Counted from the first letter of the stretch, positions 1-64,000 are shown. The stretch: DNA of 64,000 bases from Nannocystis bainbridge (GCF_028368995.1 NZ_JAQNDL010000005.1:96001-160000); one strand, 5' to 3'. The notes: generated by a model from the letters alone, not told the origin. Numbers and translations are program-made.

Positions 1-1
1 C

Positions 2-829
2 CTCGCCTACGAGCAGGGCCAGGCGGCCAAGGAGGCCGCCGACGACCCCCGCGCCGCCGACGAGTTCGCCCGCGCCTACCGCCTCACGCCCCCGGGCGAG
101 ACCGGCCCGCGGCTGATGCTCCTGCGCGAGAGCGTCGACGCCCGCCTGCGCGCCCACGAGCGCGGCGCTCCTGCGCCTGAGCAGCTGTGCCCGGCCCGCG
201 CCCTGCTGCGCGAGCACCTCGCCGGCGCCGACCCACTCACCGACGAGCGCTCCCGGCTCGCGCGCGTCGAGCAGGGCCTCGGCGCCGTCGACTGCGACGC
301 CCCCGACCGACCTGTCCCTCAGGACATCCCCACCGATCCTCCGCGGGCCCCCGCCGAGGGCCCGCCCCCGGGCCCCGTATCACCTGCCCCACCGGACAGC
401 TCGTCTCCCGCCGACGCCCCGCCATCGCCTGTCCCCATGGACATGTCCTCGAGGTCACCCGCGTCGACCCGCGGTCGCGGCCTGCGGATCGCCGGCGCGG
501 CCGCGCTCGGCCTCGGCGCGGCCGCGCTCGTGCCGATGAGCGTCGGGATCGCCCTCGCCCGCGACGCCACGCGCGACGGCCGGCACTACTGCTGGGGCAG
601 AGAATTCGCCTGCGACGGCGGCATCGACCCGCAGGTCGATGACATCCTGAAGCGCGGCTACAAGGCCGACACCCTCGTCAAGATCGCCGCCCCCGTCGCC
701 GGCATCGCCCTGCTCACCGGCGCCGTCCTGCTCGGCGTCGGCCTGGCCATGCGCGCGCGGGCCCCCGTCGCCGTCGCCCCGCGCCTCGGCCCCGGGACCC
801 TCGGCCTCGGGCTCCAGGGCCGCTTCTGA
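2..829 (+). CDS. 5'-truncated myxobacterial TPR-like membrane protein (PEGA/TPR-type family usually paired with Ser/Thr kinases)
   Basis: The frame is open from the window edge (LAYEQG...AADEFARAYRL). It has a Pro-rich linker, two hydrophobic segments and a C-terminal GLGLQGRF ending typical of this family. Confidence 0.6.
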   Translation, partial: LAYEQGQAAKEAADDPRAADEFARAYRLTPPGETGPRLMLLRESVDARLRAHERGAPAPEQLCPARALLREHLAGADPLTDERSRLARVEQGLGAVDCDAPDRPVPQDIPTDPPRAPAEGPPPGPVSPAPPDSSSPADAPPSPVPMDMSSRSPASTRGRGLRIAGAAALGLGAAALVPMSVGIALARDATRDGRHYCWGREFACDGGIDPQVDDILKRGYKADTLVKIAAPVAGIALLTGAVLLGVGLAMRARAPVAVAPRLGPGTLGLGLQGRF

Positions 830-876
830 CGGCCTCCGCGGCCGCGCGTGTTAGACTCGCGCCCCGCAGGCGACGC

Positions 877-2484
877 GTGGAGGAGGCAGGCGACAGCACG
901 TTCCCGAACTGGCCCGAGCTGCGGCGCCTCTTCACCTACGACGAGCTCGTCGGCAAGGTGCTCCAGGGCCGCTACGAGGTCGTGCGCCGGCTCGGCGCCG
1001 GCGGCATGGGCGTGGTGTTCCTCGCCCGTCACGTCCACCTCGACAAGCTGTTCGCGCTCAAGATCATCAGCGCCCGCTACCTCGACGAGCCGGAGATCGG
1101 TCGCCGCTTCTTGCTCGAGGCCCAGGCCGCCTCGAAGATCGATCACCCCAACGTGGTCGGCATCACCGACTTCGGCCCGCCCGAGGCCGGCCCGACCTTC
1201 TTCGTCATGGAGTACCTCGAGGGCGAGGACCTCGCGCGCACGCTCGCCCGCGAGGGCCCGCTGGCCTGGCCCCGCGCGCTCCACATCGTCACCCAGATCG
1301 CCCGCGCGCTGGTGGCCGCCCACCAGCGCGGCGTCGTCCACCGCGACATCAAGCCGCAAAATTGCCTCCGCGTCGGCCGCGACGGCGACCCCGACTTCAT
1401 CAAGGTCCTCGACTTCGGCCTCGCCAAGATCCTCTCGGCCACCCACAAGAGCACGTGGACCGTGGGCGGCTCCCCCGGCTACATCGCCCCCGAGATCTAC
1501 CGCGGCGGCCGCACCGATCACCGCGTCGACATCTTCGCCCTCGGCGTCGTCCTCCACACCCTCCTGCTCGGCCGCCTGCCCGCGCAGTCCCCCGGCGACG
1601 TCGAGCTGCCGCCGCACGCCCCCGTCCTCCACACCGCCGACCTGCCGCCGCCGCTGCGCGCCATCATCGACCGCGCCACCGCCGAGGACCCCGAGCGCCG
1701 CTACCCCTCGGCCGACGCCCTGCTGGCCGCACTCACCGAGGCGCGCGCCACCATCTCCAGTCCCTCGGGACATGCTCTTAAAGACATGCCCGAAAGGCCA
1801 CGTCCTGCTCGCCGCCGCGGCTTGCTCCTCGCCGCCTCGCTCGGCGGCGCGCTGGCGGTAGCGATCGCGGTCGCCAGCACCCGCGAGGCCTCCGGAGACG
1901 CGGCCCAGCGCGCGAGCGAGCCCGCGGGCGCACGCATGGACACCAGCGAGGCGCGAGAGGCCCCGGCGGACACCGTCGCGGGCATCCCCGAAGCCCCGGC
2001 CGGCTCAGCGAAGGATCCGGCCGTCGCGTCGAGCAGCGGTGAATCGCCCGCCGCACCTGCAACCTCCGCCCCCCTGGCTGCGGGCCCCTCCGCCGCTACA
2101 CGCCCGCCCGAACCCGCGACCTCCGCCGCGACCCCGGCTGCCCTCGAGGACATGTCCGAAGCGACATTACCCGTCCCACCCGCCTCCGGGACCGACACGC
2201 CCCGCCCCGCGAAGCCGCTCGCGCCGTTCGACCCCGCCGCCGCAAAGGCCCAGCTCGAGCGCCGCGCCGCCGACGTGCGCGCCTGCAAGGCCGACTCGAG
2301 CTTTCGCACCATGACCACGACCGTCCGGCTCGCCGGCACCGTCTCCGTCTCGCCCCGGGGCAAGGCGACCGTGACCCTGCCGCCCGGCTACGACGTGAGC
2401 CCCTGCCTGGCGCGCCTGGTCGCGGGCACCCGCTTCCGCCCCAGCCTCGACGGCGGCGAGTTCGCCTTCACCTTCCTGCTGTGA
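877..2484 (+). CDS. Membrane Ser/Thr protein kinase (Hanks type)
   Basis: Kinase motifs LGAGGMGVV, ALK, HRDIKPQN, DFG, YIAPE and DIFALG are present, followed by a TM segment (LLLAASLGGALAVAIAV) and a Pro/Ala-rich extracytoplasmic tail. Confidence 0.95.
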   Translation: MEEAGDSTFPNWPELRRLFTYDELVGKVLQGRYEVVRRLGAGGMGVVFLARHVHLDKLFALKIISARYLDEPEIGRRFLLEAQAASKIDHPNVVGITDFGPPEAGPTFFVMEYLEGEDLARTLAREGPLAWPRALHIVTQIARALVAAHQRGVVHRDIKPQNCLRVGRDGDPDFIKVLDFGLAKILSATHKSTWTVGGSPGYIAPEIYRGGRTDHRVDIFALGVVLHTLLLGRLPAQSPGDVELPPHAPVLHTADLPPPLRAIIDRATAEDPERRYPSADALLAALTEARATISSPSGHALKDMPERPRPARRRGLLLAASLGGALAVAIAVASTREASGDAAQRASEPAGARMDTSEAREAPADTVAGIPEAPAGSAKDPAVASSSGESPAAPATSAPLAAGPSAATRPPEPATSAATPAALEDMSEATLPVPPASGTDTPRPAKPLAPFDPAAAKAQLERRAADVRACKADSSFRTMTTTVRLAGTVSVSPRGKATVTLPPGYDVSPCLARLVAGTRFRPSLDGGEFAFTFLL

Positions 2485-2487
2485 CGA

Positions 2488-2580
2488 GACCTGTCTTCAA
2501 GAACATGTCTGCGAGGACATGCCCTTTCGGCCATGCCCGCTTCGACATGCCCCGAAGCGCATGCCCTGAAGGACAGCCCG
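2488..2580. repeat. 14-bp-pitch array of the GACATGYC / TGTC-N6-GACA motif (7 units)
   Basis: Cores start at 2490, 2504, 2518, 2532, 2546, 2560 and 2574, between convergent genes. Confidence 0.9.
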
Positions 2581-2584
2581 CCTC

Positions 2585-3238
2585 TCACCCCGGCGCCGGC
2601 CCCAGGCCCATGCGCGCCAGCTGGGCGTCGAGCCGCTCCTTCGCCACCCGCAGCCGGCTCTTGGCCGTGTTCTTCGGGATCTCGAACACCGCCGCGATCT
2701 CGGCGCTCGTCATCTCTTGCGCGTAGCGGAGCTCGAGCAAGATCTGCACGTCGAGCGGCAGCTTGCGCAGCGCCGTCGAGAGGCGCTCCAGCTTCGCGTG
2801 CGCCGACGCCACCCGGCTCGGCGACGGCGACAGGTCCTCGAGCGACGACAGGCTCGGGTCGAACTGGGCCGCGCGGGTCTTCTTGCGGTAGTGCGCGAAC
2901 AGGACGAAGCGCGCCGTCCCGTAGAGATAGGCGCGGAACGTCGCCGCGATCGGCTCGCCGTGGGCCACCACCTCGCCCGGCACGACGAAGCGGTCGCGCG
3001 CGTGCGTCAGCGCCTCCCACGTCTGCTGCGCCAGGTCGTCGACCTCGAAGTCGCGCACCTTGTCGGCGAAGAAGCGGACCACGTGCGGCCCGTAGTGGCG
3101 CACCAGCCCGTCGCCGGCGCGCGCGTCTCCGGCCCGCCAGGCCGTCAACAGCGCCAGGTCCTGGTCGTTGCGGGCCATCGCCGCCGCGCGCGGGCCCCCG
3201 GCCTCGACCTGGTCTTCGGGTCTCGTGGGATCGGGCAT
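2585..3238 (-). CDS. ECF-family RNA polymerase sigma-70 factor
   Basis: Region 2 (DLAQQTW...FRAYLYGTARF) and region 4 HTH (LPLDVQILLELRY...AEIAAVFEIPKNTAKSRLR). An alternative start lies at 3178. Confidence 0.9.
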   Translation of the reverse strand: MPDPTRPEDQVEAGGPRAAAMARNDQDLALLTAWRAGDARAGDGLVRHYGPHVVRFFADKVRDFEVDDLAQQTWEALTHARDRFVVPGEVVAHGEPIAATFRAYLYGTARFVLFAHYRKKTRAAQFDPSLSSLEDLSPSPSRVASAHAKLERLSTALRKLPLDVQILLELRYAQEMTSAEIAAVFEIPKNTAKSRLRVAKERLDAQLARMGLGPAPG

Positions 3239-3293
3239 GCGGAGCGGGTCGCGAGGATCGCACGACCCGCCCCGGCCTCCAAGGGCCTGCCGC

Positions 3294-4571
3294 TCAGCCG
3301 CCGGCCAGCGCCGCGCTGATCTCGCCCACCGCCGACACGCTCCCGCTCAGCGCCCCCGTGCCGCTCTGGAGCAGCGAGCCCAGGCTCTCGAGCTCGGCCA
3401 CGGCGCAGACGATCCCCACGCTGGCCCGCAGGCTGAGGTCGCCGGCGAAGTCCGCCTGCACCGAGGACACCAGCCCCACCGCCGCGTCGCCCAGCCCGGC
3501 GCCCGCCTCGAGCACCAGCTTCGCGCGCGCGCTCGCGGCCAGCAGGCCGGCGTAGCGCACGCGGAAGCCCTCGACCCACGCCTTGAACTGCGCCTGCTCG
3601 AGCTCGTCGTCGAAGCCCGCCTCCCACTGCCACAGGATCTCGAGCGCCGGCGGCGTGCACTGAGCCTGCAGCTTCGCCTCGGCCTCCACGCTCGCCTCGC
3701 ACTCCGCCTTGGCCTTCGGCGGCACCACCTCGCCGTCGCACGAGCCGTCGCAGCTGGCGCTCGCGTCGGCCGCGGCCTGGCAGCGCACCTCGGCGCCCGC
3801 CTCGCACCCGCCGTCCGGCGCCTCGTACTCGCACGAGCCCTGGCACTCGCCGTCGCACGCGGCCCCGGCCTTGAGCTCGCACGAGCCCGTGCACGAGCCC
3901 ACGCACTCGCCCGCGCACTGACCGTCGGCTCCACGCACCGTGCAGTCGCCCTCGCACCCGCCGTTGCACGTGCCGTTGCACTGCAGGTCGCCCTCGAGCT
4001 TGCACGTGCCGCTGCACGTGCCGCTGCACTTCAGCTCCGGCGCCGTGCCCTTGCACATCACCTTGGCCGACGCGTCGCAGCTGGCCGAAGCGCTGGCGTC
4101 GACGGTGCACGTGCCCTTGCACTCGACCGACACCATCCCCGGATCGATCTCCGCGTCACACTTGGCCGACGCGTCGATCGCCACCTTCGCGTCGACGGTG
4201 CAGCGCGGCGGCGCGTACTTCACCTTGAGCCCGCCTTCGGTCGCGGCGTCGAACTTGGCCGCCAGCGCCGCCCGGATGTCCGCCGCGCTCGCGCCTGCGT
4301 CCAGATCGAGCGACACCGCGAGCGACCGCAGCTCGGCGTCGACCCCGGCCTTGACCTCGAGCGCTGCCTTGTCGAACCCGACCACCGCGGCGAAGAACGC
4401 GTCGACGCTGGCGAGGCCCGAGATCGAAGCGTTGCCCTCGGCGAGCCCCTCGACGGGGCAACCGAGGTCGCAGAAGTCGGTCCCTGGGTTTTCCACGCAG
4501 CCGACCGTCACCGCCGCAGTGAGGAAGCCGAGGCCGAGCATGGAACCATGGATCATTCGGAACATGTTCAT
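3294..4571 (-). CDS. Myxobacterial cysteine-rich repeat lipoprotein
   Basis: RBS AGGAG, lipobox-like TVGC, and many CxGxCxGxC repeats. Confidence 0.8.
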   Translation of the reverse strand: MNMFRMIHGSMLGLGFLTAAVTVGCVENPGTDFCDLGCPVEGLAEGNASISGLASVDAFFAAVVGFDKAALEVKAGVDAELRSLAVSLDLDAGASAADIRAALAAKFDAATEGGLKVKYAPPRCTVDAKVAIDASAKCDAEIDPGMVSVECKGTCTVDASASASCDASAKVMCKGTAPELKCSGTCSGTCKLEGDLQCNGTCNGGCEGDCTVRGADGQCAGECVGSCTGSCELKAGAACDGECQGSCEYEAPDGGCEAGAEVRCQAAADASASCDGSCDGEVVPPKAKAECEASVEAEAKLQAQCTPPALEILWQWEAGFDDELEQAQFKAWVEGFRVRYAGLLAASARAKLVLEAGAGLGDAAVGLVSSVQADFAGDLSLRASVGIVCAVAELESLGSLLQSGTGALSGSVSAVGEISAALAGG

Positions 4572-5194
4572 TGTCTCCTGTCGCGAAGTTTTCGTCGTCG
4601 AGGCATGACCGACCTGACCTCGAGGACAGGCGATGGGAGGACGATCGCCCGGCCTGGATCGCAGGCGCCGGTCTTGCGCGTTGGCCCAGAGGTGTCGCTA
4701 CCCGCCCGCGGGGATCGAACTTTTTTCGCGCGCCCGAAAAATCCCCCTGGCGCGGATCTGCACATCCGCCCCAGCGGGCCTCCCGGACCCCTCCCGGTCG
4801 CCATGGCGCATCCGTAGATCGCCGGCGCTCGGCCCGCGTGCCGCTCGCGTCCCTGGCCTGACCTGTCCTCACGACCAGGTGCCCAGCGCCCGCCCCCGCC
4901 GCGAGCATCGAAGTCCGGCTGCGCCCGTCCTCGTTCGCACGAGCAGCCGCGACACGTGGCATTCAGAGCCGCACGAGCCGTGATCACCGCTCTCTGTGAA
5001 CGGTCGTCGCCATCCCTACACACTCACTTCGCTGTCGCACCGAGGTGACTCCCCCTCGCGGAACCCACGATGATTTGTCCTTCAAGACATGTCCGTACGA
5101 ACATGTCCCATCGTCCATCGTGGCCTCGCGGCCCCAGCGGCGCCGCAGCCGCGACAGGTGGCGCTGCACGGCGGGCTCGGCGATACTCCCGGCC

Positions 5195-6325
5195 ATGAAG
5201 GCCACCTTCCGCACCTCCCTCGGGTTCTGCGTCCTCCTGCTCGCCTGCGACTCTGCTGCCGAAGGCGGCGGCAAGGTCGAGGCCAAGGCCGACGCCAAGG
5301 CCGACATCAAGCTCGACACCAAGGCCGTCGCCGATGCGGCCGCCAAGGCGCAGGCCGACGCCGACGCCGACGCCAGGGCGGCCGCCGTCGCCGTCGCGCA
5401 GGTGACCATCCCCACGCTCAAGACCGTCGCCGAAGTCGAGGCCGCGCTCGGCACCAAGATCGTGCTGAAGCCCGCCGACCTCGACCTCAAGGGCGTCGTC
5501 GAGCTGCTCGCGAAGGGCGAGATCAAGACCGCCGCCGAGCTCGAGCTGTTCCTCAACGCCCCCGGCGCCGCCGCCCACCGCGTCGACTTCGACGCTGACG
5601 GCAAGCTCGACTACTTGCAGGTCGTCGAGGTCAGGCTCGGCGGCAACGTCGACTTCGAGCTGCGCGCCGTCCCCTCGAGCAAGCTCGACGCCTCGCTCGC
5701 GGTGCTCGTCGCCACCCTGGCGACCGTGCGCGCCGAGGCCGAGGGCGCGCTCAAGGTCGTCGCCAGCTACTCTGCCGCGGTCGAAGGCGGCGCCGAATTC
5801 AAGCTCGAGCGCGACTTCAAGGCCGACTTCAAGGCCGACGGCGTGGTCCTGGCCGACGCGGGCGCCGGCGCCTTCTTCGGCTGGGCCCTCGACGTCAAGC
5901 GCCCGGCCTACGTCAGCGCCCACGTCTCGCCGCTCGACATCCAGATCGCCGCCGACGGGGCCGCGCAGTTCGCCGGCGACGTCTCGGCCTCGCTGGCCGC
6001 CGCCCACCTCGCGGCCCTGCGCGCCGCGATCAAGGTCGAGGCCCTGGCGCTGGCCGCCGTCGACGTGCCCAAGATCGACATCACCCCGCCGAAGGTCGAC
6101 GTCAAGGGCGTCGCCAAGGCCAAGGCCGGCCTCGACGTCGATCACTCGGCCAAGGCCGAGAGCTCGATCAAGGTCGGCTCGGGCGGCGGCGTCAACGTCG
6201 GCAGCGGCGGGATCAAGGTCGGCGGCAGCGCCGGCATCTCCGTGGGCGGCGGCGGCGGCGTCTCGGTCGGCGGCGGCGGCAGCGGCAAGGGCAAGGCCGG
6301 CGCCGGCATCAAGATCGGCAAGTGA
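5195..6325 (+). CDS. Hypothetical lipoprotein with a Ca-binding-like DFDADGKLD loop and a Gly-rich C-terminal tail
   Basis: Lipobox LLAC, GC3-rich codons and a GGIKVGG-type tail. Confidence 0.75.
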   Translation: MKATFRTSLGFCVLLLACDSAAEGGGKVEAKADAKADIKLDTKAVADAAAKAQADADADARAAAVAVAQVTIPTLKTVAEVEAALGTKIVLKPADLDLKGVVELLAKGEIKTAAELELFLNAPGAAAHRVDFDADGKLDYLQVVEVRLGGNVDFELRAVPSSKLDASLAVLVATLATVRAEAEGALKVVASYSAAVEGGAEFKLERDFKADFKADGVVLADAGAGAFFGWALDVKRPAYVSAHVSPLDIQIAADGAAQFAGDVSASLAAAHLAALRAAIKVEALALAAVDVPKIDITPPKVDVKGVAKAKAGLDVDHSAKAESSIKVGSGGGVNVGSGGIKVGGSAGISVGGGGGVSVGGGGSGKGKAGAGIKIGK

Positions 6326-6442
6326 AGCGCCGCGAGAGCGCTGGCCCTCGCCCCGGGCGATGCCGGCGCTCTCGCCATGCTCGAGCGCGGCGTGCGACTG
6401 GACGCGCACCGGCGAGCGCCTGCATCCCGCGCTCCACACCAG

Positions 6443-6538
6443 CGCCATGCCCGATGGGGCATGTCCGTCCAGACATGCCCCCTCCGACATGTCCTTCAGC
6501 ACCTTCTCTTTCGGACATGCCTTTTTAAGCCATGTCCG
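6443..6538. repeat. 14-bp-pitch CATG motif array
   Basis: Cores at 6446, 6460, 6474, 6488, (6502 degenerate), 6516 and 6531, between convergent genes. Confidence 0.85.
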
Positions 6539-6542
6539 GAGG

Positions 6543-7232
6543 CTACCCCATGATCCGGCGGACCAGCAGGTCGGACAGGATGCTGAGCGCGTCCAGCGTC
6601 GACTGGCCCTTGCGGCGCGACCATTCCGTGTAGCGGATCGTCACCGGCACCTCGACGAAGCGCAGGCGCAGGCGGCGGATCTCGTGCAGGATCTCCGACG
6701 CGTGGGCCATCCGGTTCTGCGTGATCCGCAGCGCCCGCGCGGCCGGGGCCGTGAACGCCCGCAGCCCGTTGTGCGTATCGGTGAGGTCGAGCCCCGCCGC
6801 CGCCCGGGTGAACGCCGTCGCCAGGCGCAGCAACATGCGCCGGCCCTGCGGCATGTCGATCGTCCCGCCGAGGAAGCGCGAGCCGAGGGCCACGTCGGCG
6901 CGGCCCTCCGCCAGCGGCGCCACCAGGGCCGCGACGTCCTCCGCGCGGTGCTGGCCGTCGCCGTCGAACGTCACCACGTAGCGGGCCCCACGGGCCAGCG
7001 CCAGCTCGATGCCGGTCTGCAGGGCCGCGCCCTGGCCGAGGTTGACCGCGTGCCGCACCACCGTCGCCCCGGTGACCTCGAGGCGCGCCGCGGTGTCGTC
7101 GCTCGAGCCGTCGTCGACCGCGATCACGTGCGGCCAGGCTCGCCGCAGCTCGGCCAGCACCTCGCCGATCACCGGCCCCTCGTTGAAACAGGGCACCACG
7201 ATCGTCACGTCCGCGGGCGAGGCCGGCGCCAT
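6543..7232 (-). CDS. Glycosyltransferase family 2 (DPM1/polyprenol-phosphate glycosyltransferase-like)
   Basis: Motifs VVPCFNE, VDDGSSD, NLGQGAAL, TFDGDGQH, GSRF and DTHNGLRA. Confidence 0.9.
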   Translation of the reverse strand: MAPASPADVTIVVPCFNEGPVIGEVLAELRRAWPHVIAVDDGSSDDTAARLEVTGATVVRHAVNLGQGAALQTGIELALARGARYVVTFDGDGQHRAEDVAALVAPLAEGRADVALGSRFLGGTIDMPQGRRMLLRLATAFTRAAAGLDLTDTHNGLRAFTAPAARALRITQNRMAHASEILHEIRRLRLRFVEVPVTIRYTEWSRRKGQSTLDALSILSDLLVRRIMG

Positions 7233-7563
7233 CGCGGCGCATTGTCGGGCCAGCGCGACCGCGAAGCAATCACGGCCGTCCACCGCTGCGCAGCGGCGAC
7301 CGCAGCCGAGCCCGTTCGCCCTCCGCTGCGCGGACCGGCGCGGCCGCGAGGCCATCGCGGCCGACCCGGTTGGTTCGTCGCCACCCGACCGACGTGAACG
7401 CGAGGACATCGCGGCCGAACCGCGACCCGGTCCGCCGCGTCGGCCGGCGCGACCGCGAGGACGACCGACCTCGCATCGACGATCGCGGCGAGCACCCGCC
7501 GGCTGCGCCGAGAATTGACTTCCGCGGCGACGCGGCCGATGCTCCGCCGGCCTCCGGGCGCTC

Positions 7564-7917
7564 ATGGCGATCCAGTTCGTGCTCATCGGCGGCAGCCTCG
7601 CCCTGCTGTTTCATTTCTTCGTGCGGGCGCGGCGGCGACCGGCGCAGAAGCTGGCGATGACCGTGGTGTTCGCCGGCATCATCTTCCTGGTGATCTTCCC
7701 CGACGTCTCGACCTGGTGCGCTCACCGGGTCGGTGTCGGTCGCGGCGTCGACCTCGTCTTCTATCTCAGCTCGCTCGTCTTGCTGTTCCTGTGCTTCAAC
7801 CTTTACCTCGGGCAAAAGGCGCTCGAGGATCGGCTGACGCTGGTCGTCCGCGAGCTCGCGCTGCAGCCCCATCGCGCCCGTTCGGACGCCGCGCCTGGCG
7901 ATCGCGCGGAGCCGTGA
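7564..7917 (+). CDS. DUF2304-family small membrane protein
   Basis: Three TM segments and a GVGRGVDLVFY motif; lies next to a GT2 gene, as is typical. Confidence 0.75.
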   Translation: MAIQFVLIGGSLALLFHFFVRARRRPAQKLAMTVVFAGIIFLVIFPDVSTWCAHRVGVGRGVDLVFYLSSLVLLFLCFNLYLGQKALEDRLTLVVRELALQPHRARSDAAPGDRAEP

Positions 7918-10094
7918 GCATGGCCCGCCGCGTCCTCGCGGGGCTCGGGCTCGCGTGCATGTACGCGGCCGTGTTCCTCGCCTTTCACCCCGCGATCGTC
8001 ACCGGCGAGGCCTTCCTCGGCTGGGACGCCGTCAACGAGCACTGGGGTGACCTGCTGGTCCCGCTGCACGCCCTGCGAGCCGGCGAGCTGCCGCTGTGGC
8101 ACCCGTTCGAGCGCGGCGGCTACGACTTCCTCGCCGACCCGCAGACCGGCGTGCTCTACCCGTTCAACTGGCTGGTGTGGCTCGCCGCCGCGGTGTTCGG
8201 CGAGGGTCCGTGGGTGGTCCTCCTCAAGTCCCTGCTGCACGTCGCCATCGGCGGCCTCGGCACTCACATCTTGCTCGCGCGGCTCGGCCTCTCGCCTTCT
8301 GCCAGCAGCTTCGGTGGGCTCGCCTTCGTGCTCTCGGGCCGCGTCGCCAAGGCCAAGGACTCCGCCGGTCTGTGGTCGCCGGTGTGGCTGCCGTGGCTCG
8401 TGCTCACCGGCCTCGAGCTGGTGCGTCGGCCCTCGCCGCGCACGGGCCTGGCCTTTGGGACAGCCACGGCCATGGCCTTCCTCTCCGGCTACCCGCCCAA
8501 CTTCTTCCGCGACCTCGTCGGCCTCGCGCCGGTCCTGCTCGTCGCGCTCGTGCTGGTCGTGCGCCGGCTCCCGGCCGCGCGCCGGCACCTCGCCCGGGTC
8601 GCCGGCGCCGGCGGATTGGCCGTCGGCGTCGCGCTCGGCCTCGCCCTGCCCAACATCATCGCCACCCTCGCGTGGCTGCCCGAGACCGTGCGCGACCAGC
8701 TCGATTTCGGCGAGGTCGTCTACTCGACCGCGCGCCCGCTGCACCTGCTCGACGCCCTCGCCCCTGGCACCTGGCGCGACGGCGCGCCCGTGCACTACCT
8801 CGGCGCCGTCGCCCTCCTGCTCGCGGTGTTCGCCGTCCGCCGCGACGCCCTGCGGATCACCTGGGCCGCCTGCGCCCTGCTGTTCTTCCTGCTCGCGTGC
8901 GGCGACGGCTCCTTCCTCCTGCCCTTCCTCGCCCGCCACGTCCCTGGCTTCGGGCTGTGGCGGATCCCCGCCCAGTACTTCTTCGGCTTCGCCTTCTTCG
9001 TCGCCGTGCTCGCCGCCCACGGCTTCGACGACCTCGTGCGCGCCGAACCGGCCCGCCGGCGCGCGCTCGGCCGCCGCCTCGCGCTCGTGTTCGGGCTCGC
9101 CTGCCTCGGCCTGCTCGTCGCCCGCGCGTGGAGCCGCGCCCCGGCGAGCACCGGCCTCGCCGCGCTGTTCGTCGCCCTCGGCGGCGCCTGTCTCGGCGGC
9201 CTCCTGAGCGCCCGCCCGTGGCTGCGTCGCGCGGCCGCGCCCGCGGCGATCGTCGTCGCCTTGCTCGAGCTCAAGGTCCAGGCGCGCCAGATCCACGGCA
9301 TCACCCAGCGCCCGCCCGACCTCGCGCGCGACGCCGTGCTCGCCCAGCTGGACGACCGCGTCGGCTGGCGCGTCGCCGACGACGACCACTACCGCTGGCG
9401 CGTCGGCGCTCGCCTCGACGTGCGCGACATCTTCGGCCGCGACAGCACCCTCGTCACCCGCCGCTGGCGAGCCTTCGCCGCGCGCGCGCGCGAGCACGCC
9501 AATCTGCTCGCCGCCGCCAACGTGCGCTGGTACGCGGGCGGGCACCGGGCCGCCGTCCAGCGCACCGCCGCCGGCCAGTCGCGCTGGACCCCGGGCCGGC
9601 CGGTCGAGCTGCTGCACGCCGCTCCGCTCGCCTACTGGACCGCGCAGGTCGAGCTCGTCGACCACGAGGACGACGCGCTCGCGCGCCTGGCCGTGCTGCC
9701 GCCCGGGCGCGCCGCCCTGCTCGAGGCCTCGCAGCTCGACCCCGCGACCACTGCCGCGATCGCCGGCTTCGACCCCACCGCCGCGCCGGTGCCCGCGATC
9801 CTCGACGGCTTCGCGCGCAACCGCCTCGGCTTCACCGTCGAGGCCCCCGCCGCCGGGGTACTGGTGGTGAACGAAGCCTGGGGACCCGGCTGGACCGCCC
9901 AGGTCGACGGCGCGGCCGCTCCGGTGCTGCGCGCCAACTACCTGTTCCGCGGCCTGCTCGTCGGCCCGGGCCGGCACGCGGTCGAGCTCGAGTACCGCCC
10001 GCCGCGCCTGCGCGCCGCGCTCGCCGTCTACGCAGCCACGGCCCTGCTGGTGCTGCTCGGCCTGGTGCTCCTGCCGCGCAGGACCAGCGCCTGA
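7914..10094 (+). CDS. YfhO-family (GT-C-like) polytopic membrane protein
   Basis: GELPLWHP...GG..FLADPQTGVLYP near the N-terminus and a C-terminal WGPGWTAQVDG...RANYLFRG. The GTG start overlaps the upstream TGA (ATG alternative at 7920). Confidence 0.85.
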   Translation: MSMARRVLAGLGLACMYAAVFLAFHPAIVTGEAFLGWDAVNEHWGDLLVPLHALRAGELPLWHPFERGGYDFLADPQTGVLYPFNWLVWLAAAVFGEGPWVVLLKSLLHVAIGGLGTHILLARLGLSPSASSFGGLAFVLSGRVAKAKDSAGLWSPVWLPWLVLTGLELVRRPSPRTGLAFGTATAMAFLSGYPPNFFRDLVGLAPVLLVALVLVVRRLPAARRHLARVAGAGGLAVGVALGLALPNIIATLAWLPETVRDQLDFGEVVYSTARPLHLLDALAPGTWRDGAPVHYLGAVALLLAVFAVRRDALRITWAACALLFFLLACGDGSFLLPFLARHVPGFGLWRIPAQYFFGFAFFVAVLAAHGFDDLVRAEPARRRALGRRLALVFGLACLGLLVARAWSRAPASTGLAALFVALGGACLGGLLSARPWLRRAAAPAAIVVALLELKVQARQIHGITQRPPDLARDAVLAQLDDRVGWRVADDDHYRWRVGARLDVRDIFGRDSTLVTRRWRAFAARAREHANLLAAANVRWYAGGHRAAVQRTAAGQSRWTPGRPVELLHAAPLAYWTAQVELVDHEDDALARLAVLPPGRAALLEASQLDPATTAAIAGFDPTAAPVPAILDGFARNRLGFTVEAPAAGVLVVNEAWGPGWTAQVDGAAAPVLRANYLFRGLLVGPGRHAVELEYRPPRLRAALAVYAATALLVLLGLVLLPRRTSA

Positions 10095-10113
10095 GCGCCG
10101 CTCATGGAGTCGC

Positions 10114-10233
10114 CGGGCATGCCCCCAAGGGCATGTTCACGAAAACATGTCCCCGAGTACATGTCCGAATCGACATGCTCTCGGGGACAGCACCATCACC
10201 GATTACGGAGGACATGCCCCGAAGGACACGTCC
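10114..10233. repeat. 14-bp-pitch CATG motif array
   Basis: Cores at 10118, 10132, 10146, 10160, 10174 and 10188, then 10213 and 10227, between convergent genes. Confidence 0.9.
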
Positions 10234-10240
10234 ATGCGCC

Positions 10241-11935
10241 TCACGGCCCCGCCAGCGTCTCGAGCACCGTGCGGATCTCGGCCAGGTCCGGGTCGCCGGG
10301 CAGGGCCGCCTCGGCGAGCGCCAGGGCCGCGAGCGCCGGGGCGAGCGTCGCCGCGTCGGCCGCCTCGCGGTAGGCCTTGAGGCCCTCGGCGTAGGCGAAC
10401 ACGGCCGCGCCCTTCTTGAGCAGCGGCGACTCGGCGGCCACCGACTCCTGGATCTTCTTGATCACCTCGGACTCGCGCTCCTCGAACGTGATCGGGTCCT
10501 TCCAGCGCACGGCGACCTTGAACTCGGCGGCCTCGTCGACCAGCCCCGGCGCGCAGGTGGCGACCGTCTGGTGGAACACCATCGCGTCGTTGGGCGCCAG
10601 GTGCTGCGGCTCGACCTCCGCCGGATCGGTCGAGTACTCCTCGCCGCTGAACTTGACGATCGAGAAGCCGGGCGGCATGTCGAGGCGGACCCGCACGTCG
10701 CGGACCGCGACCGCCATGGTCTGGACGAAGCGCTCGCCGAACATCTTGTGGGCCTCGTCGACCGAGGGGATGAACAGCGACGCGCCGCGGCCGACGTCGG
10801 TGACGGTGTCCATCAGCTCGTCGTTGTACGAGTCGGGCGTGCCGACGCCGACGCCGACCAGGTAGATCCCGTCCTGGTCCTTGCTGCCGGCGCCGCCGGC
10901 GATGATCTCGATGTCGGTCACGCCCGCGTTGGCCCCGCCGTCGCTGATCAGCACCACGCGGTTGATCCGCGTCGCGTCGAACTGCGCCTGCGCCAGGTCG
11001 TAGCCGGCCGTGAGCCCGCCGTTGAGGTCGGTGCCGCCGCCGGCCTCGAGCCCGTCGCACAGGTCGAGCAGCTCGGGATCGTTGGCCTTCGTCACCTTGT
11101 GCTTGGTCAGCTTGACCGCGTTGACGGTGTCCCAGCCGACCGCCGACACGATGTCGCCCGCGCGCAGGCTGCCGGCGATCGTGCGGCACACCTCCTGCTG
11201 CAGCTCCATCGGCAAGCCGCCCATCGAGCCCGACTCGTCGAGCACCAGCGTCACGTTCATCAGCGGCCGGTCGGCGTTGCTGACCGTCTCGCTGGCGACG
11301 CCGATCTGGACCACGTAGTGATCGTCGGGGCTGTCCTCGAAGCGGGCGATCTCCGGCAGCACCGTGACCATGCCCTTGTCCGCCGCGGCGTAGTCGAACG
11401 TGTAGTAGTTGAGGAACTCCCACGTCCGGATCGGCACGTAGCTCAGCGAGCCCCACTGCGACAGCACCGCCTCGCGCACCTGCACCGGCGACGACGTCGA
11501 GTTCGAGTCGTCGGGCGACAGGTACAGCACCACCGGGGTCTGGTCGTCACACACGGGCTCGCCGGTGGTGCTGTCGTCGGTGGTGCTGCTCTCGTCGTCG
11601 TCGGGCGGCGGCGGCTCCTCCGGCGCTCCCCCGGTCGTGCCCGAATCCCCCGGCTCGCCGCCGCTGGCGCCCGTGGTGGTCGGCGACCAGTCCCCGGTCG
11701 TGCCCGGCTCGCCGGTCTCCCAGCCGCCGTCGGTGCCGCCGTCCGACTCGCCCGGGCTGGCCGAACCGGAGCCCGGGCCGGAGTCGGAGCTCGGCCCGCT
11801 GGCGCCCCCGCTGGCGCCGGAGCCGTCGTGCTGGGCGGCGCTGCTACAGGCACCCGCCAGCGCGGCGAGGAGGGGCAAGGACAGCGCCGCGAAGGTGCGC
11901 GGGCGGGACGGGCTCGTAACGTTAAGGGTCGGCAT
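10241..11935 (-). CDS. VWA-domain lipoprotein (YfbK-like)
   Basis: Lipobox AGAC, Ser/Thr/Gly stalk, MIDAS DESGSM, GGTDL and LISDGGAN. Confidence 0.88.
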   Translation of the reverse strand: MPTLNVTSPSRPRTFAALSLPLLAALAGACSSAAQHDGSGASGGASGPSSDSGPGSGSASPGESDGGTDGGWETGEPGTTGDWSPTTTGASGGEPGDSGTTGGAPEEPPPPDDDESSTTDDSTTGEPVCDDQTPVVLYLSPDDSNSTSSPVQVREAVLSQWGSLSYVPIRTWEFLNYYTFDYAAADKGMVTVLPEIARFEDSPDDHYVVQIGVASETVSNADRPLMNVTLVLDESGSMGGLPMELQQEVCRTIAGSLRAGDIVSAVGWDTVNAVKLTKHKVTKANDPELLDLCDGLEAGGGTDLNGGLTAGYDLAQAQFDATRINRVVLISDGGANAGVTDIEIIAGGAGSKDQDGIYLVGVGVGTPDSYNDELMDTVTDVGRGASLFIPSVDEAHKMFGERFVQTMAVAVRDVRVRLDMPPGFSIVKFSGEEYSTDPAEVEPQHLAPNDAMVFHQTVATCAPGLVDEAAEFKVAVRWKDPITFEERESEVIKKIQESVAAESPLLKKGAAVFAYAEGLKAYREAADAATLAPALAALALAEAALPGDPDLAEIRTVLETLAGP

Positions 11936-12040
11936 CGGTCCGGCCCTTATTGCAAGGACAGGGCAACCTGCAATTTCAACCACTTCGCAATCGCGCCCGC
12001 GAATCACCCTGACAGCGGTGTCGCGTTCGCGCCCGGCGCG

Positions 12041-13309
12041 TCAGCCCCGGACCACGCGGAGATGTCGCCGCAGCAGCGACGCCGCCGCGCGATGCTCCTC
12101 GGCGCGAGCCCAGTCGAGCGCGGTGCGGCCCGCGTGATCGCGGATCGAAGGATCGGCGCCGACCTCGAGCAACACCGTCGCCGTGTCCGCCTGCCCCGCC
12201 ATCGCCGCGCGCATCAGCGGCGTCTGCCCGCACGCGTTCACGGCCTCGACCTGGGCCCCGGCCAGGCACAGCGCGCGCACCACCTCGGGCACCGGCTCGG
12301 TCGCCGCCAGCGCCAGCGGTGTGTCGCCGTTCACGTCGCGCAGCTCGGTCGCGGCCCCGGCCGCCAGCAGCACCCGCGCGCTCTCGCGGTGGTCCTGCCA
12401 GGCCGCCACGTGCAGCGGCGAATGAAGGTGGAAGTCGAGCGCGTCGACCGGCGCGCCCGCATCGCACAGCATCGCCACGATCAGCGCGTGCTCCTGATCG
12501 GCCGCGAGGTGCAGCGCCGTGCGCCCCTGCACATTGGCCCCGCGCACCTCGGCCCCGCGCGCCAGCAGCTCCTCGACGATCGCCGCGTGGCCGCGAAAGC
12601 TCGCCGCCAGCAGGGCCGTCGGCAGCCCGGGCCAGGCCGGGTGGCGCGCGTCGATCGCCACGCCCGCGGCCAGCAGCCGCCGCACCTCCTCCAGCTGCCC
12701 GTCGAGCGCCGCGCGGTGCAGCGCCCACTCGTCGCCGCGGCGCTCCCCGCTCGGCAGCACCTCGAGCAGGCCCGGCGCGCGCGCCACCTCGGCCAGCGCC
12801 TCGGCCATCTCACCCGCCAGCTCGCGCCCCTGCGCCGCCTCGATCTGCGCCTCGACGTGCTCCAACCACGCATCGAGCTCGTGCGGGTCGCCGACCCGGA
12901 GCAGCAGCGCGAAACCTGTCCCCACGGCCATCCGGCAGCCCTCGGCGTCGTCGCCGGCGATCCGCAGCGCCAGCGCCCGGCCGATCAGCGCCCGCACCTG
13001 CGCCGACGAACCTGACCTCAAGGCCATCTCGGCCCCGGCCGAGTGCAGCCACGCCGCGTTCTTGGTCGAGATCGTCATCGCCCGCGGCGGCGGCGTCATC
13101 AGCATCGCCACCCCTTCGGCGTCGCGGCCGAGGCGGTAGAGCGCGCGGATGTGATAATCGCGGACCCACCCGAACTCGGCCGGGTCGGTGGTCTCGGCGG
13201 CCAGGAGGTCGCGCTCGAGCGCCGCGGCCAGCGGCAGAGCGTCGGCGGGCGAGCGCTCGAGCGTGGTGGCGAGCACGAACATGCGGGTCGGGAAGTCGAC
13301 GGCGGTCAT
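12041..13309 (-). CDS. Ankyrin-repeat protein
   Basis: Repeated GRTALHLAA, SPLHVAA, GDTPLALAA and GQTPLMRAA motifs in the C-terminal half. The start is uncertain (13309 or 13321). Confidence 0.85.
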   Translation of the reverse strand: MTAVDFPTRMFVLATTLERSPADALPLAAALERDLLAAETTDPAEFGWVRDYHIRALYRLGRDAEGVAMLMTPPPRAMTISTKNAAWLHSAGAEMALRSGSSAQVRALIGRALALRIAGDDAEGCRMAVGTGFALLLRVGDPHELDAWLEHVEAQIEAAQGRELAGEMAEALAEVARAPGLLEVLPSGERRGDEWALHRAALDGQLEEVRRLLAAGVAIDARHPAWPGLPTALLAASFRGHAAIVEELLARGAEVRGANVQGRTALHLAADQEHALIVAMLCDAGAPVDALDFHLHSPLHVAAWQDHRESARVLLAAGAATELRDVNGDTPLALAATEPVPEVVRALCLAGAQVEAVNACGQTPLMRAAMAGQADTATVLLEVGADPSIRDHAGRTALDWARAEEHRAAASLLRRHLRVVRG

Positions 13310-13596
13310 GCCCGCGAGCATGAGCACGCCGCGTGCCACTCCCCGCCGCTCCCCGTGCGGGCGCTCCTGGCCCGGGAGTGCCTCGAAACGATTCAAAGCA
13401 TGAATCATTTCGAGCCACACGTATCGTTTCGAGCCACCACGAACGAGCCCACCGGTACGACCGCCCACCGCCCTCGCCACCGCGAACGGAGCCTGCGACC
13501 GCCGCAACATCCCGCGGACGTCTCCGGCGACCCACCTATGACCGCCTCCCCGCGTCCGGCCCTGCGCCGCCGGTCCCGGCGATCTACACTCTCCCC

Positions 13597-14199
13597 GTGT
13601 CGCCCCGTTCGTCCGCGCTCCTCCTCACCGCCGCGCTCGCCTGCCGACCCGACCTGTCCAAAGAGACAGCCTCGCCGCCGGTCCGAGATCCCGCCGGCCC
13701 GCGGTCCTCCTCCGCGGCGAAATCACGGCCCGCATCCACGTCCGCGCCTGCGCCTGCTCGCGCCCCCGAACCGGGCCGGCTGGCCGGCATCACGGCCGCG
13801 CACAACCGGCACCGCGCGCAGCTCGACATCGCCGCGCTCACGTGGTCGCCCGAGCTCGCGCGCTACGCTCAAGCCTGGGCCGACAAGCTGAAGCGTCGCG
13901 GCTGCGACCTCGAGCATCGCCCGCGCTCCGGCCCCGACGCCCAGCGTCACGGCGAAAACCTGTTTTACGCCGGCGGGCAGGCTGCCACCGCCGAACAGGT
14001 CGTCGACGCGTGGGTCGCCGAGGTCGCGGGCTACGACGCCAGGACCGGCCGCTGTCGCGGCGTGTGCGGTCATTACACGCAGGTCGTATGGCGCGACAGC
14101 CAGCGCATCGGCTGCGGCGTCGCCAGCTGCGGCGAAAGCGAGGTGTGGGTCTGCAACTACGATCCGCCGGGCAACTTCCTCGGACAGAAGCCCTACTGA
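13597..14199 (+). CDS. CAP/SCP (PR-1-like) domain lipoprotein
   Basis: Motifs HNRHRA, GENL, CGHYTQVVWR and WVCNYDPPGN; lipobox ALAC. Confidence 0.9.
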   Translation: MSPRSSALLLTAALACRPDLSKETASPPVRDPAGPRSSSAAKSRPASTSAPAPARAPEPGRLAGITAAHNRHRAQLDIAALTWSPELARYAQAWADKLKRRGCDLEHRPRSGPDAQRHGENLFYAGGQAATAEQVVDAWVAEVAGYDARTGRCRGVCGHYTQVVWRDSQRIGCGVASCGESEVWVCNYDPPGNFLGQKPY

Positions 14200-14353
14200 G
14201 CGCGACCTCCCTGCCTCTCGCACACGCGACGACAGCCGCCGCAGACCCACCTTCGCTCGCGCGTGCGTGGGATTGACGGCGCCGGCGTGCGATCGGCGGC
14301 GCCACCGCCGGGACCCTTCCGTCGCTACAATCGGCGGCAGGAGTCACGCATCC

Positions 14354-14935
14354 ATGCTGTTCAAACGCCGTTCCCTGCGCAATCTCGTGGTCGCTGTCAG
14401 TTGCCTCTCGTCCTTTGCGATCGCGCCGACGGCCGACGCGAAGAAGGGCGGCGAGGACGCCGGCAAGCGGCTCTCCGATCGGGCCGAAATCGTCGATCTG
14501 GGCTACTGCTACGCCGAGGCCACCGACGCCATCGGCCGCGGTGATTTTGCCACCGGCAAAGAGACGTACAAAGAGTGCTTCACCGCGAACGCCAATATCG
14601 CGGCCTACTTCCCGGGCTCCGATCCCAACGGTCCGCCGGGAGTCGCGGCCATCGGCCCGGTCGCGTGGGCCAACGCCGTCAAGGGCGTGTTCGACGGCAG
14701 CGGCTACGTCTCGACGCAGCACCTGGTCAGCAACGTCCGCATCGACCTCGACGGCAACACCGGCACCGTGACCTCGTATCTGCACGCCACCCACGTCATC
14801 GATCCGGACGGCGCCATCGAAGTCGCCAACGGCACCTACTATGACACCGTCGTGCGGACCCCGCAGGGTTGGCGGATCTCGAAGCGCAAGCTCGTCTTGA
14901 TCGACTTCGTCCGCCTCGAGTCGCCCGCGCCCTGA
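14354..14935 (+). CDS. Secreted SnoaL-like / NTF2-fold protein
   Basis: Signal peptide, TQHLVSNVRI and GTYYDTVVRTPQGWRISKR. Confidence 0.8.
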   Translation: MLFKRRSLRNLVVAVSCLSSFAIAPTADAKKGGEDAGKRLSDRAEIVDLGYCYAEATDAIGRGDFATGKETYKECFTANANIAAYFPGSDPNGPPGVAAIGPVAWANAVKGVFDGSGYVSTQHLVSNVRIDLDGNTGTVTSYLHATHVIDPDGAIEVANGTYYDTVVRTPQGWRISKRKLVLIDFVRLESPAP

Positions 14936-15051
14936 GCGCCTGCTGACACACGTTCCACGCGCTGGCGGGCTGGACAACACGTCCGGCCCGCCGTACGGTC
15001 TTCGCCGCCAAATCGGCGTTCGCGACCTTTCCGCCTCGACAGCTCCCCTGC

Positions 15052-16290
15052 ATGGCCACCGAAACGCAACGAGCCGCGCTCGATCGCATGACGCGAGCGC
15101 TCCACCTGTCGGGCGCCGCGGTGTTCGAGTTCGAGGATCTGGCCGCCGACGACCCGCTCGCAGCCGACGCGCCGGCGTTTTACGACGAGCGGGTCGCCGC
15201 GCTGCTCGGGCACCCGGGCGACGCTCCGCCGGTGCTCGGCACCTGGCTCGCCGCGCTTCACCCCGACGAGCGCGAGCGCCTGCGGGCCGCGCGGCGCGAG
15301 CTGTTGCTGGCCGGCGGCAGCGCGTCGATCGAGTACCGCGTGGTCATCGGCGGCGCGACGCGCTGGTGGCAGGAGCAGAGCGAGGCCGCGACGACGCGAC
15401 CGGGCCGCGCCTCGTTGGTCGCCGTCGTCCGCGACATCACCGACGAGCGCAGCGAGCAGGAGGACGCCCGCCGCTCCGTCGAGCTGCTGCGCCAGACCCA
15501 GGCCGCCGGGGCGGTCGGCGGCTGGGAGGTCGACCTCGTCAACAACACGCTCTACTGGACCGCCGAGACCCACCGCCTGCACGAGGTCCCGCCGGGCTTT
15601 GTCCCCGACCTCGCCACCGCCATCAATTTCTACGCCCCCGAGCACGTCCCGATCATCTCCGCGGCCGTCGAACGGTGCATGCGCGGCGAGCCCTACGACG
15701 TCGAGCTCGAGATCGTCACCTACCGCGGCCGTCGCCGCCACGTGCAGGCCGCCGGCGTCCCGTATTACGAGGACGGCCGGCTGATCCGCCTCTACGGCAT
15801 CTTCCGCGACATCACCGACCTGCGCCGCCGCGAGGACGAGCTGCGGGCCCAGATCGAGATCATCGCCCAGCAGGACAGCGCGATCCGCCAGCTCTCGACG
15901 CCGATCATCCAGCTGTGGGACCACATCCTCACCCTCCCGCTGGTCGGCACCATCGACGCCGCGCGGGCGGCCCACATCATGGAGCGGCTGCTCGCCGAGG
16001 TCACGCGCACGCGGGCGCGCTTCGCCATCCTCGACCTCACCGGCGTCGAGGCCCTCGACGACGCCACCGCCGACCACCTGGTCCGCCTGGTCCGCGCCGT
16101 CGACCTGCTGGGTGCCCGCGGCGCCCTGTGCGGCCTCCAGCCCGGCGTCGCCGACTCGCTCACCGCCTCGGGCATCGAGCTCGGCGGCGTCGTCACCTAC
16201 CGCAACCTCCACGAGGCGCTGCAGCGCTGCATCCACGCCCTGGGCCGCGCGCGCCCGAACGTGACGCCGCAGATGTCCTCGCGGACATGA
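15052..16290 (+). CDS. PAS-domain / STAS protein (RsbR-like)
   Basis: PAS/PAC segments (GGWEVDL, RDITD), then STPIIQLW..ILTLPLVGTIDAARA and ILDLTGV. Confidence 0.9.
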   Translation: MATETQRAALDRMTRALHLSGAAVFEFEDLAADDPLAADAPAFYDERVAALLGHPGDAPPVLGTWLAALHPDERERLRAARRELLLAGGSASIEYRVVIGGATRWWQEQSEAATTRPGRASLVAVVRDITDERSEQEDARRSVELLRQTQAAGAVGGWEVDLVNNTLYWTAETHRLHEVPPGFVPDLATAINFYAPEHVPIISAAVERCMRGEPYDVELEIVTYRGRRRHVQAAGVPYYEDGRLIRLYGIFRDITDLRRREDELRAQIEIIAQQDSAIRQLSTPIIQLWDHILTLPLVGTIDAARAAHIMERLLAEVTRTRARFAILDLTGVEALDDATADHLVRLVRAVDLLGARGALCGLQPGVADSLTASGIELGGVVTYRNLHEALQRCIHALGRARPNVTPQMSSRT

Positions 16291-16362
16291 CCCATCGGAC
16301 ATGCCCCTTCGGGCCTGTCCTGTCGTCCATGCCCCGAAGGACATGCCCGTGGGCGCATGTCC
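16270..16362. repeat. 14-bp-pitch CATG motif array (7 units)
   Basis: Cores at 16272, 16286, 16300, 16314, 16328, 16342 and 16356. The array spans the STAS gene stop, between convergent genes. Confidence 0.9.
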
Positions 16363-16377
16363 TCCGGCGCCGCCGCC

Positions 16378-18351
16378 TCAGGGCAGCTTGGTGATGCGGT
16401 CGAGCGCCGGCGGCGCGACCGGCGAGTGGTCGGCGAAGTAGTCCTGCAGCGCCTGCATGTCGGTCACCCCGCCGACGCGGTCGGTCCCCGCCGGAAACAC
16501 GCTGAAGCCGTCGCCGCCGTCGGCCAGGTAGTTGATGGTCGCCACCCGGTACTCCTGAGCCGGCGCCAGCACGACGCCGTTCAGCTCGATGCTGGACGGA
16601 TCGATCTTCGACCCGACCGGCGCGCTCGCGCTCCAGGCGTAACTGAAGCCCTGCGACACCTGCAGCACGTTCGGCTGCACGTTGGCGCCGAACTGCTGCT
16701 CGAGCAGCGCTTCGATCTGCGCCCCCGTCAGCGTCACCACCACCAGGTTGTTGCCGAACGGCTGGACCGTGAAGCCCTCGCCGTAGCTGACGATGCCGTC
16801 GACCGGCTCGTCGCCCGACTTCGGGAACGTCAGGTCGGCCCGCACCCCGCCCGGGTTCATGAACGCGATCTTGGCCCCGCCGAGCAGCGGGTCCTCCGTC
16901 GCGTCGAGGATCATGTCGGCCACCACCGCGCCCATCGTCGAGAGCCCGGCCGAGTCGTTCGGCGCCGCCTTCAGCAGCGTGGCCGTGATCGTGCCGATCT
17001 GCTGGTTCGCCAGCGGCGCCGCCAGCTGCTTGTACATGGCCACGAACGCCTCGATCACCGGGTCCGGCGTCTCGCGGGTCACGACCACGTTCTCCGCCGT
17101 GATCGCGGTGACCTCGCCGGTCTTGCTGCTGATCTCGAGGTCGATGTCGGTCAGCATGCGGCCGAACGAGGCGGCGCTGGTCACCACCTTGTCGGCGATC
17201 ACGCAGTTGTAGGCCTGGTGGGTGTGGCCGCTGACGACCAGGTCGACCGCGTCGTCGAGGCCCTCGACGATGTCGACGATCGGCCCCGAGATCCCGGGAC
17301 ACTCGTTGAAGTAGCCGCCCTGCAGCCCGCCCTCGTGGATCAGCACCACGATCGCATGGGCGCCCATGGCGGCCAGCTCGGGCACCACCGCGTTGATCCG
17401 CTCGACCTCGTCGGCGAAGGTGAGCCCCGCGATCCCGCCCGGCGAGACGATGCTGCCGGTCGCCGCCAGCGTGAGGCCGATGAAGCCGATCTTCACGCCC
17501 TCGACCGTGTGCACCGCGTAGCTGGGGAACAGCGTCTCGACCGGGTCGTCCTGCGTCAGCACGTTGGCGGCCAGGAACTGGAACGACGCCCCGGGGAACG
17601 GCGTGTCGTCGCCGCAGCCGTCGACCGGGTGGCAGCCGCCGTCCTGCATGCGCAGCAGCTCGGCCGCGCCGTCGTCGAACTCGTGGTTGCCGACGGCGTT
17701 GTAGTCGAGCCCGATCGTGTTCATCGCCTCGATCGTCGGCTCGTCGTGGAACAGCGCCGACACCAGCGGCGAGGCGCCGATCAGGTCGCCGGCCGAGACC
17801 ACGATCGTGTTGGGGTTCTGCTCGCGCAGCGCGGCCACGTGGTGGGCCAGGTAGGCCGCGCCGCCGGCGTCGACCGAGCTGTCGTCGGGCAGCTTGACCT
17901 TGCCGCCGCTGCCGGCCGGCGGCTCGAGGTTGCCGTGGAAATCGTTGAACGCGACGATCTGCACCTTCACGAAGGTCTCCTCGCCGCCGGTCGTCTCGCC
18001 CGTCGTGTCGGTGGTGTCGACCGTCGTCTCGCTGTCCGTGGTGACGACGGTGGTGCTGCTGACGCCGTCGGTCGTGTCGGTCGTCGTCGTCGTCGTCGTG
18101 CCGTCCGTCGTCCCCGGCTCGGTGGTCTCGGCGACCGTGGTGTCCGTGCTCGTGGTGCTGGTGGTCGGATCGTCGGTCGTCGGCCCCGCCGTGCTCGTCG
18201 GCGCGGCGTCGGTCGTGCTGGTGTCGGTGTCGTCGGTGGTCGACGCCATCGTCGCCGTGTCACCGCCGTCGGTCCCGCTGCACCCGCCCATTGCGAGCGC
18301 GAGCGCCCACATGGGCGCCCGCAAGGTATGCATCCAATTCGCTGCCTGCAT
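16378..18351 (-). CDS. Bifunctional metallophosphatase / 5'-nucleotidase lipoprotein
   Basis: Motifs FNDFHG, AGDLIG, GNHEFD, GHTH, NPGGVRADL and QPFGN; lipobox MGGC followed by a Thr-rich stalk. Confidence 0.93.
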   Translation of the reverse strand: MQAANWMHTLRAPMWALALAMGGCSGTDGGDTATMASTTDDTDTSTTDAAPTSTAGPTTDDPTTSTTSTDTTVAETTEPGTTDGTTTTTTTDTTDGVSSTTVVTTDSETTVDTTDTTGETTGGEETFVKVQIVAFNDFHGNLEPPAGSGGKVKLPDDSSVDAGGAAYLAHHVAALREQNPNTIVVSAGDLIGASPLVSALFHDEPTIEAMNTIGLDYNAVGNHEFDDGAAELLRMQDGGCHPVDGCGDDTPFPGASFQFLAANVLTQDDPVETLFPSYAVHTVEGVKIGFIGLTLAATGSIVSPGGIAGLTFADEVERINAVVPELAAMGAHAIVVLIHEGGLQGGYFNECPGISGPIVDIVEGLDDAVDLVVSGHTHQAYNCVIADKVVTSAASFGRMLTDIDLEISSKTGEVTAITAENVVVTRETPDPVIEAFVAMYKQLAAPLANQQIGTITATLLKAAPNDSAGLSTMGAVVADMILDATEDPLLGGAKIAFMNPGGVRADLTFPKSGDEPVDGIVSYGEGFTVQPFGNNLVVVTLTGAQIEALLEQQFGANVQPNVLQVSQGFSYAWSASAPVGSKIDPSSIELNGVVLAPAQEYRVATINYLADGGDGFSVFPAGTDRVGGVTDMQALQDYFADHSPVAPPALDRITKLP

Positions 18352-18855
18352 AATCGCTTACTCCCGAAGTCGGGCGTGCATACCACGAGCCTCCGCGGCG
18401 AATTGTCACGGCCACGACAAGCTCACGTCGCTATCGCCATTCACGGAGCGGTCCCCGAGGCCCCGTCCGGCCCGGCCCGAGCCGCACGCGCCCCCGAAAC
18501 GCGCGGCTCAGCCCCCACGCCGATCTGCGAACACCAGTGGATGTCTCTTCGGCCACTCGCATGATTCGCAGCGCCGTCGCTCGGGGCTTGGTGTGTACAT
18601 TGAATCAATGATGAGAGATCATCGCTCGTCCGCGCTTCGCATCATTCACGCGAGCCGGCGAGTGGCGGGCGAACCCGCGCCGTTCGACGCGCCATCGCCC
18701 GACACCGCAGCGCTCCCCCGGCCGCCGGCCCCATCTTTTCAGAGATGGGAAATGACTGTTGCCTGCGTCCTGGCGGTACTGACCCGGGGGCGCGCGCCCC
18801 TAGCTCACAGCAATCCGTTCAGTACGCGGCGCGCGCCGCCGTGCTACCAGAAGCC

Positions 18856-19464
18856 ATGTCCGACTGGTCCCGAGACAGGCTCGTGCGCGCGCTCGACAGC
18901 CGCGATCCGGCCGAACTGCAGGCGCTCGTGACCGAGATCGAGCCGCCCGTCGTCGCCGGCCGCGCCCTGCTGTTTCACAAGAAACCGTGGCTCCGCGTCG
19001 GTCCCGAGCGCAGCAAGGAGGACGACGTGCAGTCCGTGCTGACATACCTGTTCAATCGCGACGCGAGGGTCCTCCGCAAGTTCGGCGAGAGCCCCGATTT
19101 CGTCCACAAGGAGGGCGCGCTGCGGCGATTCGTGATGGGAGTCACGATGCTTTGCCTGCAGAAGCTGTGTCGTAAACGGGCCCTCGCCTGGGAACTCCTG
19201 GAAGAGGACATGACCCCGACCGATCCCAGCGACCCTCCGGGCTCGAGCATCGAGGTGCTCGACCGCTGGATGGACGCGCGCCGGGCCGTCGGCGCGCTGT
19301 CGCCGGGCGACCAGCAACTGTTCGAGCTCGTCTATGACCAGCAACTATCGCAGGACGAGCTGTGCGAGCGGCTCGGCATCTCGGTGCAGACCTATCAACA
19401 GCGCAAATCGCGGCTCTTGCGGCGGCTCGCGCAGTTCTTGAAGCCCCAGGGAGAATCGGCATGA
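18856..19464 (+). CDS. ECF-type sigma-70 factor (divergent)
   Basis: Region-2-like EDDVQSV and a region 4 HTH (LSPGDQQLFELVY...ELCERLGISVQTYQQRKSRL). Confidence 0.75.
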   Translation: MSDWSRDRLVRALDSRDPAELQALVTEIEPPVVAGRALLFHKKPWLRVGPERSKEDDVQSVLTYLFNRDARVLRKFGESPDFVHKEGALRRFVMGVTMLCLQKLCRKRALAWELLEEDMTPTDPSDPPGSSIEVLDRWMDARRAVGALSPGDQQLFELVYDQQLSQDELCERLGISVQTYQQRKSRLLRRLAQFLKPQGESA

Positions 19465-20174
19465 AGGCCCCAGCGAGCACCACGAACCCCGCGACCGCGG
19501 ACGACGACGCGCTCGAGCAGGAGCTGCGCGCCCTGGGCGACATCCCCGAGCCGTGGCTGGCCGTCGGCGAGGGCCGCGTCGCGCCCGAGGCCGCGTTCCC
19601 GGGCGACCCCGCCCTGCGCGAACAGCTGGCGCCGCTCGACCCGTCGGCGCGCGCGCGCATGGCCGCGCACGCGCTCGCCACCCTCGCCGCCCCTGCCGCC
19701 GCGCCCGCGACCCCGCGGGCCGACAACGTGGTCCCGCTGGCCCCGCGGCGCGCTCGCTGGCTGGCCTGGACCGCCCCGCTCGTGGCCGCCGCTGCCGTGC
19801 TGCTGCTGGTCTTCTGGCCCGGCGGCCCGGCGCTCGACGGCACCGGCGCCGCCGAGGTGCGCGTATTCTCGGCCCTGCGCGGCGACGAGGCCGGCGGGAC
19901 CGAGCTGCGCGTCGCCGGCGGCGAGCACTTCTATCTCGAGTGCCGTGGCGACGATTCGCTCGAGATCGTGGCAGTGCGGGCCACCAAAGTCGGCGCTCCA
20001 GCCGACCCGCGGCTGCTCGGCGGCAAGCCGGCGCCGCAAGCCGACCGCGGCGAAACCCTGCACGTCCTCGCCGACCTCGGCCGCGGCGCGTGGGACGTGA
20101 CCTGCGGCGCGCGGCACCTGAAATCGGGGCAGTTCGTGTGGCTCGGCCCGCCCGCCCGCATCCACGTCGAATAG
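19461..20174 (+). CDS. Putative single-pass membrane anti-sigma factor
   Basis: ATGA overlap with the sigma stop, NVVPLAPRR followed by a TM helix (WTAPLVAAAAVLLLVFWP), and a C-terminal extracytoplasmic domain. Confidence 0.65.
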   Translation: MKAPASTTNPATADDDALEQELRALGDIPEPWLAVGEGRVAPEAAFPGDPALREQLAPLDPSARARMAAHALATLAAPAAAPATPRADNVVPLAPRRARWLAWTAPLVAAAAVLLLVFWPGGPALDGTGAAEVRVFSALRGDEAGGTELRVAGGEHFYLECRGDDSLEIVAVRATKVGAPADPRLLGGKPAPQADRGETLHVLADLGRGAWDVTCGARHLKSGQFVWLGPPARIHVE

Positions 20175-20189
20175 CCATTCGGGGCAGCG

Positions 20190-22427
20190 ATGAATCCGGC
20201 GATCCTGGCAGCGACGCTGTGGCTCCGGATCACCGGCCCCGAACCGGCGCCGGGCCCGGCCGCGACGCTGCGCGAGGAGCGACGCGCGGCCCACCGCAGC
20301 GGTGAGCCGCGACGCGAGCTCGAGCTCGTCCAGCGCGAGCTCGCCGCGCTCGCCGCTGATTCGCAGCAGCTCGCCGCCGCTTGCGACGCCGTCCAGGCCG
20401 GGTATCGCGTGTGCAGCGAGCGGCTGCCCGAGCTCGGCTGCGCTGGCGGGTATCTCCAGCGCTACGCCGACACTGGCTGCCTGACCGATGCGCTGCAATG
20501 GCCGCGCTATCACTATATGTGGGCCCTGCACTGGCAGCGGCAGCTCGAATTCACCGAGGCCCTCGCGGCCCTGCGGCGCGTCGTCGAAGCGGCCCAGCCG
20601 CTGTTCCTCGCGCGCCTGTTTCGCAGCGATCCGCAGGGCGCCGCCGAGTTCCTCGACCTCACCCGCGACCTCGCCGCCAGCGCCGCCGTGCGCACCGAGA
20701 TCGCCGCCCACCTGCGCAACCGCGTCGCGTGGCAGCGCAGCTTCGCCGCCCTGTCGCTGTTCCTCGAGGTCCTCGCGAGCGAGGGCGACGCCTACGCCGC
20801 GGCGATCCTGCGCAACCAGGTCGCGTGGGGCCTGCTGGTCCTGCGCGAGGCCGGCCTGCAGGTCGCCGACCCGGTCCCGCTGCTGACGGACGCGCTGACC
20901 ACCTTCACCCGCGACGGCACGCGCGACCGCTCGCAGGCCAACAACGTGCGCATCAACCTCGCGCTCGCGGCCCTGCAGCGCGGCGCCCTGGCCGACGTCG
21001 ACCGTGCGCTCGCGGGCCTCGACGACGCCGCCATGAGCCCGGAGGAGCGCATGTGGCTGGACATCGTCCGCCTGCGCGCGGCCCTGGCCCGCGGGCGCCT
21101 CGACGAGGCCGCGCAATGGCAGCAGTCGCTCGCCGACGCCGAGCCCGGCGCGTTCGTGCCGATGGGCCCATGGTTCGTCGCCTGGACCCGCGGCCTCGTC
21201 GCCGAGGCGCGCGGCGATCGTGACGCGGCGATCGCCGCCTACCAGGTCGCCGAAGCCCTGCTCGAGGCCCACGCGCACGCCCGCGACGTCGCCGCCTACG
21301 GCGCAGCCGCCGACGGCCGCTTTCGCATGTTCGCCGCCACCACCCGACGCTTGCTCGACCTGCGGATCGGCGACGGCGACGTCCGGGCCGCGCTCTGGCT
21401 GGCGCGGAACGCCCGCAATCGGGCCCTGCGCATGCACGCCCGCCAATGGTGCCAGGAGGCCGAGCGCCCGCGCGACGACGCTCCCGGCCCCGGCGCGCTG
21501 CACCTGCTGTATTTCCCGCTCGACCCGGCCGGCCCCGGCGACCTCGCCCCCTGGCTCGGCTTCGCCGTCACCGCCGCCGGCGTGCGCGCCGAGCTCCTCG
21601 ACGTCGCGCCCATCGTCGGCGATGCTCACCGCCTGTCCCGGGAGACACTCTCGACATTCAGCGAGCAACTGCTGGCCCCGTTCGCGGCCGACATCGACGC
21701 CGCCGAGGTCGTGACGATCTTCCCCACCGACGCCCTGCACGACCTGCCGTTCCACGCCCTGCCGTGGGACGGCGGCATCCTCCTCGACGCCGCGCCGGTG
21801 CAGTACGGCCTCGACATCGCCGCCTGCGACGACCCCTCGCCGCGCGCCGCCGCGGCCGCGCTGGTCGTCAGCGGCGGCGACTTTGCGTTGCCCGAGGAGG
21901 GTCGCGCCGTCACGGCCGCGCTGCAGGCCGGCGGCGTGCCCGTGCGCCACCTCGCCGCCGAAGCGCCCGAACCGTTCGCGCCGCTGTTGACCGGCGGCCT
22001 CGCGCTCGCGCACCTCGCCGCCCACGGCCAGCACCCGGTCGACGAGGCGGTGTTCGCCGCCGACGTCCAGCTCGTGTTCGGCGGCGCCCGGGTGCTCACG
22101 CGCGAGGCCATCCTCGCCGCGCCGGCGGTGCCGCGGCTCGTCTACCTGTCGGCGTGCCGCTCGTCGTTCGTCGACGCCGACACTCTCGGCGGCGGCCTCA
22201 GCCTCGCCCACGCGTTCCTGCTCCGCGGCGCGCGGCAGGTGGTCGGCTCCGTGCGCGACGTCGACGCCGACGCCACCCGCACCTTCGCGCTCGAGTTCTA
22301 CGCCGCCCTCGCCGCACCGGAGGGCGACGTCGCCGCGGCCTGGCGCACCGCCTACCTGTCCGCTCGCGCCAGCCTCGAGCCGAGCTTGCAGGGCGACCTG
22401 CGAATGCTGCGGCTGTTCGTGCCGTGA
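20190..22427 (+). CDS. TPR-like plus CHAT (caspase HetF-associated) protease
   Basis: CHAT motifs LHDLPFHAL, HLAAHG (catalytic His), LVYLSACRS (catalytic Cys) and AFLLRGARQVVGS; helical N-terminal region. Confidence 0.85.
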   Translation: MNPAILAATLWLRITGPEPAPGPAATLREERRAAHRSGEPRRELELVQRELAALAADSQQLAAACDAVQAGYRVCSERLPELGCAGGYLQRYADTGCLTDALQWPRYHYMWALHWQRQLEFTEALAALRRVVEAAQPLFLARLFRSDPQGAAEFLDLTRDLAASAAVRTEIAAHLRNRVAWQRSFAALSLFLEVLASEGDAYAAAILRNQVAWGLLVLREAGLQVADPVPLLTDALTTFTRDGTRDRSQANNVRINLALAALQRGALADVDRALAGLDDAAMSPEERMWLDIVRLRAALARGRLDEAAQWQQSLADAEPGAFVPMGPWFVAWTRGLVAEARGDRDAAIAAYQVAEALLEAHAHARDVAAYGAAADGRFRMFAATTRRLLDLRIGDGDVRAALWLARNARNRALRMHARQWCQEAERPRDDAPGPGALHLLYFPLDPAGPGDLAPWLGFAVTAAGVRAELLDVAPIVGDAHRLSRETLSTFSEQLLAPFAADIDAAEVVTIFPTDALHDLPFHALPWDGGILLDAAPVQYGLDIAACDDPSPRAAAAALVVSGGDFALPEEGRAVTAALQAGGVPVRHLAAEAPEPFAPLLTGGLALAHLAAHGQHPVDEAVFAADVQLVFGGARVLTREAILAAPAVPRLVYLSACRSSFVDADTLGGGLSLAHAFLLRGARQVVGSVRDVDADATRTFALEFYAALAAPEGDVAAAWRTAYLSARASLEPSLQGDLRMLRLFVP

Positions 22428-22556
22428 TGAATGGAGCGAGTGGGACGCCGATCGGACGTCGCCAAACCGCGCAGTGATGACGCTCACTGCATAGTTGCGA
22501 GTCACCGTATCAGCCAGGCCCGGCGCGTGGGCAAGACCTCCATACAGGAGCTCGAC

Positions 22557-24014
22557 ATGGATTACGCGCGAATTTCGACCTCTACACTCTCGGTCCTGGC
22601 GATCACGCTGCTCGCAGCCTCTACTGCCTGCGACGAGGGGCCCGGCGTCCGCTTGCGCGACCTCTCCGACCCTCTCGGCGACCCCCCGCTCGACGAGAGC
22701 CCCGGCGGCAGTTATTGCCGCGGCTGCGTCACCGACTTCCGCGTCCTGCCCGGCGAGACCGCGGGCACGTCTCACCTCGAGCTGTGCGTCGACCTCTCGG
22801 TCAAGCGCGTCGACTCGACCTCGACGCTGCCCGGCGCCGCCGCCAGCCCCGCGTGGTTCTCCGGCATCGCCTGGTCGCTGTGGAGCCGCGCCAACGACGT
22901 CCCCGTGTGCGAGGACTGCGAATTCACGGTGATCACATCGAAGCTCGAGCAGTTCGCCACCATCCGGATCTCCGACCTGCCCGCCGCGATCGCCGACGAC
23001 CTCGTGCGCATGGACATGGTGCTCGGCGCCGACCTCACCGCCTACCCGGCCAACCTGCGCGATTTCCCCAGCGTCGCCATCAGCCACCCCAGCGGCCCGT
23101 GGAGCTGCGGCAACTCCGAAGGCTCCGGCTGGCCCATCCCGCCCGATCCAGGCGGCTACGGCGACGACGACATCCTGCCGGACGACGAGATCGCGGCCGC
23201 CTCGGTCCACCTCACCTACGACTGGCCGCACGGCGGCGTGCGCTCGTGCAGCGGCGTGCTCGTGTCGCCGAGGCACGCGCTGACCGCCGCGCATTGCTTC
23301 CACCCGGACATCGCGCCCAAGCACGTGCGCGCCAGCATCGGCGTGCGTGACCCGGTGCTGCAGGCGATCGCGCCCGACCTCGAGGTCGCCGCGATCATCA
23401 CCCACCCGAGCTGGGACGGCGCCAAGCCGGCCCTCCGGTACGACCTCGCGCTCGTCGAACTCGCCCAGCCCGCGCTCGCCCAGCCCGCCCCGATCGCCGC
23501 GATCGATCCGCTGCTGGGCTGCGACGATTCGGCCGAGGTCTACGGCTTCGGCGTCGGCGCCGTCACGGCCGGTCAGTTCGACTGGGGCATCCTGCGCAAG
23601 GTCCGGCTCGACGCCCAGCCCGAGCTCTGCGTCGATCCCGGGGGCGAGCTGTGCGTCGACCCGCAGACGCTGCTCTCGTTCACCCCGCCTGACGGCCTCT
23701 CCGCCGCCGATCACGGCCTGTGCCACGGCGACAGCGGCGGCCCCGTCGTCGCCGCCTGCGGCGACCAGCGCTTCGTCGTCGGCGTCACCGCGGCGCGCGT
23801 GCTCGGCACCCCGGAGGGCCAGGACACCCCCGACGAGACCCCGCTCGAGCCGCTCGGGGCCGCCTTCGCGTTCACCAAGCACAACGTGTGCGGCCGCGAC
23901 GACGCCGTCGGCTTCGCCGCCACCCGCCTCGACAGCCCCGAGGTGCAGGCATGGCTGGGGAGCGTGATCGAGTGGCCGCACGGGATCGCGCTGCCGCCCC
24001 ACAACGAGAAGTGA
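22557..24014 (+). CDS. Trypsin-like (S1) serine protease, probable lipoprotein
   Basis: RBS CAGGAG, lipobox-like STAC, and the triad motifs LTAAHC, DLAL and GDSGGP. Confidence 0.88.
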   Translation: MDYARISTSTLSVLAITLLAASTACDEGPGVRLRDLSDPLGDPPLDESPGGSYCRGCVTDFRVLPGETAGTSHLELCVDLSVKRVDSTSTLPGAAASPAWFSGIAWSLWSRANDVPVCEDCEFTVITSKLEQFATIRISDLPAAIADDLVRMDMVLGADLTAYPANLRDFPSVAISHPSGPWSCGNSEGSGWPIPPDPGGYGDDDILPDDEIAAASVHLTYDWPHGGVRSCSGVLVSPRHALTAAHCFHPDIAPKHVRASIGVRDPVLQAIAPDLEVAAIITHPSWDGAKPALRYDLALVELAQPALAQPAPIAAIDPLLGCDDSAEVYGFGVGAVTAGQFDWGILRKVRLDAQPELCVDPGGELCVDPQTLLSFTPPDGLSAADHGLCHGDSGGPVVAACGDQRFVVGVTAARVLGTPEGQDTPDETPLEPLGAAFAFTKHNVCGRDDAVGFAATRLDSPEVQAWLGSVIEWPHGIALPPHNEK

Positions 24015-24118
24015 CGCGCGCGCGCGACGACCTCGCGCGCGCATCCGGCCGCCCGCGCGAGCGAGCGCGGATCCGCGTGCTCCGCCACAGATCGCGCGCG
24101 AACCCGAGACTGGCGCGC

Positions 24119-25135
24119 ATGCCCCTCGCGCTCCCGACCCCCCGCCACCTCCTTCCCCTGGCCGCGCTCGCGTCCGTGCTCGTCGCCTGCCCCAAGCCCG
24201 GCGATCCCGAGCAGGACGACGGCTCGGGCGCGCCTGACGACGGCACCACGGGCACCACGGCCCCCGGCGACAGCGCCGGCGTGGCCCCGACCACCAGCGC
24301 GGGGCCCGGCGACAGCGAGCCAACCAGCGCCGCCACGAGCGACAATTCCACCTCGGGACAGGAACCTTCGGACAGCACGACCGGGCCGCACGACAGCACC
24401 ACGGAGCCCGATCTCGGCGCCTGCCCCGACGATCCCGGGGGCGTCGAGGTCGCGCTCGTGCGGACCGAGCAGGGCCTCGTCACCGACCTCGGCGCGCGCG
24501 CTTGCGGCACCGCCGAGCCGTTCGCCGGCCTGCAGGTGATCGCCGCCGGCACCGATCACCTCGAGCTCTCGCGCTGCGCGGACGCGACCTGCGGCGCCTG
24601 CGATCCCGCTGACGTCCTCGCGCTCGCGCTCGCGCGGCCTGACGACGCCGTCGGCCTGCCCGCGCACCTGAGCGCGGGTGACTGCCTGCAGCTCGAAGTC
24701 GCCTGGACCCGCGCCGGCGCCGATCCGCTGCAGTGCGAGATCGGCGGCCTCGCCGTGCTCGGCCTCCGCCGCGGCCAGCCAGAACCTGTCCCGAAGTTCA
24801 TGTACCGCCACGCCGCCGCCGTCCCGCACGGCGACGACCTCGGCCCGTTCGGCCTCACCGCCGTCCCGCACGGCCCGGGCGCGATCGCCTGCGCGTGCGA
24901 CGGCGACTGCTGCGACGGGCCGCCCGGCGACCGCCGCCTCCGCTTCATCGCCGCCCTGTGGAACGCCGAGATCGAGAGCGGCCCGGTCGATCCCGGCGCC
25001 ACCATCCCGCTGTTCGCCTTCGGCACCCCCGAGGGCGACGACCTCTACGGCGACCTCTCCCTCGTCCGCGCCCGCGTCCCCAGCGACTGCGGCGCGGCCG
25101 GCTACGAGTGGCTGCTGAGCGTCGCCCCCGGTTGA
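24119..25135 (+). CDS. Hypothetical Cys-containing lipoprotein with a Ser/Thr stalk
   Basis: Lipobox LVAC, Thr/Ser linker and GC3-rich codons. Confidence 0.7.
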   Translation: MPLALPTPRHLLPLAALASVLVACPKPGDPEQDDGSGAPDDGTTGTTAPGDSAGVAPTTSAGPGDSEPTSAATSDNSTSGQEPSDSTTGPHDSTTEPDLGACPDDPGGVEVALVRTEQGLVTDLGARACGTAEPFAGLQVIAAGTDHLELSRCADATCGACDPADVLALALARPDDAVGLPAHLSAGDCLQLEVAWTRAGADPLQCEIGGLAVLGLRRGQPEPVPKFMYRHAAAVPHGDDLGPFGLTAVPHGPGAIACACDGDCCDGPPGDRRLRFIAALWNAEIESGPVDPGATIPLFAFGTPEGDDLYGDLSLVRARVPSDCGAAGYEWLLSVAPG

Positions 25136-25176
25136 GCCTGCGGGCCGCGCGGCCCGGGTGGTAGCATCCGCGACCG

Positions 25177-26094
25177 ATGATCGTCACCAGCCCGGCGGAC
25201 TTTCTGGCCGCCCTCCCCGAGCAGATCGAGGCCCGCGGCGCGTGGGGCAAGCCGACCATGTCGGCCGCGCTCGTCGTCAGCCCGATCGGCTTCCGGATCA
25301 GCCCCGAGCCGACCGACAACGCCTACATGCAGTCGGGCGAGATCGACCCGGAACGCGCGTTCGCCCAGCACCACGGCCTCGTCCGGGCCCTCGGCGCCTG
25401 CGGCCTCCCGGTCCTCGTCGTCCCCGGCCGCGACGGCCTCGACGACGCGGTGTTCCCCAACAACGCCTTCGCCACCATCCCCGACCGCCTGATCGTCGGC
25501 TCGATGCGTCACCCCGTCCGCCGCGCCGAGGCCGCCCGCGACGACGTGCGCGACCTCTTCACCTGGACTTTCGGACATGCCCTCACGGACCTGTCCCAGA
25601 AGCCAGGCGTGTCCGAGCTGACCGGCCCGCTGGTGATCGACCGCCGCCGCGGCATCGGCCTGTGCGGCCTCAGCCAGCGCGCCGACGAGCTCGGGTGCGC
25701 CGCCATGCACGCCGCCTTCGGCCTGCGCCTGACGTTCCGCTTCGCCCTCCAGCCGGACGAGTACCACACCAACGTCGTGCTCGCGGTGCTGGCCGGGCGG
25801 GCCTGCGTGGTCCACCCGGGCTCGTTCGCCGACCCCGAGGTCCCGGCCGCGATCGCGCGCGCCTACGAAGGCCGCACGCTCGAGCTCGACGACGCGGAGA
25901 AGCAGGCGTTCGCCGCCAACTGCATCGCCGTCGGCGAGCGCGACCTGCTGCTCAGCGCCACCGCCCACCGCGCGCTCCGCCCGGCCTCGCGCGCCGCGCT
26001 CGAGGGCTGGGATTTCCGCCTGCACCCGGTCGAGGTCGACGAGTTCGAAAAAGCCGGCGGCAGCCTGCGCTGCATGATCGCCGAGATCTTCTAA
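25177..26094 (+). CDS. Amidinotransferase / arginine deiminase-related hydrolase (CtlX-like)
   Basis: DAVFPNN, YHTNV and a C-terminal GGSLRCMIAEIF carrying the catalytic Cys. Confidence 0.85.
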   Translation: MIVTSPADFLAALPEQIEARGAWGKPTMSAALVVSPIGFRISPEPTDNAYMQSGEIDPERAFAQHHGLVRALGACGLPVLVVPGRDGLDDAVFPNNAFATIPDRLIVGSMRHPVRRAEAARDDVRDLFTWTFGHALTDLSQKPGVSELTGPLVIDRRRGIGLCGLSQRADELGCAAMHAAFGLRLTFRFALQPDEYHTNVVLAVLAGRACVVHPGSFADPEVPAAIARAYEGRTLELDDAEKQAFAANCIAVGERDLLLSATAHRALRPASRAALEGWDFRLHPVEVDEFEKAGGSLRCMIAEIF

Positions 26095-26110
26095 AAAGCG
26101 GGCGGCCCCG

Positions 26111-26276
26111 AGACCTGTCTTTCGGGACATCCATCATCCCGCCTGGTCCGCGGGACCGTCGGGTTTCTCGACCTGCCTCTCGGGACATGCCGACCGCCCT
26201 CCGTGACATGACTCTCGGGACAGGCGACAGCCTCGACATCTTCGCCCCTCCGCGACCTGCACTTTCAGACATGTGA
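26111..26276. repeat. Cluster of four 14-bp-spaced motif pairs
   Basis: Core pairs 26114/26128, 26172/26186, 26207/26221 and 26256/26270, downstream of the stop codon. Confidence 0.8.
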
Positions 26277-26396
26277 CGTCGGCGCACGCCGACCGGGCCC
26301 TGCCGGCGACATCGGTGAGCGCCGGTCCGCAGCCGCGAGCCTCGCGCGAGCGCGCCCGGCCATGCGCCCGCGGGCCGCTGCTAGACTCGCCGCGCC

Positions 26397-27656
26397 ATGC
26401 GGACGCTCTCGATCTCCTTGCTGCTGCTGCTGCCCCTCGCCTGCACCGGCGGCGACCCCGGCGACACCGACGCCTCGTCGACCACCACCACGACGGCCAC
26501 GTCCACCGCTGCGACCGAGACCTCGGACCCGACCAGCACCACGAGCACCACCGGCACCTCGGCGGAAGTCACCGACACCGACGCCCCCACGACCGCGGAG
26601 CTCACGACCTCCACCAGCACCACCGGCCCCGTCGAGCCGACCGGCACCACCGGCACGAGCGACGACAACACCACCGGCGAGCCCGTGGAGCCGCCCGCGA
26701 TCCATTACGTCGGCCGCCACGACGCCAGCGATCCCGCCGCCATTCGCATGGGTTGGTCCGGCGCCGGCGCCGTGGTCCGCTTCGAAGGCACCGACCTCCA
26801 CGTGAACCTCGACGACAACGGGCGGTGGTTCACCGTCGTCGTCGACGGCGAGGTCCAGCCGCCCCTGGCCACCCAGCCCGGCGCGAACACCTACCCGCTC
26901 GTCACCGGCCTCACGCCCGGCGAGCACACCGTCGAGCTCTACCGCCGCACCGAGGGCTCGTTCGGAGTCACAAAGCTGCTCGGCTTCGACATCACCGGCG
27001 AGCTGCTCGCCCCGCCGCCGGTGACGCGGCGGATCCAGGTCATCGGCGACTCGATCTCCTGCGGCTACGGCAACGAAGGCGTGTCTCCGTGCAACTTCAG
27101 CGCCGAGACCGAGAATCACTACCTCACCTACGGCGCGATCGCGGCCCGGGCCGTCGGCGCCGAGCTCCACACCATCGCCTGGTCGGGCAAGGGCATGGTC
27201 AACAACTACGGCGACGACGTGTTCGAGCCGATGCCGCAGATCTACGACCGCACGGTCGCCGGCGACAAGGACACGCTGTGGGATCACGCGCAGTGGCAGC
27301 CCGACGTCGTCGTCATCAACCTCGGCACCAACGACTTCAGCACCGACAAGGACCCGGCAGAGAACGTGTTCGTGCCCGCCTACGTCGCCTTCTTGACCCA
27401 CCTGCGCGAGGTCTACCCCGACGCCTTCATCCTCCCGGTCGCCCCGCTGCTGTGGGGCAACGAGGCGACCATGGTCGCCGGCTACTTGCAGAGCGTCGTC
27501 GACCAGCGCCACCAGGCGGGCGACCTGGATGTCGCCTTCGTCGACATCAACGCCATGGCGATCGGCATCGGCTGCGACGGTCACCCGAGCGTCGCCACCC
27601 ACGCGGCCATGGGTCAGAAGCTGGCCGACGCGCTCGGCGAGCAGCTCGGCTGGTGA
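26397..27656 (+). CDS. SGNH/GDSL esterase (CE2 acetylxylan-esterase-like) lipoprotein
   Basis: Motifs IGDSISCGYG, AWSGKG, INLGTNDF and GHP; lipobox PLAC followed by a Thr stalk. Confidence 0.88.
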   Translation: MRTLSISLLLLLPLACTGGDPGDTDASSTTTTTATSTAATETSDPTSTTSTTGTSAEVTDTDAPTTAELTTSTSTTGPVEPTGTTGTSDDNTTGEPVEPPAIHYVGRHDASDPAAIRMGWSGAGAVVRFEGTDLHVNLDDNGRWFTVVVDGEVQPPLATQPGANTYPLVTGLTPGEHTVELYRRTEGSFGVTKLLGFDITGELLAPPPVTRRIQVIGDSISCGYGNEGVSPCNFSAETENHYLTYGAIAARAVGAELHTIAWSGKGMVNNYGDDVFEPMPQIYDRTVAGDKDTLWDHAQWQPDVVVINLGTNDFSTDKDPAENVFVPAYVAFLTHLREVYPDAFILPVAPLLWGNEATMVAGYLQSVVDQRHQAGDLDVAFVDINAMAIGIGCDGHPSVATHAAMGQKLADALGEQLGW

Positions 27657-27672
27657 ACCGCCCGGCGGCCCG

Positions 27673-29118
27673 CTACGACGCCACCGAAAGGCTGCGCCCG
27701 CGGATGTCCTCGACCAGCGCCCCCGGCAATTGCTTCGTGCGCGAGAACTCGCGCATGTGGCGGATCGGCAGCTCGCCGAGCGACGCGATCGTCTGCTCGC
27801 CGATCTTCTCGACGTACTTGCGCGGGGCGAACGCGATCAGTTCGTCGCCGCCCGCGGGCGTCTGCGCCAGCACCTCGAGCAGCGCGTCGAGCGAGTTCAT
27901 CTTCATGAACGGGCAGGTCGCGCAGCCGCCCGCGGTCGAGCAGCCCTCGCCGCCGGCCACGCCCGGCACCAGCGGCAGGTGCACGTCGCCGGTCGCCACC
28001 ACCGCGGCGTCGGCCACCGGGAACACGATCTCGACCTCGACCGGGCGCGGCAGCGTCTGCAGCAGCGCTCGCACCTGGTGGACGATCGCCGTCACCATGC
28101 CCGCCTCGGTCCCGAGCACGAACTGCAGGCGCACCGGTGACCTGTCCCCGGGGACAGCCCCGACCCGCTTCACCTCGGCGGCGATGTAGTCGAGGATGTT
28201 CGAAGTCGACCCGACCACCCCGCGACCGTGACGCTGGGCCTCCAGCGCCAGCGCGAACATCTCGCCCGGCACCTCGAGGTGGGCCGTGACGTGGGCGTCC
28301 GCGTAGTCGTCCTGGACCCGCCGCACCACCTCGCCGCCGAACATGTGGTGGACGATGCACGAGCCCTGCTCGAAGTGATGGAACCGGGGCAGCAGCGCCC
28401 GCACGCTGGCGGCGTCGTGGCCCGGGTGGAGCGCGCGCACGGCCGCGTCGTCCATGCCCGCCAGGCTCGACAGCAGCGCCCGCAGGTTCTCGCCCATGTA
28501 CGTGTCGGGCCCGAACCACACGTGGCCCTCGGGCACCTGCGCGAACGCCTGCAGCACCGTCTGGATCACGTTCGACGAGGTGCAGGTGATCGTCGGCACC
28601 AGCGATTGCGCGTACGCCTTGGTCCGCAGGCTGGTGTTGATATAGACGACGTGCAGCGAGTCGGGCGTCTGCGACGCGCGTCGCAGGTAGGCCGCGTAGG
28701 CCGGCGCCTCGGCGGCCGCCGCCAGCGAGCAGCCGATCGGCTCTTGCGACACGCGGTAGACCGGCACGTGCTCGAACCCCGCGGCGTCCATCACCGCGCG
28801 CACGTTCTCGGACATGAAGTCGACCCCGAGCACGATGATCGCCCGCGCACCCTCGCGGGCCATCTGCAGCGCCCGGTCGGCCATCACCAGCGAGTCCGAG
28901 ATGTGGATGTGCGGCCAATCGCAGGCGAACAGCACGCCCTGCAATTCGGCGTCCATGTAGAAGTGGGCCACGATCCCCGCGCCGCTGGCCTCGAGCAGCT
29001 CGCGCAGCCGCCGCACGGTGGCCGGATCGGGGTCGAGGAACGCCGCCTGGGCCTCCGCAAAGGCCCCCTGGGCGGTCGCGCCGCCGGCGCTGAGCACGAG
29101 CGAAGGGAACGGCTGCAT
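27673..29118 (-). CDS. nadA: Quinolinate synthase NadA (long, plant-QS-like type)
   Basis: Motifs VAHFYMD, ISDSLVMA, GVDFMSEN, GCSLA, YINTS, CTSSN, CIVH and CPFMKMN, including three Fe-S cysteines. Confidence 0.9.
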   Translation of the reverse strand: MQPFPSLVLSAGGATAQGAFAEAQAAFLDPDPATVRRLRELLEASGAGIVAHFYMDAELQGVLFACDWPHIHISDSLVMADRALQMAREGARAIIVLGVDFMSENVRAVMDAAGFEHVPVYRVSQEPIGCSLAAAAEAPAYAAYLRRASQTPDSLHVVYINTSLRTKAYAQSLVPTITCTSSNVIQTVLQAFAQVPEGHVWFGPDTYMGENLRALLSSLAGMDDAAVRALHPGHDAASVRALLPRFHHFEQGSCIVHHMFGGEVVRRVQDDYADAHVTAHLEVPGEMFALALEAQRHGRGVVGSTSNILDYIAAEVKRVGAVPGDRSPVRLQFVLGTEAGMVTAIVHQVRALLQTLPRPVEVEIVFPVADAAVVATGDVHLPLVPGVAGGEGCSTAGGCATCPFMKMNSLDALLEVLAQTPAGGDELIAFAPRKYVEKIGEQTIASLGELPIRHMREFSRTKQLPGALVEDIRGRSLSVAS

Positions 29119-29257
29119 CGCCGCAAAGCCTAGTGCCCGGGCCCCCCTGTTTCAACCGCCGCACGCACGATTCGGCCACCACCTGCACCGCGAGAATTCA
29201 CGCCACCTCACGCGCATCGGCCCTCGCCCGCACGCCGGGCTCGGCTAGCGTCCGGCC

Positions 29258-31180
29258 ATGGAACGCCTCCGCGCCCCCGAGCTGGAACCCGCCCGTGCCT
29301 GGCTCGGCACCACCCGCCCGCTGCGGCTCCGCGAGCTCCGCGGCCACGTCGTCGTGCTCGATTTCTGGACGTCGTGCTGCGTGAACTGCATGCACGTGCT
29401 GCCGATCTTGCGGGACCTCGAGCGCCGCCACGCGGGCCGGCCGGTCGTCGTGATCGGCGTGCACTCGGCCAAGTTCCCCGGCGAGGCCGCGCCCGAGCGG
29501 GTCGCCGACGCGATCGCGCGCCACGACGTGCACCACCCGGTGGTCGTCGACGACGGCCTGGCGATCTGGGAGCGCTACGCGATCCGCTCGTGGCCGACCC
29601 TCGTGGTCATCCGGCCCGACGGCACCATCGCCGCGGTCGCGCCCGGCGAGCCCGATCCCGCCGCCCTCGACACCCTCGTGCGCGGGCTCCTGGCCGAGGC
29701 CGAGGCCCACGGCACCCTCGCCGCCGCGCCGCTGACGATCCCGCGCGGCGACCCGCCACCTCCGCGTCCGCTGGCCTTCCCGGGCAAGCTCGCGGTCGCC
29801 GACGACGGCCGGATCGCCGTCGCCGACTCCGGGCATCACCGCGTCCTCGTGCTCGCGCCCGACGGCGAGGTCCTCGTCACCATCGGCTCCGGCCGTCGCG
29901 GCCAGCAGGACGGCCCGTTCGCCGAAGTCCGCCTCGACGACCCGCAGGGCCTCGCCTGGGCCGAAGACGGCGCGCTGTGGATCTGCGACGCCCGGGCCCA
30001 CACCGTCGCCCGCGCCGATCTCTCGGCTGGCCGTTTGCACACGGTCGCCGGGACAGGTTCCATGGGACATGTCCCGATCGCCAGCCCCGCGCCGGCCCGC
30101 GCCACCGCCCTGCGCTCGCCGTGGGACGTCGCGCTCGTCGGCGAGCGGGCGCTCGTGTGCCTGGCCGGCTCGCACCAGCTCGCCGCGCTCACCCCGTCCG
30201 CCGATGGCGGCTGGACCGTCGCCATGCTGGCCGGCGACGGCCGCGAGGCCCTTGTCGACGGGGCGCCGCGCGAGGCCTGCTTCGCCCAGCCGTCCGGCTT
30301 CGCCCGCGCCGGCGACCGGCTGTGGATCGCCGACAGCGAGACCTCGGCGATCCGCGAGCTCGACCTGTCGACCGGCGACACGCGCACCCTCGTCGGCCAG
30401 GGCCTGTTCGACTGGGGCGCCGAGGACGGCCCGTTCGCCGCCGCCAGCCTGCAGCACCCGCTCGCCGTCGCCGTCACCACGAACGGCGACCTCGTGGTGG
30501 CCGACACCTTCAACGATCGCCTGCGCCGGCTCGACCGCCGCGCCGGCCAGGTCACGACCCTGTCTCTCGGGACAGGTGATGAGTCCCTGCGCGAACCCGG
30601 CGGCCTCGCCGTGCTGGCCGACGGCGACCTGCTCGTCGCCGACACCGGCCACCACCGCCTGGTCCGCCTCGCCAGCGACGGCCGCTTCAAGGCCGAGCTC
30701 GCGGTCCGCGGCGCCCCGCCGATGCCGACCCCCGCCGACGAGCCGCCCCCCTCGCTCGCCGCCGCCCCGGCCTCGCGGTGGTTCGACCTCGTGCTCGCCC
30801 AGGCGCCGAACCTGGCCCCCGGGCGCGCGCGCGGCCAGCTGCGCCTGCTCGCCCCGGAGGGCTGGAAGTTCAACGACGGCGCCCCGCAGCGGCTCGCGCT
30901 CGAGGTCTCGCGCCGCTCCGATCTGGTGACAACCACCGACCGCATCTCGCTTCCGGGACAGGGCCGATCCGACATGTCCTTCGAGATCGACCTCGAGGTC
31001 GCCGAACTCCCGACATCGGAGGTCCGCAGCGAGCTCCTCGTGCGCGTCGACGCCGTGCTGTGCGGCGGCGACCCGGAGGTGTGCGCGCCCTCGCAGGCGT
31101 GGCTGCGGATCCCGCTGCTGCTCACGCAGGCCGGCGATTCGGCGTTCACCGTCGATCTGACCCTGGCGACGCCCGTCTGA
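29258..31180 (+). CDS. Thioredoxin-like plus NHL-repeat protein (NHLRC2/SOQ1-like)
   Basis: LDFWTSCCVNC, GVHSAKF, FPGK, several NHL repeats (IADSETSAIR, LQHPLAV) and a C-terminal beta domain. Confidence 0.9.
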   Translation: MERLRAPELEPARAWLGTTRPLRLRELRGHVVVLDFWTSCCVNCMHVLPILRDLERRHAGRPVVVIGVHSAKFPGEAAPERVADAIARHDVHHPVVVDDGLAIWERYAIRSWPTLVVIRPDGTIAAVAPGEPDPAALDTLVRGLLAEAEAHGTLAAAPLTIPRGDPPPPRPLAFPGKLAVADDGRIAVADSGHHRVLVLAPDGEVLVTIGSGRRGQQDGPFAEVRLDDPQGLAWAEDGALWICDARAHTVARADLSAGRLHTVAGTGSMGHVPIASPAPARATALRSPWDVALVGERALVCLAGSHQLAALTPSADGGWTVAMLAGDGREALVDGAPREACFAQPSGFARAGDRLWIADSETSAIRELDLSTGDTRTLVGQGLFDWGAEDGPFAAASLQHPLAVAVTTNGDLVVADTFNDRLRRLDRRAGQVTTLSLGTGDESLREPGGLAVLADGDLLVADTGHHRLVRLASDGRFKAELAVRGAPPMPTPADEPPPSLAAAPASRWFDLVLAQAPNLAPGRARGQLRLLAPEGWKFNDGAPQRLALEVSRRSDLVTTTDRISLPGQGRSDMSFEIDLEVAELPTSEVRSELLVRVDAVLCGGDPEVCAPSQAWLRIPLLLTQAGDSAFTVDLTLATPV

Positions 31181-31251
31181 GCGATCTCGCATCCCCCGCA
31201 CGGCGCGTCGCCCGGTGCGCCGGCCGGATCGCGGTGCTATGGCTTTGCGGG

Positions 31252-32691
31252 ATGTCCCGCCGCCTGCTGCTCCTGGCCCTCACGAGCGCCGCCTGCTTCT
31301 CCGACGATCCCCCGCAGCTCACCGCGACCGTCACGGGCGACGACAGCAGCACCACCAGCACCGGCGCGCCCGTCACCACCGAAGTCGCGCCGACGACCAC
31401 GACCACCGGCGACGACACGACCTCGACTTCGGCCACCGGCACCACCGAGCCGGCCACGCCGACGACGTCGAGCACCACCGGCGAGACGGACACCACCAGC
31501 GACACCGACACCACCGGCGGCCCCGTGGTCGACCCGTGCAAGTTCGAGACCCCCGTCTGCCCCGCCGGCCCGAGCGGCACCCAGGGCAGCGGCCAGGAGC
31601 CGCTCGACCGCTGCAACTTCCCGCTCACCCGCGCGCCCGAGTGGGACAACCTCGGCCCGCTCGCCGACGCCCTCGCCGAGGCGTTGCCGACCTGGACGAT
31701 GGTCGACATCCTGGCCGACCTCAACAACACCGCCCTGTCCGCGGACGCGGTCCCGGGCGACGTCGAGGCGCTCGAGCTGGCGTTCCGCTGGGACAACGAA
31801 GACTTCAACAAGTACTGGTGGATCCCGCAAGGCCTCACGGGCAGCGCCGACGCCCGCGACGACGGCCGACTCGACGGCCGCGAGGTCGCGCTGATCGGCT
31901 GGTGGTTCGACAAGGAGCTCGCCAACGTCTCGTTCGAAAAGGGCGTGCGCGTGACCCTGGTCGACGTCACCGACGCTTCCGAATTGCGCCTGCGCCACAT
32001 CCTCCTCGTCGAGCCCGTGCCCGGCGATCCGGTCGACTTCAAGCCGGTCCCGGTGCGCGCCGGCGGCATCGCCTGGTACGGCGACACCCTCTACCTCGCC
32101 GACCCGACCCAGGGCCTGCGCGTGTTCGACCTGTCGCGCCTGCTCGAGGTCAACGCCAACGTCGACAAGGTCGGCTACGACCCCAAGGTCGCCGACTACT
32201 ACGGCGGCCTCTACTCGTACGTCGCGGTGCAGATCGGCGCCTACAAGCACGCCTCCGCCTGCGCCCCGCGCTTCTCCACCCTCGCGCTCGACCGCAGCAC
32301 CAGCCCGCCGGAGCTGGTCGTCGGCGAGTACTGCGACGGCCTCGCTACCTGCGCCAGCGCCATCGGCGGCCGCGTCTTCACCTGGCCGCTCGACCCGGTC
32401 AGCGGCCGCCTGCCGTTCGACATCACCTGGGCCAACTCGGCCGCCTACACCGGCGAGACCCAGATCCAGGGCGTCACCCGCAGCGACGGCGCGCTCTACC
32501 TGACGAGCAGCGCCCCGCCCGGCGATCCCGGCGCGCTGCACGTGGTCCCCCCCGTCGGCCCCGCCACGGTCCACGGCTGGATCGACACGCCCAGGGCCGT
32601 GATGCTCGACGGCGACCGGATCTGGGGCATGTCCGAAAAGTCAGGTGCGAGGTTCGTGTTCGCCGCCGCCCGCTCGGCCTACGAGCAATGA
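31252..32691 (+). CDS. Hypothetical secreted lipoprotein with a Thr-rich stalk (possible beta-propeller)
   Basis: Lipobox SAAC, Thr stalk, WIPQGLTGSADA and AGGIAWYG. Confidence 0.75.
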   Translation: MSRRLLLLALTSAACFSDDPPQLTATVTGDDSSTTSTGAPVTTEVAPTTTTTGDDTTSTSATGTTEPATPTTSSTTGETDTTSDTDTTGGPVVDPCKFETPVCPAGPSGTQGSGQEPLDRCNFPLTRAPEWDNLGPLADALAEALPTWTMVDILADLNNTALSADAVPGDVEALELAFRWDNEDFNKYWWIPQGLTGSADARDDGRLDGREVALIGWWFDKELANVSFEKGVRVTLVDVTDASELRLRHILLVEPVPGDPVDFKPVPVRAGGIAWYGDTLYLADPTQGLRVFDLSRLLEVNANVDKVGYDPKVADYYGGLYSYVAVQIGAYKHASACAPRFSTLALDRSTSPPELVVGEYCDGLATCASAIGGRVFTWPLDPVSGRLPFDITWANSAAYTGETQIQGVTRSDGALYLTSSAPPGDPGALHVVPPVGPATVHGWIDTPRAVMLDGDRIWGMSEKSGARFVFAAARSAYEQ

Positions 32692-32922
32692 CATGTGCCC
32701 GCGGACAGGAGCATGTCCCATCCGCCATGTTCGCATGGACATGTCCTCTCGGACATGTCACGCCAAGGTGAACCCGACCGCAATTCCACGGCCGAGTCAC
32801 TCCAGAGCCTCGTGACGCGTGAGCCCGACCGCCTTCGCACGCCCACGGGATGTCTTTCGGGACATGTTCGGTCGCGACCTCGGCATTCGAGCGCGATGTC
32901 TTTCGGGACATGTTCGGTCGCG
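32688..32922. repeat. 14-bp-pitch motif array plus a 28-bp direct repeat
   Basis: Cores at 32692/32706 and 32712/32726/32740/32754. GATGTCTTTCGGGACATGTTCGGTCGCG is identical at 32849-32876 and 32895-32922. Confidence 0.85.
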
Positions 32923-33126
32923 GCTTTGGCGTTCGGGCGCGACGCTCGCCGAGTCCGCGATTCGGCCGCGCGTCGCTGTCGGCGCGCGCCCCCGAAAAAT
33001 TGCGACATGTGACAGCCCCGTCGCGGCTTCGCCCTCCGCGCGCCAAATTGTCGCTGAACGGCCCTCGCCTGGCCCCTAAAACCGCGAAAACCCGCTGGCA
33101 CGTCTGCTGCAACCGAGGCCCCCCAG

Positions 33127-33576
33127 GTGTCCCCGGTGTCTCAGCGCCTCGTCCGCCCCCTCCTCGATGGCCTCAGCCTGCTCGTGTTCCTGTTCGCCGT
33201 GACGTGCGCCGTGCGCCACATGCTCGGCCCCGGATGCAGCGGCGGCGCCTGCCTCGACAGCGCGCGCGACGAGCTGCAGCACTCGGCCGCGCTGCTGCGG
33301 CAACAGGCCCACCTCGACCTCGACGGCCTGCAGGCCAGCCTGGCCCACCCCGACGCGCTCACCGACCTGCGCGTGCCTGGCCGCCGCGGCCGCCTCGAGC
33401 CGCTCGACCCCTGGCAGCGCCCCCTCGTGCTCCGCCCGCTCGACGGCGAGTGGCTGCTGGAGCTGCGCTCGCGCGGTCAGGACGGCCGCCTCGACACCGA
33501 CGACGACCTCTATTTCCGCATGACCCCCGCCGGCCAGGCGGAATTCGACCCCGGGACCGCGCAGCACCTGCCCTGA
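33127..33576 (+). CDS. GspG-C-terminal-like (pseudopilin-like) small membrane protein
   Basis: N-terminal TM segment, and DPWQRP...LRSRGQDGRLDTDDD resembling the T2SS G C-terminal motif. Confidence 0.6.
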   Translation: MSPVSQRLVRPLLDGLSLLVFLFAVTCAVRHMLGPGCSGGACLDSARDELQHSAALLRQQAHLDLDGLQASLAHPDALTDLRVPGRRGRLEPLDPWQRPLVLRPLDGEWLLELRSRGQDGRLDTDDDLYFRMTPAGQAEFDPGTAQHLP

Positions 33577-33613
33577 AGGCCAGGTCATGGATCCGGCGGC
33601 CTCGACCGCCCGA

Positions 33614-34627
33614 TCAGCCCGAACGCCCGGGCGCCCCGTCGCCGCGCCGCAGCGCCGCCGCGATCGCCTGCGGGTCGAGGCGAAAGATCAGGTCCGTCTC
33701 CACGTACGGGCTGATCGCGCAGCCATCTCCGCCGCGCGGGTGCGGCATCTCGAAGAACGCGCGGGCGAACCCGACCTCGCGGCCGTTGAGGTAGCTACCT
33801 GTCCCCGAGGTCAGGTGGCACGGCACCACCCATCCCTCGGGCATCACCGTGGCGAAGTAGCGCCCCGCGTGACAGGCGGCGCAGTCGTGGAAGCGCGGGG
33901 CCCGGCGCAACCTGCTCAAAAAGCCAGGTGATGCCCCGAGCGGCAGCCCGCGCGCGCGCAGGCGCTCGAGCCGGTCGGCCACCTCGGCCAGCACCGCCGG
34001 CGTCAGGGCCGGGTGCAGCCCCGCCGCGGCGTCGAAGCACTCCTCGTGGGCCGGCTGGAAATACGCCCACACCCCGAGCGACCCGGCCAGCTCCGCGATC
34101 TCCTCGATCCGCCCGACGTTCCACGGCCCCACCACCGTGATCGTCGCCACCGACATGCCGAGCCCGCGCGCCTGCTCGATCGCCGCGATCACCCGCGCGT
34201 ACGAGCCCGGCCGCCGGCGCACCAGGTCGTGCACCGGCTCGGGCCCGTCGAGCGACAGCACCACCATGTCGAGGATGCCCGACATGTCCTTCAGGACATT
34301 GCCCGTGCGCCAGCCGTTGGTGTTCATCGAAGTGAAGCACCCGACCCGCTTGGCGTGGCCGATGATCCGCGGCGCGTCGCGGCGCAGCAGGACCTCGCCG
34401 CCGGAGAAGCTGGCCCGCGCCATGCCGGCCGCCCGCAGTTGATCGATGGCGCCGCAGAACTCGGCGTCGGTCATCTCGTAAGCAGCGCGCTCGGGGATCT
34501 CGCAGTACTCGCAACGAAAGTTGCAACGATGGGTGAGGATGAAGGTGACGCTGAACGGCAGCGCCCGCCCGACCACCCGCGCCGCCCCCAGCCGCACCAG
34601 GTCGCGCGCCTTGGCCAGCGCCGTCAC
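33614..34627 (-). CDS. Radical SAM protein with a SPASM/twitch-like C-terminus
   Basis: Motifs CNFRCEYC, FSGGE, SLDG..HD..R and CHAG...G.VVPC. Confidence 0.9.
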   Translation of the reverse strand: MTALAKARDLVRLGAARVVGRALPFSVTFILTHRCNFRCEYCEIPERAAYEMTDAEFCGAIDQLRAAGMARASFSGGEVLLRRDAPRIIGHAKRVGCFTSMNTNGWRTGNVLKDMSGILDMVVLSLDGPEPVHDLVRRRPGSYARVIAAIEQARGLGMSVATITVVGPWNVGRIEEIAELAGSLGVWAYFQPAHEECFDAAAGLHPALTPAVLAEVADRLERLRARGLPLGASPGFLSRLRRAPRFHDCAACHAGRYFATVMPEGWVVPCHLTSGTGSYLNGREVGFARAFFEMPHPRGGDGCAISPYVETDLIFRLDPQAIAAALRRGDGAPGRSG

Positions 34628-34689
34628 GCCGCGCCTCCCTGCATCCGCGTCCGCGTCTGCCCCGGCCGCATAAGGTCGCGCCCCGTCAC
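34624..34689 (-). CDS. Putative translationally coupled mini-ORF, 21 aa (MTGRDLMRPGQTRTRMQGGAA)
   Basis: The GTG overlaps the upstream TGA, its own TGA overlaps the radical SAM GTG, and a GGAGG RBS precedes it. Confidence 0.4.
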   Translation of the reverse strand: MTGRDLMRPGQTRTRMQGGAA

Positions 34690-34760
34690 GCCGCCCCTCC
34701 CGACTGCACCGCCCCGCGTCGCAGCCGCTTACGCGCCCGCTCCAGGTCGCGCCCCGTCAT
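34686..34760 (-). CDS. Putative translationally coupled mini-ORF, 24 aa (MTGRDLERARKRLRRGAVQSGGAA)
   Basis: ATGA and GTGA overlaps at the two ends; GGAGG RBS. Confidence 0.4.
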   Translation of the reverse strand: MTGRDLERARKRLRRGAVQSGGAA

Positions 34761-34840
34761 GCCGCCCCTCCCGACTGCACCGCCCCGCGTCGCAGCCGCT
34801 TAGGCGCCCGCTCCGGCCGCGCCAGGTCGTGCACCGTCAC
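34757..34840 (-). CDS. Putative translationally coupled mini-ORF, 27 aa (MTVHDLARPERAPKRLRRGAVQSGGAA)
   Basis: The GTG overlaps the UbiA stop; GGAGG RBS. Confidence 0.4.
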   Translation of the reverse strand: MTVHDLARPERAPKRLRRGAVQSGGAA

Positions 34841-35745
34841 GCCGCCCCTCCCGGCGCCAGCGCGTAGATCACGGCCCCCGTCGCCAGCGCCAGCGCCCGG
34901 TGCCGCCGCCGCGCCGCCGCCGGATCGACCTGTCCGATCAGCCATGCCCCGAAGACCAGGCCCGCCGCCCCGCACAGGGCCGCCCACGGGCCCAGCAGCA
35001 ACGCCGCGGCCGCCGAACCCGCCAGCGCCAGCCAGCGCCCGGCCGCAGCCACGCCCGCGGGGCCCAGCCACTGCGCCGTCGTGAACACGCGCGCGCGCCG
35101 GTCCTCGGCCTCGTCGGCGCGCTCGTGGACCAGCTGGTTCTGCAGCAGCAGCGCCGTGAACACCAGCGACATGCCCCAAAAGCCAGGTGACCGCGGGGTC
35201 CCGACCAGCCCCAGCAGCGGCGCGAAGATGGCGACGTTGGCCAGCGTGCCGAGCCCCGGCAGCCGCTTGAGCCGCGGCCCGAGGCTGTACAGCGCCCCGG
35301 TCGTCAGGCTCACCGCCGCCGGCCCCAGCCCGCCGCTCTGCCCCGCGACCACCAGCGCCAGCAGCCCGCACGCCAGCGCCGGCACCACCGCCGCGCCGCC
35401 GACCTGCGCGCCGACCAGCGGGTTCTTGCCGCGCCCGTCGCTGCCGCGGTCGCCGTAGGCGTTGAGCCCGTAGGCGCTGGCCAGACACAGCGCGCCGGCG
35501 ACGCAGGCCCAAAGGACAGGTCCCATCGAACATGTCCCCGAGAACATGTCCTGAAGCGGCGCCCCGGCCAGCGGCAGCGGCACGAAGTGGGCCCACTGGC
35601 GCGCCCGCAGGGCCCGCAGCCCGAGCCTCACCCCGGCCCACGCAGGCGGCCTCGCATGGCCGGCGCGGCCGTCCCGGAGGCGCTCGGAGGTGGTCACGCC
35701 CGTCGACGATACCCCGCGAGCTCCCCAGGGTCCACGCCGCGTCAC
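34837..35745 (-). CDS. UbiA-family prenyltransferase (DPPR-synthase-like)
   Basis: LRARQW, YGLNAYGDRGSD, KNPL, LYS..PRLKR and multiple TM segments. The start is uncertain (GTG at 35745 or 35631). Confidence 0.7.
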   Translation of the reverse strand: MTRRGPWGARGVSSTGVTTSERLRDGRAGHARPPAWAGVRLGLRALRARQWAHFVPLPLAGAPLQDMFSGTCSMGPVLWACVAGALCLASAYGLNAYGDRGSDGRGKNPLVGAQVGGAAVVPALACGLLALVVAGQSGGLGPAAVSLTTGALYSLGPRLKRLPGLGTLANVAIFAPLLGLVGTPRSPGFWGMSLVFTALLLQNQLVHERADEAEDRRARVFTTAQWLGPAGVAAAGRWLALAGSAAAALLLGPWAALCGAAGLVFGAWLIGQVDPAAARRRHRALALATGAVIYALAPGGAA

Positions 35746-35749
35746 CGCG

Positions 35750-36841
35750 TCACCCCGACCGCGGACGGCGCGGCAAGTCACGCGATCGACCTCGTCGCCG
35801 CCGCCACCCGATCCCGAGCCCCAACAGCGCCAGCGAGCCCCACGCGGGCCCGTCCTCGCCGATCCGGCAGCCCTTCTCATCCCCGGCCGGCGTCTCGCCG
35901 AACGGCGTGCCGTCCTCGTGCACCGGCGGCGTCAGGCACCCCCACAGCTCGACCTCCTCCGCCGTCACTTCCTCGATGCGCACCCGCGGCTCGCCGACCT
36001 CGTCGCGCCCGAAGCAGCGCGGCGGGCTCGCCACGGATGTCCCATCGACCAGGTCGGTCGCTCCGACGGTCACGCAGTATTCCGCCTGCGCCGCCGCGAA
36101 CGGCACCAGCCATTCCCCATGATGGCGGCCGAACATCTGCGACCGCGCGCCCGCGATCGGCTGCCCCTCCGCGTCGAGGGCCTGGGCCCACACCACGCTG
36201 TTGCCGGCCCGGGCCTCCGGCAGCGCCTCGAGCCCGATCGCCAGCGCCGGCAGCAGCTCGGTCTCGGCCGCCTTGCAGATCGACATCCCGCCGCAGCTGT
36301 CCGGCTCGCGCTCGCAGCAGACATGGTCGCGGCGAGCGCCCTGCGCCTCCGCGGCCGCGAACGACGCGATCGTCGGCGTCGCCAGCGGCGCCAGCGGCTC
36401 GGCCTCGACGACCACCGGGAACGTCACCTCCTGCGTCCCCGACTCGACCGATTCGACGATCGCGGTCGCCTGGTACTGCCCCGCCACCAGCGGCTCGGCC
36501 GGCCGCGCCACCACGACCACCGTCCACAGCGGCGCGCCGAGGTACACCTCTGCCTGCAGCGGCACCAGCTCGATCGTCGTGGCGATCGCCAGCCCGTCGC
36601 GCTCCAGCGTCACGCTCGCCGACGCCGCCGCGTCCGTCAGCTCCGTGGCGAACACGCTGCCGTACAGCGCGACGACCCCGCCCGGCGCCGTGACGAGCCG
36701 CTCGGGCGGGTTCGACAGCTCCCACACCTCGAGCCCGAGGCCCGGCGAACTCGTCGAGCAGGCGTCGGCCCGGCCCGGCGCCAGCGCCATCACGAGTCCC
36801 AAGAGACATGTCCCTAAAAACCTGTCCTGAAGTCTCATCAC
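35750..36841 (-). CDS. Secreted protein with a MYXO-CTERM sorting signal
   Basis: Signal peptide and C-terminal KGCRIG...LALLGLGIGWRRRR. Confidence 0.75.
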   Translation of the reverse strand: MMRLQDRFLGTCLLGLVMALAPGRADACSTSSPGLGLEVWELSNPPERLVTAPGGVVALYGSVFATELTDAAASASVTLERDGLAIATTIELVPLQAEVYLGAPLWTVVVVARPAEPLVAGQYQATAIVESVESGTQEVTFPVVVEAEPLAPLATPTIASFAAAEAQGARRDHVCCEREPDSCGGMSICKAAETELLPALAIGLEALPEARAGNSVVWAQALDAEGQPIAGARSQMFGRHHGEWLVPFAAAQAEYCVTVGATDLVDGTSVASPPRCFGRDEVGEPRVRIEEVTAEEVELWGCLTPPVHEDGTPFGETPAGDEKGCRIGEDGPAWGSLALLGLGIGWRRRRGRSRDLPRRPRSG

Positions 36842-38082
36842 GCCCGCCTCCGCCGCCGTCGTCCGGCGAGTAACAGCCCGATCAGCGCCGGCGCGCCGCC
36901 CGACGTCACCGCGCAGCCCGCCTCGCTGTCCTCGACCTCGACCGCGGTCACCGTCGCCTGTAGCGACCAGTCGACCCTGTCGCGCCGGAACGCCAGCGCC
37001 TCACTGAAGCGGTCGGGCGCCCCGGCCAGCTCCCCCGCCCACAACCAGCCGTCGGTCAACGCCAGCGACACGCCGAAGTAGTCCGGCGACTCGTGTCCGA
37101 CCTGCCCCGCGACCTTCCACGTCCCTCCCTCGCGGTGAAGGAAGCGGACGCGCGCCGGATCGCTGTCGTCGTCGGGGTCCTGGTGGAGCGAGATCGCGAT
37201 CGCCGCCCACTCACCGAACAGGGCGTGTGCGCGCCAGTAGCTGGCGTCGGTGAACGCCTCGATCGTCTGCGGCGCCGACCACCCGTCGGCCGTCCGCGAA
37301 TAAAGCCGCATCAACCCCTGCGGCGGCTCGATCGCCAGCAGCGTCGCGCCGTCGAACGCGTAGGCGTCGAGCTGCCCGTACTCGGGGACCGCGTAGGGCA
37401 GCACGCCCTCGAGCTGCCACGCCGTCCCCGCGCGCACCCACGTCTCGAACCCGTCCGGCGTCGGCGCCACCAGCACGCCGCGCGCCATCTGGAACGTCTC
37501 GCCGAATTGCCGCCGCGAGCCTGGCGCCCCGGCCAGGACCTGGCGGGCGACGATACCGGCGTCTGTCTTCTGGAACATGTGGATCTCGCCCGGATCCACC
37601 GCTCCGCCGCGCATCACGTACGGCGTGCCGACGGCGACCCATCCGTCGTCGACGGCGACCCGCGAGAAGTCGTAATCCTCGGCGCCCTCCGGCGGCCTCA
37701 GCTCCGCCAGCTCGGTCCACCCGGCCGCGCTGCGGCCGAACACCCACGCCTGCTCCGCGCCGTCCGAGTCGGCCCTGGCGACCGCCAGCAGGTCGCCCGC
37801 GAGCGCGACGCGGGTCCCGAACTCGGCCCTGAACTGCGGCGCGCGCGGCGTCACCCGCTGTTCGAAGCGCCATGTCCCTTCGACCAGGTGGTAGATGTCG
37901 ACCGCGCCGCCGTCGAATCGCGCGGCGTTGCTGAGCGGCGCGGCGATCGCCACCCGCTCGCCGTCGGCCGCGAGCTCGAGCCCGAAGTCGTCGCCGAGCT
38001 CCCCGGCGCGCGCGACCGCGGGCGCGACGAGCAGCGCGGCGACGACGAGACACCCCGATCGATACGAGCGCATCGTCGCCAC
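36838..38082 (-). CDS. FG-GAP-repeat protein with MYXO-CTERM
   Basis: Repeats FGLELA, FGTRVAL and FGVSLAL; C-terminal AGCAVT...LIGLLLAGRRRRRR. Confidence 0.8.
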   Translation of the reverse strand: MATMRSYRSGCLVVAALLVAPAVARAGELGDDFGLELAADGERVAIAAPLSNAARFDGGAVDIYHLVEGTWRFEQRVTPRAPQFRAEFGTRVALAGDLLAVARADSDGAEQAWVFGRSAAGWTELAELRPPEGAEDYDFSRVAVDDGWVAVGTPYVMRGGAVDPGEIHMFQKTDAGIVARQVLAGAPGSRRQFGETFQMARGVLVAPTPDGFETWVRAGTAWQLEGVLPYAVPEYGQLDAYAFDGATLLAIEPPQGLMRLYSRTADGWSAPQTIEAFTDASYWRAHALFGEWAAIAISLHQDPDDDSDPARVRFLHREGGTWKVAGQVGHESPDYFGVSLALTDGWLWAGELAGAPDRFSEALAFRRDRVDWSLQATVTAVEVEDSEAGCAVTSGGAPALIGLLLAGRRRRRRA

Positions 38083-38190
38083 AGTATCACGCGGGCCGCG
38101 GGCTTTCGCCGACGCGGCCGTGCCAGCGACGGCCCGTGCGAACGTCGTGCACCCGCCTCGCCGGCCCCGGCATGCCCCACCCCTGGCTCA

Positions 38191-39840
38191 CTAGCACTCC
38201 TCGGCCGCGTCGCTCAGGCAGGTCGCGGTGTACGTCGCTCCGCGCACGCGCGGGCCGGCGCGCCGCAGCTTGAACTCGACGTTGGTGTCGCGGTTGTCGC
38301 ACGGCACCGTCTGCGCGCCGCTGTCCGGATCGTGAACGGCGGTCATGTCGTCACGCGTGCTCGGCGTCAGGCCGCGCGGGTCGGTGAGCACGATGGTGCA
38401 CACGGAGCTGCCCTCGGGGACCGCCCAGTCGTCCTCGCCGACCGGGAGGCACGGCGGCAGGTCGATGACCTCGTCGTCGACGCGCTGCTGGATCTTGCAG
38501 TCGGCGTCGAGCGCCTCGGTCTCGAGGTCGCGGTCGGCGACCATCGTCGTGCCGCACACCGGCCGGAACGCCTTTTCGATCCGCCGGGCGATGCCCTCGA
38601 GCGCCGGCGTGTAGTCGTCCTCGCAGATCGAGTAGAGGTTGCGCGCCTCGCCCGCGAACGCCTCCGCGACGGCCCGCTCGCGCACCGGTGGCACCGCCGT
38701 GCTGCCGCTGCCGTCGCTGCTGTTGACGCAGCCGGGGGCGATGCCGAAGTTCCGGTCCTGCTCCGAGCCGACCTCAGCCTCGGCGTACGGGATCTCGATC
38801 TCGCCGTCCTGATAGCCCGCGGGCACGCCGGCGATCAGGGAGACGAGGACTTCGCGGCTCGGATCGATCAACTGCTTGTCGGCCCGGATCTTCTCCAGCA
38901 GGTCGACGTAGCGCGAGATCGGCCGCAGCACCGCGTCGGCGTCGGCGGCCCCGGGCTCACCGTCGATGCCGAAGTTGGCGGGCTCGCAGCCGGCGTAGAC
39001 CGGCCCCGGCCCGCTGCACTGGACCCCGGCGTTCCAGCAGGTCGCGCTGGTCGGCGACAGCCCGCTCGGGTCCTCCCAGAAGGTCTTGTCGGCGATGAAG
39101 ATGTCCTTGAAGGCAGGTTCATACGAGCAGTCGGTCTCGTCGGTGACCAGCACCACCGACAACAACGCGTTGTCGCGCATGAACCCGTAGTGGTCCTCGC
39201 CGGGCGCCAGCGCCTTCTTCAGCGCCAGGTACATCGACTCGAGCGGCTGCTCGTGACCGCAGCCGTCGATGCCCTGCGGCCCGAAACAGGCGAACGCGTC
39301 GGCCACCTCGACCCCGGCTGGCAAGTTGCTGACGTCGTCGATCTTCTCGATCCACGGCCGCGCGCGCCGCTCGGGGTCGAGGTCGGTCGCCGTCGGCGTG
39401 ATCGCCAGCGCGTCGCCGCCGAGCTTGCACACGTCGGTGCACGCGAACGCGGCGTCGACATCGCCGAACTGGAACGCCCCCTCGCCGAGCCGATCGAGGC
39501 AGCTGCGCAGCACCAGGTCGCCGCCCTCCGGCGTGGTCACGGCCGCCTCGCAGCGCGGGTTGCCGCTGTCGGTGGTGGTCACGCCGATGCGATAGTGGGC
39601 GCCCATCTCGTCGAGCCGGCGGGCGAACGCCTCGAAGTTGCGCGCCAGCCGAGCCTGCTCCTCGGCCATCGAGCCCGAGTTGTCGATGACGAACAGGATG
39701 TCGACGTCGCCGCCCTCGTCGAGCGGGATCCGGACCTCGTTGTTCTCGGTCTTGCAGAGCTCGACCCCCACCACCGGGTGCTCGAGGCAAGCAGTGAGGG
39801 CCACGGATACGAGAGGAAGCAGGGCTGCGCGCGACTTCAT
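38191..39840 (-). CDS. Cys-rich myxobacterial VWA-domain lipoprotein
   Basis: Lipobox LTAC, DILFVIDNSGSM MIDAS motif, GCGHEQPLESM and VTDETDCS. Confidence 0.85.
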   Translation of the reverse strand: MKSRAALLPLVSVALTACLEHPVVGVELCKTENNEVRIPLDEGGDVDILFVIDNSGSMAEEQARLARNFEAFARRLDEMGAHYRIGVTTTDSGNPRCEAAVTTPEGGDLVLRSCLDRLGEGAFQFGDVDAAFACTDVCKLGGDALAITPTATDLDPERRARPWIEKIDDVSNLPAGVEVADAFACFGPQGIDGCGHEQPLESMYLALKKALAPGEDHYGFMRDNALLSVVLVTDETDCSYEPAFKDIFIADKTFWEDPSGLSPTSATCWNAGVQCSGPGPVYAGCEPANFGIDGEPGAADADAVLRPISRYVDLLEKIRADKQLIDPSREVLVSLIAGVPAGYQDGEIEIPYAEAEVGSEQDRNFGIAPGCVNSSDGSGSTAVPPVRERAVAEAFAGEARNLYSICEDDYTPALEGIARRIEKAFRPVCGTTMVADRDLETEALDADCKIQQRVDDEVIDLPPCLPVGEDDWAVPEGSSVCTIVLTDPRGLTPSTRDDMTAVHDPDSGAQTVPCDNRDTNVEFKLRRAGPRVRGATYTATCLSDAAEEC

Positions 39841-40243
39841 GGCTCCCCTCCGCTGCAAGCCGGTGGCCGCGTTGATCTTTCTCAGGAAATCGCGACGGGC
39901 GGGCCGCCCTCCGTCAACTCGATTGGCCAACTTGATTGCGAAGACAACTCTATTGACATACTGGGGCTTGGAGACCTCACTTTCTAATTCCCGCGATTCT
40001 GCGCCTAAATACAGACTATGAAACAAACGCTCGTGCGATTCGACAACTTGGATGACACCGGCATCCACCTGCAGACCGCTCGAAACCGCTCTTATATAAG
40101 ATATAAGCCAACAGACGAGCCCATCGTTGCGGCCCCGCGCCCACACTCGACCTGTCCCCAAGGACATATTCATCCCGTTCACCGCGCCGGGGAGCCGCTG
40201 TCTCAGTCCCGGCTGCTCCGACTCGCCCTCGCTCGCCCGCCGC

Positions 40244-40339
40244 CCACTCCGACCGTCGCCACCTCGGAGCGCACCGCCCTCGCTCGCCCGTCCGCCGCCC
40301 TCGCCACTCCGGCCGTGGCCACCTCGGAGCGCACCGCCC
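40244..40339. repeat. Direct repeat with a 60-bp period
   Basis: CCACTCCG(A/G)CCGT(C/G)GCCACCTCGGAGCGCACCGCCC occurs at 40244 and 40304. Confidence 0.75.
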
Positions 40340-40452
40340 CGCTCCCTCTTCGGCCGCCTCGCCGACCACACCCGGCCGCCGGCCGCCTCGTGCTCGACCC
40401 CGCCTGCGCTCGCCTGCGGCCTCGCCCGTCGATCTGCTACGATCGCCGCGAC

Positions 40453-41697
40453 GTGCGGCTCGCCTACCTCTCGCACTACTTCCCGCCCGAGTCCAACGCT
40501 CCGGCCGCGCGTGTCCACGAGCTCTCGCGCGCGCTCGTGCGGGCCGGGCACGAGGTCCACGTCGTCACCGGCCAGCCCAACCACCCGCACGGCAAGATCT
40601 ATCCCGGCTACCGCGCCGCCGAGTACCGACGCGAGCGCGTCGACGGCATCGAGGTCCACCGCGTGCCCACGCTCCCGGCCGCCAGCCGCGGCGTCCTGCA
40701 ACGTGGCCTCGGGTACATGTCCCTTCCGACATCCCAGGTCGCCTTCGGGGCCGCGCGCCTGCCCGCCGTCGACCTCGTGCTGGCCACCTCGCCGCAGATC
40801 CTCACCGGCGTCGCCGGGCTCGCGCTGGCCCGCCTGCGCCGGGTCCCGTTCGTGCTCGAGGTGCGCGACCTGTGGCCTGACGGCATCGTCGCCGTCGGCG
40901 CGCTGAAGCCCGGCCACCCGATCGTGCGCGCCCTCGAGGTCGTCGAGCGCGGCCTCTACCGCGGCGCGGCCGGCGTCGTCTCGGTCACCGACAGCTTCGT
41001 CGATCACTTCGTCGCCCGCGGCGTCCCGCGCGAGCGCGTCGCCGTGGTCAAGAACGGCATCGACACCGCCCTGTTCGCCGCCGACGCCGCCCCGGCCCCG
41101 CTGCGGGCCCAGCTCGGGATCCCCGCCGACGCGCTGCTGCTGCTCTACTGCGGCACGGTCGGCATGGCCCAGGACGTCGGTCTGCTGGCCCGCGCCGCCG
41201 CGCTCGCCGGCCCCGCCGACGACCTCCACGTCGTCGTCGTCGGCCACGGCGTCGGCCTCCAGGCCCTGGTCGACGAGGTCGCCGCGCTCGGCGTCGGCGC
41301 TCGCTTCCACATCCTCCCGTCGGTGCCGCGGCGCGACGTCCCGGGCCTCATCGCCGCCGCCGACGTCAGCGCGGTGATCCTGCGCGACGAGCCGACCTTC
41401 GCCCGCTACCTGCCCTCGAAGATCTTCGAGGCCATGGCGATGCGCCAGCCGATCCTGCTCGGGGTCCGCGGCGAGGCCCAGCGCCTGGTCGAAGGGTCAG
41501 GTGCGGGCCTGGCCTTCACGCCCGGCGATCCGGCCGACGCGCTGGCCAAGCTGCGCACGTTCGCGGCGCTCGGTCGCGACGGTCGCGCGCGCATGGGCGA
41601 GGCCGCTCGCGCCCACGTGCTCGCGCATCACGACCGCGACCGCCAGGCCGACGACCTGGCCCGCTTCCTCGCGGGCATCGTCAGGAGCGGCGCATGA
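40453..41697 (+). CDS. Glycosyltransferase family 4 (WbuB-like)
   Basis: YFPPE, VVTGQPNHP, ATSPQ, EVRDLWPD and PSKIFEAMA; GTG start. Confidence 0.9.
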   Translation: MRLAYLSHYFPPESNAPAARVHELSRALVRAGHEVHVVTGQPNHPHGKIYPGYRAAEYRRERVDGIEVHRVPTLPAASRGVLQRGLGYMSLPTSQVAFGAARLPAVDLVLATSPQILTGVAGLALARLRRVPFVLEVRDLWPDGIVAVGALKPGHPIVRALEVVERGLYRGAAGVVSVTDSFVDHFVARGVPRERVAVVKNGIDTALFAADAAPAPLRAQLGIPADALLLLYCGTVGMAQDVGLLARAAALAGPADDLHVVVVGHGVGLQALVDEVAALGVGARFHILPSVPRRDVPGLIAAADVSAVILRDEPTFARYLPSKIFEAMAMRQPILLGVRGEAQRLVEGSGAGLAFTPGDPADALAKLRTFAALGRDGRARMGEAARAHVLAHHDRDRQADDLARFLAGIVRSGA

Positions 41698-42215
41698 CCC
41701 ATCCGCATCGCCCACGCAGCAGCCTCGGGCGCTCGCTCGAGCGGGGCTCGGGCTACATCACCCGCTGGTCGGGCAGCTCGTGGGCGTTCGCGCTGGCGGT
41801 CCTGACGATCGCCCTCTGGCTGGTGACGGGTCCGCTGTTCGGCTTCTCCGACACCTGGCAGCTCGTCATCAACACCGGCACCACCGTGGTCACCTTCTTG
41901 ATGGTGTTCCTGATCCAGCGGGCCCAAAACAAGGAGTCGCTGGCGGTGCAGCTCAAGCTCAACGAGATCGTGGCCGCGCTCGAGGGCGCCTCGAACCGCC
42001 TGATCGACATCGAGAACCTGTCCGAGGCCGAGCTCGGCGTCATCCATCGCCACTATCACACGCTGGCCGAGATCGCGAAGCACGAGAGCGACATCCGCCG
42101 CTCGCACTCGATCGAGGAGGCCCGCCACCGCAGCCGCGCCGGCCACAAGTCGCACCCGCGCGCCAGCCACGGGCCGCCCGAGGCCGGCGACGCCTGCGAG
42201 CCGCGGAAGCCCTGA
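41694..42215 (+). CDS. Low-affinity iron permease (Fet4-like) family protein
   Basis: FSDTWQLVINTGTTVVTFLMVFLIQ..QN and LKLNEI; ATGA overlap with the upstream gene. Confidence 0.9.
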   Translation: MTHPHRPRSSLGRSLERGSGYITRWSGSSWAFALAVLTIALWLVTGPLFGFSDTWQLVINTGTTVVTFLMVFLIQRAQNKESLAVQLKLNEIVAALEGASNRLIDIENLSEAELGVIHRHYHTLAEIAKHESDIRRSHSIEEARHRSRAGHKSHPRASHGPPEAGDACEPRKP

Positions 42216-42221
42216 CGGGTC

Positions 42222-42341
42222 GCGCTCGCACCTGTCCCGAGAGACAGCCGCCAGGCCGGTCCCCGCGCGAGGCACATGTCCCGGAAGACAGCTCGCTCCG
42301 CGCCGACGCCGTGGCGCTCGCACATGTCCCGCGGGACAGCC
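42222..42341. repeat. Three TGTC-N6-GACA motif pairs
   Basis: Core pairs 42231/42245, 42275/42289 and 42323/42337, between convergent genes. Confidence 0.8.
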
Positions 42342-42431
42342 TCACCTACCGCCCGGCCGACCCAATGAGTTCGCCCCCGGAGGCGCTCGCTCGGAGCTCC
42401 CGCGGGGGCGTGCGTCGCCGCGGCGACGGGC

Positions 42432-43679
<1,248 letters not shown>

Positions 43680-43797
43680 CGCCCTGTCGCTTTCCGTGAG
43701 GTGTCCTGGCCAAATAGGCCGGTGGCGCGGTTCGCCGCGGACCGGGGGTATACCACGGCCCCCCGCCCGTCCTGCCCGCGCCCGCGTGCGACCGTGC

Positions 43798-46700
43798 TCA
43801 CCCGCCGCCGGCCACCGCGGGCGCTGCGGCATCTCCGGCGGCGATCTGGCCGCTCTCACGCTCGACCCTGAACGCCTTGCCGTCGAAATGGACGGTGATT
43901 CTTTCGTAGCTCACCGGCCTGCCGAGGGTGTGGCCCTGGTGACGGACCTGCAACGAAGGCCCGCCACCCGCCGGCAGCTGGACCGCGAACAGCCCGGTGA
44001 TCCCGGCGTCGGCGACGTCGCCCGCGAGCGGCGCCGTCGGATCGGCGGTGAGCGCGAGCCGCACGCCGAGGTCGTCCCACACGAGGAAGGTCCAGCTCGC
44101 GGCCCCCGCGAACAGCTGCAGGCGCCCGAGCTCGCGGGCCACGCTGGCCTCGGGGATCTTCGCGTCGGGCGCGGCGAGCAGCCGGGCCAGCAAGACCGCC
44201 GCGTGCAGGCGCGCGAACCGTCGCGGATCGTCGACCCCCGGGCGCCCCTCACCGGCCGCCACTTGTCGCAAGATCCGCAGCCCCTCGTCCACGCGACCCG
44301 CCCCCGCCGCCGCGCGCGCGAGCCGGATCGACGCCGTCGGATCGTCGGGCCGGATCGCCACCAGATCCTCGTACTGCCGGTAGGCCCGCTCGAACCACCC
44401 GTGACGCAGGAAGATGTCGCCGAGCAGCGCGCGGCTCTGCGGGTTGTCGGCGTCGAACTCGACGATCTCCGAGAAGATCCGCTGCGCCTCGTCGACCTGC
44501 GCGTGGGCGACGAACACCTCGCCGATCTGCTGCGCCAGCACCGGCGTCATCAGCCCCTGCTCGCGCAGCAGTCGGCCGCGGGCCAGCGCCTCCTCGAGCT
44601 TGCCCTGCTCGCTCAGCAGCTGGATCAGCCGCCGCTCGCCCTGCGGATCGCCGGGGCTGCGCTGCAGCGCCGCCTGCACCATCTGCAGCTTGCGCGTCGC
44701 CGCGTCGCCGCCGACCACCAGCTGCAGCTGGCGATCGAGGTCGCTCCAGTCGACCCCCGCGCCGAACATCGCCCGCTCGACCGCGCCGATGAGCCCTTGA
44801 TCGACGAGCCGGCGCAACAGCCCGCGCGCCAGGTAATTGCGCGCATCGGGCTCGCCGGAGAAGTGCCCGAGCAGCAGGCCGATGTCGGCCTCGGTCGCCG
44901 CGCGCTCGTGCAGCAGCTGCAGGAACACCCGCTGATCCTTCCACCCGGTGATCTCGCAGCTGCCGGCCGCGGCCTCGTAGGCGTTGAGCGCCGAGAACAT
45001 GTCCGAACGGTCAGCCAGCCGCTTCTGCCACAGGATCCGTCGGTGCCCCAGGCTGCGCGCCGCCGCGTCGGAGCACGGCAACTTGAGCCCGCGCGGCACC
45101 GGCGAGACCACCGGCGGCGGCGGCGGCGTCTTCGGCCTCGCCGTCGTCCCGTTGCCATCGATGTCGAGCAGGCCGCCGATCGGGTCCGGGCTGGGCGCGT
45201 CTTTCTTGCCACCACCCCCGCGCCCCGCCCCCTTGCTCACCGAGGCCGGGCGCCGCGCGTCGTCGGCGACTCGCATCGGCTCCGGCGGCATCTCCTTCAC
45301 CGGCGACCGCTCGGCCTCTTCGGCCGGCTCCGCGTTGGCGAGCGCCCCGCCCGGGGCCATCGGCGCGGTCGAGGGCGGCGGCGGCTCCGATTTGGTCGGC
45401 ATCGCCTCACTCTGCGGTTCGGCCGGCTTGCTCGCGGCCACCGCCGCCGGCGTCTCGTTGACGGTCCGCTCCTCCGATCGCGGCGCCGACTCCATGTCGC
45501 GGCCGCAGCCGAACGGCGCCGAGGCTGCCGCTGCGATCATGCCGACGACCCGGCTGGTCTTTGATTCCTGTCCCTGAAGCCATGTCGCATCGGCGATCAG
45601 CTGCAGCCCGCCGAGCTGCCGCCGGCGCCGCTGGATGCCCTGCTGGGCGTAGGCCGCCTCGCTGTCGAGCGCGAGGAACGAGGTGAACGGGGTCATGAGC
45701 CCGTACTCGAGCCCGAGCGCGAGGATCTTGCCGCGCACCGCCTCGAGCCCGCGGCTGTCGCCGAGCAATCGCTCGACGTAGGCCGCGGCCCACAGCTTGG
45801 GCACCATGCGATCGAGCGAGCCGCCGGCGTACGTCAGCGGGTACTCCTTGGTGAACGCCTCGCCGCCGAGCCGCCCGGAGATCGTGATCTTGTCGGGCAG
45901 GTCGTGGTGCGTGCGCGCCAACATCACCAGCTCCTGCCCGCGCGACAGCTTGCCGCCGGCGCTGACGAACACGTCGTCGAGGCCCTCGCCGAGGCCGAGC
46001 TCGAGGTCGGTGATGGTCGGGGTCTTGAGCGCGCCCGACAGCTCGAGCGCGCGCACCACCGCCTGCTCCGGCCCCTCGACGCGCAGCGCCTCGCCGCCGC
46101 CGACCCGCGCCAATCGCCCGAGCATCGCCGCGTCGATCTCCGAGCCGACCCCGACGGTGTAGAGCCGCGCGCGCGAGCCCGTCATCGACCGCCGCAGCCG
46201 CTCCGCCAGCGCCTCGCCGCTGCGCTCGCCCGACGTCGCCAGGCCGTCGCCGACGTAGACCACCGCCGGCTGCTCGAGCCCGTGCACGCGCGCCAGCGCC
46301 TGCTCGAAGATCGCCCCGAGGTCGGTCGCGCCGCCGGCCGCGTGGGCCGCTACCCGCTCGAGCGCCGCGCTGATCGCCTCGGGCGTCGCCTCGGCCAGCC
46401 CATCCTCGGGGTACAGCACCTTGGCCGCCACGTCGGCGCTCATCACCGCGAACTTGTCGCCCGCCGACAGGCTGCGCAGCAGCGCCTCCGCCACCGCGAG
46501 CTTGGTCTGCTGCTCCGACGGATCGCCGGCCGCCGAGGTGTCGACCACCACCACCACGTCGCCGCGCGGCGCCGGCAATTTCGCCATGTCGAGGTCGGGC
46601 GCGAACCGGACCATCACGAAGCTGGCCTGGTCGCCGCCAGCGCTGAAGCGATTGGCGCGCAGCGGCACCCGCGATCGGTCGGGCTTGCGCGTCAGCTCGA

Positions 46701-48000
46701 GCTCGAAGTCCGCGCGCGGCGTGTAACCCGAGCGGCGCATCGTCACCTGCCGCCCGTCGGTCGACACCCGCGCCTCGCCGAGCGTCGCCAATTCGTAGTC
46801 CAGCTCGAGCCCGCGGCGCAGCTGCACCTCGAGCGAGAACTCCTCGATGCTGGCCGCCTCGCGCCCGCGCGGGGCCGCCAGCGGGTAGCTGTAGCGGCGC
46901 TTGCCCTCGCTCTCGACCATCAGCTGCTGGTAGCGCAGCACCACCCGCCGCTCGCCCGCCGGCGGCACCGGGTAGATGCGGGCCCGCACCGTGCGCGCGT
47001 CGATCCACTCGAGCAGCGCCGGATCGTTGTCACGCCGCACCGCCGCCTCGTAGGTCGCCGCCGCCTGCTTGCGCTCGACGATCTCGCCCTCGACGAGCTG
47101 CCCGTTGGTCTCGAGCGCGAAGCTGACGAGCAGCGCGTCTTCGGGGACCGTGAACCAGTACCAGCCCTCGACCGCCGTGCCCGACGGGTTGAAGAACCGC
47201 TGATCGACCAGGGTCTCGGCGATCTCGTCCTCGAGCGCCACCCGCACCGTCTGCCGCTGGATCGACAGCGGCAGCGCCGGCGTGCCCGCGGGCGCCGAGC
47301 GGTCGACGGCGTACAGCGCCCCCGAGCCCGCGCCCGCGCGCAGGCCACCGCCCGCGCGATCGCCCATGCCGCCGGTCCAGTCGTCCCAGAACGCCACCGG
47401 CTCGACCGTCGGCGCCCCGCCCTGGACCGTCGCCCGCTCGCCCGCCTCGACCTCCGCGCGGCCGCCCGCGGCGCTGACGATCGCCAGCCCCTCGGCGACG
47501 TAGACCTGCGCCTGACCTGACTCGAAGGACAGGCTCGCCCCGCCCGCCGACAGCGACACCTCGGCGTCGCCGACGGTGTGGACCACGGCTTTTTGGCCCT
47601 CCTCGAGCGGCGGCGCCTCGACCCAGATCTGGCCCTCCTGCAGGGCCACGCCGCCGGCGATCTTGACCTTGGTGCCGTCGCGGAGGAACACCCGCGACCC
47701 GTCGCTCAGGCGGATCAGCGCGCGCGCACCGGGCCCGGTGGACAGCTCGGCCGTCTCCGGCAGCGGCGTGCGCGACAGCAGCCGCTCGCTGCCCGACGCG
47801 GTCGCCAGCAGCACCTCGCCGGCGGCCAGCTCGAGGTTGGCGCCGAGCCGCTCGGACTGCACCGGCGGCGGCTTCTTCCACGGCTTGACGATCGCCACCG
47901 CGGTCGCCGAACCGACCGCCAGCAGCAGCAGACCGAGACCGAGCCAGCGCCGATTACGAGGGGATGCGAAGAGACTCGCCACGGCTGCGCAGGATGGCAC
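43798..48000 (-). CDS. Large membrane protein with FecR-like, VIT, VWA and TPR domains
   Basis: N-terminal TM segment, FecR-like [20 protein letters not shown] (QRFFNPS..VEGWYWF, DPALLEW), VWA (VVDTS, GATDL, YVGDG) and C-terminal TPRs. Confidence 0.85.
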
Positions 48001-48086
48001 GACGCCGCTGACGCCGTCGACCGACAGGCCCGACGCGAACGTCGTTCACCCGGCGTCGATTTTCGCGCCCCGCGGCCCGCCCGGCT

Positions 48087-48722
48087 TTATCGCGCGTCGC
48101 GGCGGCCCTGCTCGATGACGCTGCGCAGCTTCGACACCACCAGATCGAGCGCGACCCGGTTGTCGCCGCCCTCGGGGATGATGAGGTCCGCGCGGCGCTT
48201 CGACGGCTCGACGAATTGCAGGTGCATCGGTCGCACGTGGCGGTAGTACTGCTCGCGCACGGCCTCGAAGGTGCGCCCGCGCTGCTCGATGTCGCGGCGG
48301 ATCCGGCGAAAGATGCGGATGTCCGGATCGGTGTCGACGAACAGCTTGATGTCGAGCTCGTTCCGCAGCCGCTGGTCGACCAGCACCATGATGCCCTCGA
48401 CGATCACCACCGGCGTCGACTCGACCCACCGCGCCTCGGGCAGCCGGCGGTGCGTCTTGAAGTCGTACGCCGGCACCGCGACGCGACCCCCGGCCTTGAG
48501 CGCGATGATGTGCTCGACCAGCAGCTCCGTCTCGAGCGACTCCGGGTGGTCGAAGTTGATGTGACAGCGCTCCTCGTAGGTGAGGTCGGCGCGGTCGCGG
48601 TAGTACGCGTCGTGCTCGATGATCACGACGCCTTCGGGCGGGAGAGAGTCGCCGATCTTGCGCGCCACGGTCGTCTTGCCCGAACCGCTGCCGCCGGCGA
48701 TCCCGATGATCATCGAGCTCAT
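48087..48722 (-). CDS. udk: Uridine kinase
   Basis: IIGIAGGSGSGKTT, DAYY, NFDHP, RRIRRDIEQRGR and VRPMHLQFVEPSK. Confidence 0.95.
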   Translation of the reverse strand: MSSMIIGIAGGSGSGKTTVARKIGDSLPPEGVVIIEHDAYYRDRADLTYEERCHINFDHPESLETELLVEHIIALKAGGRVAVPAYDFKTHRRLPEARWVESTPVVIVEGIMVLVDQRLRNELDIKLFVDTDPDIRIFRRIRRDIEQRGRTFEAVREQYYRHVRPMHLQFVEPSKRRADLIIPEGGDNRVALDLVVSKLRSVIEQGRRDAR

Positions 48723-49092
48723 GCGGCGCAACGTAGCACGCCGCGCGCCTTCGCGCTTTCCGCGCATGCGCCCTCGCGCGTGCGGGACCGCCGTGAGCTA
48801 CCCTCGCGCGGCCCGTCCGCGGGCGTCGCTCCTCGCCGCAGCAAATCGACCACCACGCCCGCGCGACCGCGACATCTCGCGGCGTGGACACCCATCGCTC
48901 GTGCCCACGATCACCGGCCCGCCGCCGACCCTCCGGCGGCCTCGACCGCGCGACGCAGCGACGCATCCGCCGAGATCCCGGCGCAGTCTTCGCCGCGTCG
49001 CTGCGGGCGGACACATGACCTCCAGGATCCCTCGCCCACGCCCGCCGCGGACCCGCGGGTGACGATCCGAGCCCGCGCCGCCGCGGCGAAAA

Positions 49093-49141
49093 TGACATGT
49101 CCGTTCCGACATGCGCCCTCGGACATGCCCCGAACGACAGG
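49093..49141. repeat. 14-bp-pitch motif array (4 units)
   Basis: Cores at 49096, 49110, 49124 and 49138, just past the regulator's stop codon. Confidence 0.85.
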
Positions 49142-49149
49142 ATCGACGC

Positions 49150-50496
<1,347 letters not shown>

Positions 50497-50688
50497 GTCG
50501 CCCGTAGCCTAGCCGACCCGGCGCGCGCCCGCCTGCCCCCCACGGCGCCGGCTCACCCGCGGCCTCGCCAGCGGCTCCTCGCGCCTGCCCCGCCGCCCCG
50601 GATATTGACTTCGCCGCCCGGCCCGGGGACACCCGAAGACACGTGCCCGCCCCGCCCCCGCCCCGCGCCGCCGACCGCCCGCCCGCCG

Positions 50689-50753
50689 CGCGTGCCCCTT
50701 CGGACATGCCCGATCGGACCGGTCCCGAAGGACCTGTCCTGAGCGACATGCCC
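50689..50753. repeat. 14-bp-pitch motif array (5 units) upstream of the histidine kinase
   Basis: Cores at 50691, 50705, 50719, 50733 and 50747. Confidence 0.8.
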
Positions 50754-50765
50754 GAGGAGCCATCC

Positions 50766-51830
50766 ATGCTGTCGCCGCGCGCCTTCGTCCGCGTGTGGCT
50801 GCCGATCGCCGCCTTCACCGCCCTGCACTACGGCACCGGCATGGAGCACGACTGGGCCCACGACGTCCTGCGGCGCATGTACTACCTGCCGATCGTGCTG
50901 GCCGCCTTCGACCACGGCCTGCGTGGCGGCCTGCTCGCGGCCGCCGTGTCATCGCTGGTCTACCTGCCGCACGCCTTCTCACTGTCGCCCGGGCACCACC
51001 ACGACCCCGGCGGCGGGGTCGACAAGGCGCTCGAGGTGCTCCTCTACAACCTCGTCGGCGCGACCGCGGGCCTGCTCGCCGACCGCGAGCGCAGCCGCCG
51101 GCGCGAATTACAGCGGGCCCTCGCCGACCAGCGGCGGCTCACCCGCGAGCTCGTGCGCGCCGGTCGGCTCTCGGCCCTCGGCGAGGTCGTCGCCGGCCTC
51201 GCCCACGAGATCAAGAACCCGCTGCACGCCCTCGCCGGCACCGCCGAGGTCGTCGGCCCGCTCATCCCGCCCGACGCCGAGGAGCGGCGCATGTGGGACA
51301 TCCACGTCGCCGAGCTGGGCCGCCTGTCGCGCCTCGCCGAGCGCTTCCTGTCGTTCGCTCGCCCGAGCCCGAGCGAGCTGATCGCCCTCGACCTCCGCCG
51401 CGTCGCCGAGCAGGTCGCCGAGCTTTGCGTCGCCGAGGCCCGCGGCAAGCGGGTCGAGGTCGAGCTCGACCTGCCCGAAGCGCCCGTCGCCATCCGCGGC
51501 GACCGCGATCAGCTGGCCAGCCTCGGCCTCCACATCGCCGTCAACGCCCTGCGCGCGATCGCCTCGACCGGTCACCCGGGTCGCCTGCGGATCGCCGCCC
51601 GCGTCGAAGGTGACCACGCGCTGCTGGTCCTCGACAACGACGGCCCGCCGCTGACCGTCAGCGAGCGCCCGCAGCTGTTCACCCCGTTCTACAGCGGCGA
51701 CGCCCAGGGCACCGGCCTCGGCCTCGCCATCGCCGCCCGCGTCGCCGATCAGCACGGCGGCAGCGTCGACGCCGAGAACGCCGGCCTCGGCGTCCGCTTC
51801 ACCCTGCGCCTGCCCCGGCTCGCCGCCTGA
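50766..51830 (+). CDS. Membrane sensor histidine kinase with a His-rich sensor region
   Basis: AHEIKNPL, DNDG, FTPF and GTGLGL; the TM region carries HDWAHD and HHHD; RBS GAGGAG. Confidence 0.92.
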   Translation: MLSPRAFVRVWLPIAAFTALHYGTGMEHDWAHDVLRRMYYLPIVLAAFDHGLRGGLLAAAVSSLVYLPHAFSLSPGHHHDPGGGVDKALEVLLYNLVGATAGLLADRERSRRRELQRALADQRRLTRELVRAGRLSALGEVVAGLAHEIKNPLHALAGTAEVVGPLIPPDAEERRMWDIHVAELGRLSRLAERFLSFARPSPSELIALDLRRVAEQVAELCVAEARGKRVEVELDLPEAPVAIRGDRDQLASLGLHIAVNALRAIASTGHPGRLRIAARVEGDHALLVLDNDGPPLTVSERPQLFTPFYSGDAQGTGLGLAIAARVADQHGGSVDAENAGLGVRFTLRLPRLAA

Positions 51831-51938
51831 AAGCACATGGCGCCCGGGACATGTCCCGCGCGCCATGGGGTACCTGCGATCCGCAGGGTCTGCGGCACAA
51901 AAGCACATGGCGCTCGGGACATGTCCCGAGCGCCATGT
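51831..51938. repeat. REP-like pair of palindromes with a 70-bp period; the second is a perfect 34-bp palindrome
   Basis: AAGCACATGGCGC(C/T)CGGGACATGTCCCG(C/A)GCGCCATG occurs at 51831 and 51901. Positions 51905-51938 are a perfect palindrome. Confidence 0.9.
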
Positions 51939-51953
51939 CGCTGCGCGCCTCGA

Positions 51954-52598
51954 CTACATCTTCTTGACGTAGGCGGCGACCGCGTCGATCTCTTCCTTCG
52001 ACAGCTTGTCCTTGAACGCCTTCATCTTGGTGCCGTCGACCCCGTCGGCGATCGCCTTGACCACCGCGGCCTTGCTGTGCTTGGACTGCCAGTCCTTCGC
52101 GGCCATGTCTGGGATGTTGTTCTTCTTCTGGACCTCGGCGCCCTTGCCGTCGGCCGCGTGGCAGACCTTGCACTTGCCGTCGTAGATCGCCTTGGCGTCG
52201 ATCTTGGCCGAGGCGTCCTCGGTCTTCTTCGGCTCGGTCTTCTTCGGCTCGGCCTTCTTCGCCTCCGGCGCCTTCGCGTCCGACGCCTTGGCGTCGCCCT
52301 CGGGGGCCTTGGCGTCGCCCGCGGGCGGGGTCGCCTCGGCCGCCTTCGCGTCCTCGGCAGCCTTCGCGTCCGCCGCTGCCTTGGCGTCCTCGGCCGCCTT
52401 CGCGTCCGCTGCCGCCTTCGCGTCCGCCGCCGCCTTCGCGTCCGTCGCCGCCTTCGCGTCCGCTGCCGCCTTCGCGTCGTCGACCTTGGCCTCGACCTTC
52501 TTCTCCTCGGTCTTGGCGCCGCTATCGCAAGCGACCAGCGCCACCGCGGCGCACAGTCCGACGTTGCGGGTGATTCTCAGGACGGTCTTCAGGGTCAT
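51954..52598 (-). CDS. Lipoprotein monoheme cytochrome c with an Ala/Lys/Asp repeat tether
   Basis: Lipobox LVAC, (AAADAK)n repeats, CKVCH heme motif and a distal KMKAF Met ligand. Confidence 0.88.
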   Translation of the reverse strand: MTLKTVLRITRNVGLCAAVALVACDSGAKTEEKKVEAKVDDAKAAADAKAATDAKAAADAKAAADAKAAEDAKAAADAKAAEDAKAAEATPPAGDAKAPEGDAKASDAKAPEAKKAEPKKTEPKKTEDASAKIDAKAIYDGKCKVCHAADGKGAEVQKKNNIPDMAAKDWQSKHSKAAVVKAIADGVDGTKMKAFKDKLSKEEIDAVAAYVKKM

Positions 52599-52878
52599 GT
52601 TCGAACTCCTTATCGGCCCGCGGAGCTGTCGCTAAGGGGCCAGGGCCGCGAATCGTACCGAAGCGTCATGAACGCGACAAGTTACCGTGTGAGGGCGCGA
52701 ACGCGCCGCCCACGTCACACGCGACCTCGTCGTGCGCGTCGTTGCCCGCACCACGCCCAGACCCCTCGTGCTGCCGGGCGCGCCGCTTCACGATCGCGCG
52801 ACCCAACGGCGAAGGCCGCCGCGAGCGAGCTCGGGGCGGCCTTCTGCTGCGCATCGACCGGAGGCCGACGCGCGCGGT

Positions 52879-54447
<1,569 letters not shown>

Positions 54448-55124
54448 CTGTCGTCTCTCCTCGAGGGAAAACCGGAACACGCCGCGCGACCCGGGCGCGT
54501 GTTTGGAGTGGGGGACCGCAAGGTGGTGGGTCGAGTGCTGTACGTCGAGTCGCTCACGCGAAGGAACTGGGGGGACGGGCAACTCACCACGAGGGCTTCG
54601 CCCTCGGCTCTGCCGTTTATGGCACACCGAGCCCCCTGCTGTGAACCCACCCTGCGGGCGTCGCAACACCCAAAACAGGGCCGCCGAGTTGTCGCACACA
54701 ATCGACGAGCACGCGAAAAGGCGGTGAAATCCAGGGCATCGCGACCCCGCCCCGGTCGACCCGGCTGCCGCTCGCCCGGGGCCTCCTGGGGGCTCAGGGA
54801 CCCCGGTAGACACGGTTCTCCCACGCTTTGCACCGACTTCCCCGACGCGGAGCGAATGGGGACCTGCGCGGACAAACCCCGACCCGAAACTACCAACGCG
54901 AACCGCGCCAGACCTTTCGGACAGCTCAGGAAACCGCGGCAAAAGATCGCTCGAGCATCGGCACGCCAACCCACGGACGAAAGCCGTAAATTGCCCCGGC
55001 CAGCCCGCGGGACAGCGGCCCGCTCGGCCGTCCAGCCCACGGGCCATGTCTCGAAGGCCATGACCCCAAGTGCTCGCAACTCTTGCGAGCGACCGCGGCA
55101 CGAGGGCCGCAAAGGACGTCGGAC

Positions 55125-56192
<1,068 letters not shown>

Positions 56193-56334
56193 CCCACCAG
56201 CCGCAGGCGACGCCGGCTCGCAGCGTTGCGACCCGCAGAAATGCGAGCGCGAGCGAACACCGCTCGCGTCGCCTTCACCACAAAAACAAGAGCGGGCGGA
56301 AGCATCGCCTCCGCCCGCTCACCTCGCCGCTCAT

Positions 56335-56760
56335 TCACGCCGCCTGCGGCAGCTCGCGCTCGAGCAAGAACTTCCACAGCGGCTTGTTGCTCTTGCGCGC
56401 GTTGCAGGGCCGGCAGCACGGCACCAGGTTGTCCGGCTCGTTGCTCCCGCCGCGCGAGCGCGGGATCACGTGGTCCCGGGTCACGCTGCGCCGGTTCAAC
56501 CGCGCGTTGCAGTACGCGCAGAAGGTCAGCACGTTCCACTCGTAGAAGCGGAACTCCCGCGTGAAGCACGGGTCGAGCCGGCCTCGAATCACGTCGGCGA
56601 CGGACGCCTTGATGAACTTGCTCATGTCCCGGAACCGGCCCAGACGCCCGTCACCGTTGCGCAGCGCCTTCCGCCGAAGATGCCGCGCCAGGTAAAAATC
56701 GGGGCCCCGCTCCGGGCGGGTACACAAGGTGTCATAGTGGTTCTTGATAAGCGCTTGCAT
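56335..56760 (-). CDS. HNH endonuclease
   Basis: CAYC...[10 protein letters not shown]...[13 protein letters not shown]; strong RBS GGAGGAG. Confidence 0.9.
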
Positions 56761-56804
56761 GGCTCTCCTCCCCCTCTCACCGCTCGCGTGTCACGAACGT
56801 GGAC

Positions 56805-57017
56805 TCAATCGACGTAGGTGAGCGTGCTCCACGTCGGCACCGCCACCGCCCCGCTCGCCCGGAACTCGACCTTCGCCTCGACCTCCATGTCCTCGCCGAC
56901 GAGACGAACCTGGTCGCCCGCGCGGATGCACAGCTCGCCGAGCCGATGCTCGGTCATGGCGATCCGGATGCAGTGGTCCACCGTCCGGTCGTTCAAATTG
57001 GCCTCGATCGTACGCAT
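56805..57017 (-). CDS. Small hypothetical protein (70 aa, MRTIEANLN...)
   Basis: An AGGAGGT RBS lies immediately after the tRNA 3' end, and the codons are GC3-rich. Confidence 0.6.
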   Translation of the reverse strand: MRTIEANLNDRTVDHCIRIAMTEHRLGELCIRAGDQVRLVGEDMEVEAKVEFRASGAVAVPTWSTLTYVD

Positions 57018-57031
57018 ACACACCTCCTCGA

Positions 57032-57104
57032 TGGACAGGGCGGGGTTCGAACCCGCGACCTCCGCGCTGCCAGCGCGGCGCTCTCCCAGCTGAGCTACGA
57101 GCCC
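57032..57104 (-). tRNA. tRNA-Ala(GGC) with an atypical acceptor stem and no encoded CCA
   Basis: Folds into a cloverleaf with D-arm GCTC/GAGC, anticodon arm CCGCG-CTGGCAG-CGCGG and T-arm GCGGG-TTCGAAC-CCCGC. G3:U70 and A73 are present; U5:U68 and C6:C67 are mismatched. Confidence 0.85.
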
Positions 57105-57127
57105 GGAACAAACGACATGGATCTCGA

Positions 57128-57200
57128 TGGAGAAGGTCGGACTCGAACCGACGACCTCCTGCGTGCGAAGCAGGCGCTCTCCCGACTGAGCTACGACCCC
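57128..57200 (-). tRNA. tRNA-Ala(CGC) with an atypical acceptor stem and no encoded CCA
   Basis: Anticodon arm CCTGC-TTCGCAC-GCAGG and T-arm GTCGG-TTCGAGT-CCGAC. G3:U70 and A73 are present; U5:U68 and C6:U67 are mismatched. Confidence 0.85.
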
Positions 57201-57477
57201 GTTTTCGACGCGTCCCCGCGTCGCTACTCACCCGCGGCGACGAACGCCCGTCAGCCGCCGGCGGTCCGCCGATCCGCGCAGCCCGACGATCGATTCGACG
57301 AATGGGCGACATGTCCGAACGGACATGTCACGACATTCGCCGAATCACCGCACAATCGCGGCGACTCGTCTTGCGATTCGGATCAAGGCGACCGCGACAT
57401 CCATCGCGGTCGAGACGCCGACCGACGCCGCGGGGCCGCTCTCGGATTCTCGGATCGGACCGCCCTGCGGTCGCGGA

Positions 57478-57645
57478 TCAGGCGAGACTCTTGAGAAAGC
57501 GCTGGAAACCTCGTCCAGACAACCCCGCGCGATCGGTCTGCCGATCGGCTGCATGGTCCGCCGGCAGCTCCACGGCCGGCATATTCGGTTCGGCGGTGAG
57601 AGTCTGGGGGATCGTGCAGAGAAGGATGTCTTGGACGGGACGCAT
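57478..57645 (-). CDS. Putative 55-aa leader peptide (MRPVQDILLC...GFQRFLKSLA)
   Basis: A GAGGT RBS lies just downstream of the predicted promoter, and hairpins follow the ORF. Confidence 0.3.
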   Translation of the reverse strand: MRPVQDILLCTIPQTLTAEPNMPAVELPADHAADRQTDRAGLSGRGFQRFLKSLA

Positions 57646-57670
57646 GGCGCTTACCTCATGAATGGCCTCA

Positions 57671-57720
57671 ACAGTACCAGCGGCGCGCGGAGCCTGTCAA
57701 GCTCGGTGCATAAAAAAAAG
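57671..57720 (-). promoter_or_regulatory. Putative sigma-70 promoter of the tRNA-HNH unit
   Basis: Minus strand reads TTGACA-N18-TACTGT with a TGn extended -10 and an upstream T-tract. Confidence 0.5.
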
Positions 57721-57906
57721 ATCGCGACTCCCGACAATCATCATAGGTCGCGGACCCTCGCCGACCCCACCGGCCCGCCGGCTCAATCACGCCACCCCTT
57801 GGCGCGAGCGCGCGCCTCTCTCCGCTGAACCATGTCTTTTAAACGAAGAAAGAGATGGAGGCGCGACCGCGTCGCGCCTTCATCTCTCGTTCGGTCTTCA
57901 AGACCG

Positions 57907-58785
57907 TCAGTAGCGGCCCGGCGGATCGCTGGCGGGGAAGGACTCGTCCGACTCGAAGTCGACCCGGTCCTGGAACGACGCGCGGCGCTCCTCGTCGACC
58001 CGCTGCTCCTGCGTCAGGGCGGGCGACGTCGCTTCCTCGCCGGCTTGCTCGCTGACCTCGCCTCGTGCCACGACATGCTCGCTGCGCCACTCGAGGATCT
58101 GCTTGAGGCGCGCGAGATCGCGGCACAGCGCCCGCTGCGAGTCGCGGCCGACGAGGCGCGCGACCCATGCACCGAGGTCGCCGGCCATCGGCTCGTGATA
58201 CAGCCGCACCCACACCTCGGTGCCGCCCGAGGATGTCGCATGGAACTCGACGCAGCCCTCGCAGGCCCGCACCGCGCCTTCACGCGAGCGCCAGCCGATC
58301 CGCTGCCCCTCGACGTCCTGCGTGATCTCGACTTCGACCTCGACCGGCCGGCCGAACGGCCCCTCGGCCATCCAGCTCCAGCCGCCGCGCTCGAGTCGCG
58401 ACACGCGGATCATGTCGGCCATGAACTGCGGCAGGTTCTGGAGGTGACGCCAGAACGCGTACACCTCACCGACCGGCCGATCGATCGTCACCGCGGCCTC
58501 GGCCACCACGGCCCGGCCGGGATCGACGCCGGGATACGGGGCCCCGGGCCGCTCGGTGTCGATCTGCATCGCCCGGTAAAACATGCTCTGACCTGTCACG
58601 CCGCGGCGCATGAGCGAGCCTCCGGCCAGCGCGACCACCAACGAAAGCGGCCACCGGCGCGCCCGCACCAGCCCCCACGCGACCATCCAGGCCCCAGCGA
58701 GCAGCGAAGCGGCGCGCTCGCTCTGGCCGACATTCTGCGCGCAGACCGTGTCTGCGCCACGCACGCATGAGCTCGAATTCTCCAT
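57907..58785 (-). CDS. SRPBCC / polyketide-cyclase-fold protein with an N-terminal DUF2892 (YgaP-like) segment
   Basis: NVGQSERAAS...RGVTG, VTIDRPVGEVYAFW..LQNLPQFM and a C-terminal ESFPASDPP. Confidence 0.85.
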   Translation of the reverse strand: MENSSSCVRGADTVCAQNVGQSERAASLLAGAWMVAWGLVRARRWPLSLVVALAGGSLMRRGVTGQSMFYRAMQIDTERPGAPYPGVDPGRAVVAEAAVTIDRPVGEVYAFWRHLQNLPQFMADMIRVSRLERGGWSWMAEGPFGRPVEVEVEITQDVEGQRIGWRSREGAVRACEGCVEFHATSSGGTEVWVRLYHEPMAGDLGAWVARLVGRDSQRALCRDLARLKQILEWRSEHVVARGEVSEQAGEEATSPALTQEQRVDEERRASFQDRVDFESDESFPASDPPGRY

Positions 58786-59320
58786 CGTGGGTCTCCGCCG
58801 AGACCATGGATGCCATCGTCCGGTCGCGCCAGCGGTCGCTGCAATTTCGTCGCGCTGCGGCACGACCACGGTCGAGCTCGCCAGACGGCCGCGACCCCGC
58901 TCGGGCCGCTGCGCCGCCGTTCGCCCCGGTGGTGCATCGCCGGCTGTCCGTTCGGTCAGGTCCAGATCGAGCCCGCAACGAGGTCGCTCTCGTCGCGCTC
59001 CGCCGACCACCGCGCATCCTTCACGGTCCTTCACCCACGCGGGGCGCTCATCTGTCTCTCGAGACATGTCCCCGTCGACCCTCACGGTCCTCGCCGCAGC
59101 GGACCTTGCGCAGGTCGCCCGCGTCCGCCTGCTCGCTGGAGCGAACGGCGCGGCCCTTCGCTTTTGCAGGGCCCGGGTCATCCGCAGGCGCGACGGGCCT
59201 CAAGTCCACCATGATCGCGGCAGCGCATCGACCTCGCGGCCGCGGCTCCTCGGCGCCACCGCGCCGGCGCGCCGGGCCACGAGCGCGAGCGCCCCGCCCA
59301 CGCACAATGTGGGCGCTCCC

Positions 59321-59746
59321 ATGGCCATCACGCTCGACCTCTCGCACGCCCCGCTCGTCCTCTCGAGCTTCGACGGCGACCTGAGCCTGGACGACGTCGA
59401 GGCGTACATCGGCCGCATGGCCGAGGTTCACGATCGCCGCGAGCCGTACGTCAGCGTCATATGGATCGGCCAGTACGCCCGCAACCGCTCGCACACCGAG
59501 CGGATTGGTCGCTGGATCAAGGACACCGAGGACACCGCGCGGCAGTTCTGCCTCGGCGCGACCATGATCAGCCAGTCGACCGGCTTTCGCTTCTTGCTGG
59601 CGACGATCTTCCTGATCCGGCCGATGCCGTGTCCCTACCTGGTCTGCGGGACATGGTCGGAGGCGATCGCCCAGGCCCGCACCCAGGCCCGCGGCGCCGG
59701 CTTCCATTTGCCCGAGCTCGCCAGCCCGTGGCCCCAAGTCGCCTGA
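59321..59746 (+). CDS. Hypothetical protein (STAS/SEC14-like myxobacterial family)
   Basis: GC3-rich ORF MAITLDLSHAPLV...; the family resemblance is an inference. Confidence 0.6.
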   Translation: MAITLDLSHAPLVLSSFDGDLSLDDVEAYIGRMAEVHDRREPYVSVIWIGQYARNRSHTERIGRWIKDTEDTARQFCLGATMISQSTGFRFLLATIFLIRPMPCPYLVCGTWSEAIAQARTQARGAGFHLPELASPWPQVA

Positions 59747-59807
59747 GGTCCGGCGAGGCTGCGCGACCTCACTCCGCGCCGCCCTGCCTGCGCGGTACCA
59801 TGGCGAG

Positions 59808-62090
59808 ATGCGCCCTGCCCTCACCTTGCCTGTCTTCTTCGCCCTCGCCGCTTGCGGCGACGACACCGGCACCACCACCGGGGCGACGGCCACCGACAGC
59901 AGCAGCACGACCACCGGGCCGACGTCCTCCCCGACGGCCGCGTCCGAGGGCCTGAGCGACACCGCAGCGCCGACGACCACCAGCGGCGGCAGCGACAGCG
60001 ACAGCGCCTCGACCGGCACCACCGCCGCCCCGACCACCGAGGGCACCACCACCGGCGGCGAGCTCACCTGCGACCAGTCGCCCCACTACCGCGTCGGCGC
60101 GGCGATCCGCGACATCACCGGCCCGTCCGCCGAGCTGGTGATGATGGGCTACTCGATGCCCGAGCAGAAGGCCGAGGGCATCAGCACGCGGCTGTGGGCC
60201 CGCGCCTTTGTCGTCGAGCACCCGTGCAGCGGCACCCGGATCGCCTTCGTCAGCGCCGACCTCGGCCAGGTGTTCCAGGGCGTCCACCTCGAGGTCGTCA
60301 AGCGGCTCAAGGCCAAGCTCGGCGCCGACCGCTACGACTTCGACAACATCGCCCTCTCGGCCACGCACACCCACTCGGGCCTCGGCGGCTTCTCCCACTA
60401 CACCATGTTCAACCTGGCCGTCGGCGGCTACGACCCCGACAACTTCGAGGTCATCGTCGCCGGCATCGTCGACGCCATCGAGGCCGCCGACGCCGGCCTC
60501 GATCACGGCGTCGTCAAGATCGCCCAGGGCCCGCTGCAGGACGCCAATTGGAACCGCAGCCCGCAGGCCTACGCCGAGAACCCCGACCCCGAGCGGGCCG
60601 CCCACGAGGCCGAGATGATGCGCGACACCAACACGGCGATGACCGTGCTCCGGTTCGAGCGCACCGGCGAGGGCGAGCTCGACGGCCAGCCGATCGGCAT
60701 GCTGACCTGGTTCTCCAGCCACGCGACCAGCGTGTCCAACCAGAACCGCCTCGTCAGCGGCGATCACAAGGGCCTCGCCTCCTACTTCATGGAGAAGCAC
60801 TTCGGCGCCGACTACACCGCGCCCGACCCATTCGTCGCCGCCTTCGCCCAGAGCGACGCCGGCGACGTCTCGCCGAGCGAGGTCATCGTCGGCGAGCCGA
60901 AGAACACGGTCGTGCGCCCGTGCGACGACAGCCCCGACCCTGCCTGCGACGACCTCGGCAACGCCGTCGTCCATGGCACCTGGCAGTACGAGCGCGCGCT
61001 CGAGCTGTTCGACGCCGCGGCCGAGCACCTGCGCGGGCCGGCGGCCGGGCGGCTCGCCTTCGTCGACATGGAGGACGTCACGATCGGCCCCGAGTTCACC
61101 GGCGACGACGAGCACACCACCTGTCACGCCGCGATCGGCTTCTCGATCGCCGCCGGCGCCGAGGACGGCGTCGCCGTCGCCTTCATCGAGGAGGGCATCG
61201 TCTACGGCGACCTGCCCAAGGTCACGCTCGTGCCCGAGGACCAGGCCTGTCACGAGGAGAAGACCATCTTGCTGCCGGTCGGCCGCATGCTCCCGTATCC
61301 CTGGTCGCCGACGATCTTGCCGGCCCAGGTGCTGCGCCTCGGCAGCCTCGCCATCCTGCCCGCGCCCTTCGAGGTCACCACGATCTCCGGCCGAAGGCTG
61401 CGCCACTCCGTGCTCGACGCGCTCGCCGGCACCGGCGTCACCCGGGCCGTGGTCGCCGGGCTCTCGAACGGCTACTCGAGCTACGTCACCACCCGCGAGG
61501 AGTACGCCGTCCAGCACTACGAGGGCGCGTTCACGCAGTTCGGCCCGTGGACCCTCGCCGCCTGGCAGCAGGAGTTCTCGCAGGTCGCCGAGGCGCTGCG
61601 CGACGGCGTCCAGGCGCCACACAAGGCCGTCCCGCTCGACCTCAGCGACGACCAGATCCTCAACGTCCCCGGCGTCGTCGCCGACTCGCCGTGCGCCCTG
61701 CTCGACGCCATCCTGTGCCCGTTCGACAAGTTCGGCGACGTCGTCACCCCGCCGCCCGCCAGCGCCGGGCCGGGCGACCTGGTCAAGGTCACCTTCCGCG
61801 GCGCGCACCCTCGCAACAACCTGCGCACCGGCACCGGCTACCTCGAGGTCCAGCGCGACGACGGCGGCACCTGGACCGTCGTCGCCCACGACTGGGACCC
61901 CGAGACGCGGTTCCGCTGGCGGCGCACCGGCGGCGCGCTGAGCCCGACCTCCGAGGTCGACGTCGAGTGGAAACTCCCCGACGACGTCGTGCCCGGCACC
62001 TACCGCATCGTCTACAACGGCGACGCCAGGTCGCTGTTCGCCACCTTCACCCCGATCACGGGCACCTCGCCGACCTTCACCGTCCAGTGA
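59808..62090 (+). CDS. Neutral/alkaline non-lysosomal ceramidase lipoprotein
   Basis: DITGP, MMGY, RLWARAF, ATHTHSG, NRSP, HATS, GDVSP, GAEDG and QHYEGA; lipobox LAAC followed by a Thr stalk. Confidence 0.92.
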   Translation: MRPALTLPVFFALAACGDDTGTTTGATATDSSSTTTGPTSSPTAASEGLSDTAAPTTTSGGSDSDSASTGTTAAPTTEGTTTGGELTCDQSPHYRVGAAIRDITGPSAELVMMGYSMPEQKAEGISTRLWARAFVVEHPCSGTRIAFVSADLGQVFQGVHLEVVKRLKAKLGADRYDFDNIALSATHTHSGLGGFSHYTMFNLAVGGYDPDNFEVIVAGIVDAIEAADAGLDHGVVKIAQGPLQDANWNRSPQAYAENPDPERAAHEAEMMRDTNTAMTVLRFERTGEGELDGQPIGMLTWFSSHATSVSNQNRLVSGDHKGLASYFMEKHFGADYTAPDPFVAAFAQSDAGDVSPSEVIVGEPKNTVVRPCDDSPDPACDDLGNAVVHGTWQYERALELFDAAAEHLRGPAAGRLAFVDMEDVTIGPEFTGDDEHTTCHAAIGFSIAAGAEDGVAVAFIEEGIVYGDLPKVTLVPEDQACHEEKTILLPVGRMLPYPWSPTILPAQVLRLGSLAILPAPFEVTTISGRRLRHSVLDALAGTGVTRAVVAGLSNGYSSYVTTREEYAVQHYEGAFTQFGPWTLAAWQQEFSQVAEALRDGVQAPHKAVPLDLSDDQILNVPGVVADSPCALLDAILCPFDKFGDVVTPPPASAGPGDLVKVTFRGAHPRNNLRTGTGYLEVQRDDGGTWTVVAHDWDPETRFRWRRTGGALSPTSEVDVEWKLPDDVVPGTYRIVYNGDARSLFATFTPITGTSPTFTVQ

Positions 62091-62101
62091 GGTCGCACCT
62101 C

Positions 62102-62166
62102 GGGACATGTCCTCCAGGGCATGTCCCGGGCGCCATGTCCTTCACGACATGCCCTTTACGCCAGGT
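62102..62166. repeat. 14-bp-pitch motif array (5 units)
   Basis: Cores at 62106, 62120, 62134, 62148 and 62162, between convergent genes. Confidence 0.88.
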
Positions 62167-62479
62167 CGACCGGCCGGAAGCGCGCGAACGGCCGCCCCAG
62201 CTCGGCCACCTCCCCCGGCGCGATCAGCTGGCACACGCCCTCGAGCTGCTGCCACAGCTGTTGCACCACCGGGTTCTCGTGGGCGCGGCGGGCTGCGTCC
62301 TCGGAGGCCCACTCGAACACCTCGAGGATGGTGCCGTCGTTCGCGCGCATCACGATCGGCTCGCGCTCGGTGGCCAGGTCCTGGGCGCGCAGCACCGGCA
62401 GGTGGCCGCGCAGGAGCTCGAGCAGCTCCTCGGCGCGACCGGGGAGGGGGCGGTAGCAGGCGATGACGATGACTCCCAT
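62156..62479 (-). CDS. Small ABM / dimeric alpha-beta-barrel-like protein
   Basis: MGVIVIACYRPLPG...EVFEWASEDAARRAHENP. Confidence 0.7.
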   Translation of the reverse strand: MGVIVIACYRPLPGRAEELLELLRGHLPVLRAQDLATEREPIVMRANDGTILEVFEWASEDAARRAHENPVVQQLWQQLEGVCQLIAPGEVAELGRPFARFRPVDLA

Positions 62480-62510
62480 TTCACAGCCGTAGCGCGCGGC
62501 CGGGGGGCGG

Positions 62511-63422
62511 TCAAGGACGCGCGGGCGTACGCGACACGCTGGCCGCGTAGATGGCCGCCAGCGACAGCGCCGTGCCAGCGGCCTCGACCATCCCGAACGG
62601 CTCGGCGAACACCAGCACGCCCCACAGCGTGGCCAGCACCGGCTGCAGGAGCAGCAGCAGCGAGCCGCTCGCGGCCGGCACGTGCGGCATGCCGCGCGAG
62701 ATGAGCGCCCAGCCGCCCACGTGCGCGCCGACCCCGAGCAGCAGCAACAGGCCGAAGTCGCTGGAGCTCGCCACCGCCAGCGGCTCGCCGGTCGCCAGCG
62801 CCGCCAGCACCAGCAGCGCCGCCGCCGTCGCGCTCGACACGAACAGTGCCGCCGCGACCCCGAGCGGCCGCTCGCCGCGCTGGGCTGTCCGCAAGGACAG
62901 GTAATAACCGGCGTAGAACACACCCGTCAGCAGGCCCAGCAACACGCCCTGCAGGTGGACCGGGCTGCGCTCCAGCCCCGGCAGCGCCAGCATCGCCGTG
63001 CCGATCAAGGCCAGCAGCGCGCACACCCCGAGCCGCCGCGTCAGCCGCTCGCCGAGCAGCAGCGCCGAGAACAGCGCGACCCAGAACACCTGCGTGTTGG
63101 CCAGCAGCGTCGCCAGACCGGTGCCCGAGTACAGGATGCTCTTGTGCCACACGAACAGGTCGCCGGCGAAGCACGCGCCGGCCAGAGCCGCCCACGCGGT
63201 CGCCGGGCCGCGGCGCACGGCCTGTCCGTTCGGACCTGTCCGCGAGGACAGCCACGCCAGCGGCAGCAGAGCGGCCGCCCCGAGCCCGCAGCGGTAAGCC
63301 CCGATCGCCGCCGGCCCGAGCGCGATCCACTTGACGAACAGCGCCGTCACGCTGATCACCGCCGCCCCGAGAGCGACCAACACCAGCGGCGCGCGCGGGG
63401 GAGAAAGAGGGGCCATCACCAA
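62511..63422 (-). CDS. DMT / EamA family transporter
   Basis: About 10 TM segments, LLGERL, and LLQPV.ATLWG.LVFAE. Confidence 0.9.
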   Translation of the reverse strand: MVMAPLSPPRAPLVLVALGAAVISVTALFVKWIALGPAAIGAYRCGLGAAALLPLAWLSSRTGPNGQAVRRGPATAWAALAGACFAGDLFVWHKSILYSGTGLATLLANTQVFWVALFSALLLGERLTRRLGVCALLALIGTAMLALPGLERSPVHLQGVLLGLLTGVFYAGYYLSLRTAQRGERPLGVAAALFVSSATAAALLVLAALATGEPLAVASSSDFGLLLLLGVGAHVGGWALISRGMPHVPAASGSLLLLLQPVLATLWGVLVFAEPFGMVEAAGTALSLAAIYAASVSRTPARP

Positions 63423-63569
63423 ACGTCAGCCTCGTCGAAGCCCTGCGCGGCGGCTCCGGCGCCCGACCAGCGCGCGCCCGCATCCGCGCGGCCGACACTA
63501 GCCCGCCGGCGGGGTGGGCACAAGCCGCTGGGCACCGCCGCGAGGCTGGCGTAAGGTCGTGAGCTGCCG

Positions 63570-64000
63570 ATGCTGGTGCTCAGCCCCGCCACCGCCCACG
63601 ACCTGCCGGCGCTGCAGGAGATCGAGCGCTCGGCCACCGACCTCTATTACGCGGCCGGCTTCTCGCGCGCTGCGATCGTCGCCCGCGGCCTCGCCGACAT
63701 GCGGGCCCTGATCGGTCAGACCACTCTGTTGCTGGCGCGCGACGGCGACGAAGCGATCGGCTACGTCAGCTACTACCCGCGCGGCCCATACATGCACCTC
63801 GAGGAGATCGCCGTCCGCCGCGACCGCCAGGGCCGCGGCAGCGGGCGCCTGCTGGCCGATCAGGTGCTGGCGGCCGCGCGCGCCGACCCGCAGTGCAGCC
63901 ACCTGTCCCTGGTCGCGTTCTGCCGGGCCGCCTGGGCCCTCCGCCTGTACGACCGCCTCGGCTTCCGCTCGCTGGCCGCCCTGCCCGACCCCCTGCCGCA
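63570..64000 (+). CDS. GNAT acetyltransferase (3'-truncated by the window)
   Basis: Manual translation gives MLVLSPATAHDLPALQEIE..., motif A IAVRRDRQGRGSGRLL, and LYDRLGF. Confidence 0.85.
   Translation, partial: MLVLSPATAHDLPALQEIERSATDLYYAAGFSRAAIVARGLADMRALIGQTTLLLARDGDEAIGYVSYYPRGPYMHLEEIAVRRDRQGRGSGRLLADQVLAAARADPQCSHLSLVAFCRAAWALRLYDRLGFRSLAALPDPLP

Follow-up and report, generated by a model that had tools for sequence, protein, structure and literature searches.

A family of short dyad repeats specific to the genus Nannocystis is described here from a stretch of 64,000 nucleotides of N. bainbridge DNA (hereafter the window) and from the 11-Mb genome. The basic unit is a 20-bp palindromic dyad, RCMTGYCC-N4-GGRCAKGY, and 4737 units are distributed over 2616 loci genome-wide. 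Adjacent units overlap in ACATGT, which leads to tiling at a pitch of 14 bp. The closest known kind is the REP/BIME family. The reading favoured here, with a probability of roughly 40%, is that the repeat is REP/BIME-like and specific to the genus, and that a putative sequence-specific dimeric reader of duplex DNA would hold its sequence and spacing. A purely RNA-hairpin role at the 3′ ends of genes is a strong rival to this reading.

The pitch is apparent from the positions of CATG. Genome-wide, 3736 CATG pairs are found at lag 14 versus tens at lag 13. In the five contigs, lag 14 gives 1546, 786, 884, 303 and 217 pairs and lag 13 gives, in the same order, 25, 16, 21, 7 and 3; for the contig with 1546 pairs, the 113 pairs at lag 15 match the 3-periodic coding background. 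Within the window, 33, 18 and 14 pairs occur at lags 14, 28 and 42, and 0-5 at lags 6-13 and 15-27. Hence the 14-bp pitch of the cores claimed in a preliminary description of the window is confirmed there and in all five contigs by the autocorrelation it had suggested. The count over spacings, also suggested there, gave genome-wide one sharp peak for TGTCC-Nk-GGACA (k=0-20), with 1987 occurrences at k=4, 379 at k=18 (one pitch further) and 0-19 at the remaining values (16 at k=3, 5 at k=5). The window contains 21 copies of TGYCC-N4-GGRCA for 0.37 expected, a number reached in 0 of 100 dinucleotide shuffles. The looser C[AC]TG-N10-CA[TG]G occurs 64 times for 3.47 expected (shuffle maximum 12), so that the earlier estimate of about 50 small loci was of the right order. 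These enrichments were controlled by the k-profile and dinucleotide shuffles instead of a codon-preserving shuffle. The motif had been correctly described as TGTC-N6-GACA with C[A/C]TG cores; the arrays end in half-sites facing inward, and dyads spanning the spacer outnumber CATG-centred palindromes two to one (1987 vs 956). Outside the 20-bp dyad, flank profiles are at background level, with no conserved sequence there and no T-run after the units.

All six arrays cited in the preliminary description were recovered, with coordinates that agree exactly or to within a few bases. The array at 2487-2575 (7 cores, 6 dyad units) begins 3 nt past the stop codon of a Ser/Thr kinase gene (877-2484, +) and fills the convergent gap to an ECF sigma gene (2585-3238, -). 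The 7 units at 16269-16371 overlap the stop codon of a PAS/STAS gene (15088-16290, +), which faces a 5′-nucleotidase gene (16378-18312, -), and relatives have 4-5 units at this site. At 10115-10180, five CATG cores and a GGGACAG end lie in a convergent gap past a stop at 10094, together with a single unit at 10215-10228; the array at this site (10115-10228) is kept with 3-5 cores in five of five relatives. Five units at 62094-62165 fill the convergent gap that separates gene 59808-62090 (+) from gene 62156-62479 (-), and four cores at 49093-49141 lie 9 nt downstream of the stop of an NtrC-like gene (49150-50496, -). The sixth array (5 units, 50693-50762) occupies a rare divergent position, with the NtrC-like gene (-) on one side and, on the other, a histidine kinase gene (50748-51830, +). 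Further arrays are found at 6443-6517 (4-5 units), in the convergent gap of genes 5195-6325 (+) and 6543-7232 (-) and at the same site in 5/5 relatives examined; at 32709-32760 (3-4 units), in tandem context 18 nt past the stop of gene 31252-32691 (+); and at 51833-51867 and 51903-51940 (2-3 cores each), within one convergent gap.

Smaller loci are also found in the window. A cluster of three (313-326, 385-398 and 430-457) lies within a weak gene call and, because relatives show low identity (67-89%) and indels across 313-457, this stretch may be non-coding. The kinase reading frame (877-2484) contains 2-3 cores at 1768-1805, in its poorly conserved C-terminal half, where both CATG cores are invariant across the six genomes compared, and two units at 2139-2166, kept in 5/5 relatives. 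A two-core locus (5085-5108) precedes gene 5195-6325, a single full dyad with two CATG cores (57307-57330) lies ~110 nt upstream of a tRNA gene pair, and a single unit (28143-28156) is within a gene call. The other loci are single units at 34285-34298, 40153-40166, 42325-42338 and 62886-62899 and two-unit loci at 49462-49489 and 63223-63250.

Gene positions and contexts throughout were taken from a crude codon-bias gene finder built for the analysis, with no annotation used. Units are located 2-30 nt downstream of stop codons, 40% of the stop-to-unit distances (n=2176) falling within -14 to +30 nt. Of the intergenic regions, 36% of the convergent, 11.5% of the tandem and 7% of the divergent ones contain a unit. 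Arrays of at least five cores number 319 in convergent, 154 in tandem and 8 in divergent contexts and 28 inside gene calls, convergent gaps making up only 308 kb of the 1821 kb of intergenic DNA; the location of arrays past stops, mostly between convergent genes, was therefore rightly recognised in the preliminary description. Similarly, 641 arrays of at least three units are at 3′ ends versus 61 at 5′ ends, and the 404 tandem arrays lie a median of 19.5 nt past the upstream stop and 184.5 nt ahead of the next start. Only 3 of the 102 tRNA genes are followed by a unit within 150 nt, compared to 18.5% of protein genes (p=4e-6), which argues against a general terminator. About 800 single units are inside gene calls, whereas other spacings that keep the same frame relation (k=1, 7, 10, 13) occur 23-33 times across the whole genome, and most of these 800 genic units are in sequence with normal codon bias (GC3 0.914 vs 0.936 at random positions). 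The chromosomal spread is even, with 12-66 intergenic loci per full 250 kb and no empty domain on the five contigs. Hence a domain marker of the matS/MatP type was rejected, and the analogy with matS drawn earlier does not hold.

The element is present in 9 of 10 other Nannocystis genomes and absent from all 20 genomes of other genera in the sample of relatives and from 300/300 further genomes of the phylum. Within the genus, units and arrays are vertically inherited: among 33 orthologous intergenic loci, 30 still carry a unit in one relative (G005) and 26 in another (G003), and units deviating from the consensus are common to several species at the same position, which indicates that the arms are not undergoing re-homogenisation. 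The number of units at one orthologous locus ranges from 1 to 7 between species. A smaller Nannocystis genome (G009) contains single units at about half the density and few arrays, suggesting that arrays expanded in part of the genus. Between species, the arms and the N4 spacing are conserved and the spacer letters diverge as other intergenic DNA does: spacers are 42-46% identical, as compared to 38-47% for other intergenic DNA. Within the arms, identity reaches 74-77% for TG/CA and 59-64% for the three inner bases, values which may be inflated since any unit aligns well with any other. At 11 loci of equal length, the corresponding arm values are 94% (TG/CA) and 87.5% (inner bases), with spacers at 53%. 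CATG is the best-kept portion of the array.

The bases between the cores vary freely at fixed pitch, as the preliminary description had noted: 231 of the 256 possible spacer tetramers occur (effective number 105). At its edges the spacer favours Y (left) and R (right), and the two do not covary; spacers are unbiased with respect to which strand is transcribed (chi-square 48.2, 37 df, p=0.10). The two arms are nearly independent of each other, with an arm-pair mutual information of 0.003-0.017 bits in arrays and at most 0.044 bits in single units; at the only position with two common letters, the arms are non-complementary in 294 of 774 intergenic single units. Complementarity across the spacer is slightly raised, ~4% above a control of units two apart (p=0.001), and position -1/+14 of intergenic single units is complementary in 480 cases for 388 expected. 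The sense strand of tandem contexts is enriched in arm combinations compatible with G.U pairing (643 T-G vs 442 C-A, p=1e-9).

Since the sequence rather than the base pairing is kept, and the spacing is constant, the unit is most likely read as duplex DNA. A putative sequence-specific homodimer would bind one TGYCC-N4-GGRCA unit per dimer and tile head to tail along the array, successive dimers being rotated by ~120 degrees, so that three units would span four helical turns. ACATGT being self-complementary, a full unit would have the hexamer at both ends, 14 bp apart, and replication slippage between the two copies, common to neighbouring units, could add units at exactly 14 bp. Such a protein array at the ends of transcription units might form a boundary blocking read-through or, alternatively, a place where an enzyme relaxing the supercoils of converging transcription is loaded or anchored, and the RNA hairpins of the same sequence would be a by-product or a second function. 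The dimeric DNA-tiling protein already proposed in the preliminary description is consistent with the invariant spacing, the conserved arms around nearly free spacers, the near-independent half-sites, the lack of strand bias, the excess of genic units, the few tRNA genes with a unit downstream and an operator-like geometry. Against it, the searches gave no candidate protein, the strong preference for 3′ ends is a hallmark of RNA-level elements such as REP, and the strong hairpins, the G.U-type asymmetry and the small excess of complementarity favour the RNA-hairpin rival. The canonical operator of PadR-type winged-helix dimers is given as ATGT-N8-10-ACAT (PMC3506622), and the unit, read as (A/C)TGT-CC-N4-GG-ACA(T/G), has the ATGT-N8-ACAT geometry given there. 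PadR itself was rejected as reader, because the PadR domain profile (PF03551; 14/14 control genomes matched) gave 0 matches in the genome at E<=0.001, with 13 candidates scored. A Pfam scan of 20 of the 22 genes flanked by arrays on both sides revealed no DNA-binding protein and no transposase. It is tentatively suggested, as a rather doubtful possibility, that the repeats constitute a genus-specific genome-wide boundary code, in which a putative dimeric protein would polymerise on sites phased at 14 bp where about one in four transcription units ends, acting as a stop or insulator that separates converging genes or as a platform for topoisomerase loading. If true, the ends of transcription units would be marked by a protein polymerising on phased sites; to our knowledge, bacteria are not known to mark them by such protein arrays.

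The strong rival dispenses with a dedicated reader. In this explanation, which is on the unlikely side, hairpins formed at the RNA level would stop or slow RNA polymerase or block 3′-5′ exonucleases, as for E. coli REP, and common descent together with local duplication would maintain the consensus. The unit being palindromic, the module would serve both genes of a convergent pair. Its placement past stop codons, in tandem arrays as well as in convergent gaps, is as expected, and so are the sense-strand asymmetry and the slight excess of complementarity. Predicted hairpins are strong in the six arrays tested (z -3.1 to -7.1, 6/6), and gaps with units have a mean fold z of -4.5. Convergent gaps lacking units average -1.5 and divergent gaps -0.3, with z below -2 in 36% and 8% of them, respectively, suggesting that hairpins are wanted between convergent genes in any case. 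In the window, Rfam families at gathering score were limited to two tRNAs, with nothing at the element. There is also a precedent, as REP325 is reported to act in part as a Rho-dependent terminator and to stabilise mRNA (bioRxiv 10.64898/2026.03.23.713779). However, a hairpin requires pairing only, yet the sequence is conserved and covariation is almost nil; the loop length is constant, although loops of 3-6 nt would fold; spacers lack strand bias and no T-run follows the units; and neither the scarcity of units after tRNA genes nor their excess within genes is predicted.

A selfish REP/REPIN- or MITE-like element, copied by a putative enzyme recognising its hairpin in single-stranded DNA, is improbable. 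Such copies would accumulate at gene ends because insertions are least harmful there, and the thousands of copies in one genus only, the REP- and MITE-like bias towards convergent gaps and away from promoter regions, the 1 to 7 copies at the same locus and the expansion in part of the genus are consistent with this origin. Nevertheless, the Y1/RAYT transposase (PF01797) had 0 matches in the genome, which is 90.5% complete, the control profile matching 6 of 14 known genomes; the array-flanked genes scanned include nothing transposase-like; viral contigs gave no match to the element; and the flank profiles contain no conserved sequence beyond the 20-bp dyad. Spacer diversity near the maximum implies that whole units are not copied from a master, loci are stable between species, and genic units are impossible as insertions of 14 or 20 bp. 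A MITE in particular was rejected for its interior, just 4 nt and free in sequence, and for the loci kept in the two relatives. The units could also be preferred sites of DNA gyrase or another type II topoisomerase at the positive supercoils of converging transcription, with the 4-bp CATG centre as a possible staggered cleavage site. This would be a special case of the protein-reading model with a housekeeping enzyme and no new protein. Gyrase binds REP/BIME clusters in E. coli, the location between convergent genes and past transcription units fits, and CATG is best conserved within arrays. The proposal is nonetheless very improbable, as the unit is centred on the spacer and not on CATG, and an enzyme common to all bacteria leaves the restriction of the motif to one genus unexplained. 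The dimeric reader of duplex DNA is kept as the preferred reading.

No published description was found in the literature on Nannocystis repeats, in agreement with the earlier statement that the element is not a described one, and GGACATGTCC was met only in p53 papers. REP, which the preliminary description had named only as a refuting case, turns out to be the nearest known kind. REP/BIME of Enterobacteria and Pseudomonas are likewise short imperfect palindromes in hundreds to thousands of species- or genus-specific copies, extragenic, at 3′ ends and between convergent genes, often clustered and able to form RNA hairpins. A conserved GTAG-type tetranucleotide head beside the stem defines REP, and this is missing from the Nannocystis flank profiles, as is a RAYT gene, in REP systems typically flanked by REPs, from the genome. 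Furthermore, REP/BIME alternate in orientation with variable linkers, whereas the Nannocystis units overlap by six bases at fixed pitch, have a loop of constant length (4 nt) and unconstrained sequence and are also in excess within genes. Intrinsic terminators similarly place a G+C-rich hairpin just past the stop, bidirectional between convergent genes; an intrinsic (Rho-independent) terminator was rejected because the Nannocystis hairpin, with its fixed stem sequence, lacks a T-run and is rare after tRNA genes. MetJ met-boxes are tandem operator arrays cooperatively bound by dimers, and MetJ/PadR-type operators resemble the arrays in their palindromic boxes placed head to tail at strict pitch with independent half-sites; however, they are few boxes in the promoters of particular regulons, in contrast to thousands of units at gene ends. 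The dRS3/NIME elements of Neisseria have short inverted arms around a fixed-length variable spacer, in hundreds of copies often forming intergenic arrays, and dRS3 arms flank longer repeat units and act as integration targets. The Nannocystis element shares the inverted arms, the fixed-length variable spacer and the intergenic arrays, but its units lie directly against one another, and there was no sign of a link to an integrase. The analogy with uptake sequences proposed earlier was not sustained, and a DNA uptake sequence was rejected: the excess of TGTCC/GGACA over Markov expectation, ~9,500 words, equals the number of arms in the 4,737 dyad units (~9,500), so that the half-site is not over-represented once dyads are accounted for, whereas in USS/DUS a single oriented word is abundant. 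USS/DUS dyads of Pasteurellaceae and Neisseria consist of an abundant genome-specific word in inverted pairs at gene 3′ ends, as terminators, and also within genes (PMC5217627); the Nannocystis word likewise occurs as inverted pairs at 3′ ends and inside genes.

The 14-bp periodicity that the preliminary description reported for the window extends to the whole genome (11.05 Mb in 5 contigs, 71.5% G+C). The arrays cited there are present in the sequence, and CATG cores in the window lie 14 nts apart in 33 pairs, 28 in 18 and 42 in 14, whereas each of the lags 6-13 and 15-27 has 0-5 pairs. Genome-wide, CATG autocorrelation gives 3736 pairs at lag 14 versus 72 at lag 13. The proposed pattern C[AC]TG-N10-CA[TG]G is enriched in the window (64 versus 3.47 expected), as is TGYCC-N4-GGRCA (21 observed versus 0.37 expected), and neither count was reached by any shuffle. 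In keeping with the TGTC-N6-GACA palindrome noticed initially, the spacing profile of TGTCC-Nk-GGACA (k from 0 to 20) has a single sharp peak of 1987 occurrences at k=4; the next unit along contributes 379 at k=18, and the remaining values of k give 0-19 each. A conservative detector, which extends one exact unit through units with at most 2 mismatches, located 4737 units in 2616 loci across the genome. Single units make up 1670 of these loci, while 448, 173, 99, 127, 78, 15 and 6 loci contain two, three, four, five, six, seven and eight units, respectively, and the distribution shows a shoulder for loci of 5-6 units.

The cores lie in a consensus GGRCATGYCC, after which come four bases with a G+C content of 55.5%, below that of the genome. 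Two observations show that the centre of the working unit is this four-base spacer and not CATG. The unit just beyond the last exact CATG (1602 ends of 801 chains) retains its inward half (T 0.51, G 0.69, YCC 0.56-0.57), whereas CA (0.38, 0.25) and GGR of its outward half are close to background; and the spacer-centred dyad is twice as frequent as the CATG-centred palindrome GGACA-TGTCC (1987 versus 956). The full element, seen in single units, is the 20-bp dyad R-C-[A/C]-TGYCC-N4-GGRCA-[T/G]-G-Y, the outer letters of which are the C[A/C]TG and CA[T/G]G described previously. In arrays, units are tiled by overlap at 14 bp, adjacent units having the outer hexamer ACATGT in common. Because ACATGT is self-reverse-complementary, a full single unit contains this 6-bp sequence twice in direct orientation at a distance of 14 bp, and replication slippage between the two copies would be a simple route for adding units at exactly this pitch. 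Perfect symmetry is avoided in the 10-mer around CATG (A..T 1480 versus 1625 expected, G..C 357 versus 502 expected, p=1e-23), as if T/A-type and C/G-type units alternated along an array, and adjacent units in arrays genome-wide tend to differ in type, TGTCC..GGACA lying beside TGCCC..GGGCA. This asymmetry may come from the loss by slippage of perfectly repeated neighbours or from avoidance of perfect 10-bp palindromes. Spacers within one array are mostly unrelated, with identical neighbours in 106 of 2740 cases (3.9% versus 1.2% expected). A larger symmetry within arrays was considered and rejected, the spacers being weakly related (reverse complements two units apart in 63 of 1605 cases, 3.9% versus 1.15%).

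Units are placed just past the stops of protein genes. With gene positions taken from a codon-bias gene finder developed for this analysis (7958 calls, 82-85% coding by contig), which makes the contexts approximate, there are 1474 convergent, 5007 tandem and 1472 divergent gaps, of which 530 (36%), 576 (11.5%) and 106 (7%), respectively, contain at least one unit and 18.9%, 3.1% and 0.3% at least three. Tandem arrays (n=404) lie a median of 19.5 nt past the upstream stop and 184.5 nt ahead of the next start. The distance from stop to unit peaks at 2-8 nt, and in 46 cases the first triplet of the unit is the stop codon itself. Among protein genes, 18.5% are followed by a unit within 150 nt, a share that rises to 25% for apparently operon-terminal genes, versus 4.6% with a unit upstream, and only 3 of the 102 tRNA genes genome-wide have a downstream unit. 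The units are spread across all five contigs without visible chromosomal domain bias, which removes the suggested analogy with domain markers. Genes adjoining arrays are functionally unrelated and, in the window, encode a kinase, an ECF sigma factor, an NtrC-like regulator, a histidine kinase, a nucleotidase and a PAS/STAS protein. The NtrC-like sigma-54 activator gene (49150-50496, minus strand) is followed by an array and contains a two-unit locus (49462-49489), and a five-unit array lies in the divergent region upstream that it shares with the histidine kinase gene (window 49093-50762). The clustering of these three loci is probably a coincidence.

About 800 single units lie inside gene calls, at every position along genes. 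Of the 796 to which a frame could be assigned, 444, 286 and 66 fall in the three frames. Spacings other than N4 with an equivalent frame relation occur only 23-33 times genome-wide. Examples in the window are found at 28143-28156, 34285-34298 and 62886-62899. Most intragenic units lie in normal codon bias (GC3 0.914 versus 0.936), and about a quarter are in indel-prone stretches (26% versus 4.6% at random positions), where some gene calls are doubtful. Intragenic units often follow a rare T-ending codon, and either selection or mutation may account for them. In the Ser/Thr kinase frame at 877-2484, the kinase domain spans residues 33-243, and the remainder is poorly conserved between species and contains the unit loci 1768-1805 and 2139-2166; hence the frame may be over-extended, or its tail disordered.

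The dyad family is specific to the genus. The two-core pattern occurs 330 times here, 134-229 times in five large Nannocystis genomes and 0-21 times in five smaller ones, and was absent from 8 other genera of the family and 12 other families of the class. The two-unit pattern had no match in 300 further genomes of the phylum or in viral contigs. In the convergent gap that follows the 5'-nucleotidase gene, the array of 7 units in the window corresponds to 4-5 units at the orthologous place in four Nannocystis records, which have an off-consensus third unit in common, and to nothing in Nannocystaceae MAGs or Sorangium. Across the window's first 20 kb, arrays of 1 to 7 units lie at matching places in five relatives, and one array is represented by scattered single units in other genomes. 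Along two 400-kb syntenic stretches, a unit is retained at 30 of 33 intergenic loci in one Nannocystis genome (G005) and 26 of 33 in another (G003). Over long times, arm letters and spacing have been kept and spacer letters have drifted. In G005 and G003, respectively, identity is 74% and 77% for the arm TG/CA and 64% and 59% for inner arm bases, values which may be inflated by the repeated consensus, versus 46% and 42% for spacers, 47% and 38% for other intergenic DNA and 85% and 83% for third codon positions. At 11 loci of equal length, arms are 94% and 87.5% identical versus 53% for spacers. In a smaller Nannocystis genome (G009), the density of single dyads is roughly half of that here and arrays are few (8 CATG pairs at lag 14 per 200 kb versus 96 here), and a genome of another genus has neither; therefore the dyad predates the arrays, which grew in place.

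Sequence and spacing rather than pairing are conserved, the constraints do not depend on the direction of transcription, units are enriched within genes and tRNA genes almost lack them, which together suggest that duplex DNA is recognized by a putative homodimeric protein tiling along the arrays (probability roughly 0.4). The main rival, an RNA-hairpin module, is possible but somewhat doubtful. RNA folding of arrays is strong (z -3.1 to -7.1), G.U-compatible arm combinations are favoured on the sense strand (643 versus 442, a shift of about 5 points per single position), unit-free convergent gaps are more structured than divergent ones (z below -2 in 36% versus 8%), and the 3'-end bias is itself typical of RNA-level elements. 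The arm statistics are nevertheless unlike those of a selected stem. Loop length is invariant, mutual information between paired arm positions across the spacer is 0.005-0.008 bits, and complementarity there exceeds a two-units-apart control by about 4 points (p=0.001, R/Y position). Both A/C and T/G are common at position -1/+14 of intergenic single units, and there 480 pairs are complementary and 294 are not, versus 388 complementary pairs expected. Array-like loci mixed with isolated ones could give such an association without any pairing. In tandem contexts, spacers are not biased by which strand is transcribed (p=0.10). In convergent gaps genome-wide, spacer tetramers and their reverse complements are used unevenly on the plus strand (p=0.0016), an asymmetry unexpected there which may reflect replication-strand bias or non-independent duplicated units.

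A selfish element with a putative mobiliser is improbable: the genome has no Y1/RAYT transposase, and no DNA-binding protein or transposase was found among 20 scanned of the 22 genes flanked by arrays on both sides, which encode ordinary enzymes, transporters, one histidine kinase and unknowns. That the units are topoisomerase sites is more improbable still. The four readings are not mutually exclusive, since E. coli REPs are, according to bioRxiv 10.64898/2026.03.23.713779, both transposase substrates and 3' regulators. As for the reader of the proposed homodimer sites, the geometry of the canonical PadR operator, given as ATGT-N8-ACAT in PMC3506622, matches the unit, but PadR was rejected because the genome has no PadR domain. 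The analogy with uptake words also failed, the half-site not being an abundant stand-alone word; in dyad terminators formed by USS/DUS, as outlined in PMC5217627, the abundant unit is a single word, unlike here.

Rfam contains no family matching the element, the sole matches in the window being two tRNA genes (57032-57200, minus strand), and no published description was found in the literature searched, the coverage of which stops short of subscription journals and supplementary files. For most abundant bacterial intergenic repeats, such as REP, BIME and MITEs, the explanation is a transposase, RNA hairpins or a combination of the two. REP/BIME are the closest known kind, with copy number, taxon specificity, 3' placement and hairpin potential in common; the Nannocystis element differs in having no associated RAYT, in its overlapping fixed-pitch tiling, in its loop of fixed length and free sequence, and in its intragenic enrichment. 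The sequence statistics point away from both usual explanations, with letters and spacing conserved, pairing not, no RAYT in the genome and enrichment within genes. If the sites are read by a protein, Nannocystis would be a clear case of a sequence-coded gene-end mark, and its 14-bp unit, open to changes of spacing or pairing, would serve as the experimental handle. If they act as hairpins alone, the arrays would provide operon-end markers for large, poorly annotated myxobacterial genomes and, for engineered natural-product producers, a transferable 3' module that works in both directions, and the 1-7 units per locus in sister species would form a natural series on the growth of short tandem palindromes.

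The window also contains other tandem repeats. A C-rich 71-bp repeat (34673-34823, 2.1 copies, 95% matches) does not belong to the 14-bp family, and two others lie inside minus-strand gene calls, with a period of 84 bp (53296-53592, 3.5 copies, in 52879-54267) and of 54/18 bp (52298-52482, in 51954-52598). The repeat unit of a 46-bp tandem duplication (32849-32942, 2.0 copies, 89% matches) includes the dyad-like GATGTC-N6-GACATG.
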